In this document: piece by piece, positions 1-64,000 of the stretch
Numbering within the stretch: the stretch's first letter is position 1
How the letters are laid out: every line of letters begins with the position of its first letter
From: Terriglobales bacterium
GTDB lineage: Bacteria; Acidobacteriota; Terriglobia; Terriglobales; Acidobacteriaceae
Direction of reading: 5' to 3'
Assembly (NCBI GenBank): GCA_038254775.1
Contig: JBBSFV010000005.1
Span: 31,076 to 95,075 of the forward strand
Length of the DNA stretch: 64,000 nucleotides
Program-made: the position numbers and the translations under genes
Notes under the pieces: generated by a model
Seen by the model: only the letters and a program-made list of their open reading frames with translations
Told to the model about the DNA's origin: nothing
Database searches by the model: none

Positions 1-338
1 GAACTGCCGATCAGCGAAGCACGTCCCACCCCAACCGCGTCCATAAACTCTCGAATCTGCTCCGCCAGCGAGTGTAAAAAACATTCAGAAGACGGTGCGG
101 GATCCGAATAGCCGGTATTCAGCAGATCCGGAGCATAGACCGTAAACTTTTCGGCGAAAAAAGCCAGATTCTCGGTCCAGGAAAAAGAGAAACCGAGCAA
201 TCCTGCGACAAAGATGAGCGGTGGCCCGGAACCGGCGAAGAGATATCGCATGCGCATACCTCGAACCTGTACCCATCGCTCTTGGGTGCCGGAAGGCACC
301 AGAGGTCGCAGGCTTTGAACTGTATCGGTTGTGGGCAA
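1..338 (-). CDS. alpha/beta hydrolase-fold protein, N-terminal part (gene runs off the left window edge)
   Basis: Absent from the ORF track because it is open at the edge. My minus-strand translation reads ...TQERWVQVRGMRMRYLFAGSGPPLIFVAGLLGFSFSWTENLAFFAEKFTVYAPDLLNTGYSD...EQIREFMDAVGVGRASLIGSS. This is the typical entry strand, G-x-G-P-P-L segment and approach to the G-x-S-x-G elbow. The start is uncertain (TTG 338, GTG 299 or ATG 257). Confidence 0.5.
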   Translation of the reverse strand, partial: MPTTDTVQSLRPLVPSGTQERWVQVRGMRMRYLFAGSGPPLIFVAGLLGFSFSWTENLAFFAEKFTVYAPDLLNTGYSDPAPSSECFLHSLAEQIREFMDAVGVGRASLIGS

Positions 339-397
339 CGGATTCCGGAGTTGCTGCTTCCAAGCTTACAGATACGCCTCTTGTTAGCTTTCTGAGA

Positions 398-424
398 GGG
401 AGGGCGAAAGCCCTCCCATTTTTT
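398..424 (+). terminator. Orphan intrinsic-terminator-like hairpin (GGGAGGGC-GAAA-GCCCTCCC followed by A-TTTTTT)
   Basis: Perfect 8-bp GC-rich stem with a GNRA-type loop and a T-run on the plus strand. It lies in the divergent region between the minus-strand hydrolase and the plus-strand kinase, and no plus-strand CDS lies upstream. Confidence 0.35.
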
Positions 425-639
425 GTTTTCGATGCATGAACGTTCAGAATGTCCCTGAGGAAAGTCCCCCCCAACGTTCACCCTAAAACGCCGAGAAACG
501 GGGTTCAGTGTTCGAAGTTTCAGCCCCTTCAACTCTACAAACAATCACATCCGCATCCCATTTTTTGTATATTTTCATCGACCAGCCACATATAATTAAG
601 CAAATCGCTTGTTTTCAGTATCTTCTGGGCAGGTTCACT

Positions 640-655
640 TGGCAGTTAAGTTGCA
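640..655 (+). promoter_or_regulatory. Candidate sigma54 (-24/-12) promoter TGGCAG-N5-TTGCA
   Basis: TGGCAGTTAAGTTGCA matches TGGCAC-N5-TTGCW, with GG and GC 12 nt apart. It sits directly upstream of the kinase/NtrC-type activator operon. Confidence 0.4.
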
Positions 656-659
656 AACT

Positions 660-3527
660 ATGAATGATAGTCCGAATAGCCTTTCTGACTATCGTCCAAT
701 GATGAAGGATCTGCAAATCCGGACAACTGCCATGCTGCTGGCGCTTGCCACGGTGGCAGCAATCGTCTTTGCTTGGCTTAATTATCGCCAGGAACGCGAC
801 CTTCCGGTGCCTACAGATGGCGTCTGGTGGGTAGAAGACGGCAGACATCTGGTTGCAGAGCGGGTCCATCCTGAGGGCCCGGGCGATCGCGCCGGCGTAA
901 AGCCTGGAGACGCGCTGATAGAAGTGAACGAGCAGCCGGTAGCCAACACTGCGGCGCTCATAAAGCAGCTCTACCGAAAAGGCATCTACTCAGCGACTAA
1001 ATACGCGCTGCTGCGCAATGGCGTCCGCGTGGAACTTCCGTTGATCCTGGTTCCGGCTGACAATTCTCTAAACGCCGGATTGCGGTTTATTGCACTCACT
1101 TATCTCGGAATCGGCCTTTTTGTATTGCTTCGAAGGTGGACTGCGCCTAAATCAGCTCACTTCTACATTTTTTGCCTGGTGTCTTTCGTCTTTTATGCTT
1201 TCAAATACACTGGCAAATTCAACGCGTTCGATTGGACGATTTACTGGGCGAACGTGGTGGCTTGGCTATTGCAGCCGGCATTGTTTTTGCATTTCTCGCT
1301 GACTTTTCCGGAGAAACGTCAGCTCCTGGTACGTCACCGCTGGCTGACGCCCGCGATCTATCTTCCAGCAGCGATCCTGCTGACTGTCCACATCCTGGCT
1401 TTACAGACCCGGCAGGCCACTGAACTTCTTCGTTTTGAGCTTGACCAGATGCATTGGTCCTATCTAGCGACGTTCTTCACCGTCGCAACGCTTGTTTTGT
1501 GGGATAGCTACCGCCGCGCTGATAACCCCGTGCTGCGCCAGCAGATGAAACTCGTCACCCGCGGCACCACTCTGGCGATTGCGCCGTTCACGATCTTTTA
1601 CGTGATTCCCTATCTAAATGGTTCGCTGCCCACGGCGGTGATGAAAATCTCCGTGCTTTCATTGATCTTCCTGCCACTTACCTTTGGCTATGCCATCGTG
1701 CGGTATCGCTTGATGGACGTAGACATCATCTTCAAGCGCGGAATGATCTACACCCTTGCCACGGCGAGTGTGGTCGGGGTTTACTTCGGGATCGCGGGAT
1801 TGATCGCCCAGTTCATTGCCGTAAAACTGCCGATCGGTAATGGTGGGCTGATCGCCGCCATCATTGTGACCGCTCTGCTGTTTGAGCCCATAAAGCACAT
1901 CATCCAGGAACGTTTAAACAAAGTTTTTTATCGCAAGCGCTATGACTACCGGCGCACGCTGATCGAATTTGGCCGCGAGCTGAGTTCTGAGACCGACCTC
2001 AGCACCATGTTGTCCTCAGTGGTGGAGCGGCTCTCTCGGACTTTATTGGTGGACCGCATCGCGATCGTGCTTTCCACCGGTGACACACCAGAACGCTTCC
2101 TGCTGGCAAAGTCCTACGGAATCTCCTACATGGGAGAGCTGGATTTTTCTTTCCTTGCAACGCATCAATTTAACGATGAGACTCCGCACCTGTTTTTTGA
2201 TAATACCCGGCAAGTCCCGCATGAGGCTTCCACCGCGCAGGTCACAATCGCGCAGCTCGACTTGAACTATTACATTCCGTGCCGCATCCAGAACCGCACC
2301 ATGGCGGTGCTCGGCCTAGGGAAAACGGTTGAAGGCGACTTCCTCTCCAGCGAAGACGTGGAATTGCTCGAAACGCTAGCCGGATACCTGGGAATCGCCA
2401 TCCAGAACGCGCTGCTTTATGCGTCGCTCGAGCAAAAAGTGGTCGAATATGAGCGCTTGAAGGACTTCAACGAAAACATCGTGGAATCCATCAGCGTCGG
2501 CGTGCTCGCGGTGGACCTCAATGATCGCGTGGAGTCCTGGAACTCGCAGATGGAAGTGATGTACGCCACGGAGCGAGCGCAAGCGAAAGGCCGGCTGCTG
2601 AGTGACATCCTTCCAGCTCATTTCATGGAGGAGTTTTATCGCGTCCGGCAGAATCCGGGCATCCACAATCTTTACAGATTCCGGTTGAATACGCCCACTG
2701 GCGAGACCCGCATTGCGAATGTTGCGATCGCTCCGCTCGTCACACGAAATTTTACCGTGGTCGGCAGGTTGATCATAGTGGATGACATCACTGAGCGCAT
2801 GGCACTGGAATCACAACTTTCCCAGGCGGAAAAGATGTCATCCATCGGATTGCTTGCCGCGGGTGTAGCGCATGAGGTCAACACCCCGCTTGCAGTGATC
2901 TCTTCCTATGCGCAAATGCTATCCAAGCAGGTGCAGCAGGATCCGCAGCTTTCCCCGCTGCTGGAAAAGATCACACGCCAGACATTCCGCGCGTCTGAGA
3001 TCGTGAATAACCTGCTGAACTTTTCCCGCACCAGCGGGACTGAGTTCGCGGAACTCGACGTAAACAAAGTGATTGCAGACACCCTGGCCTTGCTGGAACA
3101 CCAGTTCAAGACCGGCCGGATCAAAGTCGAATCGCGGACCAGCGACGATCTGCCACTTATTTATGGCAACTCCGGAAAGCTGCAACAGGTCTTTCTGAAT
3201 CTCTTTCTGAACGCAAAAGACTCCATGCCGGACGGTGGCTCCCTGCGCGTACATACTGCCAACGGGCACAACGTGATGGTGAGCATCTCTGACACCGGCA
3301 CCGGGATCGCGCTGGAACACATCGCCCGCATCTATGACCCTTTCTTCACCACCAAGAATACGATCAAAGAAGGCCAACGCCGTGGGACTGGATTAGGCCT
3401 CTCCGTGACTTACGGGATCATCCAGGAACATGCGGGCAAGATCAGGGTCGAAAGCCAGCCCGGAGAAGGCACCACGTTCCATCTTGAGTTCCCTATCGGC
3501 AGCACCAGGAAAGCAGTTCATGCCTGA
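660..3527 (+). CDS. Sensor histidine kinase (TM + PDZ-like periplasmic segment, polytopic membrane domain, GAF-like, PAS-like, HisKA, HATPase_c)
   Basis: Long ORF 609-3527. It has a PDZ-like GVKPGDALIEVNEQPV segment, about 6 hydrophobic helices and the H-box AAGVAHEVNTPL. ATPase boxes are LNLFLNAKDS, DTGTGI and GTGLGLS. ATG 660 or ATG 699 is more plausible than TTG 609; 699 is favoured if the sigma54 promoter is real. Confidence 0.9.
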   Translation: MNDSPNSLSDYRPMMKDLQIRTTAMLLALATVAAIVFAWLNYRQERDLPVPTDGVWWVEDGRHLVAERVHPEGPGDRAGVKPGDALIEVNEQPVANTAALIKQLYRKGIYSATKYALLRNGVRVELPLILVPADNSLNAGLRFIALTYLGIGLFVLLRRWTAPKSAHFYIFCLVSFVFYAFKYTGKFNAFDWTIYWANVVAWLLQPALFLHFSLTFPEKRQLLVRHRWLTPAIYLPAAILLTVHILALQTRQATELLRFELDQMHWSYLATFFTVATLVLWDSYRRADNPVLRQQMKLVTRGTTLAIAPFTIFYVIPYLNGSLPTAVMKISVLSLIFLPLTFGYAIVRYRLMDVDIIFKRGMIYTLATASVVGVYFGIAGLIAQFIAVKLPIGNGGLIAAIIVTALLFEPIKHIIQERLNKVFYRKRYDYRRTLIEFGRELSSETDLSTMLSSVVERLSRTLLVDRIAIVLSTGDTPERFLLAKSYGISYMGELDFSFLATHQFNDETPHLFFDNTRQVPHEASTAQVTIAQLDLNYYIPCRIQNRTMAVLGLGKTVEGDFLSSEDVELLETLAGYLGIAIQNALLYASLEQKVVEYERLKDFNENIVESISVGVLAVDLNDRVESWNSQMEVMYATERAQAKGRLLSDILPAHFMEEFYRVRQNPGIHNLYRFRLNTPTGETRIANVAIAPLVTRNFTVVGRLIIVDDITERMALESQLSQAEKMSSIGLLAAGVAHEVNTPLAVISSYAQMLSKQVQQDPQLSPLLEKITRQTFRASEIVNNLLNFSRTSGTEFAELDVNKVIADTLALLEHQFKTGRIKVESRTSDDLPLIYGNSGKLQQVFLNLFLNAKDSMPDGGSLRVHTANGHNVMVSISDTGTGIALEHIARIYDPFFTTKNTIKEGQRRGTGLGLSVTYGIIQEHAGKIRVESQPGEGTTFHLEFPIGSTRKAVHA

Positions 3528-4956
3528 GATCGCGGTTTTACCTCGCAAAAGCTCGAGCCCTTCTGAACCCGGCAGCAAAGGGTCCATCCTGATTATTGAC
3601 GATGAAGCAGCGATCCGCGAATCACTTGAGACCCTGCTCGCGTTTGATGGCTATTCCGTTGATACCGCTGAGACCGGCGAAGATGGCCTGTCGAAGCTCG
3701 AGAATTCTCCGTACGATCTGGTTTTGTTGGATTTCGCATTGCCGGACAAGAATGGTTTGGAAGTGTTGAGCGAGATTCGGGATCGTGATGCAAATCTCTC
3801 CGTGATCATGATCACCGCCTACGGCACGGTAGAGAATGCGGTGCGCGCCATGCAGAATGGCGCCACCAACTTTATCCAGAAGCCGTGGGACAACGAAAAG
3901 CTGCTTGCGGATGTGAGCGCTGCTGTCACCAGGCGTCGAGCTGAAGAAGAGAATATCCAGCTCAAGCGCGCATTCAAAAAGCGGTACAACTTTGAGAACA
4001 TCGTGGGCAAGAGCGATCCCATGCTCCGCATCTTTGATCTGGTGGCTCAAGTGGCGCCCAGCCGTTCTACCGTTCTGATCCAGGGAGAAAGCGGCACGGG
4101 AAAAGAGCTGATCGCGAAAGCCATCCATGCCAACTCTCCGCGCAAGGACCGTCCCTTTGTTCCGGTGAATACCGGCTCCATGCCTACGGACTTGCTCGAA
4201 TCGAGCCTCTTCGGGCACGTGAAGGGGGCCTTCACCTCAGCAGTTGCTTCCAAGAAGGGACTGTTTGAGGTCGCGGATAAAGGCACTCTCTTCCTGGATG
4301 AGATCGGTTCCATGGGCCTGGATACTCAGGCCAAGATCTTGCGCGTTCTGCAGGACAGGAAATTCATGCATCTGGGCGGCGTACAGGAGATCCAGGTAGA
4401 TGTTCGCATCATCGCCGCCACCAATGAGGACTTGAAAGAGCTTGTCAAGCAAGGCCGCTTCCGCGAAGACCTTTTTTACCGCTTGAACGTGATCGCCGTG
4501 GATCTACCACCGTTGCGCAAGCGTGCGGAAGATATTCCACTTCTCATTCAACATTTTTTGAAGCGCTTTTGTGAAGAGAACGGCAGAGCGATGCTGAACG
4601 TCCACCCGGATGCGATGCGAGTGCTCATGGACCACGGGTGGCAAGGCAACGTCCGCGAGCTAGAGAACGTGATTGAGCGCGCGGTAGTCCTGTCTTCCGG
4701 TCAGACGATCGCAACCGAGCTGCTGCCGGACGGCATCGTTGGACGGGCGCCGATCGCAAGCCTCCTCGAAACCCATCCCGACGCATCTTTGTTTGACATC
4801 ATGGAAGATTGCGAGCGCCGCATCATCATCGATATGCTGGAAAAATGCCAATGGAACCAGACCGATGCCGCAGAAAAATTCCGCGTGCCGCTCTCCACGC
4901 TGAACCAGAAGATCAAACGGTTGAACATTGAGATAAAGAAGAAGGGAAAAGAGTAG
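3520..4956 (+). CDS. Sigma54-dependent response regulator (NtrC family: receiver + AAA+ sigma54-interaction + Fis-type HTH)
   Basis: Receiver segment ILIIDDE...LLDFALPDKNG. AAA+ motifs are GESGTGKE, GAFTSA (GAFTGA loop variant) and ESSLFGH. The C-terminal HTH reads QTDAAEKFRVPLSTLNQKIKRL. ATG 3520 overlaps the kinase stop (ATGCCTGA); the track start 3430 is an upstream extension. Confidence 0.92.
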   Translation: MPEIAVLPRKSSSPSEPGSKGSILIIDDEAAIRESLETLLAFDGYSVDTAETGEDGLSKLENSPYDLVLLDFALPDKNGLEVLSEIRDRDANLSVIMITAYGTVENAVRAMQNGATNFIQKPWDNEKLLADVSAAVTRRRAEEENIQLKRAFKKRYNFENIVGKSDPMLRIFDLVAQVAPSRSTVLIQGESGTGKELIAKAIHANSPRKDRPFVPVNTGSMPTDLLESSLFGHVKGAFTSAVASKKGLFEVADKGTLFLDEIGSMGLDTQAKILRVLQDRKFMHLGGVQEIQVDVRIIAATNEDLKELVKQGRFREDLFYRLNVIAVDLPPLRKRAEDIPLLIQHFLKRFCEENGRAMLNVHPDAMRVLMDHGWQGNVRELENVIERAVVLSSGQTIATELLPDGIVGRAPIASLLETHPDASLFDIMEDCERRIIIDMLEKCQWNQTDAAEKFRVPLSTLNQKIKRLNIEIKKKGKE

Positions 4957-5031
4957 GGCGGCATCCCAGATTTTCATTTTCCGCTGCTCTATGCGTCGCC
5001 CTTCTCTGTACAATGACCGGACGCTTATCTT

Positions 5032-5817
5032 ATGGAACTGCTCTCACCTACAGAGATAGTCAAAGGCAATCTACTCGCGGTGCAGGACTACGGCCGCCTG
5101 GCTGGTCGCTCGGTCAAAAACCTCTTCCAGAAGCCGCGTTACTTTGCGGACATCGTTCAACAGTCTGATGTGATCGGCGTAGGTTCCCTGCCCATTGTGG
5201 TGCTGACCGGATTCTTTACCGGCGCGGTGCTCGCACTGCAGGGTTCGGCGACCTTGTCTAAATTCGGATCGCTGTCGCTGACTGGGCAGGTGGTCTCGCT
5301 CAGCATGGTGCGGGAACTGGGACCGGTACTCACGTCGCTGATGGTCGCGGGCCGCAACTCTTCGGGGATGGCCAGTGAGCTGGGCTCCATGAAAGTGACG
5401 GAGCAGATAGACGCCATGCGTGCGCTCGGCACTGATCCAACCAAGAAACTGGTGACGCCGCGTGTGCTCTCCACCGTGGTCATGATGTTTTTCCTCACCA
5501 TCATCTCTGATCTTGTGGGACTTACCGGCGGCTGGATCGTCTCCAGTTTCATGTTGGGACTGAATAGCTTTCAATACTGGAGCCAGGCATATCAGAACCT
5601 GGGAGCAGAGGACGTGACGATGGGGCTGGCGAAGCCGGTGATCTTCGGCTTCATCATCTCCACCGTAGGCTGTTATTACGGCCTTGCCACGAAGGGTGGC
5701 ACGCAAGGAGTGGGCCGCGCGACCACACAGGCGGTGGTGGCTTCGTCGGTTTTGATCCTCGTGCTCGATTTCTTTCTCACGCGCCTGATCATGGTGTGGT
5801 TCGGCACGGCGATCTGA
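5032..5817 (+). CDS. mlaE: MlaE/YrbE-family ABC transporter permease
   Basis: 261-aa polytopic ORF with the MlaE-type core VRELGPVLTSLMVAGRNSSGMASELGSMKVTEQIDAMRALGTDP. Confidence 0.85.
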   Translation: MELLSPTEIVKGNLLAVQDYGRLAGRSVKNLFQKPRYFADIVQQSDVIGVGSLPIVVLTGFFTGAVLALQGSATLSKFGSLSLTGQVVSLSMVRELGPVLTSLMVAGRNSSGMASELGSMKVTEQIDAMRALGTDPTKKLVTPRVLSTVVMMFFLTIISDLVGLTGGWIVSSFMLGLNSFQYWSQAYQNLGAEDVTMGLAKPVIFGFIISTVGCYYGLATKGGTQGVGRATTQAVVASSVLILVLDFFLTRLIMVWFGTAI

Positions 5818-6626
5818 TGGCTGAAAAGACCCAACCGCCAGTGGAACAGACGATTGTTTTTGAAGATGTTTATCTTGGATTTGAGGATAATGCCGTACTC
5901 CAAGGTGTTTCTTTCGAGCTTCGCCGCGGTGAAACGAAAATATTGCTTGGCATTGCCGGCTCCGGAAAAAGCACCATCCTAAAGCTTGCACTTGGCCTGA
6001 TAAAACCGGATTCAGGCCGCATCTGGGTTTTGGGAGAAGAGGTCTCTGCGCTTCCCGAAGAGCAATTGTTCGAGCTGCGGCGCCGCGTTGGCATGGTCTT
6101 CCAGGAAAGCGCGCTGTTTGACTCGATGATGGTCAAAGACAATGTCTCGTACCGTTTGCAGGAAGAGCACGTCACTCAGGAGGAGATCGACCGCCGAGTG
6201 ACCGAAGCATTGCGGTTCGTAGAGTTGGAACACACGCTCACCAAGTTTCCGGCTGAGCTCTCTGGGGGCATGCGGCGACGCGTCGCTATTGCTCGCGCCA
6301 TCATCACCGAACCCGAGGTGATCCTCTATGATTCCCCCACCGGGGGCTTGGATCCGATCACTTCCACGCGCATCATTGAGCTGGTGGTGAAACAAAGAGA
6401 CGTGTCAAAAACCAGCGCTCTACTGGTGACTCATCGGTTGCAGGACGCCTTCGTGATGGCAAGCCATCGCTTTGATCGCGCCAGCAATCAGATGGTCGAA
6501 ACCAAACAAGGCGAGGAAACGCACACCAGTTTCCTGATCCTCAAAGAAGGTAAAGTGATCTTTGATGGGTCAGCTCCGGAACTGGGACAATCCCGTGACG
6601 AATACATTCAGGAATACATCTCCTAA
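5817..6626 (+). CDS. mlaF: MlaF-like ABC transporter ATP-binding protein
   Basis: Walker A GIAGSGKST, signature LSGGMRRR and Walker B ILYDSPTGGLD. ATG 5817 overlaps the mlaE stop (TGATG). Confidence 0.85.
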   Translation: MAEKTQPPVEQTIVFEDVYLGFEDNAVLQGVSFELRRGETKILLGIAGSGKSTILKLALGLIKPDSGRIWVLGEEVSALPEEQLFELRRRVGMVFQESALFDSMMVKDNVSYRLQEEHVTQEEIDRRVTEALRFVELEHTLTKFPAELSGGMRRRVAIARAIITEPEVILYDSPTGGLDPITSTRIIELVVKQRDVSKTSALLVTHRLQDAFVMASHRFDRASNQMVETKQGEETHTSFLILKEGKVIFDGSAPELGQSRDEYIQEYIS

Positions 6627-6670
6627 CGAGAAAAGCGCGTACGAAGACGCGCTCTGATTCTGGGAGTAGA

Positions 6671-7108
6671 TTACTTTGCAGACGCGCGTCGGGATTGACC
6701 CATCTTTGCCACACGGGGTGCCATCTTGCGAAGACGTCTGAGCTTTGGATAAATTTCTCTATGTTCCCCATGAAGCCGGGGTTCTCCATGGCCTCACGTG
6801 TTTGTTGAAGGATAGGGCTCATCTTCGCGTATACAAAGAACATCTCTCCCGACCAATCGGCAAATAAATCGGCATTCACCGCCCCCCCGCAAAGGCAGGC
6901 TGGCAGCCATCTCCCAGAATGAGATGACCTGCCGAAAGTACGCATTCTGCTCACTGCCCCAGGCATTGGCAACCGCAAGAACGTCATCCGCGCTTTTAGG
7001 CCAAAAATCCCCCACGATGAAATTGCGCGCTTTGCGCATTACCTCTTCGCGTCTTAGGTCGTACAGCTTCAAAACGAGTTCAGCTTCAGAAGTGGATACA
7101 TTTGCCAT
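6671..7108 (-). pseudogene. Conserved-looking small protein downstream of topA, reading frame broken at a G7 homopolymer
   Basis: The intact ORF 6794-7108 starts MANVSTSEAELVLKLYDLRREEVMRKARNF... but turns to junk after the run at 6882-6888. Protein-like sequence (AVNADLFADWSGEMFFVYAKMSPILQQTREAMENPGFMGNIEKF) continues in another frame. A basic tail (PKLRRLRKMAPRVAKMGQSRRASAK, stop 6671-6673) is back in the first frame. Confidence 0.45.
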
Positions 7109-7119
7109 AAAATCTCCTC

Positions 7120-9681
7120 TTATTGGACCAAAGTTGTGACCGGCTCCGCTTGCGGCTCAACCGGATCAGCGATCTGTTTTTCGAAGTGGCATTTCGGTGC
7201 TGTTTCTTCGTCTACGGGAACGGCTTTTTTCCGGCCGCGTTTCGGCTTCTCTTCTTCACCAGCGTTCTTCTTATTATTCGGGCACACAAGCCAGGAGCCG
7301 GACTTTAGATTCTTTTCTACCAGATACTCGCTGCCACACTCCGGGCACTTCTCCGCCACAGGTTTGTAGTTGGAAGTGAAATCGCACTTGGGATACGCCG
7401 TGCAGCCATAAAAGAGATTACCGCGGCGGGCTTTCTTTTCTGCCACTTCACCCTCATGGCACTTCGGGCACGGAACGCCGATGGTGTTCTGCTTCACATA
7501 TTTGCACTTTGGATATCCGCTGCAAGCCACAAACTTTCCGTATTGCCCCTCGCGTTCAACGAGTTTGTGTTCCTTGCACAAGGGGCAGACCTCATCGAGT
7601 TCGACGGGCTTTGACTGTTTAGGCTGGCCGATCTTGCGCACGCTGCGGCAGGTGGGATACCCGGTGCAAGCCATGAATTGCCCGAACCGACCACGCTTCA
7701 GAACCATTGGCTGGCCGCAACTCTCGCAGACCTCCTCGCCGATGTCTTCGTCCACTTCCAATTGCTTGTCTGGCTTCTCTTTGGTGAAGTTGCAGCTGCC
7801 TTTTTTCTTTTTGTCGTATGCCGAACAGGCCAGGAACCAGCCGTGACGCCCCCAACGCTCTATCATGGGCGAACCACACCGCTCACAAATCTCTTCGGTG
7901 GGTTTCTTCATGGTCTTGATGTTTTCCATGTGCTTCTCTGCATAGCTGATGTCCTTCACCAGCTTTTTGTAGAAGCCTGCCATGGCATCGGTCCACAATT
8001 CGCGGCCCTCACCTATCTCATCAAGTTCCTCTTCGAGGCGCGCGGTGTAATCGGGATCGAAGATGTCCTCAAAATTCTGTACCAGCAATTCCGCCACGAC
8101 CTCGCCGGTCTCCGTGGGCATGAAACGACGATCATGCTTGATCACATATCCGCGCTCCTGGATGGAAGTGATGATGGCGGAGTAAGTGGAGGGGCGCCCT
8201 ACGCCCCGTTCTTCCAGTTCCTTCACCAGAGAAGCTTCGTTATAACGCGGCGGAGGCTCCGTGAAATGCTGTTCCGGATTGAGCGAGTTCATCGTGAGCT
8301 TCTCGCCTGCTTCAAGCGGCGGAAGCTTGTGTTCCAGCTCTTCATCCTCCTCGTCTTTAGTTTCCTTAGCTTCTTCATAGACCTTCAGAAAACCCGCGAA
8401 CTTGAGCACCGATCCGGTCACGCGAAACTGGAATTTATCCTTATTGCTGCCGGCTTCGATCTCAACCGTGGTGCGATCGAAGATGGCGGGCATCATCTGT
8501 GAAGCGATAAAGCGCTGCCAGATCAGCTTATAAACGCGGTACTCATTCGGCTGCAGATATTGCTTGATGCTCTCCGGATCACGCGTTACGGCGCTGGGGC
8601 GGATCGCTTCATGCGCATCCTGCGTATTAACTTCTTTCTTGCCCTTGTAGACGTTCGCCGCTTCAGGCAGGAATTCTTTGCCGAACTCGCTGGTGATGTG
8701 CGCGCGGACTTCTTCCAAGGCCTCTTGCGAAACGCGCGTCGAGTCCGTCCTCATATACGTAATGAGGCCGACGGAGCCTTCTTCACCCAGTTCCACGCCC
8801 ATGTAAAGCTTTTGTGCGATGCCCATCGCCACCTTCACCGGAAGGCCCAGCTTGCGGGATGCGTCCTGCTGGAATTTGCTGGTGGTGAACGGAGCCACCG
8901 GGCGGCGTTGCTGTTCTCGCCTCTCAACATTGGTGACAGACCATGCGGCTTTTTCAAGCTGGGCAGTGATCTCAAGCGCCGGCTTTTCCGCGCCGATCTG
9001 CAGCTTTTCGAATTTCTCGCCATTCTTCCCGATGAATTGTGCGTCGAATGCGGGTGGAGTCTTTCCAGACAAATTCGCCAGAATGGTCCAGTATTCTTGC
9101 TTGTTGAATGCCCGGATCTCTCGCTCGCGCTCCACAATGAATCGAAGCGCGACAGTCTGTACGCGTCCTGCTGAAAGTCCGCGTTTTACCTTGTCCCATA
9201 GAAGCGGAGATATCTTGTAGCCGACCAGGCGATCGAGAACCCGCCGTGCCTGCTGTGCGTCCACCAGGTTCCAGTCGATACCGCGCGCGTGTTCAAAGGC
9301 TTCTTTCACCGCGCGCTGGGTGATCTCATTAAAAGTGACGCGGAACACCGGCACTGGTGGTTTCTTTTTGCTGTCGCGGGTGACTCCCAACTCTTCCGCA
9401 AGATGGGCGGCGATCGCTTCCCCTTCGCGGTCCGGGTCAGGCGCCAAATAGATAGCGATTGCGTTCTTAGCTTTCTTCTTGAGCGCGGCGAGGACTTTCT
9501 CCTTGCCCGGGATGACTACCAGCTCGATGGCAAAATTATTCTCAGGATCTACTGCTAGACCGTTCTTCGGCAGATCTTTCACGTGGCCCAACGAGGCTTC
9601 CACGTCAAAGTCCTTGCCCAGATATTTATTGATCGTCTTCGCCTTGGCGGGCGATTCGACTATGACTAATGACTTAGGCAT
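7120..9681 (-). CDS. topA: DNA topoisomerase I
   Basis: 853 aa. TOPRIM start LVIVESPAKAKTINKYLG, a type IA core, and five C-terminal CxxC...CxxC zinc ribbons. Confidence 0.97.
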   Translation of the reverse strand: MPKSLVIVESPAKAKTINKYLGKDFDVEASLGHVKDLPKNGLAVDPENNFAIELVVIPGKEKVLAALKKKAKNAIAIYLAPDPDREGEAIAAHLAEELGVTRDSKKKPPVPVFRVTFNEITQRAVKEAFEHARGIDWNLVDAQQARRVLDRLVGYKISPLLWDKVKRGLSAGRVQTVALRFIVEREREIRAFNKQEYWTILANLSGKTPPAFDAQFIGKNGEKFEKLQIGAEKPALEITAQLEKAAWSVTNVERREQQRRPVAPFTTSKFQQDASRKLGLPVKVAMGIAQKLYMGVELGEEGSVGLITYMRTDSTRVSQEALEEVRAHITSEFGKEFLPEAANVYKGKKEVNTQDAHEAIRPSAVTRDPESIKQYLQPNEYRVYKLIWQRFIASQMMPAIFDRTTVEIEAGSNKDKFQFRVTGSVLKFAGFLKVYEEAKETKDEEDEELEHKLPPLEAGEKLTMNSLNPEQHFTEPPPRYNEASLVKELEERGVGRPSTYSAIITSIQERGYVIKHDRRFMPTETGEVVAELLVQNFEDIFDPDYTARLEEELDEIGEGRELWTDAMAGFYKKLVKDISYAEKHMENIKTMKKPTEEICERCGSPMIERWGRHGWFLACSAYDKKKKGSCNFTKEKPDKQLEVDEDIGEEVCESCGQPMVLKRGRFGQFMACTGYPTCRSVRKIGQPKQSKPVELDEVCPLCKEHKLVEREGQYGKFVACSGYPKCKYVKQNTIGVPCPKCHEGEVAEKKARRGNLFYGCTAYPKCDFTSNYKPVAEKCPECGSEYLVEKNLKSGSWLVCPNNKKNAGEEEKPKRGRKKAVPVDEETAPKCHFEKQIADPVEPQAEPVTTLVQ

Positions 9682-9757
9682 TCTTCGCTTTCTGTTTCCG
9701 AAACTAACACATTATGTTGATCGGATAGCAACACGAGAGCTTTAACAATCATAAGGT

Positions 9758-10936
9758 TCAGAATACCCGCACATAATTCTTACCCGGCATTTGTTTTATT
9801 TTTCCTGCTAGTTCCAACTCAAAGAGCGCGGCAAATATCTCTGAGGCGGAGACCTTCGTTTCCAGTTTTTCAATGATCTCGTCTATCTGAAGGGCTTCAT
9901 CAGGTTTCAACAAAAGAAAAACCTGCTTTTCGGCGGGAGAGAGCTGAGCGTCTAGAAATAAAGATGCATTGGAAGCCTGTTCGGTCGCAGGAGAGCATTT
10001 CGCTTGCAAAGAGATCTTCACCTGTGAAGGCAGCTCTTCCCAGATATCCTCCCACGTAGCAACTAGCTTAGCTCCTTGTTTTATCAGGGTGTTAGGGCCC
10101 CACGACTGCTTGTTGGTCACGTTACCCGGCACCGCATACACATCTCTTCCCTGCTCCAGCGCGCAACGCGCGGTGATGCGGGTTCCACTGTACTCGCCGG
10201 CCTCCACCACCAGCACACCAATGGACATACCGCTGATGATCCGGTTCCTGATAGGAAAATTTTGTGGCGCAGCGAAGGTGCCGATGGCGAATTCGCTGAC
10301 GATAGCACCTCCAGCATCGATGATGGCTTCGGATAGTTTCCTGTTCTCTCGCGGATAGGGCACGTCAACGCCTGTGCCCCAGATGGCTACGGTCCGGCCT
10401 TTTGCATCGAGCGCACCCTGGTGCGAATACGTATCCACGCCTCGCGCCATGCCGCTGATGATGATGAGCCCCCTCGCGGCAAGGTCGGCGGCGAGCCGCT
10501 TTGACATGCCGATACCATACGGCGTGGGATGGCGCGTACCCACCACCGCCACCCCAGGCTCCGCCAAGATACTTGGATCTCCACGGACATAAAGCACCAA
10601 GGGCGGATCGAAAATGTTCTTGAGCGCTGGAGGATATTCGTCGTCATCAAGAGTCAGGACCTGCGCGCTGGCACTGACGGCCCTTATCATCTCTTCCTCG
10701 GCTAGATTGAACGATTTTCCCAGTGCGATCGATTGTGCTGACTCCGCCCGTAATCCCGCGCCTTCCAGCTCTGTGAGTGAGGCGCGAAAAACATTGTGTA
10801 CACCGTCAAACAAATTGACCAGTTTGCGGGCGCGAGTGGGCCCCAGCGCAGGCGTTAAAGACAGCGCGAGCCACTGCATGCGGCGCGCATTTGGCGCGCT
10901 CCGTTCGGCTCCGGATTGAACTCCAGTGAGACTCAT
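9758..10936 (-). CDS. dprA: DNA-processing protein DprA (Smf)
   Basis: 392 aa. The DprA Rossmann core reads VVGTRHPTPYG...IISGMARGVDTYSHQGAL...GGAIVSEF...PQNFPIRNRIISG. It lies upstream of topA, a common dprA-topA arrangement. Confidence 0.9.
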   Translation of the reverse strand: MSLTGVQSGAERSAPNARRMQWLALSLTPALGPTRARKLVNLFDGVHNVFRASLTELEGAGLRAESAQSIALGKSFNLAEEEMIRAVSASAQVLTLDDDEYPPALKNIFDPPLVLYVRGDPSILAEPGVAVVGTRHPTPYGIGMSKRLAADLAARGLIIISGMARGVDTYSHQGALDAKGRTVAIWGTGVDVPYPRENRKLSEAIIDAGGAIVSEFAIGTFAAPQNFPIRNRIISGMSIGVLVVEAGEYSGTRITARCALEQGRDVYAVPGNVTNKQSWGPNTLIKQGAKLVATWEDIWEELPSQVKISLQAKCSPATEQASNASLFLDAQLSPAEKQVFLLLKPDEALQIDEIIEKLETKVSASEIFAALFELELAGKIKQMPGKNYVRVF

Positions 10937-11037
10937 AGAAACTTGGCGGACTCTACACGCACGAAAAAAGCCGTGTCAAGCGCTCGTTCGCGGCGGGCCT
11001 TAGCCGGCACTGTTAAAATTCGCTTATTCCTGACCCA

Positions 11038-11874
11038 ATGCAACGCCTTCGTGTCTCCGCCATAAGCTTCCTGAATACCGCCCCGCTCATGTGGGATTTT
11101 GACTATGGTCTTCTGCGCCGCGACTATCGCGTGGACTATACCCTGCCCTCCGAATGCGCGGAATTATTGCGGCTCGGCACTGCTGATATCGGCATTATTC
11201 CCGCAGCAACCTATGCCACCATCCCAAACCTTGTGATCATCCCAGATATCGCCATTGCTGCTCGCGGCCCGGTCCGGTCTATTTTTCTGATCAGCAAAGT
11301 TTCCGTGGAACGGATCAAGACCGTTGCCACTGACACTTCTTCGCGCACTTCCGTAGCTTTGCTCCGAGTATTGTTTGCTCGGCACTGGAAGACCGAACCG
11401 GAATTTGTGGCGCACGAACCGAAGCTCAAGCTCATGCTCAAGAGATGTGACGCTGCACTGCTGATCGGCGATCCAGCGCTGATGGCCGAGAAGGCCGACT
11501 ATCAGGTCTTTGACCTTGCCGAAGAGTGGCAGCGCTTGACCGGATTGCCATTCGTCTTTGCCTTTTGGGCAGTGCGGAAGGCAGCGCTCGATTCCGAGTC
11601 CAGTGCAGAGAAGATCGTGCGCAATTTTCAGCTCTCCCGCGATCACGGACTGGAACCGCAGAATGTGGCGACTCTTGCGCGTGAATGGATCAATCGTATC
11701 CCGCTCACCGAGCAGCAGATCACTTCTTATCTCACTGAGGCCATCCACTATCGTCTCGATAGCGAATGTTTGCGGGGCTTAACACTGTTTTTTAACTATG
11801 CAGCAGAGTGTGGCGCGCTGCCTGAGGCGCCGACAATGGAGTTCATTTCCTCCGAGGCCACCATTTCTCGATAG
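11038..11874 (+). CDS. mqnA: Chorismate dehydratase MqnA (futalosine pathway)
   Basis: 278 aa. The MqnA-type N-terminus is RVSAISFLNTAPLMWDF, in a periplasmic-binding-like VitK2_biosynth fold pattern. It is adjacent to mqnC. Confidence 0.8.
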   Translation: MQRLRVSAISFLNTAPLMWDFDYGLLRRDYRVDYTLPSECAELLRLGTADIGIIPAATYATIPNLVIIPDIAIAARGPVRSIFLISKVSVERIKTVATDTSSRTSVALLRVLFARHWKTEPEFVAHEPKLKLMLKRCDAALLIGDPALMAEKADYQVFDLAEEWQRLTGLPFVFAFWAVRKAALDSESSAEKIVRNFQLSRDHGLEPQNVATLAREWINRIPLTEQQITSYLTEAIHYRLDSECLRGLTLFFNYAAECGALPEAPTMEFISSEATISR

Positions 11875-11904
11875 TGGCCCTGCACGGTAGAATCATCTAT
11901 TCAC

Positions 11905-12951
11905 ATGTCTTTGACCAGAGAACAAGCATTGGAGATGTTCCGCTCAGACGATCTCATCGGGATCGGCATGGAGGCGGACGCGGTCCGCCGTAAACTGCAC
12001 CCTGAAGGCGTGGTCACATACGTGATCGACCGGAACATCAACTACACCAACTTTTGCACCGAGTACTGCACCTTCTGCGCCTTCTATCGGCCGCTGAAAG
12101 GCAAGCTCGCCGGCGAAGGCTACATTTTGGACTTTGACACTATCTTTGAAAAGATACGAGAGACCGTTGAAGTAGGGGGCACCGGGATCCTGATGCAAGG
12201 CGGTTTGCATCCTGATCTGAAGATCGATTGGTTTGAAAAGCTGTTTCGCGAGATCAAGGTACGCTTTCCGCAAGTGCATCTGCATTGCCTGTCCGCATCA
12301 GAGATCCTGGCCATCTCGGAATACAGCGAACTTACATTGCGAGACACGATCATGAGGCTGCGCGATGCGGGACTGGATTCGATTCCCGGCGGCGGCGCGG
12401 AGATTCTGGACGACGAAGTGCGCCACAAGATCGCGCGGCTGAAATGCGGGACTCAGGACTGGTTGGCGGTGCATCGCACCGCTCACTCTCTCGGCATGCG
12501 GACCACCGCGACCATGATGTTTGGCGTAGGCGAGAGTTTTGAACATCGCGTGAACCACTTCCAACATATTTATGACCTGCAGGAAGAGACCGGCGGATTT
12601 ACCGCGTTCATCCCCTGGACCTTCCAGCCGGGGAACACGGCACTCGGTGGCCGCAAATGGGACGAAGCCACTTCAGTGGAATACCTGAAGACGCTGGCGA
12701 TCTCACGGCTGTTTTTATCTAATTTTAAGAATGTGCAGGCAAGCTGGGTCACGCAGGGATTGAAAGTCCTGCAGCTTGGGCTTCGTTTTGGCGGCAACGA
12801 TGTCGGCTCGGTCATGCTGGAAGAAAATGTCGTGAAAGCCGCGGGCACTTCGAATTGCACCACGGAGGAAGAGCTGCGCCGCATCATCCGCGACGCCGGC
12901 TTCCGCCCGGCACAGCGCGACACTTTATATCGGACGTACTTCTTGAACTGA
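11905..12951 (+). CDS. mqnC: Radical SAM cyclic dehypoxanthinyl futalosine synthase MqnC (MqnC/MqnE family)
   Basis: Motifs NINYTNFCTEYCTFCAFY (CxxxCxxC), GGTGILMQGGLHPD, HCLSASE, GGFTAFIPWTFQPGNTAL and GGNDVGSVMLEENV. From memory the pattern is closer to MqnC than to MqnE. Confidence 0.75.
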   Translation: MSLTREQALEMFRSDDLIGIGMEADAVRRKLHPEGVVTYVIDRNINYTNFCTEYCTFCAFYRPLKGKLAGEGYILDFDTIFEKIRETVEVGGTGILMQGGLHPDLKIDWFEKLFREIKVRFPQVHLHCLSASEILAISEYSELTLRDTIMRLRDAGLDSIPGGGAEILDDEVRHKIARLKCGTQDWLAVHRTAHSLGMRTTATMMFGVGESFEHRVNHFQHIYDLQEETGGFTAFIPWTFQPGNTALGGRKWDEATSVEYLKTLAISRLFLSNFKNVQASWVTQGLKVLQLGLRFGGNDVGSVMLEENVVKAAGTSNCTTEEELRRIIRDAGFRPAQRDTLYRTYFLN

Positions 12952-13233
12952 GTTGACTGAATCGCTTCAATTCGCCCTGCTCGCTTTGATGGTGGGCGCT
13001 ATCCCGGCGTTAGCGCCCTATTTATCGCTCTTTAATGTGTCTTTGCTCGCGATTGCTTTCTCATATTTGGGTCTTACCAAGAAAGCTGCTCGTCAGTAAT
13101 TTGATCAGCTGCTTGGGCATGTTAAGTTGGTGGTTTCTGTCTACTCTGAACTGACGTTACTATGCCACTCGAATTCAGTTCTTAGGTTCTAGGTACAATT
13201 GCAGTCTCAGCCCCCGGAGCGCAACTGAACTTC

Positions 13234-14859
13234 TTGTCCACAATCTTCTTTTTCACCCAACGCAGTCCTGTGGGCGACTTCGTGCGTCGCCAGTTCCTGG
13301 ACAGGACGTTTCAGGGCCTCTACACGCCGAACGCGTTTGATCTGGCGCTTCTGATCCCGTACTTTATCGTTCTGGTCTACCTTGCTTCTTACGGCGTGCA
13401 TCGTTACGTTCTTGTCTATCTCTATTACAAGAACCGGAAGAATGCTTCGCACTGGGACCAGCCTCCCGCGCGCTTTGCTGAACACGAATTGCCGAGTATC
13501 GCCGTACAGTTGCCGATCTTCAACGAGCAGTACGTGATCGATCGCCTGGTGGAAGCGGTCTGCAAGATGGATTACCCGAAGGACAGGCTCGACATACAGG
13601 TGCTTGACGACTCTACCGACGAAACTGTGGAAGTCGCTCGCGCGGTGGTCGATCGCTATGCCGCCCTGGGCAACCCGATTTCCTACATTCATCGGACGAA
13701 CCGCAACGGCTACAAAGCCGGAGCACTCGATGAAGGCATGCGAGTGGCGAAGGGCGAGCTAATTGCCATTTTTGACGCTGACTTCGTTCCTCCGGAAGAT
13801 TGGCTGCGCAAAGTGGTGCACCACTTCACTGGCCCGAAGACCGGCATGGTGCAGACCCGATGGACGCATATTAATCGCGATTACTCTTTCCTCACTCAAG
13901 TAGAGGCGATCCTGCTCGACGGCCATTTCGTGCTCGAGCATGGCGGGCGCTCGCGTTCGCACGTCTTTTTCAACTTCAATGGCACCGCGGGAATGTGGAG
14001 GCGACTGGCCATTGAAGAAGCGGGTGGCTGGCAGCATGACACCCTCACCGAAGACACTGACCTCTCATACCGGTCTCAGCTCAAAGGGTGGGAATTTAAA
14101 TATCTGCAGGACGTGGAATGTCCGGCAGAGCTGCCCATCGAGATGACCGCCTTTAAGACACAGCAGGCTCGATGGGCCAAAGGTCTGATCCAAGTCTCGT
14201 TAAAGGTTCTGCCCAAGGTAATGAAAAGTGACGTGCCGCTGCGGATCAAGATGGAGGCGTGGTACCACCTGACGGCGAATATCAGCTATCCCCTCATGAT
14301 TGTGTTGAGCACGCTGCTTCTGCCTGCCATGATGATCCGCTTCTACCAGGGCTGGTTCCAGATGTTGTTCATTGACCTGCCACTCTTTATGGCGTCCACT
14401 TTTTCTATTTCATCCTTTTATCTAGTTTCGCAAAAAGAGCTTTATCCCGGCCGGTGGTACCGCACGTTTTTTTATTTGCCCTGGCTCATGGCATTGGGGA
14501 TCGGCCTCACCATTACCAACACAAAGGCTGTGGTGGAAGCACTTATCGGAAAACAAAGTGCCTTTGCGCGCACGCCAAAGTATCGCGTGCAGAAGGGCGA
14601 GTCGTCTGTGGCCGCAGCCACAAAGTATCGCAAGCGGCTGGGTGTGGTCCCTTGGATAGAGATGGCGATCGGCAGCTACTTTGCTATGACCGTCTGGTAC
14701 GCCATCTCCAATCAGAATTACATCACTGTACCGTTCCTGATCCTGTTCGTACTTGGATATTGGACGACGGGACTGATGTCGCTTTTGCAAGGCCGCTTCG
14801 ATCGCGTGACGCTGCGCCGCACGGGAGACCATGTGAAACCATTTCCCGTCGGCGTTTAG
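13234..14859 (+). CDS. Family 2 processive glycosyltransferase (CslA/BcsA-like membrane synthase)
   Basis: Motifs DDSTD, FDADF, TEDTDLS and QQARWAKG (QxxRW), with TM helices at both ends. Start is uncertain (TTG 13234 or a downstream GTG). Confidence 0.85.
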   Translation: MSTIFFFTQRSPVGDFVRRQFLDRTFQGLYTPNAFDLALLIPYFIVLVYLASYGVHRYVLVYLYYKNRKNASHWDQPPARFAEHELPSIAVQLPIFNEQYVIDRLVEAVCKMDYPKDRLDIQVLDDSTDETVEVARAVVDRYAALGNPISYIHRTNRNGYKAGALDEGMRVAKGELIAIFDADFVPPEDWLRKVVHHFTGPKTGMVQTRWTHINRDYSFLTQVEAILLDGHFVLEHGGRSRSHVFFNFNGTAGMWRRLAIEEAGGWQHDTLTEDTDLSYRSQLKGWEFKYLQDVECPAELPIEMTAFKTQQARWAKGLIQVSLKVLPKVMKSDVPLRIKMEAWYHLTANISYPLMIVLSTLLLPAMMIRFYQGWFQMLFIDLPLFMASTFSISSFYLVSQKELYPGRWYRTFFYLPWLMALGIGLTITNTKAVVEALIGKQSAFARTPKYRVQKGESSVAAATKYRKRLGVVPWIEMAIGSYFAMTVWYAISNQNYITVPFLILFVLGYWTTGLMSLLQGRFDRVTLRRTGDHVKPFPVGV

Positions 14860-14895
14860 CCCCAGCGGCGGTGTTAGAATCCGCATCCTCTTGAG

Positions 14896-16260
14896 GTGAT
14901 CTTGTTTAGAAAAGCCAGCCTTTTACTTTTAGTACTTCTGATCTCAATATCTGCATTGGCGACTGAGCGCCAGTCCAACGCGGACTATCGCGCGCGTCGT
15001 CAGGCATTGGCGTCGCAATCCAAGGGCGGCGTTGTGCTTCTATTCGCGCCGACAGAAGCGGAAGGGCCGAATGCGATATACGGCTTTCGTCAGGAAGATA
15101 ATTTTTATTACTTGACCGGCATTCCTGATCCCGGCGCTGCTTTGCTGATCGCACCCGCGACTGAGGATCATGGTTATACCGAGGTCCTGTTCCTTCCCGG
15201 CCAAAATGCCTCGCAGGAAAAGTGGACTGGACCCAAGCTCAACCCGAAGACCGCTGACGCAAAGCAGCGCACTGGCTTTGACAACATTGCGCAGCTGGAT
15301 TCATTGCGCGAGGAACTCGTGCGACTGCTCCCGACGCCCCGCGCTCAGATAATGACTGACACCGATCCCAAGTCCGCTTCTGCCGATCCTTTGGAATGGC
15401 TCAAGCGCGCGAACGCCTTTCCGAATTACGTTTCGTTCTCTGACGTTAAACCGCTGCTTGCCTCGCTGCGCCTTAAAAAAGACGCCGGTGAGGCTGGGTT
15501 GATCCGCAAAGGCACGGAGGCATCTGTTGCTGCACATCTCGCTGCCTGGAAAGCGATCAAACCGGGAGTGACCGAACGTGAGATCGCCGCGCTGATGCAG
15601 TTTGAATTCAGCAAACGGGGATGCGAACGCCCCGCCTACGCACCCATCGTGGGATCGGGATTTTATTCCACAGTTCTGCATTATTCAGAGGACTCCGGCA
15701 CCATGAAGGACGGGGACGTTGTGGTGATGGATGTAGCGGGCGAGTACTCAATGTACGCCAGTGACATCACTCGCACGGTTCCTGTGAATGGCAAGTTCAC
15801 TGCCCGGCAACGCGAGATCTATGACATTGTTCTGGGGGCACAGAAGGCAGCCGTTGACGCCTTTATCGCAGGAAGATCCACCCTCCGAAGCGGGTCGGGT
15901 TCGCTCTACAAAGTGGCGATGGATTACATCAATGCCCATGGCAAGGACAAGCACGGCAATCCGCTTGGCCAATACTTCATCCACGGATTAAGTCACTATG
16001 TCGGCCTGAACGTGCATGACGTAGGCGACGGCGGCCCACTGCAACCAGGAGCGGTCTTCACCATCGAACCGGGCATTTATCTTCCGGAAGAGAATCTTGG
16101 TGTTCGGATCGAGGACATTTTTTGGGTAGATCCTCAAGGTAAGCTGGTGAACCTAAGTGGCTCGCTGCCCAGCAGCGCCCAGGAGATTGAACGCATCATG
16201 GCGCAAAGCAAGGCCAATGCCGATTTAAACCAAAGTAAGCACACAAAAGAGGCGCACTGA
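14896..16260 (+). CDS. Secreted Xaa-Pro aminopeptidase (peptidase M24B)
   Basis: Signal peptide, then an N-terminal creatinase-like part and pita-bread metal-ligand segments DVVVMDVAGEY..YASDITRT, HGLSHYVGLNVHD, EPGIY and VRIEDI. Confidence 0.85.
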   Translation: MILFRKASLLLLVLLISISALATERQSNADYRARRQALASQSKGGVVLLFAPTEAEGPNAIYGFRQEDNFYYLTGIPDPGAALLIAPATEDHGYTEVLFLPGQNASQEKWTGPKLNPKTADAKQRTGFDNIAQLDSLREELVRLLPTPRAQIMTDTDPKSASADPLEWLKRANAFPNYVSFSDVKPLLASLRLKKDAGEAGLIRKGTEASVAAHLAAWKAIKPGVTEREIAALMQFEFSKRGCERPAYAPIVGSGFYSTVLHYSEDSGTMKDGDVVVMDVAGEYSMYASDITRTVPVNGKFTARQREIYDIVLGAQKAAVDAFIAGRSTLRSGSGSLYKVAMDYINAHGKDKHGNPLGQYFIHGLSHYVGLNVHDVGDGGPLQPGAVFTIEPGIYLPEENLGVRIEDIFWVDPQGKLVNLSGSLPSSAQEIERIMAQSKANADLNQSKHTKEAH

Positions 16261-16277
16261 GTCAGATTCTGCCGCAG

Positions 16278-16433
16278 ATGACCTTCTTGTACATTATCCT
16301 TGTTATGTCTTTGGTCGCAGTCATCTGCGTTGTGGCGGCAGTGTATTGGCGCTTAAAAAACAAGGTCGGCATGGAAGAAGATGCCACGGCAAGGATATTA
16401 AGGAGAGACCGGGATGATGAACGTGAGCGTTAA
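16278..16433 (+). CDS. Candidate 51-aa single-pass membrane peptide (not in ORF track)
   Basis: ATG 16278 to TAA 16431-16433 gives MTFLYIILVMSLVAVICVVAAVYWRLKNKVGMEEDATARILRRDRDDERER. That is one clean TM helix with a charged tail. It fills the pepP-bioY gap and overlaps the bioY start by 20 nt. Confidence 0.3.
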   Translation: MTFLYIILVMSLVAVICVVAAVYWRLKNKVGMEEDATARILRRDRDDERER

Positions 16434-16995
16434 GGAACAGGTAACAGAGATTGCGGCGCCGAAAAGCAGTTCGCTGCTATTGGACGGTTCGCTGGTTGTC
16501 TCCGCCACGTTGCTGATGGCGCTCAGCGCCAAAGTGGCACTACCACTCACATTTTCACCCGTGCCTTTGACCTTCCAGCCTTTTGCTCTTTTGCTGATCG
16601 CATTCTTCTTAGGCAGCCGACGTTCCCTTGCCGCCATGGCGCTGTACCTTTTGGAGGGTGCAGCCGGACTTCCCGTTTTCACTCCCGCAGGGCCCGGCGG
16701 AGTGGCTCAGCTTCTTGGCCCCACTGGCGGGTATTTGTTCTCATATCCAGCCGTCGCCTTTATAGCCGCTGAGATCTATCACGAGCATAAGACATTCGCG
16801 CGCGCCATCACCGCTGGATTGATCTCTGAGACCGTGATGTTCCTTTTCGGTGCCTCCTGGTTCGCTCTCCTGACCGGTGTTTCCTTGCTTCAAGCCGCGA
16901 AACTCACCATCTTCCCCTATGTTCCCGGCGATGTTCTAAAACTCGCCGCTGCTGCCGGCATTACCGTGGCATGGCAGCGTTTCCGCAACCAGTAG
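16414..16995 (+). CDS. bioY: Biotin transporter BioY
   Basis: 193 aa with BioY motifs PVPLTFQPFALLL, GAAGLPVF and GPTGGYLFSYP. Confidence 0.85.
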   Translation: MMNVSVKEQVTEIAAPKSSSLLLDGSLVVSATLLMALSAKVALPLTFSPVPLTFQPFALLLIAFFLGSRRSLAAMALYLLEGAAGLPVFTPAGPGGVAQLLGPTGGYLFSYPAVAFIAAEIYHEHKTFARAITAGLISETVMFLFGASWFALLTGVSLLQAAKLTIFPYVPGDVLKLAAAAGITVAWQRFRNQ

Positions 16996-17028
16996 TGCAG
17001 ACATCCGCTTCAATGCAGTAGGAAAAAT

Positions 17029-17883
17029 ATGTCAACAATGCTTTCTCCACAAGTCCGTGAGATCACGGTCGCGCATAGTCCTGACTCAGATGACGCATTC
17101 ATGTTCTATGGCCTGGCGACGAACAAGATCCGCACGCCGGGCCTGAAGTTCTCGCATACCCTGTGCGATATCGAGACCCTGAACCGGAAGGCGATGGATG
17201 GCGTCTATGACGTGAGTGCCATCTCTTTCCATGCTTATCCTTACGTGCAGGATAAGTACGCATTGATGCCTTGCGGCGGAAGTGTCGGCGAAGGTTATGG
17301 GCCGATGATCGTCACGGCCAAAGCGATGACCCTCGATGAGGTCAAGGACAAGATCGTCGCGGTTCCCGGCACCATGACCACTGCATACCTTGCACTCAAG
17401 CTGTTCGCGCCTGGCATCCAGACAGAAGTTGTTCCTTTCGATGAGATTATTCCCGCCGTGGTTTCCGGCCGTTATGAGGCAGGACTGATCATCCATGAAG
17501 GGCAGCTTTCCTATAGCAGGGTCGGCCTGCATAAGATCTTCGATTGCGGCAAATGGTGGAAGGATATGACCGGGCTGCCGCTTCCGCTTGGCGGCAATGC
17601 TATCCGTCGTGAGTTGGGGCCGGAGCTGATCACGAGCATCAATCAAGCGCTGCGTGACAGCATCCAGTACTCTCTCGACAATCGCGACGAAGCACTGAAT
17701 TATGCGATGCAGTTCGCGCGTGACTTGGACAAGCAGTTGGCCAACCGCTTCGTAGGAATGTATGTGAACGAGCGTACCCTGGATTACGGCGTGGACGGCC
17801 GGGAAGCGGTGAGCCGGCTTTTGACCATGGGATACAACGCCGGGGTCATCACTACGGAACCGAAGATCGACTTCGTTGATTAA
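17029..17883 (+). CDS. mqnD: MqnD-like 1,4-dihydroxy-6-naphthoate synthase (MqnA/MqnD family)
   Basis: Motifs HSPDSDDAFMFYGL, DIETLNRKAMDG, GLIIHEGQLSY and GLPLPLGGNAIRRELG parallel, from memory, the MqnD motifs SPCPNDTFIFYAL, DVETLNR, GLIIHESRFTY and GLPLPLG. Confidence 0.7.
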   Translation: MSTMLSPQVREITVAHSPDSDDAFMFYGLATNKIRTPGLKFSHTLCDIETLNRKAMDGVYDVSAISFHAYPYVQDKYALMPCGGSVGEGYGPMIVTAKAMTLDEVKDKIVAVPGTMTTAYLALKLFAPGIQTEVVPFDEIIPAVVSGRYEAGLIIHEGQLSYSRVGLHKIFDCGKWWKDMTGLPLPLGGNAIRRELGPELITSINQALRDSIQYSLDNRDEALNYAMQFARDLDKQLANRFVGMYVNERTLDYGVDGREAVSRLLTMGYNAGVITTEPKIDFVD

Positions 17884-17896
17884 AGATCGCATCCAA

Positions 17897-17930
17897 TAAA
17901 AAAGCCGGACAGCGTCCGGCTTTTTTATTT
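17897..17930. terminator. Bidirectional rho-independent terminator
   Basis: AAAAAA-GCCGGAC-AGC-GTCCGGC-TTTTTT between the convergent mqnD-like and PilZ genes. Confidence 0.7.
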
Positions 17931-17939
17931 TGGAGGCAC

Positions 17940-18266
17940 TCACTCGAAAGCGGAAGAATAGTACTTGCCGATCACGATGCCGATCTCAACCGCGGCATCC
18001 GGATCCAATTCCTCAAACTCAAAACCCACCGACCCGGGAACCATGTTTCGCACGACTGCCGTCACTGAGCGCTTGATGCCTTCCGATTCGTCCACAATAA
18101 AGAATTTATGGAGGTCGCCCATCTTGAATCTCTTTTTAGTATCTACCTGGAAGCCCCCACGGCCAAGCACGCTGAGTGATCCCAGCTTGCGGCCATTCCC
18201 GCTGGCCACATAAGCAACGGCGCTTTTTGGCATGGAGAGCCGCTCAAATTTTCTACGTTCATTCAT
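17940..18266 (-). CDS. PilZ domain protein (paralog 2)
   Basis: RRKFER (RxxxR) and LSVLGRGGF (D/NxSxxG-like) motifs; ends in GKYY like its neighbour. Confidence 0.8.
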   Translation of the reverse strand: MNERRKFERLSMPKSAVAYVASGNGRKLGSLSVLGRGGFQVDTKKRFKMGDLHKFFIVDESEGIKRSVTAVVRNMVPGSVGFEFEELDPDAAVEIGIVIGKYYSSAFE

Positions 18267-18619
18267 CAGGCTTGTTCGTCAGGGTAATACTTTCCCATGA
18301 GTATTGCTACTGCTGATTCCGAGCTCAAGTCCTCGAACTGGAAACCGACCACATCGTCGCTGGAATAGCGCGCTTCCGCGCTCACTTTAGTATGGATACT
18401 TTCTGAATCATCGATCACCCGGAAGGAATATCTCTTTCCCAGCGCGAACTCAACAGCGGGCTGGATCATGACTCCTCCCCTGCCGATCTGCCGAACCACA
18501 CCCAGGTGCTTTCCTTTCCAATCTTTGATGACCACATTCTCGGAAAGGCCGAGACCGACACGTTCAAAACGACGGCGTTCGTCAACATGACTTTGCGAGA
18601 TGGTGGGATTCGATTCCAT
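18266..18619 (-). CDS. PilZ domain protein (paralog 1)
   Basis: RRRFER and VRQIGRGGV motifs. Its stop overlaps the next start (TGATG). Confidence 0.8.
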   Translation of the reverse strand: MESNPTISQSHVDERRRFERVGLGLSENVVIKDWKGKHLGVVRQIGRGGVMIQPAVEFALGKRYSFRVIDDSESIHTKVSAEARYSSDDVVGFQFEDLSSESAVAILMGKYYPDEQA

Positions 18620-18661
18620 GCCCTGCTGTGCCGTAGTTTAACATTCCAACTTGAGAACGCG

Positions 18662-19411
18662 ATGATTAACCACCTCTCCCATCAGCCACAGCGGAATAGA
18701 GTCGTGCAAAGACTCGATGATCAGACTCTGCTCATTGACCTGGATGACACCATTTGTGAGAACAACATCTATTTTGAGCGCGCTATCGCTCAGTTCATCA
18801 CTTTTTTGGACCACAAGACCCACACTGCTGAACAGGTCCGAGAGATATTGAACCAGGCGGAACACGCTTCCATCCTGAAACACGGATACGGATTGCACAG
18901 CTTTGCGCACTCGCTGGTTGATTGCTTTGAGAGACTTTCAGTTGAACCGATCACTCCGGCCCTTCACCAGAAGATCTGGGGCTTCTCCCACCAGATCGCC
19001 GAGCATCCACTTGAGTTGATATCGGGGGTTCCGGAGACGCTCGAATATCTATTACAACGCAAGCACCACCTCATCCTTATGACGAAGGGTGTGCTGACCG
19101 AGCAGATGGACAAAGTGGAGCGCTCCGGCTTGCGCCATATCTTCTCGGCCGTAGAGGTGGTTGCGGAAAAGAATGAGCCTACTTATCGCGCCATCACGAA
19201 CAAGTACCGACTGGCGCCCGGGTTCACCTGGATGGTGGGAAACAGCCCGAAATCTGACATCAATCCCGCCCTGGCCGCTGGGCTGCACGCGGTCTTTGTC
19301 CCCCATGACAATACCTGGGTCTTAGAACACGAAGAGATTGCGCAGCCGAGTGGCAGCCTACAACGCTTGCTTCGGCTGGGAAGGTTCACCGAACTCCAGG
19401 AATATTTTTAG
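18662..19411 (+). CDS. HAD-superfamily hydrolase
   Basis: Motif I LIDLDDTI, motif II LILMTKG and motif IV MVGNSPKSDI. ATG 18662 avoids the overlap with the divergent PilZ gene that the track start 18506 creates. Confidence 0.8.
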   Translation: MINHLSHQPQRNRVVQRLDDQTLLIDLDDTICENNIYFERAIAQFITFLDHKTHTAEQVREILNQAEHASILKHGYGLHSFAHSLVDCFERLSVEPITPALHQKIWGFSHQIAEHPLELISGVPETLEYLLQRKHHLILMTKGVLTEQMDKVERSGLRHIFSAVEVVAEKNEPTYRAITNKYRLAPGFTWMVGNSPKSDINPALAAGLHAVFVPHDNTWVLEHEEIAQPSGSLQRLLRLGRFTELQEYF

Positions 19412-19477
19412 CCAGCAACATTCCTGTGGTTGTGGGTTTACCCTCTCTGTATTCAAGACCTCGCATTGGGGAGCTGC

Positions 19478-21559
19478 ATGTTTTTTCGTCGTAAACCGAT
19501 TCTGACCTTGGCGGTGCTACTGGCAGTCAGCCTGCCGTTGACGATCGGCTTCGCTGCGGTCTCCAAGCACAAGGGCGCCAAGGGCGCCGCAGCCCAAATG
19601 GATGAACGCCAAAGGGCGTCGCATGTGCTGAACCGCTTCACCTTCGGTCCGCAACCCGGTGACCTGGAAAAGGTGACTGCGATGGGCGTCGACAAGTGGT
19701 TTGAGCAGCAGTTGAATCCGGGCAAAATCGATGACAGCCTGTTGGAGTCACGATTGCAGCCACTGCGGACGCTCAAGATGGATGCGCGCGAGATGGTGGA
19801 AGAATTTCCGCCGAACCAGGTGATCAAAGCCATTGCTGACGGCAAGATGGCAATGCCAACTGATAGTAGCAAGCGCGCCATTTATGAAGCGCGGCTGGAA
19901 GCGTATCGCGATAAGCGCGACAACAAAGCTGCCGGCAATGACAAGGCCGCAGGTACCGATGCACCCCCAAAAGACCAGGAGACGGCATCCGATTCGCCGG
20001 CGATGCGCGAGGATATCCGTCGGCAACGCGCCGAGGCCAGAACTGAGGCGGCAAGACTTGCAGCCCTCAGCCCAAATGACAAATTCAATGCCATCTTGAA
20101 GATGGATCCGGAGTCCCGCCGCGTGATGTTACGCGGAATCCGCGACGAAGATCCCCAGCAATTGCTCAATGGCCTTTCTCCGGAGCAGCGCGAAACATTG
20201 CTTGCCCTGGTGAATCCCACTCAGGTAGTGACCAATGAACTGGTGAGCTCAAAGATCCTGCGCTCCGCATACAGCGAGCGTCAACTTGAAGAAGTCATGA
20301 CGGATTTTTGGTTCAATCACTTTAACGTTTTCATCGGCAAAGGCCCGGACCGCTACATGATCACATCCTACGAGCGCGATGTGATCCGTAAACACGCGCT
20401 GGGAAGATTCTCAGACCTCTTGCTGGCGACAGCGAAAAGTCCGGCCATGCTCTTCTATCTGGATAATTTTCAGAGTGTTGGACCGAATTCCCAGGTCGGC
20501 TCCGGCCAGCGCCCCCAAATCCGCAACCCGCGCCGCATGGACGGAATGAATGGCGGTCCAGGTATATTCCGCCGCAATCGCCGCGTGGGCCGGGCGCGCC
20601 GCCCCTACCCAAATGATCCCAACATGGCTGGTGCGGCGAATGCCGGGCAAAAACAGCGACCTAAACGCGGATTGAATGAGAATTACGCGCGTGAGGTGAT
20701 GGAATTGCACACCCTTGGCGTGGACGGTGGTTATACCCAGAGAGACGTGACGGAATTAGCCAAGGTCTTCACCGGCTGGACGCTGCGTGAGCCGCGCCGC
20801 GGTGGTGATTACGAGTTCAATGAGCGCATGCATGAACCCGGTCAAAAAAATGTGCTTGGCCAAAAGATCAAAGAGGACGGCGAAAACGAGGGTAAAAAGA
20901 TGCTGGAGTTCCTCGCCCGCAATCCTGCGACCGCCCACTTCATCTCTAAAAAGCTGGCGCTGCGTTTTGTGAGTGACGACCCTCCGCAATCCCTGGTGGA
21001 CCGCATGGCAGAGACCTTCCTGCACAGTAAGGGCGACATCAAGGAAGTTCTGCGCACCATGTTCCGCTCGCCGGAATTCTGGATTCCTGAAACGTATCGC
21101 GCAAAGGTGAAAACACCGTTCGAGTTCGTTGTATCCGCCGTTCGAGCCACGGGCGCGGATGTAACAGAGCCCGCGCAACTGGGCCGCTCCTTGCAGAAGA
21201 TGGGGATGCCACTCTATGGCATGCAACCCCCAACGGGATATTCAAGCAAGGCTGAGGCATGGGTAAACTCCTCCGCGCTGCTGAACCGAATGAACTTTGC
21301 GTTGAGTCTTGCAGGGGGAAAGATGCGAGGGGTGAGCGTCAATCCAGCAAAAGTGTTGCAAGGCGCGCAGCCGCCACAGGATGCCGCAGCCGGGATCGAT
21401 CTTCTCGCACGATCGTTGCTTGGCGGAGAAATCTCGAAACAAACACGTGACACAGTGTTGCAACAATTGCAGGACCAGGACAGATCCACGACAGCCACTC
21501 CGCAACTCGGCACGGTCGCGGGCTTGTTGCTTGGCTCACCCGAGTTCCAGCGGAGATAA
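19478..21559 (+). CDS. DUF1800 domain protein (secreted)
   Basis: Signal peptide from ATG 19478 and DUF1800 hallmarks MTDFWFNHFNVF and LDNFQS. It is paired with a DUF1501 gene. Confidence 0.85.
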   Translation: MFFRRKPILTLAVLLAVSLPLTIGFAAVSKHKGAKGAAAQMDERQRASHVLNRFTFGPQPGDLEKVTAMGVDKWFEQQLNPGKIDDSLLESRLQPLRTLKMDAREMVEEFPPNQVIKAIADGKMAMPTDSSKRAIYEARLEAYRDKRDNKAAGNDKAAGTDAPPKDQETASDSPAMREDIRRQRAEARTEAARLAALSPNDKFNAILKMDPESRRVMLRGIRDEDPQQLLNGLSPEQRETLLALVNPTQVVTNELVSSKILRSAYSERQLEEVMTDFWFNHFNVFIGKGPDRYMITSYERDVIRKHALGRFSDLLLATAKSPAMLFYLDNFQSVGPNSQVGSGQRPQIRNPRRMDGMNGGPGIFRRNRRVGRARRPYPNDPNMAGAANAGQKQRPKRGLNENYAREVMELHTLGVDGGYTQRDVTELAKVFTGWTLREPRRGGDYEFNERMHEPGQKNVLGQKIKEDGENEGKKMLEFLARNPATAHFISKKLALRFVSDDPPQSLVDRMAETFLHSKGDIKEVLRTMFRSPEFWIPETYRAKVKTPFEFVVSAVRATGADVTEPAQLGRSLQKMGMPLYGMQPPTGYSSKAEAWVNSSALLNRMNFALSLAGGKMRGVSVNPAKVLQGAQPPQDAAAGIDLLARSLLGGEISKQTRDTVLQQLQDQDRSTTATPQLGTVAGLLLGSPEFQRR

Positions 21560-21561
21560 CC

Positions 21562-22821
21562 ATGTCCATCACTCGTAGGATATTTTTTAGAAACAGCGCA
21601 ATGGCCGTGATCGGCACCAGTTTGATCCCGCGCTTTCTCACTCAAGCGGCGTTCGCCTCCGATTCCATCACAAGCGGAAAGAAGCGCCTGGTGGTGCTTT
21701 TCCAAAGAGGCGCCGCCGATGGATTGAACATAGTTGTGCCCCACGGTGAGCCCCTGTATTACCGCATGCGCCCGACCATCGGCATCCCGCAACCAAACCG
21801 CGGACGCGCATCAGCGATCGATCTGGAGGGTTATTTCGGTTTACATCCCGCAATGGCTTCCTTCAAGCCGCTTTGGGACTCGAAACAACTGGCCATCGTC
21901 CATGCTGCCGGATCGCCAGACAATACGCGCTCGCATTTTGACGCGCAGGATTACATGGAGTCTGGCACCCCGGGGGTGAAGTCCACTACCGATGGTTGGC
22001 TCAATCGCGCCATCGCGGCTGAGAAGGTCGCGAAAGAGTCACCCTTCCGCGCAATCGCGCTGGGTAGTTCTCTGCCGCGAGCGCTCTCTGGCCAGGCGCC
22101 GGCCATCGCCATCAGTGACATCAATGACTTCCGCGTGGGCGGTAAGAGCAGCGGCCCGGCCGTCTCCAGCGCTTCCACCAGCTTCGAATCGATGTATGCG
22201 GAGTCAGTCGATTCCGTGCTGCACGGCACCGGGCGGGAGACATTCGATGCCGTGAAGATGCTCAAAGCGGCGGACCCGGCAAAATATTCTCCCGCTGCCG
22301 GAGCAAATTATCCTCGCGGCAGATTCGCAGGCAGCTTGCGCCAAGTGGCACAATTGCTGAAAGCGGACTTGGGGGTGGAAGTAGCTTTCGTTGATATTGG
22401 TGGATGGGACCATCACGTGAACGAAGGGAACACTGAAGGGCAGCTGGCGAACTTGCTCCGCGACTTCTCTCAGTCTATTTCCTCTTTCTGGACGGACTTG
22501 GGCGATCTAGGCGAAGACACAGTGTTGGTCACCATGTCTGAGTTCGGGCGTACCGCCCGGGAAAACGGAAGTCGCGGTACTGACCACGGCCACGCAAATG
22601 TCATGTTCGTCCTGGGCGGCCCGGTAAAGGGTGGAAAGGTCTATGGAAAATGGCCTGGGCTGGATGACCGACACCTTTATGAGGGACGGGATCTTGAAGT
22701 GACGACTGACTTCCGCAGTGTATTGGGCGAGTGCCTGACTAAACACCTGGGCGCGCAGAAACTACAAAGCGTTTTTCCGGGCTTTGATTTTTCGCACCAG
22801 GACACGCTTCGCTTCCTGTAG
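21562..22821 (+). CDS. DUF1501 domain protein (Tat-exported, sulfatase-like fold)
   Basis: Twin-arginine leader ITRRIFFRNSAMAVIG, plus GGWDHH and SEFGRT...GTDHGHAN motifs. Confidence 0.88.
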   Translation: MSITRRIFFRNSAMAVIGTSLIPRFLTQAAFASDSITSGKKRLVVLFQRGAADGLNIVVPHGEPLYYRMRPTIGIPQPNRGRASAIDLEGYFGLHPAMASFKPLWDSKQLAIVHAAGSPDNTRSHFDAQDYMESGTPGVKSTTDGWLNRAIAAEKVAKESPFRAIALGSSLPRALSGQAPAIAISDINDFRVGGKSSGPAVSSASTSFESMYAESVDSVLHGTGRETFDAVKMLKAADPAKYSPAAGANYPRGRFAGSLRQVAQLLKADLGVEVAFVDIGGWDHHVNEGNTEGQLANLLRDFSQSISSFWTDLGDLGEDTVLVTMSEFGRTARENGSRGTDHGHANVMFVLGGPVKGGKVYGKWPGLDDRHLYEGRDLEVTTDFRSVLGECLTKHLGAQKLQSVFPGFDFSHQDTLRFL

Positions 22822-22863
22822 AAAGTGCGGGTGGATCCGCCCGCACTTCTTATGGACTTCTTC

Positions 22864-24294
22864 TTATCTGTGGCGCATCGCTTCCCGGTCCTTTGTGATT
22901 CGTTCCATGACCGCGCCGGCTTCCCGATCCAGCGCTTTGGGGGCAGCCGACTCCGGAGAGTCCCCTCCGGCACTTGCCGTGGTATCCAAGTGCGCAGATG
23001 TATCCGTCAGCGCGAAAAGCCGATATTTGAACGTCGCTTCGGAATTTCCATCTGAGACGCTGACGCCCGTAGCACGGCCGAGCAGGCCGCCCAACTTCCT
23101 CTTGCTTGAGGAGGCTTTTACTCCACTTATCTCGGTGAGCAGATAGTAATCGCATTGTTGCTTCGTTGCCGCATCCACGATCGCCTGCGAAGATGAACCC
23201 TTGCTGTTCTCATTCAGGTCGATCACTTCTGCGTTCAAGTCCTGCAATGATTGCGTCAAATGATCACGGAGCTTGTCTGCTGCCAGACCTGTGTTCCCGC
23301 TGTCGGCGATCATAGCCACCCCGATCCGCACCCTCCCCGAGGTACGCCGGGGCTGTGATCCTTCTTCTGCGCTCAATGGGCGCGCCGGACGCGATGTCCG
23401 CGTCGCATTCTCATCATCATCGTCGGGCGTTTCTTTGCGTGGGCCCGCGTCACCGCTCATATCCTCGTAATTCGGCTTCTCTCCATTCTCGCGCTGTGCC
23501 TGCCGCATCATCTCGCCAATGCTGCCCATTCCCATCAGTGCGGCGTAGCTGTTCACTTGCCGGTATCCGGCAGGGATGTCGAACAATTTGTCGTCCAGGG
23601 ATGTGGTGGTTAATTCAAGTGTCTCCTGCTGGAAGGTGGTGGTGCTGCCCTTCTCGTCCGCGATCGTCGTGATCACATTCACCGGATAACCAAGTTTCGC
23701 GGCTCCATTTGTCTTGAAGACGAACTGATCCCGGCATTGAGACTGCTGCGCGCGCATGCGGACGGCTGCGCGTTCTGGCGAAGCGCAAGAGGCGGCGACG
23801 GGTAGATCGATATACCATCCGTCCGATGACATCTTGGTATTCGCCGCGCTACAGGAACCTGGAGTGGAAGCCATGGTCATGTTCATCTTGATCTCGCGCG
23901 CAGCGTGACCCAGGATCTGCTTCTTGGCGCCAGTCTCAGTCAGATTGCTGGTAATGGTGACCACGCCTCCGGAGCGCTGCGAACGGGTCGGCCTGTTCAT
24001 GCCGGCCGCGGGCGAAGCCGCTTCCGACGGGTCCGAGTCAGCCATGATCATGTAGGTCTTGTTGCGATCGTTGATCTGAATGCTGCGTTTCAGGTCACAT
24101 TGATACACAGTGGTCATCGCCATACCCGGCGCCAGTTGCATCTCAGTGCGTTGCCTCGCGCCCTTCACCATCATTGTGCTGTCGAACGAGTGTCCGGCTG
24201 CCGTCATTCGGGTTTTTGCTTTGTAGTCCGCCGAAGCACTGAGTGATACCGCCAGCATTCCCACCATCAATAACCGTATTTTCATGGCCTTCAC
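22864..24294 (-). CDS. Secreted hypothetical protein (N-terminal beta-rich domain, acidic/Pro linker, C-terminal CsgG/LpoB-like alpha/beta module)
   Basis: Signal peptide MKAMKIRLLMVGMLAVSLSASA. The C-terminal segment VRIGVAMIADSGNTGLAADKLRDHLTQSL resembles periplasmic lipoprotein-activator folds. No firm family assignment. Confidence 0.65.
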   Translation of the reverse strand: MKAMKIRLLMVGMLAVSLSASADYKAKTRMTAAGHSFDSTMMVKGARQRTEMQLAPGMAMTTVYQCDLKRSIQINDRNKTYMIMADSDPSEAASPAAGMNRPTRSQRSGGVVTITSNLTETGAKKQILGHAAREIKMNMTMASTPGSCSAANTKMSSDGWYIDLPVAASCASPERAAVRMRAQQSQCRDQFVFKTNGAAKLGYPVNVITTIADEKGSTTTFQQETLELTTTSLDDKLFDIPAGYRQVNSYAALMGMGSIGEMMRQAQRENGEKPNYEDMSGDAGPRKETPDDDDENATRTSRPARPLSAEEGSQPRRTSGRVRIGVAMIADSGNTGLAADKLRDHLTQSLQDLNAEVIDLNENSKGSSSQAIVDAATKQQCDYYLLTEISGVKASSSKRKLGGLLGRATGVSVSDGNSEATFKYRLFALTDTSAHLDTTASAGGDSPESAAPKALDREAGAVMERITKDREAMRHR

Positions 24295-24363
24295 CTCAAC
24301 CGCGCGATTTTAGTACATATACTGGAACGCGCGCGAACCTGAGTCTTGCATCAAAGTTATCGA

Positions 24364-26022
24364 ATGAGTGCTGCTGGACCAATCCGGCCAGGTCTGCCCA
24401 GCCAAGGCTTTGATGTCATCGTCATCGGCGGAGGCATCAACGGGGTTGCAATCGCCCGGGAGTGTGCCCGCGCCGGAAAGCGCACCCTGGTCCTGGAGCA
24501 GGATGATTTCGGTGCCGGGACCTCCAGCCGCTCCACCCGCATCATCCACGGCGGCTTGCGTTATCTGGAACATGGAGAGATCGGCATGGTTCGAGAATCC
24601 CTGGCGGAACGCGAACGCCTTTTGCGGGAATACTCCAATCTGGTGCGGCCCATGACTTTTCTGCTCGCCATGCCGCGGGAGCATGGCCCGCTCAGCCCGC
24701 GCAGCGCGCTGGCGGTCCGTACCGGATTGTGGCTTTACGGGAAGATGGCACAGACCAAACGGCAGACCGCTTGCGGAAAAATGGCGGCACATCAGCTACA
24801 AAAATCGATGGATGCCGGCGAACACTGGAGCATCTTCAATTATGAGGACGCCCAGTGCGAGTTCCCCGAGCGCCTTATAGCCGAGTGGCTCACTGAAGCG
24901 CTTCGGGCAGGCGCGGTCGCCCGAAACCATACCAAAGTCCTGGAAATAGAGATTCGTGAACGCCGCGCGTTGGCCGTCTTCACGCGCGATGAACTGACCG
25001 GCACTGAGATGCGCTATCAGGCGGATTGGATCATCAATGCCACCGGGCCCTGGGTGGATAGAGTCTGCTCAAGCGCAAACTTCTCTGCGCCGCGAATGGT
25101 GGGCGGCGTCCGCGGTTCGCATATTTTGTTGCCCTGCTGGACAGGTGCGCCGAAAAGCGCCGTTTATATAGAAGCCCCGGACGGCCGCCAGGTTTTTATC
25201 CTGCCTTGGAACCGCCAGATCATGGTGGGCACCACAGAGGTGAAGGACGACTCCGATCCTAAAGCTGCCGCACCCGATTCCGGAGAGATCGAATACCTAC
25301 TGAATGCTTTTCGTACTGCTTTTCCTCAATCTGGTTTTACCCGGCAAGACGTGATGGCTTCTTTTTCCGGCATTCGTCCGCTTCCCTTCTCAGAAAGTGG
25401 CGCGCTCGGCAGCATCACACGCAAGCACTTCCTTCACGATCACAAACAAGACGGAGCTGCGGGATTGCTCTCCGTGATTGGCGGAAAGCTCACCACAGCA
25501 GCGCTGCTCGGAAGGCAATGCGCCCGGAAACTTGGCATTAGAGTGGCGGAGCCCGGGTTGGCGATGGTAGCCACCGGAGCGTCTAACGGACTTGAGAACA
25601 CCCTCGCCCAATGGTCGAGACAAGCGGCCGCCGTAAGCGGCGTCTCAGAGTCATCTGCTCGTGCCGTAGCAGAGTGGCATGGTGGCAGAGCCTGGGGAGT
25701 GCTGCGCAGGGCGAAGCTCGATCCGCATTTAGGCGAACCTTTGTGCCCGCACACCGATCACATCGTGGCAGAAGCAGTGGAAGCGGTCCGGCACGAATGT
25801 GCGGTCACGCTGGGTGACATTTTATTGCGGCGCACTCCGGTGGCGCTCTCCGGCTGCTGGACTGAACAATGCTCCCGCCAGGCAGCAGAAAAAGTAGCTC
25901 GTGTCCTGGGATGGTCGTCAGCACATTCTGGCAACCAATTGCAGCGCTTCGAAGAGGAACGCACTAGCTTCCTGCATTCACACCGCGGTCGCGCGCTGCA
26001 ACCCTCGAAAAGTCTTGCTTAG
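24364..26022 (+). CDS. glpD: FAD-dependent glycerol-3-phosphate dehydrogenase
   Basis: Dinucleotide fold FDVIVIGGGINGVAIARECA, SSRSTRIIHGGLRYL, and a C-terminal GlpD-type helical domain. Confidence 0.88.
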   Translation: MSAAGPIRPGLPSQGFDVIVIGGGINGVAIARECARAGKRTLVLEQDDFGAGTSSRSTRIIHGGLRYLEHGEIGMVRESLAERERLLREYSNLVRPMTFLLAMPREHGPLSPRSALAVRTGLWLYGKMAQTKRQTACGKMAAHQLQKSMDAGEHWSIFNYEDAQCEFPERLIAEWLTEALRAGAVARNHTKVLEIEIRERRALAVFTRDELTGTEMRYQADWIINATGPWVDRVCSSANFSAPRMVGGVRGSHILLPCWTGAPKSAVYIEAPDGRQVFILPWNRQIMVGTTEVKDDSDPKAAAPDSGEIEYLLNAFRTAFPQSGFTRQDVMASFSGIRPLPFSESGALGSITRKHFLHDHKQDGAAGLLSVIGGKLTTAALLGRQCARKLGIRVAEPGLAMVATGASNGLENTLAQWSRQAAAVSGVSESSARAVAEWHGGRAWGVLRRAKLDPHLGEPLCPHTDHIVAEAVEAVRHECAVTLGDILLRRTPVALSGCWTEQCSRQAAEKVARVLGWSSAHSGNQLQRFEEERTSFLHSHRGRALQPSKSLA

Positions 26023-26667
26023 CAGCTTGGTGTCATCGGAAATGAGCGCATCCGCGCCCAGGCTAGCATGACGCAGCATCGCGGAATCAACATTCACGGT
26101 CCATGCCCACAGCTTCTTGCCCGCAGCGGTGATCTCACGCGCAATCTCCGCATCCACCCATTGATGATAGAGGATCACATGCTGCACGGGCAGTTCTCGC
26201 CATTCTGCAAGCAGACGCTGGTCCTCGCAGATATAACCCAAGGGGACTTCAGCATTAGCGCGGTGCATTCGGTAAATCACGTCCAGAGAAAATGAAGAGA
26301 CCACCACGCCACGCTGCGGCACTACTTTCCGCAAAAGCTCAACGATCTGGGGCTCGATCCCGACCGTCTTCAACTCGATGTTGAGAAACGCTCTGGAATG
26401 ATATCGCTCGACCACATCATGGAGTGTCACCAGATCGGGCAGGAGTTGAGCCATCTGCTCGTGAGTCAGATCCTTCACGGGCGTGGTGTCCACGGAAGCG
26501 TCATGGAAGACGATCGGAACTCCATCGCGTGAAAGGCGGACGTCGAACTCGAACCCATCGCAGCCATGCTTCAACGCAAGATCGAAGGCGGCAAAGGTAT
26601 TTTCAGCGGCATACTTGCGAGCCCCGCGGTGCCCCAACAGTAGTGGCCGGGTTTCGCCAGCCATCAA
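25978..26667 (-). CDS. Glycerophosphodiester phosphodiesterase (GDPD family)
   Basis: LLLGHRGARKYAAENTFAAFDLALKHGCDGFEFDVRLSRDGVPIVFHD. It overlaps the convergent glpD 3' end by 45 nt. Confidence 0.85.
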   Translation of the reverse strand: MMAGETRPLLLGHRGARKYAAENTFAAFDLALKHGCDGFEFDVRLSRDGVPIVFHDASVDTTPVKDLTHEQMAQLLPDLVTLHDVVERYHSRAFLNIELKTVGIEPQIVELLRKVVPQRGVVVSSFSLDVIYRMHRANAEVPLGYICEDQRLLAEWRELPVQHVILYHQWVDAEIAREITAAGKKLWAWTVNVDSAMLRHASLGADALISDDTKLLSKTFRGLQRATAV

Positions 26668-26972
26668 TCGAGGTCGAAATCTCTCAGCGGTTTGCCGGTA
26701 TCCGGCGTCTCTTTGGCGCGGCGCACCGCCTCCTGGAACTTCTTCTCCAGAATGTCCGCAGATTGTTTCTGAGCCGCCACTGACTGCTCGAAGAGTGACT
26801 CGCGACGGGTATTCTGCTCGCGCATGGCGCGCTCTGCCGCCTCAAAATCATTAAAGGTCTTTTTTTCTGGAGGAGGAGTATGGGCGATCACCGCTTTCAC
26901 GCCGGGATCTACTTTGATCATTGCCCCGCAGCAAGGGCAACCCACTTCAAAAGCTTGGGCATTTTTCGCCAT
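26664..26972 (-). CDS. Small hypothetical protein with N-terminal CPCC knuckle and coiled-coil tail
   Basis: 102-aa ORF, 4-nt start/stop overlap with the GDPD gene, downstream of bshC. No family recognised. Confidence 0.55.
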   Translation of the reverse strand: MAKNAQAFEVGCPCCGAMIKVDPGVKAVIAHTPPPEKKTFNDFEAAERAMREQNTRRESLFEQSVAAQKQSADILEKKFQEAVRRAKETPDTGKPLRDFDLD

Positions 26973-26998
26973 AATGAAATCATACCCCTGCTGAAGCC

Positions 26999-28606
26999 CT
27001 AGGGATAGAGAATCTGATGCTGCGGACCACTGCTCGCAAGCGACTCAAACATCTCGTCAATCAGTCCTAAGCCCTGCCGGGCTAAAAAGTACGTTCCCCC
27101 CAGGATGCGCTCCTGCAGCGCTCCTCGGGGATACAGAGCGGCAGAGAGCAATTCCGCGGCATTGCCGACCGCAAGCTCCTTCACCGCCTGAGCATTTCCT
27201 ACCCGGCGGCGCAAACGTTCCACCTGATATCGCATTTTGGAACCAGCTCTCCGGGCGGCATCTACAAGTGTGGGGTCAAGCTGCTCGATCGACTTCTCCA
27301 GCGACGCAGTCAGGGAGTCGATCTGGTCCCTGGTTCCGTCCATCTGCAGACTCAATCCCTGCGGCAGATTGCGGTCTGCAAGCATTTGCCGGATCTGCTG
27401 AGAACTTCCGAAGATATCCGGCAAGCGTAAACCATAGCGCTCGAGTCTACGTTCCACGTTCTTCTCAATAAGCGTAGCTGAGAGCCGCGGAATGATCGGC
27501 GTGACTCGTCCCAGTAGTTTGCGATATAAAACCTCTGACTGCGCAAAATACGCGATTTCCGCCGGGCCCCCGACATACGCGAGAGTCGGCAACAGAAAAT
27601 CCTGAAACACGGGACGCAATAGAGCGCCCGCGCTCAGATCCTCCGGAGCTGATTCGGCGGTCTTCAGCAGTTCACTTGCGGAAAACTTCTCGCCGCCTGC
27701 GCTGAAGCCGCCACTGTTGCGCTGGATGGGATGGCGCTTGCCATTGCGATTCCGAAAAAGGTTGGTGGAGGTTGCAGTCACTTTGACTTGCGCCAGATAC
27801 CCGCTACCTTCTAGCTCTTTGGTGCGCTGTAGTAGTTCCCCCGCGGATGCTTCAGCCGACTCGATCGTTTTGCGGAAGAACGGCGCACTGATGCTGTGAA
27901 GTTTCACGTCGAACGGATCCATGAGGATCATTCCGTATCGCGCAAATAATCGGCTCAATAGACGTGCAAAAGCGTCGCCCATGGGAGCACCGGGAAGGTA
28001 ACATCCGCGCAAGACTTCTATGATCTCTGAATCGCCGAGATCATCCGCCAGGCGCCGGATAAGCCCGGTCACGTCATTAGGAAGAGTAGCGGTGGCGACC
28101 GGAGCACCCTCCACTATCTGTGGCGCAAGTGAGAGCGTCCGCAACCCACCATCGATCCGATACTGAAAAGAACTCACTTCAGCTACATCGTGGTCTTCGG
28201 TTGCCATCCAGAAGATGGGGACGCATTCGATACCGCTCTGGGTGGCTTCCTTCGCCAGTTTGATAGCCGTGAGCGCCTTGAGGAGGGAAAAGAGGGGACC
28301 GCCGAACAGGGACACCTGTTGCCCGGTGACCACCGCCATCGCTCCCGAGCCAAGCTTCGCCAGATTGGAGGAAACTTCGTTTCCCGCGCTCCATCTCGCA
28401 TTTTGTCGGGTTAGGACCTTGCAGACAGCCTGTCTTCTACTTTGGGGATGATCCACCATCACGCTCTGCTGCTGTGCTGAGAACCAGGTGCGGTCAAAGG
28501 GAGGATGCGAGTAATATGATGCTACCTTTTCAAAAGCACATGAATGATCCCGGTAAAGCCGCGAGACATGCGGAGTAAGATCCAGGGCCAAAGACTCGGT
28601 CCGCAT
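26999..28606 (-). CDS. bshC: Bacillithiol biosynthesis cysteine-adding enzyme BshC
   Basis: 535 aa with BshC signatures VVTGQQVSLFGGPLFSLLKALTAIKLA and YVGGPAEIAYFAQ. Confidence 0.85.
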   Translation of the reverse strand: MRTESLALDLTPHVSRLYRDHSCAFEKVASYYSHPPFDRTWFSAQQQSVMVDHPQSRRQAVCKVLTRQNARWSAGNEVSSNLAKLGSGAMAVVTGQQVSLFGGPLFSLLKALTAIKLAKEATQSGIECVPIFWMATEDHDVAEVSSFQYRIDGGLRTLSLAPQIVEGAPVATATLPNDVTGLIRRLADDLGDSEIIEVLRGCYLPGAPMGDAFARLLSRLFARYGMILMDPFDVKLHSISAPFFRKTIESAEASAGELLQRTKELEGSGYLAQVKVTATSTNLFRNRNGKRHPIQRNSGGFSAGGEKFSASELLKTAESAPEDLSAGALLRPVFQDFLLPTLAYVGGPAEIAYFAQSEVLYRKLLGRVTPIIPRLSATLIEKNVERRLERYGLRLPDIFGSSQQIRQMLADRNLPQGLSLQMDGTRDQIDSLTASLEKSIEQLDPTLVDAARRAGSKMRYQVERLRRRVGNAQAVKELAVGNAAELLSAALYPRGALQERILGGTYFLARQGLGLIDEMFESLASSGPQHQILYP

Positions 28607-28656
28607 TATCGTTGCCTCATTTGATTACAGTTTTCGACCACGAGGGTAATGGATGT

Positions 28657-30381
28657 ATGAAGAGTAAATTTGATGCAAAACACTTCTTGGTGGCGATCCT
28701 TGCCACCACACTGGGCACAACAGCGTTTGCGCAGAATACACCCACCCAGAAAGATCAGCCCGCAAAGTTTAAAAGTGCCACTCGCCTGGTTCTAGTGCCA
28801 ACCTCGGTCGAGGACAAATCCGGACACTTCGCCGCTGGGCTCACAAAAGATAGCTTTAGCATTGAGGATAACGGGAAACCCCGCCAGGTCGCTATTTTTG
28901 AGGAGGTCCACGGCCAGGGTGGACGGTTCCAGAAAGAGATCCAGACCCCGGGGGTCTTCACCAATATGAATGCCACCGGCCCTCACAAGCTGACGATCAT
29001 TGCCCTGGACACAGCGAACAGCACACTCGCCGATCAGTCGCGCGCCCGCTCTGCGATGTTGAAGTTCCTGCAAAACAGCGTGACTGAGAACAACCCCACT
29101 TCTTTAGTTGTCGTGAGCCGTACCGGCACGCGCCTGCTGTTTGACTTTACCTCTGACCCCAGGATGCTGGCGGAAGCGCTGAAAAAGACCAAGGGCGAGA
29201 CCAATTCAAAAGAAGTTTCCGAGCCGCATCCCATGACTAGAGCCAATGACGGCAACGCGTCGCCCGTCACCGATGGAGGTCCGCAGTTTAACGCCAATGC
29301 GGACGCGCAAAACATCGCCACGAACCTGGATGCTTTCGCGCGCGGCGAGTTGAAGTACAGTGCATTTGAGCGGTACGACCGCAACTGGACGATCCTCGCC
29401 ACCCTTGAAAACCTGCAGCATCTGGCGCTCGCTTATGGCGGCATCCCCGGGCGCAAGGAGTTGATCTGGGTCACCGCCGGCTTCCCTTATTCGCTGGATG
29501 AGCCTGGAGCGATTGTGGACAAGCCGCTGGGTTCGGTATTCGACCGCACATTTGAGATGCTGAACCAGGCAAACATCGCCGTCTATCCCGTAGACCTGCG
29601 TGGTGTCTTGGTGAATCTATTTGCGGATATCTCCCGCTGCAATTCGTGCGGACGCAGCCTATCGGCGGGTAGCGCGGTCGACCCCGGTGCTGCCATCGAC
29701 CCCACCCTTTCCGACCGAGCGAATAACAATGCCACCCTTGAGACCTTTGCTGCCATGACCGGCGGCCGAGCATTTTTTAATCGCAATGATGTTGATAAGT
29801 CACTCCTCGAAGCGAGCAATGACGCTTCCTCTTATTACATGCTCGGCTTCTATGTCGGCTCTGATGAAAAACCAGGGTATCGCAAGCTCAAAGTCCGGGC
29901 TGCTAGAGGCGACCTGAAAGTCCGCGCGCGCTCTGGCTATTTTGTTAGCAAAAACCAACTCACTGCGGAGCAATCCAAGAACATGGACCTGCAGGATGCG
30001 CTCACTTCACCTTTGGAATTTACCGGGGTGCCCATGCGCCTGCAATGGGGCCCTGTCACAGATGGTGCTGAAACCAAGAAAGTGCAATTTATCCTCACTC
30101 TGCCGCCGAACTCTTTTACTCTCGACCAGGAAAATGGCAATGCGATCGACCTGGTGATCGCTGCAGTCGCGCGCGACGAAAAAGGTAATGATGTAGGCAA
30201 ACTCATGCAACCGCTCCAAGGCAGATTTAAGCCGGAAGCAATCGAAAAGCTCAAGCAGTCAGGGCTTCCTTATCCCAATGCGATCCCTCTCAAGCCCGGT
30301 AGATATATGGTCCGCTTCGTGGTCCGGGACAATACTTCGGGCAAGATAGGCAGCCTGATCCTCCCCCTAACGGTCACCTAA
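28657..30381 (+). CDS. VWA-domain protein with VWFA-related acidobacterial N-terminal domain
   Basis: Signal peptide from ATG 28657. FKSATRLVLVPTSVEDKSGHFAAGLTKDSFSIEDNGKPRQVAIFEE is the pattern I associate with TIGR03436-type proteins. Confidence 0.85.
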   Translation: MKSKFDAKHFLVAILATTLGTTAFAQNTPTQKDQPAKFKSATRLVLVPTSVEDKSGHFAAGLTKDSFSIEDNGKPRQVAIFEEVHGQGGRFQKEIQTPGVFTNMNATGPHKLTIIALDTANSTLADQSRARSAMLKFLQNSVTENNPTSLVVVSRTGTRLLFDFTSDPRMLAEALKKTKGETNSKEVSEPHPMTRANDGNASPVTDGGPQFNANADAQNIATNLDAFARGELKYSAFERYDRNWTILATLENLQHLALAYGGIPGRKELIWVTAGFPYSLDEPGAIVDKPLGSVFDRTFEMLNQANIAVYPVDLRGVLVNLFADISRCNSCGRSLSAGSAVDPGAAIDPTLSDRANNNATLETFAAMTGGRAFFNRNDVDKSLLEASNDASSYYMLGFYVGSDEKPGYRKLKVRAARGDLKVRARSGYFVSKNQLTAEQSKNMDLQDALTSPLEFTGVPMRLQWGPVTDGAETKKVQFILTLPPNSFTLDQENGNAIDLVIAAVARDEKGNDVGKLMQPLQGRFKPEAIEKLKQSGLPYPNAIPLKPGRYMVRFVVRDNTSGKIGSLILPLTVT

Positions 30382-30395
30382 GTCATTCAAAGACT

Positions 30396-30440
30396 GGCGC
30401 TTCCAGGCGTTCAAGATTGAATCTTGAGCGCCTTTTTCTT
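30396..30440 (+). terminator. Compound hairpin + T-run terminator after the VWA gene
   Basis: Outer stem GGCGC...GCGCC encloses inner stem TCAAGAT-TGA-ATCTTGA and is followed by TTTTTCTT. Confidence 0.5.
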
Positions 30441-30492
30441 CATCGAATATATTGACTTACAAGTCTCTTCCACCTACTGTGGAAGAAGTTCT

Positions 30493-30521
30493 TTGACATA
30501 TAGACCTGCCACAGGTCTATT
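30493..30521 (+). promoter_or_regulatory. Sigma70-type promoter of ssrA (TTGACA-17-TCTATT)
   Basis: The -35 TTGACA is at 30493-30498 and the -10 TCTATT at 30516-30521, 6 nt before the first G of the tmRNA. Confidence 0.45.
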
Positions 30522-30527
30522 CCGAAT

Positions 30528-30894
30528 GGGGGCGTCACGGCTTCGACGGAATCGCTTGCGGCAAAGAGGCATGTCGGGGTGCATTCACCCGAAATCGAGT
30601 GCAAAAGAAACAATTGCCGATACACAAATGGCATACGCTGCTTAATTAAATAAGTAGCCGTCCTCCGTAGCTACGCCTGCGGGTTATGGAAGGACGTCAT
30701 TAGCGGGCTGGTTCGTTGTCCTAAGCCAGGGGACAGCGGATAAGATTACGGGCTAGTCGCACGCGTTTCTTGCGGGTTCTGAGCGCGGACGGCGAACGTT
30801 GCCGGTGAAGGCCGGTAGCATGAACCTGCTAAGCATGTAGTCTCTTTGTCAGTAACTTTTTCGGACGCGGGTTCAACTCCCGCCGCCTCCACCA
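30528..30894 (+). ncRNA. ssrA: tmRNA (transfer-messenger RNA)
   Basis: The 5' end GGGGGCGTCACGGCTTCGACGG pairs with the 3' end CGCCTCC-ACCA, including the G3:U wobble. T-arm is GGGTTCAACTCCC. The tag ORF ends ...GCC GAT ACA CAA ATG GCA TAC GCT GCT TAA (ADTQMAYAA, stop 30643-30645). Confidence 0.95.
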
Positions 30895-30899
30895 ACTTA
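30871..30899 (+). repeat. attL core (GTTCAACTCCCGCCGCCTCCACCAACTTA)
   Basis: Identical 29-mer at 51670-51698, checked base by base; flanking bases differ on both sides. Confidence 0.9.
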
Positions 30900-30936
30900 A
30901 TTATTTTGTTTTCTTATATTTACAAGACATCAACAA

Positions 30937-30964
30937 ATGTTGTACCATTTCTGTACCGCTGATT
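30937..30964 (+). repeat. Arm-type repeat, left copy (ATGTTGTACCATTTCTGTACCGCTGATT)
   Basis: 26/28 identical to 51568-51595. It contains two TGTACC units 11 nt apart and lies 38 nt inside attL. Confidence 0.6.
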
Positions 30965-30985
30965 TAGGCGGCACAGAGGTGCGTC

Positions 30986-32206
30986 TTGGGCCTGTTCGTG
31001 TATACCCGCCATACCGTTGATTGCGAAAAGAAGTCCGACCGGTTCTCAAAGCGCTGTCGCTGCCCTAAATGGATTCGTGGCGTTTTGAACGGAAAACCAG
31101 TTCGTCAAAGCGCCGGCACACGAAGTTGGGAAAAAGCCGAAGACCAGCGAAGGTCTCTCGAGAATCACGCCGAGGAAGTGGAACGCGCCATCAGTGCGGG
31201 TGAGATCCCAAAGGCAAAGCAGGAATCAATCAGTATCGCGAATGCCGTCGCCCGGTTCCTAGCGAGCAAACGTAATGAGAATCTCGCGGAATCAACGCTC
31301 GACAAACTCGCAACAATCTTTTCAAAGCAGTTCTTAGGTTGGTCTACTTCAGCGGGACTGACTTTTCTCGGCGAGATCTCCACCGCTCACCTAGAAGCCC
31401 TCCGCGATACTTGGAAAGATGGCGCGCTTGCAAAAAAGAAAAAGCAAGAGCGCATCATTGGGTTCTTCTACTATGGCATGCGGCTAGGTTGGATCAAAGA
31501 GAATCCTGCAGTTCTCCTCGGTCGAATCAAGGCAGACGGTCCTCCGACCGACTACTTCCCTAAAGATGAATTCGATCACATCGTCGATACGACTCATGTC
31601 TACCAGCCTAAGGGTTGGACTGAATGTCGAAATCAAGCTACACGGCTTCGAATTCTCACGTTGCTGATGCGGTGGAGTGGTCTTGCTATTCGCGATGCGG
31701 TAACACTCGAGAGATGGCGCCTGAACGACAAGAATGAGCTCTTCCTTTATCGGGCGAAAACTGGGAATCCCGTCTACGTCCCGCTCCCCGATGGCATAGC
31801 CGAGGCATTGCGAAACATTCCTCCCGGTCCAAAGCCCAATCCTCGTTATTTCTTTTGGTCGGGTAATGGTTCACCCAAATCTCTCGTTGGAAACTGGCAA
31901 CGAAGTTTTCGTCGGCTGTTTGATCTGGCTAACATCACGCGAGAGGATGGCACTCGGAAGCGTTGTCATCCGCATATGCTTCGAGACACGTTCGCGGTTG
32001 AAATGCTTCTAGCAGGAGTACCGCTGGAGCAGGTTTCTTTACTGTTGGGACATAAGAGCGTGAAGATTACGGAGAAACATTATGCGCCATGGGTCAAAGC
32101 CCGACAGGAGCAGCTCGCTACTAATGTTCGTAAGGCTTGGGAAGTAATTGAGGCTGTCAACAAAGGATCAAAGCACAAGAAAATAGCCTCGGCCAAAAGC
32201 GCGTAG
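30986..32206 (+). CDS. Tyrosine recombinase / phage-type integrase
   Basis: Catalytic pattern GLAIRDA (R), HPHMLRDTFA (HxxR) and LLGHKSVKITEKHY (H...Y). It follows the tmRNA immediately. Confidence 0.92.
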   Translation: MGLFVYTRHTVDCEKKSDRFSKRCRCPKWIRGVLNGKPVRQSAGTRSWEKAEDQRRSLENHAEEVERAISAGEIPKAKQESISIANAVARFLASKRNENLAESTLDKLATIFSKQFLGWSTSAGLTFLGEISTAHLEALRDTWKDGALAKKKKQERIIGFFYYGMRLGWIKENPAVLLGRIKADGPPTDYFPKDEFDHIVDTTHVYQPKGWTECRNQATRLRILTLLMRWSGLAIRDAVTLERWRLNDKNELFLYRAKTGNPVYVPLPDGIAEALRNIPPGPKPNPRYFFWSGNGSPKSLVGNWQRSFRRLFDLANITREDGTRKRCHPHMLRDTFAVEMLLAGVPLEQVSLLLGHKSVKITEKHYAPWVKARQEQLATNVRKAWEVIEAVNKGSKHKKIASAKSA

Positions 32207-32212
32207 CTATCT

Positions 32213-32506
32213 TCAACTGGCCTTTCGCAGTTTACGGTGGACTCGCTGGAGGACGCTCTCTGGGATTCTCAGTGTGCGATAACCACGCTTATGCAGAGTC
32301 TCATCGCCGCCCCATTGGATAACGCCAGGCTCGTCTTCAAACATCCGACGAACCGTCTTTTCACTGAGGCACCAAAGTTTGGCGACCTCGGCTACGGAAT
32401 AGTGCTTCTCTCTTGCAAGGTCAACAGCCTGAAGCGCCGGCGCGACGACCGAACTCAACGAGCCGCCGCGAGACGACTCCACGGGCTTCCGTGCGAAGTC
32501 GGTCAT
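32213..32506 (-). CDS. Excisionase/AlpA-type helix-turn-helix DNA-binding protein
   Basis: YSVAEVAKLWCLSEKTVRRMFEDEPGV...LRIPESVLQRVHRKL, 97 aa, adjacent to the integrase. Confidence 0.75.
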   Translation of the reverse strand: MTDFARKPVESSRGGSLSSVVAPALQAVDLAREKHYSVAEVAKLWCLSEKTVRRMFEDEPGVIQWGGDETLHKRGYRTLRIPESVLQRVHRKLRKAS

Positions 32507-32532
32507 AAACTATGAACCTCAAATTTTCAGGT

Positions 32533-32551
32533 GCAGGTTCAGTGAACCTGC
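32533..32551. promoter_or_regulatory. 19-bp perfect palindrome GCAGGTTCA-G-TGAACCTGC upstream of the excisionase gene
   Basis: Perfect 9-1-9 inverted repeat about 27 nt upstream of the minus-strand xis start. Confidence 0.4.
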
Positions 32552-32757
32552 CAGAGCGACTTGAGAATAGTGCGGGAGTAGGGTGGAGTCCAAGACTTCT
32601 GGGAAATGGTGTGATAGCTGCGGTCTATCAAGGGCTCGAGTCGTGGATCGCCGACAACCCCGGCTCCTCAGCCGCTGGGACTCAAAATCGAACATTCGCC
32701 CTCTACCGCTGGTTCGAAGGCAGACGCGCCGATGTGGAAATCTAACTGGGAGGAATC

Positions 32758-32925
32758 ATGAAAGAGATCAAAGCGATCATCCAACCTTTCTTACTTTCGC
32801 ACGTTGTGCATGCTCTGCAGGAGATCCGGGATTGCCCGGCCTAACCGTGTCTCAAGTACGCGGATTCGCAGAAGCAAAGCTGCGGGATCTCCGGGAGCTT
32901 TCGAGGATCAGGGAGTGGAGTAGGT
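32758..32925 (+). pseudogene. P-II (GlnB-like) family protein remnant, frameshifted and truncated
   Basis: GGGAGGA RBS and ATG 32758, reading MKEIKAIIQPFLLSHVVHALQEI then a premature stop. The expected continuation [13 protein letters not shown] is in another frame, and the remnant is cut off by the antisense permease fragment. Confidence 0.6.
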
Positions 32926-33505
32926 AGCGATGCGCGAGAACAGCCAATGCCCTGCCATTGGCCTCCCCGCCGGCTTCAAACGCAGGGGGCTCAATCAGAA
33001 GAGTGGTCACCACACTGCTCGCAATGAGGTACACACTCATGATGAGTGCGGCGGCGAGTAGAAGCTTTTTGGCATTTCGAATCCGGTCACCACTTATGAG
33101 CGGCATCACCGCCACTCCGGTTTCAAATCCCGACCACCCGAGCGCAGGTTTGGGGAAAAGCAGAAGAGATATCCCCAGCATGGACCAAAAACTACCGTGC
33201 TGCTGCCAAAGGTGTCGCTTCCACCCGGCAATCAATTCAGGATGGCGACCCACCTCAACAACTCCCACACCGATGACCAGGGCGTTCAGGACTAAGTAAA
33301 CGGCGACCAGCACAACCGCGATTTTCACCGCCTCTTTGAAGCCCTTCAGAAAGATTGCCCCCAGAAACGCCAGAAAGATCAGGGTAAGTCCCACTTGATG
33401 GCGGAGCCAAAGCGGCACAAACGGGTTTTGAATGAGGTGAGCAGTACCATCGGCGGCTGACAGCGTGATCAGCTGACGCGAGGACCTTCGAAAGATGCCC
33501 GACAA
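32852..33505 (-). pseudogene. Internal fragment of a polytopic permease (APC/amino-acid-transporter-like)
   Basis: About 5 TM segments, including [52 protein letters not shown]...[14 protein letters not shown]. It lacks a credible N- and C-terminus, and its tail is antisense to the P-II remnant. Confidence 0.5.
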
Positions 33506-33544
33506 TAACTACGCCCAACCGGTATTTTCCCTATTACCCAATTG

Positions 33545-34418
33545 ATGCGCAATTCTCGGATTGCCCGCACATTGTTGGTGTTTTTAATGCTCACCTACAC
33601 CCTTCCAGCATTTGCGCAGCATCGACCATACTTCATCACCTATAACCATGAGATGGAGGAAGTAGGAAACCCTCGAGATTAACTCGATTAACGTGGTCGG
33701 ATCGCCGCGTCGGGGGAACACGTTCTGGGGATCCCAAGCCGAATTTGAGTATGGAGCTACTGGCTGGTGGAGCACCGCCCTATATCTCGATGGGCAGACG
33801 ACAGCCAAAGAGAGCGCCGTATTCACGGTCTACAGGTTCGAGAACCGTTTCCGCGTGCTACCAAAGGAGCACTGGATAAATCCAGTGCTGTATGTCGAGT
33901 TTGTCCACGTAAATGCGGCAGACAAATCGTTGCGTGAGATTGTCGGCCATGATGTGGAAGATGATTAAAGCGAACCGAATTCCATCACGCGCCGCGAAGT
34001 CGAGACAGAACTGGAATTGAAGCTGATTCTCTCCAGTCATTTGAAGGGCTGGAATATCTCCGAGAATTTCATCACAGAGAAGCCACTTGGGCACGAACCG
34101 TGGGAATTTGGCTACACGTTCGGCTTCAGCCGGCCGTTGGCCTTTGTACCTTCGGATAAGAAATGTTCATTTTGCAAGGAGAACATCCAGCTAGGAGCGG
34201 AATTCTATGGTGGCCTGGGAGATTCCGCAGATCTCAGCACGCACAACACGTCGCATTACATAGCACCAGTGTTTGCCTGGCAATTCGCTAAGAACACTAA
34301 TATGCGTGTCTCTCCAAGTTTTGGACTGAATGACCAGAGCCACCGCGTTCTCATGCGGTTCTCTCTTACTTATGAACTTGAGCGATTCGCTTCCAAAGTA
34401 AAGAAGGTATTCCGGTGA
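33545..34418 (+). pseudogene. Decayed paralog of the 53457-54317 secreted/outer-membrane-like protein
   Basis: Same signal peptide and the QHRPYF(I/V)TYN.EMEEVGN start. There is a +1 insertion near 33670 (AAC C CTC) and an in-frame TAA at 33966-33968. The rest is colinear (GATGWWS.ALYLDGQ, KSLREIVGHDVE, LKLILSSH.KGWN.SENFI.EKPL, LNDQSHR). Confidence 0.8.
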
Positions 34419-34815
34419 GGACGGTTATCCAAATGACGAATATATTTCTTATGATCTGCGCCATGGTGGCTGTCACCGCAATGGCAAGCGCAGATGGTGT
34501 CAAAGCAGAAAGGAGACTACTGACGCGTCAGGCACCCGCGAAGTACATTCGCATGCAGAACCCTTCTGCCAACGATGCAGAAGGATTCAAAGTGGGACAG
34601 CGGATTATATGTCGCGAAGTGCGCCCGCTGCCATGAAATGAAATGACGATGGCGAACGTCGTGGACCATCGCTGGAGGCACTCGAAATAAAAGACGCCTC
34701 ACCGGGCGCGTTGTATTGGGTTCTCGAGAAAGGGAGCAATGAAATGCCATCCTTTGCAAAGTTTCCCAGCAAGAATCGCTGGCAGGTAATCACATACCTG
34801 CAGCGCCGCCCATAA
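34415..34815 (+). pseudogene. Decayed cytochrome c (paralog of 54314-54706)
   Basis: CARCH heme motif and the tail ...SPGALYWVLEKGSNEMPSFAKFPSKNRWQVITYLQ are spread over three frames, so at least two frameshifts. The start overlaps the previous stop, as in the intact pair. Confidence 0.75.
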
Positions 34816-34887
34816 GTCTGTTCCAAGGCGTCTTCCGACGAGACCAACAAGTTCAAAGTCGCCAGCTTGGATATAATCATGCTCTAT

Positions 34888-35280
34888 ATGCGCGTGAGCG
34901 GTCGCAAATGCGTTGCTTTCTTGCTCCTACTGTGGGCGCTTTGCGATCTCACTGTACCGGGGTGGTGTGACGATCTAGTTCCCCCGATGACGCAATCGGC
35001 GATTGAAAGTTCTTCGGTTGCGGTTTCTGCAAGTACGGAGACTCCCGTCGCTCGCGACGCGGCGTCGTCGTTGCTGCCAGTGTGGAATGTATCGCACCAG
35101 GCGCCGTCCCCAGGCTTCGACGATTGCGACTGCTTCACGTGCACTGCAAGCACTCCTACACCGGTGTTTTCTCCTGCCGTGCCTTTATGGTTCACCATGG
35201 TCGAGCCGGTCCTGTCGCAAGGCCGGGAATTAGAGTTCAGCTCCATCTTTTATCACCCTCCGCGCACGCGCCTAATCTGA
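34888..35280 (+). CDS. Small Cys-rich membrane/secreted protein upstream of the ECF-sigma/czc module (possible anti-sigma or metal sensor)
   Basis: MRVSGRKCVAFLLLLWALCDLTVPGWCDD, a DDCDCFTC cluster, and a C-terminal YHPPR. No family assignment. Confidence 0.45.
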   Translation: MRVSGRKCVAFLLLLWALCDLTVPGWCDDLVPPMTQSAIESSSVAVSASTETPVARDAASSLLPVWNVSHQAPSPGFDDCDCFTCTASTPTPVFSPAVPLWFTMVEPVLSQGRELEFSSIFYHPPRTRLI

Positions 35281-35378
35281 GCGTTCTTAGTGGCAAGGAG
35301 CTACATTTCCTTTGCCTCTTGGAATTCATTTCCAGTTCTGATTACTGGAATTAACGCCTATGTGGCTAGGCAGGCGCA

Positions 35379-37298
35379 ATGTTTGCATTTCATAAGATGA
35401 GCGGGATAGAGGACCTCTATGGTCGCTGGAAATCCATTGTTTTTCGTTTCTGTCTTTTGTTTTTGGGTGATGAAGAAACAGCGAGCGATGGCACACTCCA
35501 TGCATTTCTTCAATACGCCAGAGCTTCGCAAGACTATCGCTGCCCTTGGTCTGTTCCGCCGTTGCTTCTGCGGTTTGTCGATGAAGCCGCCGTGGAACGG
35601 GTCAGCACGAGCAAGAGTTCTTCTCCATCAAGCCCGCTCGCATACGAGCTTCTTCAGCTTCCGAACGATGAGCGTGCCGTTTTCATCCTTCGGTCTGCCT
35701 TGCAATTGAGTGCTGAAAAGACTGCCAAAATCTTCGGTGTGAATGTCGAGCGCGTGCGCGAATTGTGGATTGCGTCTCTCCTTGCACTTAAGGACAGCAC
35801 TACCTGCAACGTTCCTACGAGGAGATCGAGTGCAATGAGAAGGATGATTCCGCGCGCGCCTGCTAATCCCCCTTCTGCAGAACCACTTCTTCCCAATTCG
35901 GTTCAAGCCACGGAAGGACCTTACCTTGTGAAGCGAAAGCTCATCTTTGCTGCGCTTGTATCTCTCATGGTATTCACGAGCGGCTGTACCGCCTACCGGC
36001 ACAAACCGATCGTCGACCGCCAAGTACTGCGCGAACTTCAAGTTATCCGGCTGGAGTCATTGGGGCCCGCAGCGCCTTCAATCGCCAACTCGAATGGGCT
36101 TTCGCAGCAGGATGCTGTCGCAGTGGCCTTATATCTAATCCCCTCAATCCGGTCGTTTCGCAAAGAACGCGGAATAGCTGAAGGGGAGCTGGTCTCGGCC
36201 CGGCTGCTGCCCAATCCGGAGATACAGGTAAGCATTCTGGCCACGTTGGCGAATCCAATTGCAATTGGATCGAGCGCGCTTTCCGCCGCTGTGAGTCCCT
36301 TTCGTCCCGGAGAGCGCGATGTAAGAACCGCTCGCGCACATGCCAGGATTGAAGAAGTCAGGTATCACATTTCCGCCGAGGAATGGAAACTTGCCGCCGA
36401 TGTAAAAAAGACTTACCTGACGGTGTGGGCGCTGCAAGAACAGGCAAACATTGACGAAACATCCGTCCGGCTGCAAGAACGTATTCGGAAGTTGTTTCAT
36501 GACAAAAAAGAGTTGGGTGATGCGAGCCGTCTCGACCTCAACCTTGTCAATCTTGAATATGCGCAAACCTTGCGGCAGCGCGAGGTAACTGCAGGAGCTT
36601 TAGAACGCGCAAGACAGGAATTGCGAAGGTTGTTGGGATTGCCGCCGCTCTATGACTTGGCGCTCAAAGCTGATCCCGATCCACTGGCCTACAGAGCATT
36701 CAGGTTGAATGAGAGCGATCTGGAATCGTTGATGATTGAACGCCGGCCGCAACTCGCCAGCGCCAAACAGGAATACGAACAGGCAGAACAGAATCTGAGA
36801 ATCGCTTATATCCAGCGGATTCCGTGGTTCCGCCTAGGGCCGAGTTACGAGCAGGAAAGTGGTGGAGGAGAAGGCACTACCAACCGCCTCGGGGCTGGAT
36901 TAGGTCTTGATCTTCCCATCCTCAATCACAACCAGGGGATCATTGCTTCTCAAGAGGCGCTGAGGGACAAGCTGAAAGAGGGTTTTACCGCGCAGGTGCA
37001 CTCTGCGCGCGCCGATCTGAACGAGGCTGTTCGAAATCTGCGCGCTCAGGAGAGGTTGATTCGACTTTACGAAACTTCCATTCGTCCTGCGCTGGAAGAA
37101 AATGCGGAACTTACTGAGGCTGGAATCCAAGTGGGCGAATTCAATTTGCTTCAACTGATCACTACACAAGACAAGGTTTTGAAAAGCCGCAAAGAGTTCG
37201 TAGACGCAGAATTGGAGTACTGGAAGGCTGTCATAGACCTTGAATCTGCGATTGGAGCTCCTATCACCGATATAGAAGGGCGAGGTCCAAAGCCATGA
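35379..37298 (+). CDS. ECF sigma-like N-terminal region in frame with a CzcC/TolC-family outer-membrane efflux lipoprotein
   Basis: Residues 1-145 show sigma70 region 2-like (EDLYGRWKSIVFRFCLLFLGDEETASDGTLHAFL) and region 4 HTH (LPNDERAVFILRSALQLSAEKTAKIFGVNVERVRELW) patterns. They are followed, with no stop codon, by a lipoprotein signal (VKRKLIFAALVSLMVFTSGC) and a TolC-like two-repeat body. Confidence 0.7.
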   Translation: MFAFHKMSGIEDLYGRWKSIVFRFCLLFLGDEETASDGTLHAFLQYARASQDYRCPWSVPPLLLRFVDEAAVERVSTSKSSSPSSPLAYELLQLPNDERAVFILRSALQLSAEKTAKIFGVNVERVRELWIASLLALKDSTTCNVPTRRSSAMRRMIPRAPANPPSAEPLLPNSVQATEGPYLVKRKLIFAALVSLMVFTSGCTAYRHKPIVDRQVLRELQVIRLESLGPAAPSIANSNGLSQQDAVAVALYLIPSIRSFRKERGIAEGELVSARLLPNPEIQVSILATLANPIAIGSSALSAAVSPFRPGERDVRTARAHARIEEVRYHISAEEWKLAADVKKTYLTVWALQEQANIDETSVRLQERIRKLFHDKKELGDASRLDLNLVNLEYAQTLRQREVTAGALERARQELRRLLGLPPLYDLALKADPDPLAYRAFRLNESDLESLMIERRPQLASAKQEYEQAEQNLRIAYIQRIPWFRLGPSYEQESGGGEGTTNRLGAGLGLDLPILNHNQGIIASQEALRDKLKEGFTAQVHSARADLNEAVRNLRAQERLIRLYETSIRPALEENAELTEAGIQVGEFNLLQLITTQDKVLKSRKEFVDAELEYWKAVIDLESAIGAPITDIEGRGPKP

Positions 37299-38638
37299 GC
37301 ATGAAAGAACTAGTTCCAATCGTCGCGAAGAACGAAGGCAAAAGAATGATGACCTGGATTCGCAAAAACTGGGCAGCGGCTTTGTTGGTTGTAGTGCTAG
37401 TGATTCTGGGACTCTTGTTCGCCTCGGGCAAACTTCAAATTACTCCTTCAAGCACCAGCCGTAAGGTAGAGGATGGTGCGACCAAAGCCGAAGAACCCAG
37501 TCGAGTGCAGAACGGCAAGATCATCCTCGATCAAGATGATTTCGCCTCTTCAGGGATCAAGGTTCAACCTGTCACGACACAGATGATTCCCTCCTATTTC
37601 GAAGCTCCTGCTGAAGTTCAACTTGCTGAAAGCAGGGTTGCGCATGTCACACCCGGAATTGCCGGAATCATCAGAAAGGTTGAGAGAGGTGTCGGAGACC
37701 CAGTGGCGAAAGGAAGCGCACTTTGCACGATTGAGTCAGTCGACGTCGGCGATGCACGGTCCAGCTTCGTTGCCGCAGATTCAGAAAGACAGTTAGCGGA
37801 AAGGAATTACGCACGTTGGAAGCTGCTGGTGGACAAAGGCTTGCGCACTCAGAACGAACTATTTGCGGCCGAGACTGAATTGACCCGGGCAAAACTAAAG
37901 CTCGAGGCTGCAACCGCGCGATTGCGCGGCTTGGGTGCAGGCGAGCAGCAGCTTCAAGTATTAGAGAAGTCTGGTGCCGAGGGAGTGAGCAACGGCTTTG
38001 TGCTTAGAAGCCCCATCGCCGGTTCGGTGCTCGCCCGTTCAGCTACTGTCGGACAGAACGTAACAACATTGGATCAGATTTTTCAGATCGGAGACCTCTC
38101 GAGTGTCTGGGTGCAGGCTGTCGCGCATGAACAAGATCTGCCATTGATCAAGCTCGGGATGTCCGCAGTGGTCCAGCTTCCCAACTCCGGCGCCACCTTT
38201 GCCGGCAAGGTAAGTTATATCGGCGAGCAGGTTGATGAGAAAACACGGACTGTGCCCGTACGGGTGGAAGTGAGAAACGGTTACGTCCCGGGCACCGCCT
38301 CAAAACAGCACCGCTTGCTCCCAGGACTCTTCACCACACTTCACATTGAAACTGGCAGGAAGACGAATGCCCTAGTGGTCCCTGCTTCCGCCATTCAATC
38401 GGAAGGCGCGGAAAGTTTCGTCTTTGTCCAAAGCAGCGTCCAAGTATCCGACGCAGCCGCCAAAACAAATATTAGCGGATCCAGTAATGTCGCCTTTGAG
38501 CGGCGACTGGTTGAAGTGGGAACGCACACTGGAAACCTTGTAGGAATTGTGCGCGGACTTACGGCTGGAGAAAAGATCGTTGTCGAGAATGCCTACTTGC
38601 TGAAGAGTGAACTAGAGAAATCCAAAGTACAGGACTAA
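37295..38638 (+). CDS. RND efflux periplasmic adaptor (CzcB/CusB-like membrane fusion protein)
   Basis: TM anchor, lipoyl/hairpin segments (IAGIIRKVERGVGDPVAKGSALCTIES, coiled coil, LRSPIAGSVL) and a beta-barrel tail. ATGA overlap with the upstream gene. Confidence 0.85.
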   Translation: MSMKELVPIVAKNEGKRMMTWIRKNWAAALLVVVLVILGLLFASGKLQITPSSTSRKVEDGATKAEEPSRVQNGKIILDQDDFASSGIKVQPVTTQMIPSYFEAPAEVQLAESRVAHVTPGIAGIIRKVERGVGDPVAKGSALCTIESVDVGDARSSFVAADSERQLAERNYARWKLLVDKGLRTQNELFAAETELTRAKLKLEAATARLRGLGAGEQQLQVLEKSGAEGVSNGFVLRSPIAGSVLARSATVGQNVTTLDQIFQIGDLSSVWVQAVAHEQDLPLIKLGMSAVVQLPNSGATFAGKVSYIGEQVDEKTRTVPVRVEVRNGYVPGTASKQHRLLPGLFTTLHIETGRKTNALVVPASAIQSEGAESFVFVQSSVQVSDAAAKTNISGSSNVAFERRLVEVGTHTGNLVGIVRGLTAGEKIVVENAYLLKSELEKSKVQD

Positions 38639-38647
38639 GCGAAGACA

Positions 38648-41309
38648 ATGCTGAAATCATATTTGCGCTTTCTCCTGAAACAGAGGCTACTTGTAATTGC
38701 CCTGACGCTGCTGCTCGTCGGCGTTGGCATCTGGTCGGCCGATCAGTTGCCCATTGATGCCGTGCCTGACATTACAAACATCCAGGTGCAGATCAACACA
38801 GACGCCCCAGCGCTGTCGCCGCTCGAAGTAGAAAAGCAGATCACCTTTCCAGTTGAAGTCGCGGTTTCAGGACTGCCTCGCGTAACGGAAGTGCGCTCTT
38901 TATCTAAATTTGGCCTTTCACAGGTCACCGTCGTTTTTGAAGATGGCACGGACATCTATTTTGCCCGGCAGCTTGTGCAGCAGCGTGCCCGAGATGGGTC
39001 CGATCAGTACAGGTCTGGGGGAGATCTATCAATACACAGTTGAGGCCCCTGGCAATGACCTTGTAGAAGCGCGAACAATCCAGGATTGGCTGATCAAGCC
39101 AGTGCTGCGTACCGTACCAGGTGTCGCGGAAGTCAATTCATTCGGCGGGCTGGAAAAGCAGTACCAAGTGTTGATCCGGCCAGATGCTCTTTTGAAATTC
39201 GGCCTTAATCTTCGACAAGTACAACAGGCCATCGCCGCGAACAATCTCAACCGCGGCGGTGGATACATCGTCAAGAATGCGGAACAGTTTGTGGTTCGCG
39301 GTGTCGGGCAAGTTCAGACCATTGAGCAGATCAAGAACATCGTGATTGCGAGCTCTGGTGGTGTTCCGGTGCGCGTACAGGACCTGGCCGAGGTTAAGAT
39401 CGATTCCGCTCCGCGGCAAGGGGCAATCACCAAAGATGGAAAAGGCGAAGCAGTTACCGGCATCGTCATGATGCTCTTGGGGTCAAACTCACGCGTAGTG
39501 GTCGAAGATGTCAAGTCTCGAATCGTTTTGATTGTTAAGACCCTCCCTAAAGGCATCAGTCTCAAACCGTTTTATGATCGCGCAGACCTCGTGAACCGCA
39601 CTATTCACACGGTCGAGAAAAACCTCTTTGAAGGGGCAGTCCTTGTCATCGTGGTGCTTTTGTTGCTTTTGGAAAACATTCGCGCTGCTCTGATCGTCGC
39701 CCTCGCGATTCCGCTCTCGATGCTGTTCGCCGTGACGCTGATGGTCAAGTTTGGGATCGCCGGCAGCTTGATGAGCCTGGGAGCAATCGACTTTGGGCTG
39801 ATTGTTGACGGCTCGGTTGTTATGGTCGAAAACTCTGTACGTCGGCTCTCCGAGCGACAAAACGATCAAGATCTCTTTACTTCAATCGTGGCGGGTTGCG
39901 CGGAGGTTGGTCGACCGATCATCTTTGGTGTCGGCATCATCATCATCGTTTATCTGCCGATATTGACTCTTGAGGGCGTCGAAGGCAGGTTGTTCAGACC
40001 GATGGCGCTCACAGTTATTTTCGCGCTCATCGGCTCACTCATTCTTACCTTCACGTTGACACCGGTTCTTACATCTCTCTTTATCGGCAAAGTGAAAGAA
40101 AAACACGTCGGTTGGCTGCAGAAGGTCGCGAGGGCTTACGAGCATCGACTGGAATGGGTGTTCGAGCGAAAACGACTTGTACTGTACGCGAGCGCACTTC
40201 TATTAATGATTACGGTGTTCGTCAGTTTGTTTCTAGGGTCCGAATTCATTCCCACTCTGGATGAGAATGCGTTTGCATTAGAGATGCGCCGCCCACCTGG
40301 TATCTCGCTTACTGAAGCCAATAGACAAAATACGTTGCTCGAACAATATCTTCTCAAGCTCTACCCCGCCGAGATTGAGACCATTGTTTCCAAGACCGGG
40401 CGGGGAGATGTCGCCATGGACCCGATGGGTCCGAACAGCACTGACTTCATCATCCTGCTGAAACCCAGGGAACAATGGCGCAAGGTTCATAGCCGAGAGA
40501 CTCTCATAGGAACCCTCGAAGCGGATCTCAGCCATTTCATGGGTGTAAGTTACGAGTTCTCGCAGCCGATCGAGATGCGTATGAATGAGCTTATCGCTGG
40601 TGTTAGATCAGATATCGCCATTCGTATTTTCGGAGAGGACATGAAAGTCCTGGATACGACAGCAGGGAAAATCGTCGCCACAGTATCGAAATTGAATGGT
40701 GCCCGCGGTTTCAGGGCACAACAAGTGGCGGGGTTGCCGATGATCGAAGTCGTCGTACTACCGGACAAGCTCGCCCGTTATGGAATCAATTCCGGCGATG
40801 TGATGGAGGTGATCGAGGCCATTGCTGGCTTGGATACGACGCAGATCATTGAGGGACAAAGGCGCTTCGATCTGGTGCTGAAGTTTGCAGCAGGGGTAAC
40901 GAATGACAAGGAAGCCATATCGCGTCTCCTGGTCAGCGCTCCCGGGGGAGAAATGGTCCCCCTGGGGCAATTGGCAAATATCCGCGAGTTAGAAGGTCCG
41001 GCTGAGATCAGCCATCTTGGAGGTTCGCGTATGATGGCAGTCGAAGGAAATGTCCGAGGTAGGGATATTGGCAGCTTCATTGCCGACGCGCGAAGGTTGT
41101 TCGACGAAAAAAAGATTGCTCTTCCAGTTGGGTACCGCGTGGAATTCGGCGGTCAGTTCCAAAATTTGGAGCGAGCGCGCAAGCGCCTCCTGATTGTAGT
41201 GCCGCTGTCGCTTTTCCTTATCTTCCTGCTGCTCTTTACAACATTCAATTCCATCAGGCAGGCCCTACTCGTATTTTCTGGAATTCCACTGGCTGCTGTT
41301 GGTGGCGTG
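38648..41309 (+). pseudogene. Heavy-metal RND pump CzcA/CusA-family, internally deleted/frameshifted and 3'-truncated
   Basis: The N-terminus (38648-) and the remainder (GPISTGLGEIYQY...) are in different frames with a junction near 38985, and about 15 expected residues are missing. Homology stops after FSGIPLAAVGGV at 41309, roughly 150 aa short of a full pump. Confidence 0.85.
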
Positions 41310-41506
41310 ACCGTGTCGGCAACTTGGGCGGTAGTTAGCGCCTGGCCCTGGCTCTGCAGGACGAGACGTTGATTACGGTTCTCAATGAAGCCCGCGCCCA
41401 CGACTCCAGTGGCGCGACGTGCTGCGGTCAGAACATCATCTACGGTGAGGTTGTATTGGATCAATCGTTCAGGGATGAACTGCACTTGGTATTGCTTGAC
41501 CTCCCC
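41310..41506 (-). pseudogene. Inverted fragment of a second RND pump (N-terminal periplasmic segment)
   Basis: The minus strand reads GEVKQYQVQFIPERLIQYNLTVDDVLTAARRATGVVGAGFIENRNQRLVLQSQGQALTTAQVADTV, the RND porter subdomain pattern. It abuts the truncated czcA head-to-head. Confidence 0.65.
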
Positions 41507-41525
41507 GCTTTCTCTACTTCCTGAG

Positions 41526-42218
41526 TCACCTGCAACGTATTTGCCCCGTACTGCGCTTCGAGGCCATTTGGGCCATCCAAAGCATGGCACCGGGGTTTCC
41601 ATCGCTAAATTCAACTATTTTGTGGATAACTTCTTGGAGATTGTCCGCATGGATGCCGTATTTATTTACTACCCCTGTAGCAAATTCCGTTGCGCATGCA
41701 CTGTCGAAGTTTTTGATTTCCATGCGCTCTGACTTATCAGGAAACATATTCGCGATGAACCCTATGTCTTCCATGTGCACTGAGCGCCCGATGGCTACAA
41801 TAGGCGTGTTTGTTTCCGACGAAAAATGGCGGATGGCGGTCGCAAATGTGTGGGACACAAAACCCAATTGATCCAAGATAACTGTGTGCGAATGTGAAAC
41901 TAGCGCCCGCGCTGCAATGCCCTTAAGTGCAACCGTTGACTTGGATTTCACTGCCACGAGCGAGGTTGAACCTAGGGAGCCTACGACCGATTTCTCCTTT
42001 CTTTCGGCGAGTGCGGCAACTAATTGAACAAAGAAGTTTTTTACGGATGAGCAAGCTGTGCAAACAAGCATGTTCGGAAATCCGACTACAGCGCTGCTGA
42101 TAAGAACGGTCTTCCCCACTCCGACGGGACCATAGAGCAAGAACGATTTTCGGGCGTGCAACATCGTCTTCAAGCGGTCGAGTTCGCGTTCACGCCACAA
42201 TAGGCTGGTTCGTTCCAC
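41526..42218 (-). CDS. Small AAA/ORC-Cdc6-like ATPase
   Basis: 230 aa with RERELDRLKTML...FLLYGPVGVGKTVL (Walker A) and HTVILDQLG (Walker B-like). Confidence 0.7.
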   Translation of the reverse strand: MERTSLLWRERELDRLKTMLHARKSFLLYGPVGVGKTVLISSAVVGFPNMLVCTACSSVKNFFVQLVAALAERKEKSVVGSLGSTSLVAVKSKSTVALKGIAARALVSHSHTVILDQLGFVSHTFATAIRHFSSETNTPIVAIGRSVHMEDIGFIANMFPDKSERMEIKNFDSACATEFATGVVNKYGIHADNLQEVIHKIVEFSDGNPGAMLWMAQMASKRSTGQIRCR

Positions 42219-42667
42219 TCAGAATGCTCCTCCTGACCTCACTTCGAGTTCCGTCGTTGTCACGAGCCTATTGCCGGCCATGGCGGTGATCATCGGCATC
42301 ATCCTGTCAATATGTTCATGGGAGTCAATGAATTCGACTACTAGAGGAAGTAATCCTCCGGCATCGACCAACGAAGTGGTTGATATTCCTTTTGCCTTGG
42401 TATAGCCAGCGACGCCTCTAAGCACCGTCGTACCAGCCGGCCTAGCTGGTTCCACGCATACATTCCGGCCACATGACTTGCATTTTGCTTTTGCGTGGCA
42501 ATCAAGAGGATGTTGCCAAACGAGTAGTAATGGAACCTTGCCATCGCATTGAGGTAGGAAGTCAGTACCTCGCTGTGGCCGGATTCCAGTGCCTCGATGA
42601 GCGCCTTAACACTGGCGCCAATAAGTTCTTGGCTGGTTCTTGGTTTATTTTGGTTAGTAAATAACAT
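42219..42667 (-). pseudogene. Chimeric remnant: ArdC-like N-terminal fragment (42437-42667) joined out of frame to a DUF190 C-terminal fragment (42219-42445)
   Basis: The ArdC/DUF1738 pattern is ...ARFHYYSFGNILLIATQKQNASHVAGMYAWNQLGR. The other frame then reads AGTTVLRGVAGYTKAKGISTTSLVDAGGLLPLVVEFIDSHEHIDRMMPMI...LVTTTELEV, the DUF190 pattern. Confidence 0.6.
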
Positions 42668-43117
42668 TGTTTTTCTCCTTTTGCCGTTTTTGGCTGTTTT
42701 GTTTCTTCACAGAAGCGCCAGCGGAACAAAACAGACGGAACGGCAAAGGAGACTGAACGGAGGCGGGAGGAGGGTGGCAGGGCGCGAGTGGCGGCGCGGT
42801 GAGTGCCAAACTGGGGTTGGGTTACGTTTGGCGCGAAACCGGCGCTTTAGCCCGAGCGACCGCCCGAGCCCTGGCTGAAGGGCGCCCACCCGGAAGAGGC
42901 CGCAGTGGGAAGAGGACGCGGAGCATACCTTGATTTGGGATCTATCTTGTGGGATTTGTTTGCAATCGCAAACTTGAGAGTTTCGCGATGAAGGCGGCTC
43001 CTGAAAAGGATAAGCCTGTCTTTTGATAGACTTAGAATCCGGCAACAAATCCGGCAAAATAAGCGGCATTCGTGGTACATTAAATCACCGTAACATGATG
43101 ATTAATAGGAATTAACC

Positions 43118-44323
43118 GTGAAAAATGAAGCGGCAAATGTAGCGGCAGAAGAAAACCCAGCGTTAATGGAGCCCATGCTTCCACCGGAAGGGACGCGGAG
43201 CCTGGAGGATCTGGCGGTTGATCTGGTAGCTAAGGCGAACACGCTTGCTGGCCAGGTGAACCCCGTGGTGCAGCGTTCGATTGGGACGCTCGTCCGATCG
43301 ATGAACTGCTACTACTCGAATCTGATTGAAGGGCATGACACTCACCCTCGCGACATCGATCGCGCGCTCGGTGACAACTACGCCAAGGAGCCTAAGCGCC
43401 GCGCCCTGCAGCTAGAGGCAGTGGCACACATTGAGGTGCAGAAGAGGATCGACGAAGAGGATGACGACAAAGGAGAGCCGACATCAGTCGCATATATCTC
43501 GTGGTTGCATCGGGAATTCTGTTCCCGGCTGCCGGAAGAACTGTTGTGGGCTGAGGATCCTGACATCAAGAAAAAGGTGCGAGTAGAACCGGGAGTATTA
43601 CGCACGACTGAGGTGGCAGTGGGGCGACATTTGCCGCCCAGAGTTGAGGCCCTTCCTGATTTCTTGCGCCGGTTCGAAGAAGCATATAGCCGAAACACCC
43701 TTTCAAAGCTGCGGCAAATCATCGGGATCGCCGCTGCCCACCATCGTCTGCTGTGGATCCATCCATTCGCCGACGGCAACGGACGCGTGGCCCGTCTCAT
43801 GGCGCATACAGCCCTTAACCGCTTGGGAGTGGGGAGCAGCCTGTGGTCGGTGTCACGCGGCCTAGCAAGAAATGTAAACCGCTACAAAGAACTGTTGATG
43901 GCGGCGGATGAGCCGCGCAGGAACGATTTAGACGGACGCGGCAGTCTGTCTCAGGCAGCACTGACGGAGTTTTGCGAATTCTTTTTGCATACCGCCATAG
44001 ATCAGGTGGAGTTCATGGAATCGCTGCTGCAACCAGGCGAACTCCTCCGTCGCATCCAGCTGTATGTCGAAGACGAGGTGCGCGCCGGACGCTTGCCGGA
44101 AGGCAGCTACTCCGTGCTGCGGGAGGCATTGTTGGCGGGAGATGTGGACCGCGCTACTGCGCGCAAATTGACTGGCTATCAGGAGCGTATGGGGCGGATG
44201 ATCGTCTCTAAGCTGATGGAGAAGGGGCTGTTGACTTCCGAAGGGCCGAAGATGCCGGTACGGCTTGGATTCCCACTGGACGTTGTCGAACGTTGGTTCC
44301 CAAAACTCTACCCCGTGGCATGA
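43118..44323 (+). CDS. Class II Fic-domain protein (AMPylase family) with N-terminal inhibitory helix and C-terminal wHTH-like region
   Basis: Fic motif HPFADGNGRVARL. The inhibitory (S/T)xxxE(G/N) motif appears as SNLIEG in YYSNLIEGHDT. Confidence 0.88.
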   Translation: MKNEAANVAAEENPALMEPMLPPEGTRSLEDLAVDLVAKANTLAGQVNPVVQRSIGTLVRSMNCYYSNLIEGHDTHPRDIDRALGDNYAKEPKRRALQLEAVAHIEVQKRIDEEDDDKGEPTSVAYISWLHREFCSRLPEELLWAEDPDIKKKVRVEPGVLRTTEVAVGRHLPPRVEALPDFLRRFEEAYSRNTLSKLRQIIGIAAAHHRLLWIHPFADGNGRVARLMAHTALNRLGVGSSLWSVSRGLARNVNRYKELLMAADEPRRNDLDGRGSLSQAALTEFCEFFLHTAIDQVEFMESLLQPGELLRRIQLYVEDEVRAGRLPEGSYSVLREALLAGDVDRATARKLTGYQERMGRMIVSKLMEKGLLTSEGPKMPVRLGFPLDVVERWFPKLYPVA

Positions 44324-44375
44324 CACCGAATAGATAGATAAATGTGGTCGGATACGAGTCACCGAAACAAAGAAA

Positions 44376-44404
44376 TTGCAATCGGGAAATCTGAATTGTA
44401 TAGT
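44376..44404 (+). promoter_or_regulatory. Sigma70-type promoter TTGCAA-17-TATAGT in front of the six-gene cassette
   Basis: -35 at 44376-44381 and -10 at 44399-44404, about 24 nt upstream of ATG 44428. Confidence 0.45.
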
Positions 44405-44427
44405 TGAGGCGAATAAAAAGCGAAACT

Positions 44428-46320
44428 ATGGGTAAGCCCTTTAAATCTGAGCTCCAAAAGCTGTCTCAAACCTATGAATGGGCTTTGTGCCTCGAGAACA
44501 CGGGTCTCAAAAGACAGATAAATGCCGCTGGGTCTTATCCTCTTGTGGCCATTGGCTCTGGTGGATCCCAGAGCACGGCCGTTCTCATCTCAGATCTTCA
44601 TCAAAGCACTTTCGGCGAGGTGGCGAAGGCAGATACGCCGGTTGGCGCGTGGAATTATCTAAAAGATCTCCGGTCGAGCGCGATTCTTCTTGTTAGCGCC
44701 GGTGGAAAGAATCCTGACATTCTGGGCATTGCGCGTGCTGCAGTGGAAGCTGAGCCAAGATTGTTGATCGCAATATGCGCGACTCAGGGCTCTCCTTTGG
44801 CGCGGATTGTGAATGGATTTGCGAGAGGTTTTTGTTTCGATTTTGGGCTGCCGAGCGGCAAAGATGGCTTCCTGGCTACCAATAGCTTGCTGGCGATGAG
44901 CGTGATTGCCCTTCGCGCTTTTGGATATGACCGCGATACACTGCCCCCTTCGTTTCCATCGCGGCAGTCAATAAGCCGCAAAAACGGGTCGAAGAGGTCG
45001 CGCAAGGTCGGTGGGTTGCGCGACGTCCCGAATTTAGTGGTTCTGCATGGAGCGCACAGCAGGAGCGCGGCGTTTGACCTTGAATCGAAGTTGGTGGAGG
45101 CAGGACTAGTTTCGGTGCAGCTTGCCGACTACAGGAACTTCGCTCATGGAAGGCATCATTGGCTCGCAAAACATCCCGACTCAAGTGTGGTGGCGTTTGC
45201 GAGTAAGGAAGAAAGACTGCTCGCGGACCGAACTCTGCGACTTCTTCCTCACAATATTTCATGGCAACTCATCGCTACTCAAACGCCCGGCTATGCCTCC
45301 TGGGTTGAGCTTCAGGCAGCGGTGTTCGAATTGGTGTCAGAGTTTGGGGATGCCAAGTCCATCGATCCAGGACGGCCAGGAGTGCCGGCATTTGGTCGCC
45401 GAATCTATCACCTGAATGCTTTTCATTCCCCTAAGAAGGACTTGAGATCAACAGCCATTGCTAGGAAGAGGAAGTCATCTGGTCAAAACAATGCCGATTA
45501 TTTGCAAAAGCTTGATCTCAGTTTCTCGGAGATGTGCGCGAAGCTTCGTAATGCAAATTTTAACGGCCTCGTTCTGGACTATGACGGGACGATATGTGAT
45601 CACGTGGATAGGTTCGAAGCAATTCCTCAGATAACGGCTCGAGCGATTAGCCGAGTCGTGGAAGCTGGTTTCCTACTAGGAATAGCTACCGGTCGTGGTA
45701 AATCGGTCAGGAAAGCTTTGCAAGCCGCCATCGAAAAGAGTGCCTGGAGCCGGGTCAAGGTGGGGTATTACAACGGGGCGGTGGTGGCCGATCTTGGAGA
45801 TGATGCACAGCCAGATACCAGTTGTGGAGTCGCGCCCGGGTTGCAGGACGCAGCTGATGCCTTGAGAACGATTTGCGCGGCGTCCCAGGTTGATTTAAGT
45901 ATCCGGCCACAACAAATCACTGTGGAGCCTACGGTGCCAATGGAGGTAATGGAATTGTGGTCGCGTGTAACACAGCGCTTGGAGGAAAACGGGATAAGAG
46001 GCGTTAAGGTGGTGGCATCTACTCGGTCGGTAGACGTGGTGCTAGAAGAAACTAGTAAACTTGCGCTCGTCCGAGCGTTGGAACAGACGCGACCAAGGTC
46101 GACACTCTTGTGTATAGGTGATCGACCGTGTTGGCCCGGCAATGATGCTCAGTTACTCGGCCAAGACTTTTCTTTAAGCGTAGACGAAGTGGATGGTAAC
46201 CCATCAGGCGCATGGAATCTGTCGCCGGCTGGAGTTCTTGGGGCAGCCGCGCTGCGATATTATCTTTCCGCAATAAAAATAGGACCAAAGCATTTTTCGA
46301 TTCAGCTGAGGTGCGATTGA
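44428..46320 (+). CDS. Cassette gene A: double-SIS phosphosugar isomerase-like domain fused to a HAD-IIB phosphatase domain
   Basis: SIS 1 is VAIGSGGSQSTA...ILLVSAGGKNPDIL...LIAICATQGSPLA. SIS 2 resembles the GlmS/AgaS C-terminal half (FDLESKLVEAGLVSVQLADYRNFAHGRHHWL). HAD motifs are LVLDYDGTI, GIATGRG and CIGDRPCWPGNDAQL. Confidence 0.8.
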   Translation: MGKPFKSELQKLSQTYEWALCLENTGLKRQINAAGSYPLVAIGSGGSQSTAVLISDLHQSTFGEVAKADTPVGAWNYLKDLRSSAILLVSAGGKNPDILGIARAAVEAEPRLLIAICATQGSPLARIVNGFARGFCFDFGLPSGKDGFLATNSLLAMSVIALRAFGYDRDTLPPSFPSRQSISRKNGSKRSRKVGGLRDVPNLVVLHGAHSRSAAFDLESKLVEAGLVSVQLADYRNFAHGRHHWLAKHPDSSVVAFASKEERLLADRTLRLLPHNISWQLIATQTPGYASWVELQAAVFELVSEFGDAKSIDPGRPGVPAFGRRIYHLNAFHSPKKDLRSTAIARKRKSSGQNNADYLQKLDLSFSEMCAKLRNANFNGLVLDYDGTICDHVDRFEAIPQITARAISRVVEAGFLLGIATGRGKSVRKALQAAIEKSAWSRVKVGYYNGAVVADLGDDAQPDTSCGVAPGLQDAADALRTICAASQVDLSIRPQQITVEPTVPMEVMELWSRVTQRLEENGIRGVKVVASTRSVDVVLEETSKLALVRALEQTRPRSTLLCIGDRPCWPGNDAQLLGQDFSLSVDEVDGNPSGAWNLSPAGVLGAAALRYYLSAIKIGPKHFSIQLRCD

Positions 46321-47426
46321 AAGATCAGTTAGCGGAAGAACTCCTTGCGAGGGTGATGGGTTGGAAAGACCCAGCGGAGTTTGTGGAACATGGGCGGCCG
46401 CTTATGGCTATGTCTGCTTACAAGTATGACGAATACCAGCAGTTCTCGCCAGGAATGCGTTTCATTGAGAGTCTGGCGCTCTGGCTGGGACAATTTAAGA
46501 CGTCGGCGCAGAGGAGGGCCGCGCTGTCTTTCGTAAGGAAAAGACTGGTATTCGTGTCCGCGGCGGAAATGAATCACCTCGTGACCATTTCTTATTCAGA
46601 CCACGTTCGTCCGCTTCTGCTCTCGAAGGCTGCGGCTGAAGCCGGTTTATCGAGATGGCACATCGGGAAAGTAGCCCATAGCGTGGAATTTCGCGTGCGC
46701 GAGCGGAGGTGCCTCTTTCTCGGACTTAGCGACGGATCGCGAACTGACGTTTTTCGGCGAGCGAATCCTCATTTGCAGAATGATCAGGTGCGCCAAAGTC
46801 ACGAATTGACCACTGATCGCTCAATGGATTTGAGAAAGGAACTCGTTAAGGATCTGACGAGACTTTTGGGTCGCGCACCCACGGATGAGGAAGCGGCGTT
46901 CCGCTCAGTCGTGCTATTGGACGATTTTTCCGCAAGCGGTATTAGCTATATCCGCAAGAAAGAGGACGGCTCGTACGCTGGCAAGGTGGGCAAGTTCTTG
47001 GGCGCTCTAAGTGCCCCTTCAAATCCCTTGTCGCAGTTGTTCACGACGAAGCTTGAAGTGATTCTGGTCCTCTACATGGGTACTGACACCGCTGAACGAG
47101 GCCTTCTACAAGGGTTGTCCAACCTATGCGATCCGTCCGATTATGACGCGAATCTCATCATCATCCAACGATTTCCGGAGAGCCAGCGCGTAATACGTGG
47201 CGCAATACCGGAATTTGATGCCCTCATTGATGGGCACTACGACGATACAAATGAAACGTCGAGTACATCTCTTGGGGGTACTGATCTTAAGTACGGATTC
47301 GCAGGGGGCGCTTTGCCGCTGATCTTGGGCCACAATACTCCAAATAATTCCATCGGATTGCTCTGGGCGGAAGGTCCAAATATGGTGCCGCTGTTCCCGC
47401 GCGTTACGAGACATAAGGATCTATGA
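46311..47426 (+). CDS. Cassette gene B: phosphoribosyltransferase (PRTase)-like protein
   Basis: PRPP-loop-like VVLLDDFSASGISY in the C-terminal half; the N-terminal helical domain has no recognised family. Start is uncertain (GTG 46311, TTG 46317 as a TTGA overlap, or ATG 46356). Confidence 0.75.
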   Translation: MRLKDQLAEELLARVMGWKDPAEFVEHGRPLMAMSAYKYDEYQQFSPGMRFIESLALWLGQFKTSAQRRAALSFVRKRLVFVSAAEMNHLVTISYSDHVRPLLLSKAAAEAGLSRWHIGKVAHSVEFRVRERRCLFLGLSDGSRTDVFRRANPHLQNDQVRQSHELTTDRSMDLRKELVKDLTRLLGRAPTDEEAAFRSVVLLDDFSASGISYIRKKEDGSYAGKVGKFLGALSAPSNPLSQLFTTKLEVILVLYMGTDTAERGLLQGLSNLCDPSDYDANLIIIQRFPESQRVIRGAIPEFDALIDGHYDDTNETSSTSLGGTDLKYGFAGGALPLILGHNTPNNSIGLLWAEGPNMVPLFPRVTRHKDL

Positions 47427-49339
47427 GAGAGCCTCGAAATCCATTTCGGCTTAGGGCGTCAGAGGCCATCGAGTCCGATACCACTTTTCTGAAGCTCTTT
47501 GGGCCAGGAATGCTTGAGTTGCTCCCGACCGGGGCTCAGGTTTGGGACAAACCCCAAGTGTTCCGCAGTGCTCCCGGCGCCGGAAAGAGCTCATTGCTGC
47601 GCCTATTTACTCCCACGGTGCTGCTGACGCTTCACACCTTTCGCCGAAATGAAGATTTGAAGGAGCTGTATCAGAAGATGACTGAAATGGGCGTAGTCGA
47701 CGAGGAAGGCCCCCGCTTGTTGGGTGTCTTTCACTCTTGTGCGCGGAATTACGCCACGCTGGAAGACCTGGAATTTGATTCTGCGCGAAAAGAAAGGCTG
47801 CTATTTGGATTGCTGAATGCTCGTGTCATTCTCGCCGCGTTGCGGTCTGCCTTGGCATTACATCGGATGGATTATCCGGGAGATCTGGGCCGGATCAGTT
47901 TCAGTGTTAACGTGATTGAGGCTTTTGGAAGCAGCTTGTCCCCAAACAGCACGGGAGAGGATCTGCATCAATGGGCAACGCAACTGGAAGGAGCTGTTTG
48001 CGACGCTATTGATAGTTTTGGCGGATCGGATCTGAAGGGACTTCCCGGAAGTGACACGTTTTCGGCTCTGAGTCTGCTGCAGCGCGAGAGCTTGTTGATA
48101 GATCAGAAGCCGGTTGCAGAACATGTTCTGCTGCTGCTCGATGATGTCCATCACCTTACACATCGACAAAGAAAACGAGTCCTAAAAGTTATAGCTGAGT
48201 TAAGGACTGGGGTTGGTGTTTGGCTGGCCGAGAGATTTGAAGCGCTCAGCGCCGATGAGATGCTAGCGTCCGGCACGTCCGAAGGAAGGGACTACGAGGG
48301 AGAAATCCTGTTGGAGCGTTTTTGGAGGGAACATCCGCGTAAGTTCGAGACCCTTTTGATGAGTGTTGCCGACCGTCGCGCCAGCGCGGCGGTGAACGTT
48401 GAAGTGAGCTCGCTCGATTCGTGTTTGCAAGCATCTCTCGATGGCCCCGAATGGACAGAGAAGTATGAGTCGGCGATTCCAGTGATTCGGGATCGGGTCA
48501 CGCAGACCGTCGATAGGCGAGATCTGTTTGATGTCTGGATCGAGGCGCAGAGCGCCTCCGGAGGAACAGCGCGGGATCGCGCAATCGGTTGGCGTACGCT
48601 AGAGATTCTTGTGCATCGAGAGATTAAGCGAGAGCAAGGTTCGTTTGATTTTCCTTTAAGCGCTTCTGAGCTGACGGAACGGAGTGATTCTCAATTGAGG
48701 ACTGCGGCAGAGTTGTTCTTGGCGCAAGAGTTTCATTTGCCCTATTACTTCGGGACAAAGAAACTCGCAAGCCTTGCGTCGTGGAACATCGAGCAGTTTA
48801 TGCGACTCGCGGGAGACGAATTCGAGGAGGTTGTTTCATCTCGGACAGTGAGGCGGGCAGCAACGCTCGATGCTGGTCGGCAGGATGCGTTGCTTCGAGG
48901 CGCCTCTTCGTCTTTCTGGAGCGAGATTCCGCGCCGGGCGAGGAACGGTGAAAAGGTACTGAAGTTATTGGAATCGATCGGCCAATTCTGCCGTCAGCGG
49001 ACATACGAACCTACGGCGTCTTACGACCCAGGCGTGACGGGAATCGCGATCTCGATGCAAGATAAAGAATCTCTTCAGGATGAAGCTTTCTTACTGCGTA
49101 ATCCTCAGTATTCTATTTTGGCTGATGTCTTGGCAGCAGCGATCGCAAACAACCTGCTTGAGCCCCGCCTTGATTCTAGAGCTAAGGGCTCGAGCTGGAT
49201 GGTTCTAAATCTTAATCGGCTGCTATGCGTCACTTTGGATTTGCCGTTGGCGTACGGTGGATGGAAGGAGCAGCATCTGCGCGATCTGCATACCTGGATG
49301 ACGGCGGGCTTCAAGCCGAAACAGGCAACGCTCTTATGA
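47423..49339 (+). CDS. Cassette gene C: large ORC/Cdc6-like (STAND-like) P-loop NTPase
   Basis: Walker A SAPGAGKSSLL and Walker B VLLLLDDVHHL, with about 400 aa of unassigned helical C-terminal sequence. ATGA overlap with gene B. Confidence 0.8.
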   Translation: MREPRNPFRLRASEAIESDTTFLKLFGPGMLELLPTGAQVWDKPQVFRSAPGAGKSSLLRLFTPTVLLTLHTFRRNEDLKELYQKMTEMGVVDEEGPRLLGVFHSCARNYATLEDLEFDSARKERLLFGLLNARVILAALRSALALHRMDYPGDLGRISFSVNVIEAFGSSLSPNSTGEDLHQWATQLEGAVCDAIDSFGGSDLKGLPGSDTFSALSLLQRESLLIDQKPVAEHVLLLLDDVHHLTHRQRKRVLKVIAELRTGVGVWLAERFEALSADEMLASGTSEGRDYEGEILLERFWREHPRKFETLLMSVADRRASAAVNVEVSSLDSCLQASLDGPEWTEKYESAIPVIRDRVTQTVDRRDLFDVWIEAQSASGGTARDRAIGWRTLEILVHREIKREQGSFDFPLSASELTERSDSQLRTAAELFLAQEFHLPYYFGTKKLASLASWNIEQFMRLAGDEFEEVVSSRTVRRAATLDAGRQDALLRGASSSFWSEIPRRARNGEKVLKLLESIGQFCRQRTYEPTASYDPGVTGIAISMQDKESLQDEAFLLRNPQYSILADVLAAAIANNLLEPRLDSRAKGSSWMVLNLNRLLCVTLDLPLAYGGWKEQHLRDLHTWMTAGFKPKQATLL

Positions 49340-49956
49340 GGCGGAACCAAAAAGATCGGTGGGAGTCTTACGTTCAAGTAAGCGACGAATCGGTTTGCAG
49401 TTTTTTGCGCGAGCATCTGGGTGCCAAAGAAAAAGCAGGCAAGAGCTGTCTGATTGTCGGCAAGGGTTTCGATCCGCGAATGCTTGAGGGCTTAAAGGTT
49501 CTCCGCGGAGCATTGGATCCTGAGCAGATTTCAATCATTATGTTGGTTTTCAACGAGGGACCAACATCGCCTTCGCGCGGATATGACGAATTAGTGCGTA
49601 AGAACGTCGATGCAATGCGACAAATGGTCCCGGGCGGTGAAATCCAAGAGCGGAACATCAACATGTTTTCATCCGAGGGCCGAAGGATTACTTCGCGTTC
49701 AGCGGAATCGGCGTTTCGTTCGGTAAGCGAACTTCAGAGATTCAGAGACATTTTTGTTGATGTGAGCTCCTTGCCCCGCAGCATCTATTTTCCGGTGCTA
49801 GCGAAACTTCTTCATCTCCTAGATGGCGTCAAAGAGGCGACACCCCCGAATCTGTTTGTCTTAGTCAGTGAAAATGCCGAATTAGACCGGCGGATTATGG
49901 AAGAAGGAATCGATGAAAGATGCGGATTACATTCACCCGTTTCGAGGAGCAGTTGA
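49336..49956 (+). CDS. Cassette gene D: unknown alpha/beta (Rossmann-like) protein
   Basis: ATGA overlap with gene C. Alternating strand/helix pattern (SCLIVGKGFDPRMLEGL, IFVDVSSLPRSIYFPVLAKLL, NLFVLVSEN). No family recognised. Confidence 0.6.
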   Translation: MRRNQKDRWESYVQVSDESVCSFLREHLGAKEKAGKSCLIVGKGFDPRMLEGLKVLRGALDPEQISIIMLVFNEGPTSPSRGYDELVRKNVDAMRQMVPGGEIQERNINMFSSEGRRITSRSAESAFRSVSELQRFRDIFVDVSSLPRSIYFPVLAKLLHLLDGVKEATPPNLFVLVSENAELDRRIMEEGIDERCGLHSPVSRSS

Positions 49957-50476
49957 AAGAGAATCGGCCGCTGGCCGTCCGAAGGTCTGGTTTCCATTGT
50001 TGGGAGAGAATCAACGTGTTCAGCTCACCCGGATTTATGATTTGATTAATCCCGCGGAAATATGTCCGCTATTGCCTTCTCCGTCCAGAGACCCTCGGCG
50101 GGGAGACAACATCGTCGTTGAGTACCGGGAGCTCTTGTTTGATCAACTTCGAGTTGAGATGGGAAACTTTGTTTACGCATCCGAGACCAATGCGTTCGAG
50201 ACGTATCGGCAACTGAGGCGCGCAATTTTGCACTATGCTGACGCTCTTAAGCCATTGGGTGGATCGAATGCCGTGATTTCCGCGAATTCCAGTAAACTGC
50301 TTTCGGTCGGGGCTTTGTTGGCTGCGTATGAACTGAAGCATGAACGGGCCGACATTGCCATCGCCCATGTTGAGGCGCACGGATACGTTTTGCAGGATTC
50401 GGATAAGGATTTGGAACGCTTGGCCAGCGCCAGTACGCTTCAATGCCTCTGGCTCTCAGGGAGCTGTTATGAATAA
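49913..50476 (+). CDS. Cassette gene E: unknown protein (possibly the C-terminal half of D)
   Basis: ATG 49913 is preceded by GAAGGA and overlaps D by 44 nt. Its stop overlaps the F start (ATGAATAA). Confidence 0.6.
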   Translation: MKDADYIHPFRGAVERESAAGRPKVWFPLLGENQRVQLTRIYDLINPAEICPLLPSPSRDPRRGDNIVVEYRELLFDQLRVEMGNFVYASETNAFETYRQLRRAILHYADALKPLGGSNAVISANSSKLLSVGALLAAYELKHERADIAIAHVEAHGYVLQDSDKDLERLASASTLQCLWLSGSCYE

Positions 50477-51566
50477 GGCAAGAGAACCGCGAAAGTCGCG
50501 ATTGGTAGCAGCAGGATTTTGCGCGTTGGACATTGTTTTTGGGCTTGATGATCCTTCGCCACGGTTTTATGCGGGTGGGACGTGCGGAAATGTCGCCGCC
50601 GGCTTGGCTTTCCTTGGATGGGATACAAAACCAATCGCGCGCCTTACAAACGATGTTGCTGGCGAGTTTGTAAGGCAGGATTTGGAACGGTGGGGAGTTG
50701 ACACCAACTTTATTGCGTTGAGTCCTTCTGGCGCGACACCTATTGTGCTGGAGAAAATCCAGCTGAGCAAGAATGGCCTGCCGAAGCATCGCTTTCTGTG
50801 GAATTGTCCGGATTGCAGTTCATATTTTCCTCCGTTCAAGCCAGTCTTGCGGAACCAAGTTGAAGAGCTGAAGGGGAAATTGGGATCTCCGGAAATCTTT
50901 TACGCCGATAGAGTATCTCGGTCTACCGTTGACTTGGCGAGCTATTTTAGCGAGAAGGGATCGTTGATTTACTTTGAGCCCTCCGCGGCGGGCGATCCTA
51001 AACTGTTTCGAGAGATGTTGCAGCTTACCGATGTGTTGAAGTACTCCGCACAGCGAGCCCGTTCTTTTTCGGAGTTGCTGCGCGACCACAAAGCCTTTTT
51101 AGAAATTGAGACTCTTGGAGAAGATGGCTTGCGCTTTAGGACACGCAGGGCTTTCAATTCATGGTGTTCGGTGCCTGCGTATGAAGTGAAACTCAAAGAT
51201 ACAGCGGGGTCCGGCGATTGGACATCTATCGGCCTAATGTCCGAAATGTTGGCGGAGGGCAAGAAAGGCCTTGAGAAGGCGACGAAACGTGAAATTTCTT
51301 CGAGTTTAGAACATGCGCAAGCAGTTGCTGCGTTGAATTGCCAATTTGAAGGACCAAGAGGAGGCATGTATCAGCTTTCAAAGAGTAAATTCCTGCAATC
51401 AATAGCAGTTCTCGAACGAAGGAAGTCAGGAGCTCAGAAACAAAGAACCATTTCTTTGACGCAGCAATTAACGACATCCATTGTTTGCCCAAGTTGCGGC
51501 CCGAACCCTAATCGGAAGAGCGCTAAGGTAGAATTCGAAAGTGTTTCCGTCATCTCGAGGAGCTGA
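50469..51566 (+). CDS. Cassette gene F: PfkB/ribokinase-family kinase with CxxC insert and C-terminal CxxC
   Basis: N-terminal GGTCGNVA and the anion-hole/catalytic motif DTAGSGDW. The insert is WNCPDCSSYF and the C-terminus has VCPSCGPN. Confidence 0.8.
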   Translation: MNKAREPRKSRLVAAGFCALDIVFGLDDPSPRFYAGGTCGNVAAGLAFLGWDTKPIARLTNDVAGEFVRQDLERWGVDTNFIALSPSGATPIVLEKIQLSKNGLPKHRFLWNCPDCSSYFPPFKPVLRNQVEELKGKLGSPEIFYADRVSRSTVDLASYFSEKGSLIYFEPSAAGDPKLFREMLQLTDVLKYSAQRARSFSELLRDHKAFLEIETLGEDGLRFRTRRAFNSWCSVPAYEVKLKDTAGSGDWTSIGLMSEMLAEGKKGLEKATKREISSSLEHAQAVAALNCQFEGPRGGMYQLSKSKFLQSIAVLERRKSGAQKQRTISLTQQLTTSIVCPSCGPNPNRKSAKVEFESVSVISRS

Positions 51567-51567
51567 G

Positions 51568-51595
51568 ATGTTGTACCGTTTTTGTACCGCTGATT
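51568..51595 (+). repeat. Arm-type repeat, right copy (ATGTTGTACCGTTTTTGTACCGCTGATT)
   Basis: 26/28 identical to 30937-30964, located 74 nt inside attR. Confidence 0.6.
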
Positions 51596-51669
51596 CGGCA
51601 AACTAGGCTTTTTTGCACTTCTGGCGCTTTGTTGATTCAATAACTTACATGGAATCAATGTGGTGAATA

Positions 51670-51698
51670 GTTCAACTCCCGCCGCCTCCACCAACTTA
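51670..51698 (+). repeat. attR core (displaced copy of the tmRNA 3' end)
   Basis: Identical 29-mer to 30871-30899. Confidence 0.9.
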
Positions 51699-51717
51699 TC
51701 TGCTACGTCCAACTGAG

Positions 51718-52116
51718 ATGGCGCCTATGATCTATCTCCTCAAGACCGAACCCAGCACCTACTCCTTCAGTGATCTTCAGCGCGAGAAAGAAACCATTTG
51801 GGATGGCGTTACTAATCCCGCCGCCGTAAAGAACTTGCGTCAGATGAAATCAGGCGACCAGCTCATCATCTACCACACTGGAGGAGAGAAGAGCGCAGTG
51901 GGCACCGCGACCGTTATTGCTGTAGACCTCAATGACCCCAACAGACCACTGGTGAAGATCAAAGCTGGTCAACCGCTTTCCAATCCCATTTCGCTCGCCG
52001 AATTGAAAAGCATGACGCTATTTGCGGACTCGCCGCTAGTGCGGCAACCTCGGCTATCTGTTGTGCCGCTCACAGCAGCGCAGCACCAGATCTTTACTTC
52101 TTCAAAAGCAGCCTAA
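51718..52116 (+). CDS. EVE (PUA-like) domain protein
   Basis: IYLLKTEPSTYSFSDLQREKETIWDGVTNPAAVKNLRQMKSGDQLIIYHTG, 132 aa. Confidence 0.8.
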   Translation: MAPMIYLLKTEPSTYSFSDLQREKETIWDGVTNPAAVKNLRQMKSGDQLIIYHTGGEKSAVGTATVIAVDLNDPNRPLVKIKAGQPLSNPISLAELKSMTLFADSPLVRQPRLSVVPLTAAQHQIFTSSKAA

Positions 52117-52181
52117 AAGTCTCGAAATGCGGCTACATGGTCGGTGGGCGCAGATCCTGCCCTTGATGTATCCTCTCCCGC

Positions 52182-53297
52182 ATGTTGCGAACCATTTTTT
52201 GCATCCTGCTCTGCAGCTTCAGCGCCTTTTCACAAAACTCGTGGCCTGATCCCACCCAGCCGCAAAGCTACTCAGCGCGCCGTGCTTCTAGCTATGACAC
52301 AACTGGTGCCAATGCTGATAACCGACAGATCGCAGTGCAAGGCAGTCTCACCCTGCTCGATGTAAATGGTCCAGCCGAGATCTCGCACATTTGGATCACA
52401 ATCGGCGGCGCCGAGCAGCACCATCTCAAGTCTCTCGTCCTGCGGATGTACTGGGACGGTGAGGCCACGCCAAGCGTTGAAACTCCTATTGGTGACTTCT
52501 TTGGCCTTGGGCTGGGTGAGTATTACCGCTGGCAGTCCGCTCCCCTCCAGGTGAGCGGCGAGAAAGCGCTGAACTCCTATTTCAAGATGCCCTTCCGGCG
52601 GCACGCGCGCATCACGGTTACAAATCAAGGCACAGAGAAGATCAACGCCTTCTACTTCAACGTTGACTACCGGAAGCTGCCCAGTCAACCTGCTGCAGAA
52701 ACGCTTTATTTTCACGCGCAGTTTCGCCAGGCCACACCGAATGCAGGATGGACAAACGATTGGAAATACAATTGGGATGCAATCGTCAACGACAAGAAGA
52801 ATGTTGATGGCGCGGGCAATTACGTCTTCGTGGAAGCCACGGGAAAAGGCAATTTTGTGGGAGTGACTCTGTCGGTTCTTCAGAATCAAGATGGATGGTG
52901 GGGTGAAGGTGATGACATGTTCTTCATCGACGGCGAAACCATTCCCTCCATCATCGGCACCGGCTCTGAGGATTATTTTCTGGGTGCGTGGGATTTTGGC
53001 GACTCACCTTTTTCGTATCAGCTCTATGGCGCCCCCGTGAAAGGCGAGGAGCGCGCAGGAAGCCGGTCCAGTGTGTACCGCTTCCATCTTGACTCGCCGA
53101 TTCCCTTTTCTAAATCATTCAAAGCCACCATCGAGCACGGCCACGCCAATGCCCGCTCCGATAACTTTTACTCAGTCGCATACTGGTACCAGACCGAGCC
53201 GCACGCAGCCTTCCCACCACTGCCACCGCTGGATTCGCGCTTGGTCAAGGTGCAGCCCACGGGCGGCCCAGGCAATGTGGGCCAAGGGCGCAAATAG
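52182..53297 (+). CDS. DUF2961 (GH172-like) secreted protein
   Basis: Signal peptide, then ISHIWITI, LRMYWDGEATPSVETPIGDFFG, NSYFKMPFRRHARITVTN and GSEDYF. Confidence 0.8.
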   Translation: MLRTIFCILLCSFSAFSQNSWPDPTQPQSYSARRASSYDTTGANADNRQIAVQGSLTLLDVNGPAEISHIWITIGGAEQHHLKSLVLRMYWDGEATPSVETPIGDFFGLGLGEYYRWQSAPLQVSGEKALNSYFKMPFRRHARITVTNQGTEKINAFYFNVDYRKLPSQPAAETLYFHAQFRQATPNAGWTNDWKYNWDAIVNDKKNVDGAGNYVFVEATGKGNFVGVTLSVLQNQDGWWGEGDDMFFIDGETIPSIIGTGSEDYFLGAWDFGDSPFSYQLYGAPVKGEERAGSRSSVYRFHLDSPIPFSKSFKATIEHGHANARSDNFYSVAYWYQTEPHAAFPPLPPLDSRLVKVQPTGGPGNVGQGRK

Positions 53298-53419
53298 GGG
53301 CAGTTATTCGCATGATCCACCTTCCGGATATACGCGCCACCTTCGCCTAGCCTCTCCTCCCGTTTTTGCATTTTCAAAATCTTTACAAGGAATGCTCGAA
53401 TATGTTCTCATTCTCTAAG

Positions 53420-53446
53420 TGAAAATGAAATTCAATTTCATTTTCA
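53420..53446. promoter_or_regulatory. 27-bp perfect palindrome TGAAAATGAAATT-C-AATTTCATTTTCA (Fur/Zur-family-like operator)
   Basis: Perfect 13-1-13 inverted repeat ending 10 nt before ATG 53457. It has AT-rich TGAAAAT/ATTTTCA half sites. Confidence 0.5.
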
Positions 53447-53456
53447 ATATGAATCC

Positions 53457-54317
53457 ATGAGACTTTTACTTCTTCTTTCCCTATTGTTCTCGGCCCTGCC
53501 TGCTGTAGCCCAGCATCGGCCGTACTTTGTGACCTACAACGACGAGATGGAGGAGGTCGGCAACCTGGAGATCAACTCCTACAGCGTCCTCGGATCCCCG
53601 CGCAGCGGTAACACCTTTGCCGGATATCAGGCGGAATTGGAATATGGCGCTACCGGCTGGTGGAGCTCGGCGCTCTACCTGGACGGCCAATCCACTGCGA
53701 ATGAAAGCACTGTCTTCACCGGTTACCGCTGGGAAAATCGCTTCCGTCTGTTGCCCACTCAACACCTGGTGAATCCTGTTTTGTACTTCGAGTTCGCCCA
53801 TATAAATGGCGCTAATAAATCTCTTCGAGAGATCGTGGGCCATGACGTGGAAAAGGACCAGGCGGAAGCCAACCAACTCAGACGGCCTGAGGTAGAAAAG
53901 GAAGTTGAGCTCAAGTTGATCCTCTCAAGCCACGCGAAAGGATGGAATGTCTCGGAGAATTTTATTGCTGAAAAACCATTGCACAATGATCCTTGGGAAT
54001 TCGGCTATGCCTTCGGCGTCAGCCGGCCACTGTCTTTTGTCCCCTCCGGCTCGGGTTGTTCTTTCTGCAAAGAGAACATCCAACTGGGTGTTGAAACCTA
54101 TGGCGGGTTGGGCGATTCCAGCCAGTTCGGCCTGCGCGATACATCTCATTATTTAGCTCCGGTCATTTCCTGGCGGTTCGCTCAAAATGCGAATGCGCGC
54201 TTGTCTCCCGGATTTGGATTGAACGATCAGAGCCATCGCATGTTGCTCCGGTTCTCTTTTACCTATGAGATCGAACAGTTCGGGCCCAAACTGGCAAGGC
54301 TCTTCCGCTCCCGATGA
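53457..54317 (+). CDS. Secreted, probably outer-membrane beta-barrel-like protein (unknown family), intact copy
   Basis: Signal peptide LLLLSLLFSALPAVAQ and alternating aromatic-rich strands. It has a paralogous pseudogene in the island. Confidence 0.7.
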   Translation: MRLLLLLSLLFSALPAVAQHRPYFVTYNDEMEEVGNLEINSYSVLGSPRSGNTFAGYQAELEYGATGWWSSALYLDGQSTANESTVFTGYRWENRFRLLPTQHLVNPVLYFEFAHINGANKSLREIVGHDVEKDQAEANQLRRPEVEKEVELKLILSSHAKGWNVSENFIAEKPLHNDPWEFGYAFGVSRPLSFVPSGSGCSFCKENIQLGVETYGGLGDSSQFGLRDTSHYLAPVISWRFAQNANARLSPGFGLNDQSHRMLLRFSFTYEIEQFGPKLARLFRSR

Positions 54318-54706
54318 CCCTAAAGATCTACTCCACTTCACTGGTTCTCGCGGCGGCCCTCGTCTTCGCCCACCTCCTTCCTGCTCAAGCGGAGCGGAAG
54401 CCACTGTATACATTTGCTCCTTCGCGCTACGCGGCCAGAATGAATCCGTATCAGGGGGACTCACAAGCGGCAAAGGTGGGAGAACGGATCTACCGTTCGC
54501 AATGCGAAAAATGCCATGAGGTGAATCCGTCTGGTCTACGGAAAGGGGCTGACCTTCACCGAAAGGAAATCGTGCAGGCCCCGCCTGGCGCTCTTTTCTG
54601 GGTGATCGAAAAGGGCGACTTCCGCCGTGGGATGCCTTCTTTCGCCAGGATTCCGGAGAAGTATCGCTGGCAGGTTGTGGCATTTTTACAAGACCGTAAG
54701 CCGTAG
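54314..54706 (+). CDS. Class I c-type cytochrome
   Basis: Signal peptide, heme motif CEKCH and a distal Met region GMPSF. ATGA overlap with the upstream gene. Confidence 0.8.
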   Translation: MTLKIYSTSLVLAAALVFAHLLPAQAERKPLYTFAPSRYAARMNPYQGDSQAAKVGERIYRSQCEKCHEVNPSGLRKGADLHRKEIVQAPPGALFWVIEKGDFRRGMPSFARIPEKYRWQVVAFLQDRKP

Positions 54707-54721
54707 ACTGCTGGCATCGCG

Positions 54722-54753
54722 AAAAAAACGGAGGACCCTTTGCAAGTCCTCCG
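54722..54753 (-). terminator. Rho-independent terminator of the ferritin-like gene
   Basis: The minus strand reads CGGAGGAC-TTGCAAAGG-GTCCTCCG followed by TTTTTTT. Confidence 0.65.
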
Positions 54754-54781
54754 TGGTGAGTTGCGCTTTGGAGAGATCTTA

Positions 54782-55615
54782 TTACCGGATGGTGCCGTTC
54801 AATCCATCTGGGAAGAAACCGCCAGCGTGAGCTCCACCGTGATAGACGATGTTCAGCACTTCTTGCGCGCTGCGCGGGATCGTCAAGCCCTTTGCATCGA
54901 CAAAGAAGGGCGAGTTTGGGGTTGGCGGAACTGATTTTCCATCTGCGTTTGGAACGGTAATACCGAAATCGATTACATGGGTCCGCAATGCACCTGAGTG
55001 CTGCGCTTCCGTGCCATAGATCCGGGCTGCAGCGTCCAGATAGGTCTTGTTCTGGATGAGCGGAGCGGCGCCCAGATATGCACTGGTGCCAACATCTTCA
55101 AAGATCGCTGCAAGTGTAAGGAATTGTCCCCAGCTGGCGTATCCAAAACCCAACGCGTTGAGATTGATCGTCGGCTTTTTGACGGCTGATGCGCCTAGTG
55201 CCGCGCGCAGGAACTGTACGTGATGCTTCTCATCGCGTGTGATCTGGCTTGCGATATAAGCGATGGGGGAATTGGCGATGTTCGGGACCTTGTTGCCACC
55301 TAGTGTAGGCCCGCCGACGGCGGAATAAGGAATGATCCCTTCTCGCTCTAACGTAGCGCCTTGGGTTGCTACGGTGTAGAACTCACCCTCTAGATATTCC
55401 AGGTTCAATGCGAAGTTGAGTATGTCGATATCGCTGTAGGCAAAAGCGCTTGCTTTTTCAGAAAGTGCGGTCAGGATGGTGCCGCCCAACATGGTTGTTC
55501 CAGCGGCAGTTGCGCCCATCATGCCAATGCGTTTGGCGAATGAGCGGCGGCTGATGGGGCTTTCTACTAGGTCTTTGAGAATCTCAGTCTTGTCCATTTT
55601 GTTTCTCCGAAACAC
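54782..55615 (-). CDS. Tat-exported ferritin-like domain protein (Ferritin_2 type)
   Basis: Twin-arginine leader ISRRSFAKRIGMMGATAAG and DIDILNFALNLEYLEGEFY. Confidence 0.8.
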   Translation of the reverse strand: MFRRNKMDKTEILKDLVESPISRRSFAKRIGMMGATAAGTTMLGGTILTALSEKASAFAYSDIDILNFALNLEYLEGEFYTVATQGATLEREGIIPYSAVGGPTLGGNKVPNIANSPIAYIASQITRDEKHHVQFLRAALGASAVKKPTINLNALGFGYASWGQFLTLAAIFEDVGTSAYLGAAPLIQNKTYLDAAARIYGTEAQHSGALRTHVIDFGITVPNADGKSVPPTPNSPFFVDAKGLTIPRSAQEVLNIVYHGGAHAGGFFPDGLNGTIR

Positions 55616-55724
55616 CGACTAGCGGGGTTATTAGTAGGTACGAAATAGTTATTAACTTGGATGTAATATTGCTGCGCCTATTTGAGAGCTGAACAAACGC
55701 TGTCGCCATCGCAAGCTGCTGCAT

Positions 55725-55748
55725 ATAAAAGGCTGCCTTGCGGCAGCC
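55725..55748 (-). terminator. Hairpin + T-run (GGCTGCC-GCAA-GGCAGCC-TTTTAT on the minus strand)
   Basis: Located about 170 nt downstream of the Met-rich gene and about 110 nt upstream of the ferritin-like start. Confidence 0.45.
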
Positions 55749-55920
55749 GCTGTAACTACAATCCAGTTCCTCACTTGCCTATTTCGGCGTCCGACAGACT
55801 TCACGATCGTTAAACCACCTTCTTTGATTAGTGGCTCGTCAGAAACTTTAGTGATGGCGGAAGATGGCACGCCTGCCGCAGGGAGCCCAGAATGGCCCGC
55901 TGCGGCACCCGCCGTTTTTC

Positions 55921-56472
55921 TTAGTGCTTCATCATTTTGTCGTTCATTTTGTCCATATCGCAGTGCTCTGACTTCATCTGCATCTTGTCCACCTTCATTG
56001 ACATCATGGACATTCCAGAGTGCATGTTGTTATCAGACTTCATGGAACCGGAAGCGCTCTCGTGACCAGATCCCATCGATCCCGAGCTGCTGTCAGACTT
56101 CATTGCTCCGCCGCTCGAACTCATATCTGAGCTGCCCATCGAGTCACTGGCTGACATCTCCTGCATCATCCCTTTCACCTTTACCTTGTGGCCTACGTGC
56201 GGCTTCAAGTCTTCGGATGACATAAGCATCACACCATCCGGGTGTTTCTTGTCCATCATCATGTATTTGCCGTCTTTTTCCATGATGCAGCCGGTCATAG
56301 ACATCTTTTTGCCCATCATCATCTTGTCGTCTTTTTTGCTGTCCATCTTTTTATGATCCATCTTGTTATCCATTGAGCCGCTGGTTGTGCCTGATTGCGC
56401 GAACGCAGTCAAAGACATAGCCAGCGACATCACCACCATTCCTATCGTTTTTTTCATTGTTTTATCCTTCAT
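55921..56472 (-). CDS. Secreted methionine-rich low-complexity protein (candidate Cu(I)/Ag(I)-binding)
   Basis: Signal peptide MKKTIGMVVMSLAMSLTAFAQ. By my count 38 of 183 residues are Met, arranged in M-x-M, MMM and MxxM clusters together with His, Asp, Lys and Ser. Confidence 0.75.
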   Translation of the reverse strand: MKDKTMKKTIGMVVMSLAMSLTAFAQSGTTSGSMDNKMDHKKMDSKKDDKMMMGKKMSMTGCIMEKDGKYMMMDKKHPDGVMLMSSEDLKPHVGHKVKVKGMMQEMSASDSMGSSDMSSSGGAMKSDSSSGSMGSGHESASGSMKSDNNMHSGMSMMSMKVDKMQMKSEHCDMDKMNDKMMKH

Positions 56473-56682
56473 ATTCAGATTGAGCGGAGAACCTGGGGCT
56501 CCCGCCTACTCATAAGTACGGTGGGTTCGGGAGCTCGGATGAAGGTGTTTTAGGCTTATAAGCCTCTCGATTAGGGCCTATCTGGCTGCGCGTGGGCCCG
56601 GCACACGGATTCTGGTACCCTGCTTTCCGGTTGCGACCCGCGCAGCGGCTCCGCAACCCACCGCTGGGCTATACGGACACTA

Positions 56683-57345
56683 CTACTTTTCAAAACCGCC
56701 GCCATCGTTGTAGAGCAGAACTTCTTCAGGCGTGAGTCTCGGCTTGCGCAGCCAATTCTTGCCGGCATCCGCATAGCCGACTGTCACCAGCATCACGGGA
56801 ACATACCGATCGGAGATGTTGAACTCTCGCTTTACTCCCTCGGGATCAAAGCCGATCATCGGCCCCGTCGCCAGCCCGCGCGCCCGCGCCGCCAGCATCA
56901 GCGTCATGGCCGCAAGCGACCCGGAGCGGATAGCTTCATCGCGCTGCATTTGAGCGTTGTCTCCATACATCTTCTCTGCCATGTCCTTCCAGCCATTCAC
57001 AATCTTCTCTTCCAGAATGCCGGCGCGCACGCTGCGTTGACCGATCTCCGGAAGCTTTTTGTATCCCTGTAGATCTCCCAGAACGATGAACGTTGCGGAC
57101 GCCATCGCAACCTTCTGCTGGCCATAGGCCAACGCCTGCAATTTGCGCTTCTTGTCCGGATCGGTGACCGCGATAAATCGCCAATTCTGCATGTTGAAAG
57201 AGGATGGCGACTGAGTGGCATCCTTGATCAATTCCCGGATCTCGGCTTCTGATAGCTCCCGGCTCTGGTCATAGATGTTGGCAGAGATGCGCTCCTGGAT
57301 GGTTTGCAGTGTGTCTTTCATTTCTTTTATGTTCCCTTCACGCAT
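56683..57345 (-). CDS. Nitroreductase family protein
   Basis: SPSSFNMQNWRFIAVTD, plus GLATGPMIGFD. Confidence 0.85.
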   Translation of the reverse strand: MREGNIKEMKDTLQTIQERISANIYDQSRELSEAEIRELIKDATQSPSSFNMQNWRFIAVTDPDKKRKLQALAYGQQKVAMASATFIVLGDLQGYKKLPEIGQRSVRAGILEEKIVNGWKDMAEKMYGDNAQMQRDEAIRSGSLAAMTLMLAARARGLATGPMIGFDPEGVKREFNISDRYVPVMLVTVGYADAGKNWLRKPRLTPEEVLLYNDGGGFEK

Positions 57346-57437
57346 TCATCAAATAACAGATGCTGCCCGTGATTTCCGCGGTGCACGGTTCGATGACTGT
57401 ATTAATATGGCGCTTTGACGCCGCAGGGGCATGGCCG

Positions 57438-57869
57438 ATGAGCCCAGCATCCAGAGTCACCGTAGAGGTCAGCCGGCGATTTGAAGCCTCGCCAGAAAGC
57501 GTTTTTGACGCCTGGCTCGATCCCACCGGCGTGGGCAAGTGGCTCTTCGCAACACCTGCCGGCGAGATGGTGCGTATTCACATAGATGCCCGCGTGGGCG
57601 GTGAATTCGCGATTGTTGAACGTCGCGAAGGTTTGGAAACATCTCATGAAGGCAAGTACCTGGAATTCGACCGGCCCCGCCGGATCGTCTTTGAATTTTC
57701 GGTTCCCTTATATTCGCAAGAGAAGACCCAAGTCACTGTCGCATTCGCTGCCCAAGGCAGCGGCTGCGAACTGACCTTGAGTCATGAAGGCGTGCTGCCG
57801 GAGTGGGCAGAGCGCACCCAGCAAGGCTGGGCCGGCATCATTGCCAAGCTGGCGGAGACACTTGGCTAA
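57438..57869 (+). CDS. SRPBCC/AHSA1-family protein
   Basis: VEVSRRFEASPESVFDAWLDPTGVGKWLF...GGEFAIV...HEGKYLEFDRPRRIVFEF. ATG 57438 is preferred over the upstream track start. Confidence 0.8.
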   Translation: MSPASRVTVEVSRRFEASPESVFDAWLDPTGVGKWLFATPAGEMVRIHIDARVGGEFAIVERREGLETSHEGKYLEFDRPRRIVFEFSVPLYSQEKTQVTVAFAAQGSGCELTLSHEGVLPEWAERTQQGWAGIIAKLAETLG

Positions 57870-57939
57870 TTTTTAGTTGTGCTTTTAAAGATCTGCCTTT
57901 TGATTGTCACTTTTCGTGGTCCTCTGCATCTTCTTATTT

Positions 57940-58671
57940 ATGAGATCGATCGGCATCCTCGCCAGCCTCGCATTATTGTTGGGCACCGCCTCCGCTCAAT
58001 CCTCGCGGCCCGCCCCCGTCTTGGTCGAGCTGTTCACCTCGGAGGGATGTTCCAGCTGCCCGCCGGCGGACAAACTATTGGCGGACCTTCAACAAAAACA
58101 GCCCGTGAAAGAAGCCGAGATCATCTTGCTTGGCTTTCACGTGGATTACTGGAATTACATTGGATGGACAGACCGTTTCTCATCACCGCAATTCACTAAA
58201 CGCCAGGAAAGCTATGCCGCGCGCAGCTATGAACGCAGTGTTTACACGCCTCAGATCATTGTAGATGGCGTGGTCCGCCAGTTCGATCCCTATGCCTTGA
58301 AGGATGACATCCAGCGCTCCGCCAAGCAGCCAAAGCCTGTCACTCTTGAACTAAGATCCAGTTCCCCGGGGAATATAACCATCACCGCGTTAGGAAATGA
58401 ATCGAGCGAAATCTTTCTTGCAATCACGGAGGATGATCTTCGCAACGATGTGAAGCGCGGAGAGAACGGCGGCCGAGTGTTGGTCCATTGGGGCGTCGTA
58501 AGAAGATTTCTCCCGCTCGGGCAGCTCAAGAACAATGAGCCTAAGCAGATCTCCCTCGCCAGGGAAAGCGACTGGCGCAAGGATCAGCTTCACGTGGTGG
58601 CTTTCGCGCAGGACACCAAGTCGGGCAAGGTCACGGGCGTTACCTCAGTTCGAGCGCCTACGCTCGAGTGA
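57940..58671 (+). CDS. DUF1223 (thioredoxin-like) secreted protein
   Basis: Signal peptide from ATG 57940 and the hallmark VLVELFTSEGCSSCPPAD. Confidence 0.85.
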   Translation: MRSIGILASLALLLGTASAQSSRPAPVLVELFTSEGCSSCPPADKLLADLQQKQPVKEAEIILLGFHVDYWNYIGWTDRFSSPQFTKRQESYAARSYERSVYTPQIIVDGVVRQFDPYALKDDIQRSAKQPKPVTLELRSSSPGNITITALGNESSEIFLAITEDDLRNDVKRGENGGRVLVHWGVVRRFLPLGQLKNNEPKQISLARESDWRKDQLHVVAFAQDTKSGKVTGVTSVRAPTLE

Positions 58672-58695
58672 TTCGCTGAACTGCGCCACGGATCC

Positions 58696-59520
58696 ATGCG
58701 GCGATATAAGATATCCCCAATGCCCCAAGAACTCCCTGCAGTCCCACTCACGATCGAAGGCAGTAGCCTTCTGCATCAGATGTTCCGCATCCGTTGGAAA
58801 GACTGGCGGGCGCTCGACTGCAGCACCCGGCGAAGCATCGCTCAAGAATTTGCCGATGCCATCGTCCCCATGCAGCACAGCGCCATTTTCTCGCTGCTCG
58901 GCCATAAGGGTGACCTGATGATCGTCCATTTCCGCAACTCATTCGTGGAGTTGGACGCTGCCCAGCTTGCTATCACCAAGCTCCGCTTGAATGATTACCT
59001 GGAGGGGACCGCATCTTATGTATCCGTGGTCGAACTCGGGCTCTACGAATCCACCGTGAAGACCTACAAGTCACTTCTGGAAAAAGGCGTCGATCCAGGC
59101 ACCCCGGAGTGGAAAAGCGAGATTGAAGAAGTGTTAGCCCGCCAGTCGGAGGCAATGCACGCTCGCCTCTATCCCACGATCCCAGATGCAAAGTACGTGT
59201 GCTTCTATCCCATGAACCGCCTCCGGGGTGAGAGCAGGAACTGGTACATGCTGCCGCTTGAAGAACGCCAGCGACAGATGCACGAGCATGGGATGATCGG
59301 TCGCCGGTACGCCGGCGAGGTCAAGCAGATCATCAGCGGCTCGATCGGCTTTGACGACTGGGAGTGGGGAGTGGATCTCTTCGCAGAGGAGCCGCTGGTC
59401 TTCAAGCGGCTCATCTATGAGATGCGTTTTGACGAGGTCAGTGCGGTCTACGCGCAGTTCGGCACTTTCTATTTCGGCATCCGAGTTCAGAGCGCTGATC
59501 TCGCGCAGATGCTCGCGTGA
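58696..59520 (+). CDS. Chlorite dismutase-family protein (ChdC/HemQ-like coproheme decarboxylase)
   Basis: YVCFYPMNRLRGESRNWYMLPLEERQRQMHEHGMIGRRYAG...GSIGFDDWEWGVDLFAEEPLVFKRLIYEMRFDEVSAVYAQFG. Confidence 0.8.
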   Translation: MRRYKISPMPQELPAVPLTIEGSSLLHQMFRIRWKDWRALDCSTRRSIAQEFADAIVPMQHSAIFSLLGHKGDLMIVHFRNSFVELDAAQLAITKLRLNDYLEGTASYVSVVELGLYESTVKTYKSLLEKGVDPGTPEWKSEIEEVLARQSEAMHARLYPTIPDAKYVCFYPMNRLRGESRNWYMLPLEERQRQMHEHGMIGRRYAGEVKQIISGSIGFDDWEWGVDLFAEEPLVFKRLIYEMRFDEVSAVYAQFGTFYFGIRVQSADLAQMLA

Positions 59521-59521
59521 C

Positions 59522-59998
59522 TTAGATGTGGCAAGATGCCAATCCGCGCTTTTCTAAATAGCGCTGGTGGTAATCTTCCGCGATATAAAACGTTGATGCC
59601 GGAGTGATCTCAGTCACTATCGGTTTTTTGAACTTGCCCGAAGCATCTTGCTTGGCCTTCGATTCCTTTGCAGCCTGTTCTTGCTCAGGTGAGTGAAAGA
59701 AGATCGCCGAGCGATACTGTTTGCCATAATCAGGCCCCTGGCGATTGAACTGCGTGGGATCGTGCAGCTCCCAAAAAGCCTCCACAAGTTCTTGATAACT
59801 CACTTTGGCGGGGTCGAACTGCACCTGCACCACCTCGGCATGCCCGGTATTTTTTTGGCAGACGTCTTCATAAGTGGGATTCTCAAGCGTGCCCCCTAAA
59901 TAGCCCACCTTGGCGTCCGTCACGCCTGGGATCCGGCGGAATGCCACTTCCACTCCCCAAAAACATCCTGCTCCGAAGGTTGCCGTCTCTATGCTCAT
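59522..59998 (-). CDS. msrA: Peptide-methionine (S)-S-oxide reductase
   Basis: GAGCFWGVE active site, 158 aa. Confidence 0.93.
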
Positions 59999-60001
59999 CG
60001 T

Positions 60002-60400
60002 TCACTCCTTAGGCTCTAACTTCAGCGATGCTGAGTTGATGCAATACCGCAGTCCCGTGGGATTGGGGCCATCTTCAAAGACGTGTCCCAAGTGTGCGCC
60101 GCAGCGGCCGCAGGTGATCTCCACCCGCCGCATGCCATGCGCGTCATCAAGGTCTTCTTTCACCACGTCCTTCGTCGACGGCTGATAAAAGCTCGGCCAT
60201 CCGCTGCCGGAGTCATACTTCGTATCCGAGCTGAATAACTCCTGGCCACAGCATTTGCATAGATACATTCCAGGGGTCTTGGTTTTGTAGTATTCGCCGG
60301 TAAATGCCCGCTCCGTGCCTTTTTGCCGGGTGATCTGGTAATCCTCAGGCGTGAGTTCCGCGCGCCACTCTAAATCAGTCTTGTTGATCTTATCTGCCAT
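60002..60400 (-). CDS. msrB: Peptide-methionine (R)-S-oxide reductase
   Basis: Zinc-site CxxC pairs ([18 protein letters not shown]) and RYCINS. Confidence 0.93.
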
Positions 60401-60463
60401 GGTGATTAGATGATTTTACTGCGATGAAAGTCACAAAAGCATCAGCTATACTCGAACCCTTCT

Positions 60464-60955
60464 ATGGGGATCATCGTTCGCTCTTCAGACATTCATGCCG
60501 CCGGCGTATACGCCACCACGCCTTACAAAAAAGGCACACATATCGTGGAATATACCGGTCCCCGCATCGATCGTGAAGAGGCTGACCGCCGCTATGAGGA
60601 CCGCGAATATACCTACCTTTTCGGCTTGGACAACGGCGTGGACATCATCGATGGCCACGGAGTTGCTGCTTTCATTAATCACTGCTGCGATCCGAATTGC
60701 GAGACCGACGAGATCAAGGGAAAGATCTGGATCATCGCTCTCCGCAACATTGCCGCCGGAGAAGAACTGGTTTACGACTACAACCTTTACGACGGCGACG
60801 CAGATGATCCCGCTACCTGCCATTGCGGGGCAAAAAAATGCCGCGGCACCATGTACACAGATGACGAGATCAAGCGGCAAAAGAAGGAACGCGCAAAGCA
60901 GCAGAAGCTGGCTGCGGCAAAACCCGAGCCTAAAAACGAATTGGTGAACGTCTAG
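60464..60955 (+). CDS. SET-domain protein lysine methyltransferase-like
   Basis: FINHCCDPNCE, ELVYDY and post-SET CHCGAKKCRG, with a Lys-rich tail. Confidence 0.85.
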   Translation: MGIIVRSSDIHAAGVYATTPYKKGTHIVEYTGPRIDREEADRRYEDREYTYLFGLDNGVDIIDGHGVAAFINHCCDPNCETDEIKGKIWIIALRNIAAGEELVYDYNLYDGDADDPATCHCGAKKCRGTMYTDDEIKRQKKERAKQQKLAAAKPEPKNELVNV

Positions 60956-61311
60956 GCAGTGGCAGGCGAGGAGTCTTCAAACGCGGCTATCCCGGCATTC
61001 ACATCTTTGTAGTGCTGCACCACCGAGGTGATATGGGTAAGGTCCAGCGAATGATGCACCTTGCTGTTCGCCCCTGCAAGTTTCACGCTGCCGCCGAGCG
61101 ACCTTGCGGATGTGTACACCGCGACCAGCGTTCCGATCCCGCCACTATCCACGGTGGGGACGCCTTCCAGATTTATGATCAGTTGTTTGTTCCCGTTAGC
61201 AAGTTCTTCTTTGACCCGCTGTCGCAGAAAATCACACTGCTCGCCATAGACGAGCCGACCCTCCAGGTCCACGATGGTCACACTTCCGAGTTGGCGGACA
61301 GTTACCTGCAT
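60952..61311 (-). CDS. STAS-domain anti-sigma-factor antagonist (SpoIIAA-like)
   Basis: VTIVDLEGRLVYGE...LIINLEGVPTVDSGGIGTLV. Confidence 0.85.
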   Translation of the reverse strand: MQVTVRQLGSVTIVDLEGRLVYGEQCDFLRQRVKEELANGNKQLIINLEGVPTVDSGGIGTLVAVYTSARSLGGSVKLAGANSKVHHSLDLTHITSVVQHYKDVNAGIAAFEDSSPATA

Positions 61312-61357
61312 CGTACGACACGAAGGTTATCTCACGCACTGGCATGATTGCAAACGG

Positions 61358-61837
61358 TTAAACCCCGGCCGCTGCCGCAAACTTCTGCCGGATCGCCCGG
61401 ATCTGCCCGGCATGGGTCTCGGCATGTTTGCCCATCTAATCCACCAGGTCTTTTAGGCCCACTGGCCCTTTTTCCGAATGGTCGCCGGCCTGCTGCCAAG
61501 CCGCCTCCGGCAGATTTCGCAGCATCTGCGCCGTAAATCGTCGAACGGCTATAAAGGCTTGCATCGCCTCCTGAGCTGGCTGTTTGGAATAGCTGAGCTT
61601 CTCCGTCCATACCTCCTGGTCCCATGCAATGAGCCTGGCACCAGGCTCCGCCGCGACCTGCCGGAAGCGCATTGCGGAGACCACATCCGCATCCGCCACA
61701 TGCACCACGATCTGGCGGATCGTCCATTTGCCTGGGGCGGGAGCAACATCCAGCAGCGCTTCAGGAGTGCCGGCAAAGGCAGACTCCATGGCGGCGATGC
61801 CAGCTTCAAAACGATCGATCAATCTGTGAGTTTCCAT
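61358..61837 (-). pseudogene. DinB/YfiT-family (DinB_2) protein interrupted by an in-frame TAG
   Basis: ORF 61436-61837 ends ...GPVGLKDLVD-TAG. The same frame continues MGKHAETHAGQIRAIRQKFAAAAGV to TAA 61358-61360, supplying the expected C-terminal His-containing helix. Total length is 159 codons plus the internal stop. Confidence 0.65.
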
Positions 61838-61903
61838 GATTCTGCCATTTTTATCACAGGTAAGCCCTTCTAAACCTGACGGTATAATCGAACTTCATCC
61901 CTT

Positions 61904-63739
61904 ATGAGCTACCAGGTCCTGGCGCGCAAGTATCGGCCGCAGCGGTTTTCTGATGTTATCGGTCAGGACCACGTCACCCGCACGCTCAAAAATGCCATTG
62001 AACAGCAGCGCATCGCCCACGGATACATCTTCAGCGGACATCGCGGGATTGGCAAGACTACCATCGCCCGCATCCTGGCAATGGCGCTGAACTGCCGCGC
62101 AAAAGATGTCCCCAACATCGAACCTTGCGGAGTATGCGACTCATGCACGGAGATCCGCGCCGGTAACGCCGTGGATGTTATTGAGATTGATGCCGCCACG
62201 AACCGCGGCATTGACGAGATCCGCGAACTGCGCGAGGCCGCCCGATACCGTCCCGCCCGCGACCGCTACAAGATTTACATACTGGATGAAGCTCACCAGA
62301 TCACTGACGCTGCATTTAATGCGCTGCTCAAGACATTAGAAGAACCGCCCGCGCACATCATCTTCATGATGGCCACCACGCAGCCTGAGGACATTCCACA
62401 GACGATCCGCTCTCGCTGCCAGCACTTCAGCTTTCATGCCGTGCGCTTCGATGACATCGTGGGGCAATTGAAGTCGATCGCCCAGCAGGAAGGCATTCAA
62501 GCTGATACGGAGGCGCTCGCCGTGCTCGCTGAGGCTGGTGACGGCTCCATGAGAGACGCTCTTTCTATCATGGACCAGGCAATCGCCTGCTGCGGCACCA
62601 CACTCACCGCCGATCTGGTTCGCGGACTGGCGGGCACTGTTGGCTCGGAGATATTTGAAACTTTGATGCAGGCCGTGGCTGACAACTCCAGCCGGCACGC
62701 TTTGGAGATCATTGACAAGCTGGTGATTGAGGGCAACAGCCCCATGCACTTTGCCAAGCAATGGGTGCGCTTCCTGCGGAATTGCACGGTGGCAAAGATC
62801 GCCGGCGGAGGATCGTCGCTATTGCAGATCTCTGCGGACGAGCGCGCTCGCGTAACCCGCGTGGCGCAGTCGTTCTCAGAAGAAGACCTTGCGCGATTCC
62901 TGCAGATATCGCTTCGCACCCATGATGATCTCGGCTACAAACAGGAGCAGCGGTTCCATCTTGAGTTAGGGATTCTAAAGATGGTCCACGCCCAACGCTT
63001 GCTGCCACTTGAAGAGTTGCTGAGCGCGCAGCCCCTTCCGCAAGGCTCCAGTGGGGCTCGTACATCAGCTTCAGCGCCACAGCGCGGCGCTCCTGCTGCA
63101 GATTCACCCGCCACAACTTCATCTTTCAACCGCACGGCAGAAAGTTCAACGGCACGCACTCCGTTTGACTCCGACCGGGCCCGCAAGTCTCGCACTGAGA
63201 TGTCCAGCGGTGTAGGTACGGCGCAGGCGGCGGCACGTGCGCCGGAAACGATTGCTACCGTTGTGGCCGCCACCATCGCGGCCGCGAACCTTACCGCGCA
63301 TCAGGAAGCATTGCCCTCGTCCCAGGGAACCACAACTGCCCCGCAGTCCGCGGACCAACTTCGGGCAGCTGTTTACGCCGCCCTGGAAAAAGCTGGCCAC
63401 TCCAGCCTCGTCGACATCCTCGAGTCCGGTGAGTGGACGCTCGAAGGCAATGAGCTTACCGTCAAGGTCGCGAAGTCCGCGGTCATGATCGAGATGTCCT
63501 TTGGCACCGAGCCGCAGCGCGTCTTGAAGGCCGCTCTCACCCAGGCCGTCGGACGTCCCCTGAAGGTAAAGATCGTTCCCGGCGCCTCAACGGATGCCGC
63601 TACCAACCATCGCGGGACCAGCCGTCCGGTGAGTGGCGGGAATGCCCGCCTGCGCGCAGCGGACGATCCGGTAGTACAGCATATGCAGGAAAAATTCGGA
63701 GCGGAGATCCGCACCGTGATCGATTATCGCGAGAAGTAA
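61904..63739 (+). CDS. dnaX: DNA polymerase III subunits gamma/tau
   Basis: YRPQRF, Walker A GHRGIGKTT, zinc module CGVCDSC, YILDEAH and SRCQHF, with a low-complexity Ala/Ser/Thr-rich tau linker. Confidence 0.95.
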   Translation: MSYQVLARKYRPQRFSDVIGQDHVTRTLKNAIEQQRIAHGYIFSGHRGIGKTTIARILAMALNCRAKDVPNIEPCGVCDSCTEIRAGNAVDVIEIDAATNRGIDEIRELREAARYRPARDRYKIYILDEAHQITDAAFNALLKTLEEPPAHIIFMMATTQPEDIPQTIRSRCQHFSFHAVRFDDIVGQLKSIAQQEGIQADTEALAVLAEAGDGSMRDALSIMDQAIACCGTTLTADLVRGLAGTVGSEIFETLMQAVADNSSRHALEIIDKLVIEGNSPMHFAKQWVRFLRNCTVAKIAGGGSSLLQISADERARVTRVAQSFSEEDLARFLQISLRTHDDLGYKQEQRFHLELGILKMVHAQRLLPLEELLSAQPLPQGSSGARTSASAPQRGAPAADSPATTSSFNRTAESSTARTPFDSDRARKSRTEMSSGVGTAQAAARAPETIATVVAATIAAANLTAHQEALPSSQGTTTAPQSADQLRAAVYAALEKAGHSSLVDILESGEWTLEGNELTVKVAKSAVMIEMSFGTEPQRVLKAALTQAVGRPLKVKIVPGASTDAATNHRGTSRPVSGGNARLRAADDPVVQHMQEKFGAEIRTVIDYREK

Positions 63740-63741
63740 AA

Positions 63742-64000
63742 ATGCCACCATTTGATCCCAGACAATTACAAGACATGCTCACCTCTGCTCAGAAACAGGC
63801 GGAAGAGCTACAACAAAAGATGCAGCAGACCATCGTCGATGGCTCCGCGGGCGGCGGTACCGTCACCGTCAGAATGAACGGGCAAAAGCACGTGCTCAGT
63901 ATCAAGATCGATCCTGAAGCGCTCCAGGATGGCGACCTTGAGATGCTGCAGGATCTGGTCGTGGCTGCCATGAATGAAGCAGGTCGAAAGGTGGATGACG
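63742..64000 (+). CDS. ybaB: YbaB/EbfC nucleoid-associated protein (3' end beyond window)
   Basis: MPPFDPRQLQDMLTSAQKQAEELQQKMQQTIVDGSAGGGTVTVRMNGQKHVLSIKIDPEAL...DLEMLQDLVVAAMNEA. The position after dnaX is canonical. Confidence 0.88.
   Translation, partial: MPPFDPRQLQDMLTSAQKQAEELQQKMQQTIVDGSAGGGTVTVRMNGQKHVLSIKIDPEALQDGDLEMLQDLVVAAMNEAGRKVDD

Follow-up and report, generated by a model that had tools for sequence, protein, structure and literature searches.

A 20.8-kb region at the tmRNA gene of a soil acidobacterium is very probably an integrative genomic island

The present study identifies, with high confidence, the 20.8-kb region at 30900-51669 (within direct repeats at 30871-51698) as an integrative genomic island at ssrA, the tmRNA gene, of a soil acidobacterium. 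Positions refer to the window, i.e., the whole 64,000-nucleotide stretch of DNA that was analysed. A first-pass annotation of the window had proposed that an island, bounded by attL and attR and equipped with its own tyrosine integrase and a mosaic cargo, had inserted into the ssrA 3′ end, and our results support this proposal. Insertions of this kind at ssrA are textbook knowledge, which makes the finding as such an ordinary one. Its contribution is a well-defined integration module for the Acidobacteriota, an abundant soil phylum that is genetically hard to manipulate. The target gene, the boundaries and the module comprise the following features.

30528..30894, plus strand: ssrA (tmRNA) gene, intact (ARAGORN; Rfam RF00023, 168.3 bits, model 1-374/374)
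30871..30899, plus strand: attL core (exact 29-bp repeat; sequence)
30937..30964, plus strand: putative arm-type integrase site by attL (tandem TGTACC-N5-TGTACC; repeat family D4)
30986..32206, plus strand: tyrosine integrase, 406 aa (PF00589, 68 bits; phrog_1 integrase, E 2.7e-35; full-length alignment to relatives)
32213..32506, minus strand: 97-aa HTH protein, convergent with int; candidate excisionase (recombination directionality factor) or regulator (weak HTH matches)
51568..51595, plus strand: putative arm-type integrase site by attR (tandem TGTACC-N5-TGTACC, ~80 nt inside attR)
51635..51647, plus strand: IHF-consensus-like element ATTCAATAACTTA (ungapped attR-region alignment; relatives read AATCAATAAGTTA)
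51670..51698, plus strand: attR core, the displaced copy of the ssrA 3′ end (exact repeat; alignment with related islands)

The 29-mer GTTCAACTCCCGCCGCCTCCACCAACTTA occurs exactly twice, at 30871-30899 and 51670-51698, with 29/29 identity. No third match appeared at ≤3 mismatches, nor any in 100 shuffles (chance expectation 0), and the interior of the island holds no extra remnant of the 24-nt core even at 6 mismatches. The left copy takes in the final 24 nt of the full-length tmRNA gene and the 5 nt that follow, running from the last base of the 5′ T-stem strand through the T-loop (TTCAACT), the 3′ T-stem strand, the acceptor strand and ACCA to ACTTA. This gene encodes the tag peptide ADTQMAYAA, and its 5′ GGGGGCG pairs with the 3′ CGCCUCC, giving one G3:U pair. 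Because the island comes with a duplicate of these 24 nt, the tmRNA gene stays intact on integration. The 3′ end of the target is thus directly repeated at both boundaries and ssrA is restored, as expected of an ssrA island. At the right end, ATAG directly precedes the attR core, as it does in related islands. The perfect 29-bp repeat and the dissimilar flanks on the two sides, both noticed in the first-pass annotation, hold from the sequence.

Furthermore, the island is compositionally foreign. Its GC content of 52.5% lies 3.9 sd below the genome mean of 56.9% (sd 1.14%, 20.8-kb windows), within the lowest 0.25% of windows. Its tetranucleotide distance of 0.21 (genome 0.082 ± 0.019) is ~6.8 sd above the mean, and by this measure the island is the most atypical 20.8-kb window of the whole 3.07-Mb genome. 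A 4-kb scan places the rise of the anomaly at ~30 kb and its end at ~52 kb, coinciding with the repeats. The island, which by eye had been judged more AT-rich than its flanks, is more AT-rich than the genome mean. Lack of a compositional break had been named as evidence against recent mobility; windowed GC and tetranucleotides both give a clear break at the repeats. The right half (41.5-51.6 kb), described earlier as especially AT-rich, does not stand out (~52.9% GC against ~52.8% in the left half).

Presence/absence among relatives likewise marks the region as an island. Another metagenome (run X2) contains a ~90-92% identical relative with both flanks and without the island. The contigs of this relative cover the left flank in 30/30 bins and the right flank in 29/30, and over the 19.9-kb island interior only spurious pieces of 40-50 nt were found. 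Relatives with the same content at ssrA and no repeat, which had also been named as contrary evidence, were thus not what the comparison returned. Since no X2 contig joins ssrA to the right flank, the empty site in this relative is inferred and not read; the comparison called for in the first-pass annotation yielded both island-free flanks but not the joining contig. In the genomes available for comparison, all from more distant relatives outside the genus, the adjacency of ssrA and the EVE gene of the right flank is not kept.

The integrase gene lies directly inside attL and appears intact, bearing out the tyrosine integrase that had been noted there. It begins 87 nt past the attL core, with a TTG start behind GAGGTG, and encodes the full catalytic set (R236, K258, H330, R333, H356 and Y366). 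The N-terminal domain carries the conserved residues R8, H9, C13, R23, C24, C26, W29 and W48, and folds as three beta-strands and a helix in an AlphaFold model. This model has no Foldseek match in the PDB (best E 1.7), and neither sequence nor Foldseek comparison matched the domain to lambda or Tn916 Int. No paralogue of the integrase was found elsewhere in the genome. The adjoining 97-aa gene, which had been called an excisionase, is indeed a small HTH gene kept directly after int in ~61/80 related loci (50-79% identity). Its role, however, is inferred: HTH_17 matches it at E 0.004 and 17.8 bits, below the cut-off of 27, and PHROGs gave no match.

Relatives of the integrase form a site-specific lineage. 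Among species-representative genomes of Terriglobia and allied MAGs, 77/80 loci lie past the ssrA 3′ end, at 69-352 nt from it and mostly at ~75-150 nt. Their distribution is patchy (44/300 family genomes, 38/142 genera), and the related islands, bounded by the same core repeat, span 21-70 kb. In G047, the one relative whose island was annotated, a 96-aa HTH gene also stands beside int, and the cargo is different (imuA-imuB-dnaE2). The lineage is ≤34.5% identical to any deposited phage integrase. In the literature searched, we found no paper on ssrA islands in Acidobacteria and no published description of this large integrase family.

Putative arm sites lie inside both island ends. The attL-side motif sits 38 nt inside attL, upstream of int, and is identical at 26/28 positions to that at 51568-51595; across the 3.07-Mb genome, GTACC-N6-GTACC is confined to these two places, one within either end of the island. 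A tandem GTAC-type motif occupies the attL-side position in most of the 80 related loci (68/78 by a strict pattern). In 7/7 related islands, a lineage-matched tandem motif is present at both ends, 80-83 nt from the distal core. The type of motif tracks the N-terminal 128 aa of the integrase (64-71% versus 50-57% identity). The catalytic part is 80-86% identical in both motif groups, so the motif type does not follow it.

Lambda-type integration employs an Int with an arm-binding N-domain, together with IHF and Xis. In the present island, strand exchange would occur in or just after the T-loop (TTCAACT), where we place it because attL/attR identity begins there, and the T-stem arms may act as core-type sites. 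The N-terminal domain, with its conserved His-Cys-Cys-Cys cluster, is predicted to bind the tandem TGTACC-N5-TGTACC, which in attP would flank the core left and right. An IHF-like bend site may separate the arm site from the core on the attR side. The element ATTCAATAACTTA, a putative site by sequence only, has one mismatch to WATCAANNNNTTR, which we take to be the IHF consensus and on which the name IHF-like rests, and its spacing to the core is constant. Excision could be directed or regulated by the conserved 97-aa HTH protein. The island resembles lambda in several respects: putative arm sites on both sides of the core in attP, with an IHF-consensus-like element in between; a small partner gene of the HTH type; and an N-terminal domain modelled by AlphaFold as three strands plus a helix. 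Unlike lambda, it has one tandem pair of arm repeats per side and a putative zinc cluster.

Of the cargo listed here, one half is in decay, namely the efflux operon and a number of gene fragments, and the other half is of a defence-like kind, with a SoFic-like gene and the five-gene cassette.

32852..33505, minus strand: amino-acid permease fragment (PF13520 partial match, model 96-251 of 427)
33509..34418, plus strand: pseudogene with a frameshift and an in-frame stop at 33966-33968, paralogue of flank gene 53457-54317 (reading frames)
34642..34815, plus strand: class I c-type cytochrome C-terminal fragment (PF13442, model 23-68/68, 26.3 bits, just below cut-off)
35379..37298, plus strand: ECF-sigma-like N-terminus fused in frame to a TolC/CzcC-type outer-membrane factor, 639 aa (PF02321, Sigma70_r4; NCBIfam TolC/IhpA, sigma)
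37295..38638, plus strand: CusB/CzcB-type membrane-fusion protein (PF16576, E 5e-42)
38648..41372, plus strand: CzcA/CusA-type RND pump gene, twice broken (PF00873 pieces 3-111 and 122-905 of 1021)
41153..41614, minus strand: inverted fragment of a second RND gene (PF00873, E 4e-6, model 178-244)
41526..42218, minus strand: P-loop NTPase, STAND/AAA-type, 230 aa, N-terminal module only (AAA_22, NB-ARC, nSTAND6 near threshold)
42219..42455, minus strand: DUF190 C-terminal fragment (PF02641, model 31-97 of 97)
42341..42667, minus strand: ORF with sub-threshold likeness to an ArdC N-terminal domain (PF08401, 15.2 bits against a cut-off of 22.6, E 0.044)
43118..44323, plus strand: Fic-domain protein, SoFic-like; candidate AMPylase and defence gene (PF02661; PADLOC SoFic; PDB FICD/SoFic matches)
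44404..46320, plus strand: cassette gene 1, SIS-like phosphosugar-isomerase region fused to a HAD-IIB phosphatase region (Hydrolase_3; weak PDB matches)
46212..47426, plus strand: cassette gene 2, PRTase-CE family phosphoribosyltransferase-like protein (PF24390; PADLOC retron-type PRTase_III-A)
47423..49339, plus strand: cassette gene 3, ORC/Cdc6-like ATPase (PF24389)
49225..50476, plus strand: cassette gene 4, CARF-like, split by a +1 frameshift (PADLOC CARF6 halves, model 2-175 and 174-348)
50340..51566, plus strand: cassette gene 5, PfkB-family sugar kinase (PF00294; PDB fructokinase, E 1e-11)

The metal-efflux module that had been reported is there, with TolC/CzcC-, CusB/CzcB- and CzcA/CusA-type genes, but it is non-functional. 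The RND pump gene changes frame from piece 38648-39043 to piece 38910-41372 and lacks its 3′ end beyond model position 905/1021; its intact relatives (≤52% identical) measure ~1030 aa. The pseudogene at 33509-34418 shares 69% aa identity over 133 aa with C5:84985-85383 (window 53910-54308). DUF190 and an AAA ATPase, also listed earlier, were both matched, though as fragments; for the 230-aa P-loop NTPase, a fragment is the probable interpretation. The proposed ArdC fragment of the plasmid/ICE leading-region type could not be upheld, as the match at 42425-42601 (minus strand) falls below the cut-off and no Pfam match was obtained for this ORF at E≤0.01. The cargo is pseudogenised in large part, which fits long residence.

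The Fic gene had been recognized correctly, and its match to the PADLOC SoFic model (E 2e-25, model 59-338 of 361) suggests a SoFic-like protein. It is the only gene to match a catalogued defence system in PADLOC; the cassette is uncatalogued. This cassette had been counted as six genes, and the count was wrong because the CARF-like gene is one frameshifted gene (+1 in GAAAGA near 49915). The same gene is a single 380-codon frame in G088 and one collinear frame in G193, and cassette gene 1 is syntenic in both genomes. The weak PDB matches of gene 1 were to SIS phosphosugar isomerases (E 1e-4) and a HAD protein. Homologues of cassette gene 3 occur in 2/300 family genomes only, at 66-67% identity.

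We consider it possible, without finding it probable, that the island was inserted as described and is now a fixed, immobile remnant that no longer excises, its identical repeats reflecting too little time or chance. The twice-broken RND pump, the permease, cytochrome c, DUF190 and NTPase fragments and the frameshifted CARF-like gene would agree with such a fate, although some of these fragments may have been broken before acquisition. In the source run, neither an attP circle junction (which would read …GGTGAATA-core-ATTATTTTG…) nor a repaired attB (…GGACGCGG-core-TCTGCTACG…) was found among assembled unitigs (~10x depth, rare variants dropped), and the depth is alike across flank and island (8.2-11.2). 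On this evidence, the "recent" mobility in the first-pass annotation is not borne out. Against a dead element speak the full-length integrase with all catalytic residues and a plausible start, the intact HTH gene, the arm motifs preserved at both ends, and an attR core that is 29/29 identical though outside any gene. It is very improbable indeed that the assembly is chimeric, i.e., that an island of another acidobacterium in the same soil was joined via the conserved ssrA 3′ end. That 3′ end is common to many organisms of the sample (summed depth ~870 in the bin), unitigs break there, and the island is compositionally unlike the rest of the MAG. However, a single 4705-nt unitig of the source run crosses the attR junction, leading out of the island into the EVE gene and beyond, with no alternative path. 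The flanks are covered at a depth of 10-11 and the island at 8.2-10.1, both flanks occur together in the X2 relative at similar identity and depth, and two matching arm sites with two cores make a complete, self-consistent element.

Descent from a prophage or integrative conjugative element that lost its structural or transfer genes, instead of a simple cargo island, is unlikely. It could account for the distant family members in phages and predicted proviruses (Tunturiibacter phage Tunturi_4 integrase, 34.5%; IMG/VR contigs, up to 55%), the sub-threshold ArdC-N-like ORF and the rearranged fragments in the island middle. Yet PHROGs matched the integrase only, and Pfam returned none of the capsid, terminase, tail, lysis or replication genes that a prophage would be expected to carry. 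Relaxase, coupling-protein and T4SS genes, which would mark an ICE, were likewise absent from Pfam/NCBIfam scans of all ORFs ≥60 aa, and the G047 island, with the same module, also carries non-phage cargo. Given the lack of transfer and phage genes, movement of the integrative island between cells would depend on other elements.

Tyrosine-integrase islands and prophages at ssrA include E. coli CP4-57 and Vibrio cholerae VPI, and Williams has reportedly surveyed tRNA/tmRNA integration sites. In general, islands and prophages are found in the 3′ end of ssrA or tRNA genes (PMC3146451). The present island departs from the known tyrosine-integrase cases in its host (Acidobacteriota/Terriglobia), in the ≤34.5% identity of its integrase to deposited phage integrases, in the conserved His/Cys cluster of the N-terminal domain and in putative tandem GTAC-type arm sites that co-vary with that domain. 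With the Dehalococcoides-type ssrA-GI, it shares specificity for single-copy ssrA, direct repeats of the 20-bp class, tandem arrays downstream of ssrA, and a conserved module by attL with variable cargo and no self-transfer genes, an IME-like arrangement (PMC3146451). Those islands use a CcrB-like serine recombinase (DsiB) within a six-gene module on the reverse strand (PMC3146451), whereas ours has a tyrosine recombinase and one small HTH gene. As the DsiB module is absent and the recombinase is of the tyrosine type, membership in that group was rejected.

Our joint reading of these data is tentative and, as a whole, somewhat doubtful. It holds that this integrase stands for a widespread integration module of the Acidobacteriota, ssrA-specific and hitherto undescribed, whose zinc-type (His-Cys-Cys-Cys) N-terminal domain recognizes tandem arm sites of the GTAC type, and that N-domain and arm sites are exchanged as a unit between elements with the same catalytic domain and ssrA core. 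It further holds that the five phosphosugar/PRTase/ORC-like/CARF-like/PfkB genes of the island form an uncatalogued conflict system, present as a mobile unit in only ~1% of family genomes. The co-variation of N-domain and arm site offers a ready test of how arm-site specificity is encoded. Besides, the module is compact, comprising int, the 97-aa HTH gene and a ~200-bp attP (core flanked by ~75 and ~105 nt). Its core is known, candidate arm and bend sites are located, and it is present in ~15% of the family's species; it could become a site-specific integration vector for Acidobacteriota.

Pipolins are integrative elements that serve as defence-gene platforms (PMC11551731). Like them, the island sits between direct repeats next to a t(m)RNA gene and holds defence-type genes (the SoFic-like Fic gene and the CARF-like/PRTase cassette); unlike them, it has no PolB or other hallmark gene. 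The island also marks a storage place of defence-type cargo in this lineage.

The island at 30871-51698 (about 20.8 kb) is a genuine integrative island at ssrA, the tmRNA gene. The 29-mer GTTCAACTCCCGCCGCCTCCACCAACTTA, which forms the core at both of its ends, occurs exactly twice, at 30871-30899 and 51670-51698; no other copy with up to 3 mismatches was found, and none arose in 100 shuffles. A complete tmRNA gene occupies 30528-30894 (ARAGORN; Rfam RF00023, 168 bits, model 1-374 of 374), and by this placement the left copy comprises the T-loop (TTCAACT), the 3' T-stem strand, the acceptor strand and the ACCA of ssrA plus 5 nt. The tmRNA ends pair (5' GGGGGCG with 3' CGCCUCC, G3:U pair included), which makes the ssrA gene look functional. 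Unrelated sequence (…GGTGAATA) lies before the right copy, and after it comes a gene for an EVE-domain protein (the EVE gene). Thus, the perfect 29-bp attL/attR at the 3' end of ssrA described in the first-pass annotation is confirmed by the exact repeat and the complete tmRNA gene. Within the island no further core remnant was detected, even at 6 mismatches in 24; this rules out a tandem array or a composite island and leaves a single unit.

The composition of the island changes at the same boundaries. Its GC content is 52.5%, whereas the genome averages 56.9% (sd 1.14%, 20.8-kb windows), so that it falls among the lowest 0.25% of windows. Tetranucleotide usage sets the island apart far more clearly, with an L1 distance of 0.21 where 20.8-kb windows have 0.082 ± 0.019; it is the most atypical window in the 3.07-Mb assembly. 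A 4-kb scan places the onset of the anomaly near 30 kb and its end near 52 kb, which is where the repeats lie. The AT-richness noted by eye therefore holds for the island as a whole, though modestly; its supposed concentration in 41.5-51.6 kb does not, as the two halves are alike in GC.

The recombination apparatus looks complete, comprising an integrase gene (int), an HTH partner, two cores, two putative arm sites and a bend-site-like element.

Genes of the recombination module (window positions)
30986-32206: tyrosine recombinase gene int (PF00589; phrog_1 integrase)
32213-32506, minus strand, convergent with int: gene for a 97-aa HTH protein; HTH_17 (excisionase-type) match below threshold

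The integrase, present in one copy in this genome, starts with TTG four bases after GAGGTG, aligns end to end with its relatives and carries the catalytic residues R236, K258, H330-x-x-R333, H356 and Y366. In about 61 of the 80 related loci, and in the island of the relative G047 too, the HTH gene keeps this position and orientation. What had been called an excisionase is thus a small HTH gene conserved beside int with only a sub-threshold HTH_17 match; its position and conservation make the protein a candidate excisionase.

A 28-nt sequence with two TGTACC units 11 nt apart lies at 30937-30964, 38 nt inside attL, and recurs in the same orientation at 51568-51595, about 75-80 nt inside attR, with 26 of 28 positions identical. 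GTACC-N6-GTACC is found at no other place in the whole genome on either strand. We regard these tandem GTAC-type repeats as putative arm-type integrase sites. At the attL position such a motif is present in 68 of 78 related loci by a strict repeat pattern, besides variants such as GTATGCA…GCATGCA, and the matching lineage-specific motif (variants GTACCG, GTACAAT, GTACAGC and GTACCAA) stands 80-83 nt from the distal core in all seven related islands for which that core was fetched. Ungapped alignment shows a fixed order at attR: the tandem motif, a GGC…TTTTT…GC element, AATCAATAAGTTA, and ATAG directly before the core. The element AATCAATAAGTTA, which in the window reads ATTCAATAACTTA (51635-51647), fits the IHF consensus WATCAANNNNTTR. 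In the window and in the related loci L107-L113 and L017 it stands at a constant spacing, about 25-35 nt before the distal core.

The arm motif type follows the integrase N-terminal 128 residues. Their identity to the window integrase is 64-71% in GTACC-type loci and 50-57% in GTACAAT-type loci, whereas the two groups share one range, 80-86%, in the catalytic part. This is as would be expected of an N-domain that recognises the arm sites and of C-terminal domains that recognise the shared ssrA core. On sequence comparison, it looks as if the N-domain and the arm sites had been swapped as one module between lineages. Two GTACAAT-type loci, L079 and L080, match the window in the catalytic part (about 83%) as closely as the GTACC-type L027-L029 do, but fall far behind over the N-terminal 128 aa (about 52%), and their arm motifs differ to match. 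Across 34-78 family members R8, H9, R23, C24, C26 and W48 of the N-domain are invariant, and C13 and W29 nearly so. This pattern (R8-H9…C13…R23-C24-x-C26-P-x-W29…W48; integrase residues 1-95, window 30986-31270) suggests a zinc site. An AlphaFold model of the domain (pLDDT 86.7, above 90 at residues 1-60) has three beta-strands and then a long helix. Despite the confident model, Foldseek found no fold match in the PDB (best E 1.7); the predicted topology resembles known arm-binding domains, to which the domain may tentatively be assigned.

Relatives of the integrase numbered 365 in a scan with one genome per species, and the best 80 of these all come from Terriglobia/Acidobacteriota-type MAGs and isolates, which marks the host of the window as a soil bacterium of Acidobacteriaceae type. 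The ssrA 3' end lies 69-352 nt (mostly about 75-150 nt) upstream of the integrase start in 77 of the 80 loci; two of the remaining three are cut off at the ssrA-side end and one has a core deletion. A homologue at E<=1e-60 is present in 44 of 300 family species representatives (38 of 142 genera), a patchy distribution typical of a mobile element. In twelve relatives' genomes the core recurs beyond ssrA and so bounds islands of 21, 34, 43, 67 and 70 kb as well as short remnants; two to four cores are found in several family genomes, making ssrA a hot spot in this family. The 21-kb G047 island (L138) carries an imuA-imuB-dnaE2 mutagenesis cassette (L138 15898-21215) behind the same int-HTH pair; the cargo is thus variable and the module conserved. 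In some relatives three or four ssrA cores occur, some about 5 kb apart (G011:C23:823886-833849). In Telmatobacter bradus (G051; C1:276951, 302386, 490190 and 3520609) two copies of the integrase lie 3 Mb from each other, and a 2-mismatch core away from ssrA stands beside one of them. These arrangements are tandem arrays, with perhaps a secondary site as well.

Islands and prophages are well known to integrate at the 3' end of ssrA, a direct repeat marking their far boundary (PMC3146451), and the present island is a further example of this type. Its mechanistic layout appears lambda-like. Among described families, the Dehalococcoides ssrA-GIs come closest as an analogue; these have a serine recombinase module, whereas the present island has a tyrosine recombinase, and it is therefore analogous to them and not a member. 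More distant integrase relatives occur in the Tunturiibacter phage Tunturi_4 (described in PMC11924767; 34.5% identity) and in IMG/VR contigs (up to 55%), so the wider family also serves temperate phages. Our literature search brought up no description of acidobacterial ssrA islands. The most useful new content lies in the family-wide regularities, namely the site specificity, the co-variation of arm site and N-domain, and the His/Cys cluster.

Cargo of the island (window positions where given)
left 12 kb: permease fragment
33509-34418: frameshifted, stop-containing pseudogene, paralogue of flank gene 53457-54317
left 12 kb: cytochrome c C-terminal fragment
35379-37298: sigma-like/CzcC fusion, an ECF-sigma-like part (regions 2 and 4) continuing in frame into a TolC/CzcC-type outer-membrane lipoprotein
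left 12 kb: CzcB-type gene
CzcA-type pump gene: frame-broken and cut short at model position 905 of 1021; directly next to it an inverted piece of a second RND gene
left 12 kb: NTPase N-terminal fragment; DUF190 fragment
right 8.5 kb: SoFic-like Fic protein (PADLOC E 2e-25; PDB matches)
cassette gene: SIS-like/HAD fusion
cassette gene: PRTase-CE protein
cassette gene: ORC/Cdc6-like ATPase
cassette gene: CARF-like protein
cassette gene: PfkB kinase

The left 12 kb reads as largely wreckage. CzcC-fusion, CzcB-type and CzcA-type genes are present, as the proposed metal-efflux module would have it, but the pump gene is frame-broken and truncated; its intact relatives have about 1030 aa and are at most 52% identical. 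The stretch 35379-37298 is either a fused gene or the result of a stop codon lost in a decaying operon. The supposed ArdC fragment is an ORF that resembles ArdC-N below threshold only. The flank gene 53457-54317 encodes an uncharacterised protein of 286 aa, lies 2 kb outside attR and shares 69% aa identity over 133 aa with the island copy.

The right 8.5 kb appears defence-like from its gene content. The same five cassette genes occur in only two of 300 family genomes (G088 and G193), at 42-67% identity and with no Fic, integrase or ssrA nearby. The CARF-like gene is a single 380-codon frame in G088, and its two halves are collinear in one frame in G193. In the window one extra base in GAAAGA near 49915 (49910-49920) splits the frame, which could mark a true pseudogene or a homopolymer assembly error. 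A six-gene cassette including Fic is thereby ruled out, since the relatives' five genes come without Fic and the 'genes' D and E are one gene; the cassette has five genes, the CARF-like one broken or mis-assembled. Our literature search found no publication on a PRTase-CE/ORC-Cdc6-like cassette. Profile scans and PHROGs found no conjugation or phage genes in the island.

Among public DNA runs the flanks were found in two metagenomes only, X1 and X2. Unitigs of X1, evidently the source sample, match the window at 100% identity, with a depth of 10-11.2 over the flanks and 8.2-10.1 over the island. That the island was joined to its flanks by the assembly is very unlikely: a single 4705-nt unitig (50940-55644) spans attR with no alternative path, the depth is even between flanks and island, and both flanks co-occur in X2. 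The X1 unitigs break at attL because the ssrA end is common to many organisms (summed depth about 870).

The X2 relative (about 90-92% identity; contigs of 400-700 nt) covers all 30 bins on the left flank (11000-30860) and 29 of 30 on the right (51700-64000); its contigs include ssrA as far as 30793 and the EVE gene from position 51720 onward. Over 31300-51200 there are only 40-50-nt pieces of unrelated contigs. With both flanks present and only spurious interior pieces, the island is absent from this relative, an absence based on coverage, as the contigs are too short to read across the ssrA-EVE gene junction. An empty site by synteny was unobtainable, since family-level relatives have 46-86 kb between ssrA and the EVE gene or carry the two on different contigs. 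The nearest homologues of the EVE protein among 5.8 billion proteins are 74-76% identical; ssrA was not found beside them, and the upstream genes on their contigs are protein genes. An exception to the wide spacing of ssrA and the EVE gene is G027, a genome of a different family, where an EVE-domain gene lies 1.2 kb downstream of ssrA (G027:C20:49385-51302), much as it would in the window if the island were taken out.

On whether the island may still move, there is evidence on both sides. The apparently intact module and an attR core that keeps 29 of 29 positions under no coding constraint would favour mobility. The decayed cargo speaks against recent activity, as does the lack of observed junctions. 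The predicted attB (…TTTTTCGGACGCGG + 29-mer + TCTGCTACGTCC…) and attP (…CAATGTGGTGAATA + 29-mer + ATTATTTTGTTTTC…) were not seen among the X1 unitigs, which at about 10x depth would miss rare forms. A metagenome scan with the 29-mer returned 24 loci, all from other organisms whose tmRNA ends share this sequence by coincidence, and none with the attB or attP of this species. At window 49294-49295 a second contig of X1, at a depth of 12 of 22, has an insertion of 3 nt (A + GG), pointing to a variant that co-occurs in this soil or to a related element there.

Follow-up and report, generated by a model that had tools for sequence, protein, structure and literature searches.

The 64,000-nucleotide stretch of Terriglobales DNA analysed here (the window) carries one copy of a module of five gene families that is rare, has spread by horizontal transfer and is probably a conflict system of some kind, presumably directed against phages or plasmids. 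What characterizes the module is that its families strictly co-occur, that it is built in two parts, that catalytic and pocket residues are conserved and that its contexts are mobile or defence-type. In the window it occupies six open reading frames on the forward strand, at 44404/44428-46320 (A), 46311/46317-47426 (B), 47423-49339 (C), 49336-49956 (D), 49913-50476 (E) and 50469-51566 (F). The original prediction counted these as six genes; its positions and overlapping junctions were all reproduced, namely a GTG..TTGA overlap between A and B (46311-46320), ATGA between B and C (47423-47426) and between C and D (49336-49339), and ATGAATAA between E and F (50469-50476), but ORFs D and E are the halves of one protein of about 379 aa, which makes the cassette one of five genes. 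Upstream of gene A, the sigma-70-like hexamers TTGCAA-17-TATAGT (44376-44404, +) are present where a good promoter had been claimed and score 9 of 12 matches; with two such promoter-like sites observed in the region against 5.0 ± 2.2 expected from shuffles, the pair lacks statistical support and can be called a possible promoter. Since the longest gene A frame (TTG 44404) begins with the last base of the -10 hexamer, ATG 44428 is the likelier start of gene A, which then encodes 630 aa, the same call as in locus L006.

D and E had been described as two proteins that could not be placed. Both are real reading frames, and PADLOC profiles, AF2 models and Foldseek searches together identify their product as a single tandem CARF-like receptor that is frameshifted in the window. 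ORF D (49336-49956, +) matches the PADLOC profile PDLC01910 'CARF6' over positions 2-175 (1.8e-35) and comprises the N-terminal CARF-like domain (native residues 1-194) and ends in 12 out-of-frame residues, and ORF E (49913-50476, +), the C-terminal CARF-like domain, matches the same profile over positions 174-348 (9.9e-67). Every intact relative has a single gene of 353-384 aa at this place. DNA alignment with L007 and L002 reveals a single surplus A in an A3 run at 49916-49918 (+), the sequence being GATGAAAGATG in the window and GATGAGGATG or GACGAAGACG in the relatives. This one base lies within the ambiguous 44-nt D/E overlap, and it is a lesion in a block that was said to have no definite one. 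The same split occurs in L006, a Logan assembly of run SRR24807095 that may share reads with the window's assembly.

The AF2 model of an intact DE orthologue (pLDDT 86, pTM 0.88) consists of two Rossmann-like domains. In Foldseek searches the single domains matched the CARF domains of Cam1, Card1, Csa3 and Crn1 with probability 1.0, at target-normalised TM values of 0.24-0.60 (Cam1 0.51-0.60, Crn1 0.49, Csa3 0.40, Card1 0.24), and the whole protein matched tandem-USP folds. Conserved motifs follow the first and fourth strands of each domain (GxGFDPR and DxSxxPR in domain 1, PSPxxPRRGD and SSKLLS in domain 2), and DE has no enzyme domain of its own. A receptor of this type moves the logic of the system toward ligand sensing. 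The CARF proteins of type III CRISPR signalling (Csm6, Card1, Cam1, Csa3, Crn1), to which DE is likened by its Rossmann-like CARF fold, read a small phosphorylated ligand, and the two domains in the DE chain mimic their usual dimer. Unlike type III CRISPR, the cassette contains no Cas10, cyclase, CRISPR array or fused effector domain, and its enzymes are a sugar-type kinase and a phosphatase; the ligand of DE is probably not a cyclic oligoadenylate.

These two enzymes are encoded at the ends of the cassette. The product of gene A (44428-46320, +) joins an N-terminal double SIS of the GlmS-isomerase/NagB-II type to a C-terminal HAD-IIB (Cof-type) phosphatase, as indicated by profile matches (Pfam Hydrolase_3, 4e-5; NCBIfam HAD-IIB) and by PDB matches to NagB-II/phosphosugar isomerases (8eol and 3hba) and HAD-IIB proteins. 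DYDGT (D384, D386), K544, GD..GND (D565, D573), GSGGS and ADYRNFAHGRHH are invariant in 22 sequences from about nine phyla. Gene F (50469-51566, +) encodes a 365-aa PfkB-family kinase (Pfam PfkB, 9e-13; PDB fructokinase 7fca, 7e-12) with invariant GG..N and DTAGAGDW (D244, D250) motifs and a four-cysteine site, of which C113 and C340 are invariant and C116 and C343 nearly so; the site probably binds zinc. The catalytic motifs of the enzymes are invariant across phyla, and dN/dS is about 0.03-0.12 where dS is measurable. An ADP-heptose-type operon, whose GmhA, HldE/HldA and GmhB belong to the same SIS, PfkB kinase and HAD phosphatase classes, was rejected: the SIS of A is of the double GlmS/NagB-II type versus the single GmhA domain, its HAD is IIB versus GmhB-type, and the cassette has neither a nucleotidyltransferase nor an LPS or capsule context.

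Gene C (47423-49339, +) encodes a 638-aa ORC-CDC6-like AAA+ NTPase that matches Pfam PF24389 (4.5e-17). This profile is detected in all 23 C orthologues (best E 1e-32), and the Walker A (S49-G52-G54-K55) and Walker B (D240-D241) residues are invariant. Clustering at 50% identity gives 685 clusters for the family; the listed full-length members all measure about 610-760 aa, mostly 620-680, and the sole extra length among them is a 129-residue N-terminal extension in P0362. Gene B (46311-47426, +; 369-371 aa from GTG 46311 or TTG 46317) encodes a PRTase-CE protein (Pfam PF24390, 6.2e-13; 49.6 bits, cut-off 27) with an invariant PRPP-loop-like motif, VVLLDDFSASGxS, including D204 and D205. The Pfam match and this one motif place it, by prediction, in the PRTase superfamily. 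Its AF2 model (pLDDT 81) resembles a viral 'PRTase-CE domain-containing protein' (E 2e-4); a Foldseek search with the model matched no solved PRTase structure (best E 0.14), and hhalign aligned the PRPP loop with that of E. coli Hpt at a score that is not significant. The domain assignments originally made for A, B, C and F are borne out. B, the predicted effector of the cassette, might synthesise a compound instead of destroying one. 'CE' stands for conflict effector, a term introduced by Nicastro et al. (2023, NAR 51:11479) for a class predicted to deplete nucleotides, as relayed in PMC12871103.

Among the closest known systems are the PRTase-CE/ORC-CDC6-like conflict systems, with the conflict-effector domains of Nicastro, Burroughs, Iyer and Aravind (2023, NAR 51:11479); free nucleotides are the predicted target of this class, according to PMC12871103. 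B and C score above the curated thresholds of its families PF24390 and PF24389. The two Pfam families are numbered consecutively, and in the window B and C are adjacent, translationally coupled genes. The cassette matches no complete system of PADLOC-DB v2.0, PDC candidates included, and A, C and F match none of its models, in keeping with the prediction that it is not a named defence system. The further claim that it is undescribed is doubtful, because B and C belong to PF24390 and PF24389 and DE to the PADLOC CARF6 family; the cassette is probably already catalogued, and PADLOC v2 has no system model for PRTase-CE/ORC-CDC6-like systems. B also matches PADLOC PRTase_III-A (3.5e-9), mainly through the C-terminal HNTPNNS...LFPRVxRH. 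The matches extend over part of the profile. Unlike retron type III-A, the five families include no reverse transcriptase, and no msr/msd was noted.

A survey of 185,579 species found cassette loci in 55 of them, patchily distributed over many phyla. Of the 55 species-representative genomes, 47 contain the complete five-family set in colinear order; in seven others contig ends truncate the locus, and the remaining copy (L044) is degraded. Of 81 further loci (80 from metagenomes, one on an IMG/VR contig), 79 have the full set within the limits of their contigs, and about 20 plasmids of cultured bacteria bear the five-family set, 9 of them conjugative. The co-occurrence outside this genome, on which the original prediction depended, is a tight five-gene linkage in genomes, metagenomes and plasmids. 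The hosts belong to about ten phyla (Acidobacteriota, Planctomycetota, Actinomycetota, Nitrospirota, Chloroflexota, Binatia, Armatimonadota, Bacteroidota, Pseudomonadota and one MAG labelled archaeal). A screen of 50,697 phage genomes yielded zero copies, a result that is neutral regarding a defence role.

Plasmids carry the genes in rearranged order, with A and F as a pair and B, C and DE as a triad, frequently alongside NADAR; the arrangement is NADAR-A-F-B-C-DE in R. tumorigenes, A-F plus B-C-DE in S. meliloti and B-C-DE-A-F in Paenarthrobacter and Bosea. An additional B'-C'-DE' triad without its own A or F occurs in R. tumorigenes, S. meliloti has the beginning of another, and the B. gladioli copy is missing F. 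The triad and the enzyme pair are proposed to be two sub-modules. In the reading that we favour, an inferred one as to defence role, ligand, signalling direction and B substrate, the kinase F and A, with its phosphosugar-binding double SIS and its phosphatase, would phosphorylate and dephosphorylate a sugar or ribosyl compound and thereby control how much ligand is available for DE to read via its two CARF-like Rossmann domains. C would be a switch or scaffold, perhaps a sensor of the invader, that controls B; once the ligand passes a threshold, DE and C would release B, which would target the bond between ribose and base in nucleotides or use PRPP, and nucleotide metabolism would be shut down. 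This full scheme has an even chance of being correct. Because neither a nucleotide cyclase nor any other known messenger synthase is linked to the cassette, the nature of the ligand is a guess; as an outline, the small-molecule enzymes under NTPase control that were first hypothesised are still reasonable.

It is also conceivable, but unlikely, that the cassette is a nucleotide-depletion cascade without a messenger, in which B would cleave the glycosidic bond, DE and C would only gate the onset, and F, SIS and HAD would phosphorylate, isomerise and dephosphorylate the ribosyl product to prevent salvage. The best NCBIfam match of F, a ribose-1-phosphate kinase model, fits such a cascade, though its 48.8 bits are far below the cut-off of 330. 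The archaeal pentose-bisphosphate route, a pathway of nucleoside breakdown, has a similar enzyme set. The triads without A or F and the B. gladioli copy without F count against a cascade, and the constant presence of the DE receptor is better explained by something to sense. A parallel for such a cascade exists in PUA-Calcineurin-CE-HAD (PMC12871103), where a partner HAD phosphatase boosts a nucleotide-degrading effector. This system and DS-9 (DefensePredictor) resemble the cassette in pairing a nucleotide-targeting CE effector with a phosphatase of the HAD type; their trigger is a small nucleotide ligand. They differ in effector fold, in sensor (PUA versus CARF-like) and in HAD class (C1 cap versus IIB), and they have no AAA+ protein or kinase, both of which the cassette possesses.

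The neighbourhoods of the homologues are variable and often mobile or defence-type, as anticipated. Flanks include integrases, Tn7-like genes, restriction enzymes, Abi, SIR2 and TIR; single loci adjoin TIR-AbiJ, DCD and a Tn7-like element, SIR2, or Mrr and AbiEii, one lies in a prophage-like region, and T4SS genes are found near the cassette on a conjugative plasmid. The 150 nearest ORFs include no conserved neighbour; recurrent types are integrases, type I restriction enzymes, AbiE, AriA-like proteins and PDC candidates, and housekeeping genes (AccA, DnaE, SRP54) also appeared in the qualitative flank survey. The alternative offered originally, a mobile operon that would serve the metabolism of an unusual amino-, keto- or ribosyl sugar, is very improbable. 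Kinase, isomerase-like SIS and phosphatase are common classes of sugar metabolism, and RefSeq labels A 'HAD hydrolase' or 'sucrose-6-phosphate hydrolase' and F 'fructokinase', but no transporter, sugar-use regulator, dehydrogenase or aldolase is conserved beside the cassette, a 640-aa AAA+ protein is always included, as is a CARF-like protein that is not an enzyme, B has its family in common with retron type III-A effectors, and the spread over species is patchy.

NADAR, an N-glycoside/ADP-ribose hydrolase family, accompanies proteobacterial versions of the cassette and stands with a small HTH gene beside 6 of the 12 plasmid loci inspected. This association would suit a toxin-antidote, addiction or exclusion module that benefits the mobile element instead of host immunity; B would phosphoribosylate an essential metabolite or a macromolecule, a modification that NADAR or the HAD domain would reverse. 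Such a module would also be suited by the conjugative plasmids among the hosts, with one plasmid copy lying between relaxase/T4CP genes and virB11, and the two-gene system DS-32 (PRTase plus NADAR), which protects E. coli from phage and was compared to a TA pair by its authors (bioRxiv 10.1101/2025.01.08.631726). DS-32 likewise ties a PRTase to NADAR in defence, DS-32A being likened to protein B of the cassette by description. Such a module is nevertheless quite improbable here: NADAR is absent from the window and lies near only one of the 55 genome loci (L036), and five genes with an AAA+ protein and a receptor are far more elaborate than known TA systems.

The cassette of the window is carried by a 20.8-kb ssrA island between perfect 29-nt repeats, at 30871-30899 (+), formed by the 3' end of the tmRNA gene ssrA (30528-30894, +), and at 51670-51698 (+), a 100% identical copy. 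A tyrosine integrase (30986-32206, +; Pfam Phage_integrase 9.7e-19) belongs to the island and a Fic gene (43118-44323) adjoins the cassette. A second repeat, 28 nt at 51568-51595 with 93% identity to 30937-30964, begins 2 nt after the stop of gene F (51566). Repeats, Fic and the placement at the right end of the island were all found as predicted. For the decay described in the remaining cargo, the check covered part of the genes: the match of the AcrB-like ORF begins at profile position 122, the permease and the ArdC-like ORF are fragments, and the OEP ORF oddly has an N-terminus of sigma-70 region 4.

Given the frameshift in DE, ongoing selection in this genome cannot be deduced from intactness. 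Whether the window's copy is a decaying remnant without function, like other island cargo, is evenly balanced; this concerns that copy only and is compatible with any reading of the cassette as a whole. The +1 frameshift, the truncated neighbours and the existence of degraded copies elsewhere (L044, L065, L083 and Rhizobium CC-CFT758) point to decay, against which the other four genes are full length and keep every catalytic motif. The frameshift falls in the disordered linker between the CARF-like domains (residues 200-211, pLDDT <50) and costs no native residue of DE. The insertion itself puts the ATG of ORF E in frame, with a Shine-Dalgarno-like GAAGGA upstream (49903-49908), and the native sequence picks up again at DADYIHPF. 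The outcome is two domain proteins with all native residues, and hence either a recently inactivated copy or a split receptor; that the copy still works is possible, if somewhat doubtful. The non-synonymous excess in the window's lineage is not specific to DE, its value of 0.037 being close to that of B (0.047).

Six same-strand open reading frames, A to F, were found where the original prediction had placed them (A, 44404/44428-46320; B, 46311/46317-47426; C, 47423-49339; D, 49336-49956; E, 49913-50476; F, 50469-51566; all on the plus strand), and the junctions GTG...TTGA, ATGA, ATGA and ATGAATAA were borne out by the sequence, with an ATGA overlap joining B to C. The hexamers TTGCAA-17-TATAGT, taken to be a good promoter, are indeed present at 44376-44404 but have no statistical support in this role, as a scan of the region found 2 promoter-type sites against 5.0 ± 2.2 in shuffles. 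The -10 element ends on the very base with which the longest A ORF opens, and for this reason A most likely starts at the ATG at 44428, giving a protein of 630 aa that matches the call in assembly L006. The count of six genes and the supposed absence of any lesion had to be abandoned. The PADLOC profile, the relatives and DNA alignment all indicate that the cassette has five genes and that D and E are the halves of one gene, DE, frameshifted by one extra A. D matches positions 2-175 of the PADLOC CARF family profile PDLC01910 ('CARF6--CARF_CARF_CARF', 1.8e-35) and E positions 174-348 (9.9e-67); jointly they span positions 2-348, and one gene of 353-384 aa occupies this place in every intact relative. 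DNA alignment with the related loci L007 and L002 revealed that the window has exactly one additional A, within the run at 49916-49918 (window, GATGAAAGATG, vs L007, GATGAGGATG, and L002, GACGAAGACG). Programmed frameshifting at the D/E junction was ruled out, all relatives having a single uninterrupted gene. The identical split is found in the Logan assembly of run SRR24807095 (L006), which may stem from the same reads as the window, and the apparent frameshifts in the MAG copies L019, L051, L052, L059, L061 and L064 are indistinguishable from long-read sequencing errors.

The AlphaFold2 model of an intact DE orthologue, P0131 (pLDDT 86, pTM 0.88), consists of two Rossmann-like domains (residues 1-192 and 216-379) separated by a disordered linker (200-211), and the frameshift of the window falls into this interdomain linker. 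D retains the native residues through ...EEGIDE, followed by 12 out-of-frame residues, and E starts at an ATG put into frame by the insertion, with GAAGGA 4 nt upstream, and is native again from DADYIHPF. Because no native residue is lost, the window gene is either a recent pseudogene or a still-working split receptor. Plain decay is a rival explanation for the window copy only. In the window lineage, the excess of non-synonymous change relative to the outgroup is similar in DE (0.037) and B (0.047), so that no DE-specific excess was seen, and the frameshift cannot be dated by dN/dS because dS is saturated. The frameshifted receptor gene makes the window copy itself of limited use; as a natural split-receptor variant, it could show whether both CARF-like domains work as separate chains.

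In Foldseek searches with the model, single DE domains match the CARF domains of Cam1 (8t64, 8t66), Card1 (6wxw), Csa3 (6wxq) and Crn1 (7ygl) with probability 1.0, at E-values of only 2e-4 to 2e-3 and target-normalised TM scores of 0.24-0.60 (Cam1 0.51-0.60, Crn1 0.49, Csa3 0.40, Card1 0.24), and the whole protein resembles tandem-USP-like folds. GxGFDPR and DxSxxPR are conserved in domain 1, PSPxxPRRGD and SSKLLS in domain 2; the conserved basic and polar residues sit after strands one and four of each domain, where they would fit a pocket for a phosphorylated ligand.

The N-terminal region of A is a double SIS of the GlmS-isomerase/NagB-II type (PDB 8eol and 3hba, 1e-4 to 2.5e-5), whose second SIS carries the dense invariant patch ADYRNFAHGRHH, and its C-terminal region is a HAD-IIB (Cof-type) phosphatase with the invariant motifs DYDGT, K544 and GD..GND. 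F is a PfkB kinase (9e-13; fructokinase 7fca, 7e-12) with the motifs GG..N and DTAGAGDW and four conserved cysteines. B passed the gathering score (27) of the Pfam family PF24390 PRTase-CE with 49.6 bits (6.2e-13), an annotation that is precomputed on all B homologues, and matches the PADLOC retron-III-A PRTase models (3.5e-9). Its probable place in the PRTase superfamily has its basis in the Pfam match and a single motif, the PRPP-loop-like VVLLDDFSASGxS, in which D204 and D205 are invariant in alignments of 23 and 30 sequences. An hhalign comparison with E. coli Hpt put the PRPP loop on VLIVEDIIDSG, with an overall match that was not significant. The AlphaFold2 model of B (pLDDT 81) yielded no significant Foldseek match in the PDB (best E 0.14; OPRTase at rank 46) and a single match in BFVD, a viral 'PRTase-CE domain-containing protein' (E 2e-4). 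C, encoded by the gene adjoining that of B, passed PF24389 ORC-CDC6-like (62.4 bits, gathering score 27, 4.5e-17), the family matched by 23/23 of its orthologues, and has invariant Walker A (GxGK) and Walker B (DD) motifs. At 50% identity, the C family falls into 685 clusters out of 1.84 billion representatives; among those listed, full-length members have about 610-760 aa, in most cases 620-680, and one protein alone carries additional sequence, a 129-residue N-terminal extension. Sequence and profile searches of the PDB with B, C and DE gave no match.

Co-occurrence beyond the window genome, on which the original prediction depended, was checked, and the five families proved to be linked in genomes, metagenomes and plasmids. 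With the C family as query and one genome per species, 55 of 185,579 species were found to carry it, the hosts belonging to Acidobacteriota, Binatia, Armatimonadota, Planctomycetota, Chloroflexota, Nitrospirota, Bacteroidota and Actinomycetota. According to tblastn with the five proteins, A-B-C-DE-F lie in this order on one strand in 47 of the 55 loci, mostly with overlapping junctions; seven of the remaining eight are cut by contig ends and one (L044) is degraded. Of 81 further loci, comprising 80 metagenome loci and one IMG/VR contig, 79 hold the complete set in colinear order up to the limit of the contig. Where measurable, dN/dS among close relatives is 0.03-0.12. Together, these data establish the cassette as a horizontally mobile, strongly constrained module of five families that unites a ligand receptor without enzymatic function with an AAA+ ATPase, a PRTase-like enzyme and a kinase/phosphatase pair bearing a phosphosugar-binding domain. 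The module is real and interesting, though its genes had been miscounted and the receptor missed. One complete cassette (L042) comes from a MAG labelled Methanobacteriota archaeon, where it occupies part of a 126-kb contig and is directly followed by an Mrr-type restriction enzyme; the flanks (MscS, methyltransferase, Mrr) gave no confirmation of archaeal origin. Carriage by phages was ruled out, with no cassette copy in 50,697 phage genome records. The lone IMG/VR match, filed as viral (L065, UViG_3300014204_000241, 6912-11044), is a partial copy comprising A, B and the first ~320 residues of C, in an element that also encodes an integrase, transposase and DNA methyltransferase.

The set also occurs on about 20 plasmids from cultured Proteobacteria and Actinobacteria, nine of these plasmids being conjugative, and there the gene order varies while the families are kept together. 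The order A-B-C-DE-F occurs in Agrobacterium, Sulfitobacter and Rathayibacter, with intact cassettes on A. tumefaciens pAtA74a_b (21513-28686), Sulfitobacter alexandrii plasmid unnamed5 (278287-285358) and Rathayibacter VKM Ac-2760 plasmid unnamed2 (9061-16113), and, followed by a NADAR gene, in Paraburkholderia; it is B-C-DE-A-F in Paenarthrobacter TC1 and Bosea, NADAR-A-B-C-DE without F in B. gladioli, and a DE-like gene, A-F, NADAR, HTH and B-C-DE in S. meliloti. R. tumorigenes has NADAR-A-F-B-C-DE, then a patatin gene and then a second B'-C'-DE' triad. These arrangements point to two sub-modules, an A-F pair, at times with NADAR, and a B-C-DE triad. The extra triad of R. tumorigenes pRt1078 (L152, 2503-6663) stands beside a complete cassette and has no A or F of its own, and the end of another lies beside the complete cassette of S. 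meliloti pRRI128_5 (L151, 4-975), which suggests that several triads can share one enzyme pair. One rival explanation is a toxin-antidote or exclusion module of plasmids. Rhizobiaceae plasmids repeatedly encode, next to the cassette, an 'RHE_PE00001 family protein' of about 370 aa whose copies share 70-79% identity from plasmid to plasmid (L147, 4581-5693; L151, 9133-10269; L152, 7139-8278).

The flanks of the cassette are not conserved between loci. Single loci are flanked by TIR-AbiJ, by DCD with a Tn7-like element, by prophage-like DNA, by T4SS genes, by SIR2 or by Mrr, AbiEii and RadC. A survey of the 150 nearest ORFs at 38 loci turned up recurrent integrases, type I restriction enzymes, AbiE, AriA/PtuA-like ATPases and PDC candidates, together with some housekeeping genes; among the 25 most frequent families listed, no neighbour was conserved and none linked the cassette to Cas10 or CD-NTase. 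In 6 of the 12 related plasmid loci that were inspected, all on alpha- or beta-proteobacterial plasmids (L146, L148, L151, L153, L154 and L155; hosts B. gladioli, R. tumorigenes, S. meliloti, Paraburkholderia, Rhizobium CC-CFT758 and Bosea), the cassette is accompanied by a gene of the NADAR family, in most cases together with a small HTH gene; among the 55 genome loci, such a gene was found near only one (L036).

Several known systems were considered as an identity for the cassette. An ADP-heptose operon was ruled out, since it requires a GmhA-type single SIS, a GmhB-type HAD, a nucleotidyltransferase and an envelope-biosynthesis context, whereas the cassette has a double NagB-II/GlmS-like SIS, a IIB/Cof HAD, no nucleotidyltransferase and variable flanks; a mobile sugar operon is a separate rival explanation. 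A type III CRISPR or CBASS-type system was rejected because none of the five families is a cyclic-oligonucleotide synthase (Cas10 or CD-NTase). A retron of type III-A has a reverse transcriptase and msr/msd next to its PRTase; by family assignment none of the five conserved genes of the cassette is a reverse transcriptase, and a retron is therefore unlikely. DS-32 has NADAR adjacent to its PRTase, whereas tblastn with four NADAR proteins found no match in the window. The cassette is none of the systems in PADLOC v2, of which no model, PDC candidates included, was matched by A, C or F. The label 'undescribed' is weakened by the fact that B and C belong to consecutive Pfam families (PF24390 and PF24389), named in the style of a 2023 conflict-effector survey, and DE to the catalogued CARF6. 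It is fairly probable that the operon has already been noted computationally, because the rigid linkage would show the rest to anyone examining B-C neighbourhoods. A full-text literature search, with Nicastro 2023 and Makarova 2020 outside its range, retrieved no paper on this gene set nor the term 'PRTase-CE', and the set is not covered in Makarova 2014 or in the jumbo-phage, NAD-ADPr or polyvalent-protein papers. The cassette was rated as belonging to a known kind with no experimental test so far.

Overall, the cassette is read as a putative threshold-type conflict system, in which A and F would form and remove a ligand, a phosphorylated sugar or ribosyl compound, DE would sense this ligand, C would act as the switch and B would be the effector aimed at nucleotides; the ligand, the direction of control and the substrate of B are conjectural parts of this scheme. 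Support comes by analogy from the 'CE' domains, which are predicted nucleotide-depleting conflict effectors (PMC12871103), from PUA-Calcineurin-CE-HAD, a validated system of like logic (PMC12871103), and from DS-32, a PRTase and NADAR pair that protected E. coli from phage (bioRxiv 10.1101/2025.01.08.631726). A more specific version, possible but rather doubtful, is cyclase-free immune signalling, in which the sugar-type kinase F and A, a HAD phosphatase gated by its SIS domains, would set and clear a phosphorylated sugar or ribosyl messenger, the tandem CARF-like DE would read it and C would in turn activate B as a nucleotide-targeting effector. If true, a CARF-type pathway would be seen for the first time to work without Cas10 or CD-NTase chemistry, and interchangeable B-C-DE triads would draw on one enzyme pair. 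A depletion cascade that dispenses with a messenger is a further rival explanation. Should the conflict-system reading hold for defence, CARF-type sensing would be widened to ligands from ordinary kinase and phosphatase chemistry, and PRTase-CE effectors would gain a first testable context. Experiments are feasible, as several tractable bacteria carry the cassette on plasmids (Agrobacterium tumefaciens, Sinorhizobium meliloti, Rhizobium leguminosarum, Burkholderia gladioli and Paenarthrobacter aurescens TC1).

The island context of the window copy is real, its ssrA repeats, integrase and Fic gene all having been located. The tmRNA gene (30528-30894) marks the left side and a 29-nt perfect copy of its 3' end (51670-51698) the right side. 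A second direct repeat of 28 nt, 93% identical and in the same orientation, lies inside the island at both ends (30937-30964 and 51568-51595), the left copy 38 nt past the left ssrA copy and the right copy 75 nt before the right one, beginning 2 nt past the F stop; these repeats could be integrase arm sites or the trace of a tandem integration. Between the tyrosine integrase (30986-32206) and the Fic gene (43118-44323), truncated RND-efflux, permease and ArdC-like pieces are found. The RND efflux remnants detected by profile search on the plus strand at 35379-41372 (an OEP ORF, a HlyD-type fusion protein and an AcrB-like ORF) agree with the remark that the island cargo has decayed; the OEP ORF bears an odd sigma-70 region-4 N-terminus and the AcrB-like ORF begins at profile position 122. 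Directly left of the ArdC-like fragment and Fic, a 230-aa ORF on the minus strand (41526-42218) with weak profile matches to AAA_16, AAA_22, NB-ARC and nSTAND6 resembles a truncated STAND-type NTPase. Just outside the island, 20 nt past the right ssrA repeat, starts a plus-strand ORF (51718-52116) with a PUA-like, modified-base-binding EVE domain (Pfam EVE, 2.4e-28).
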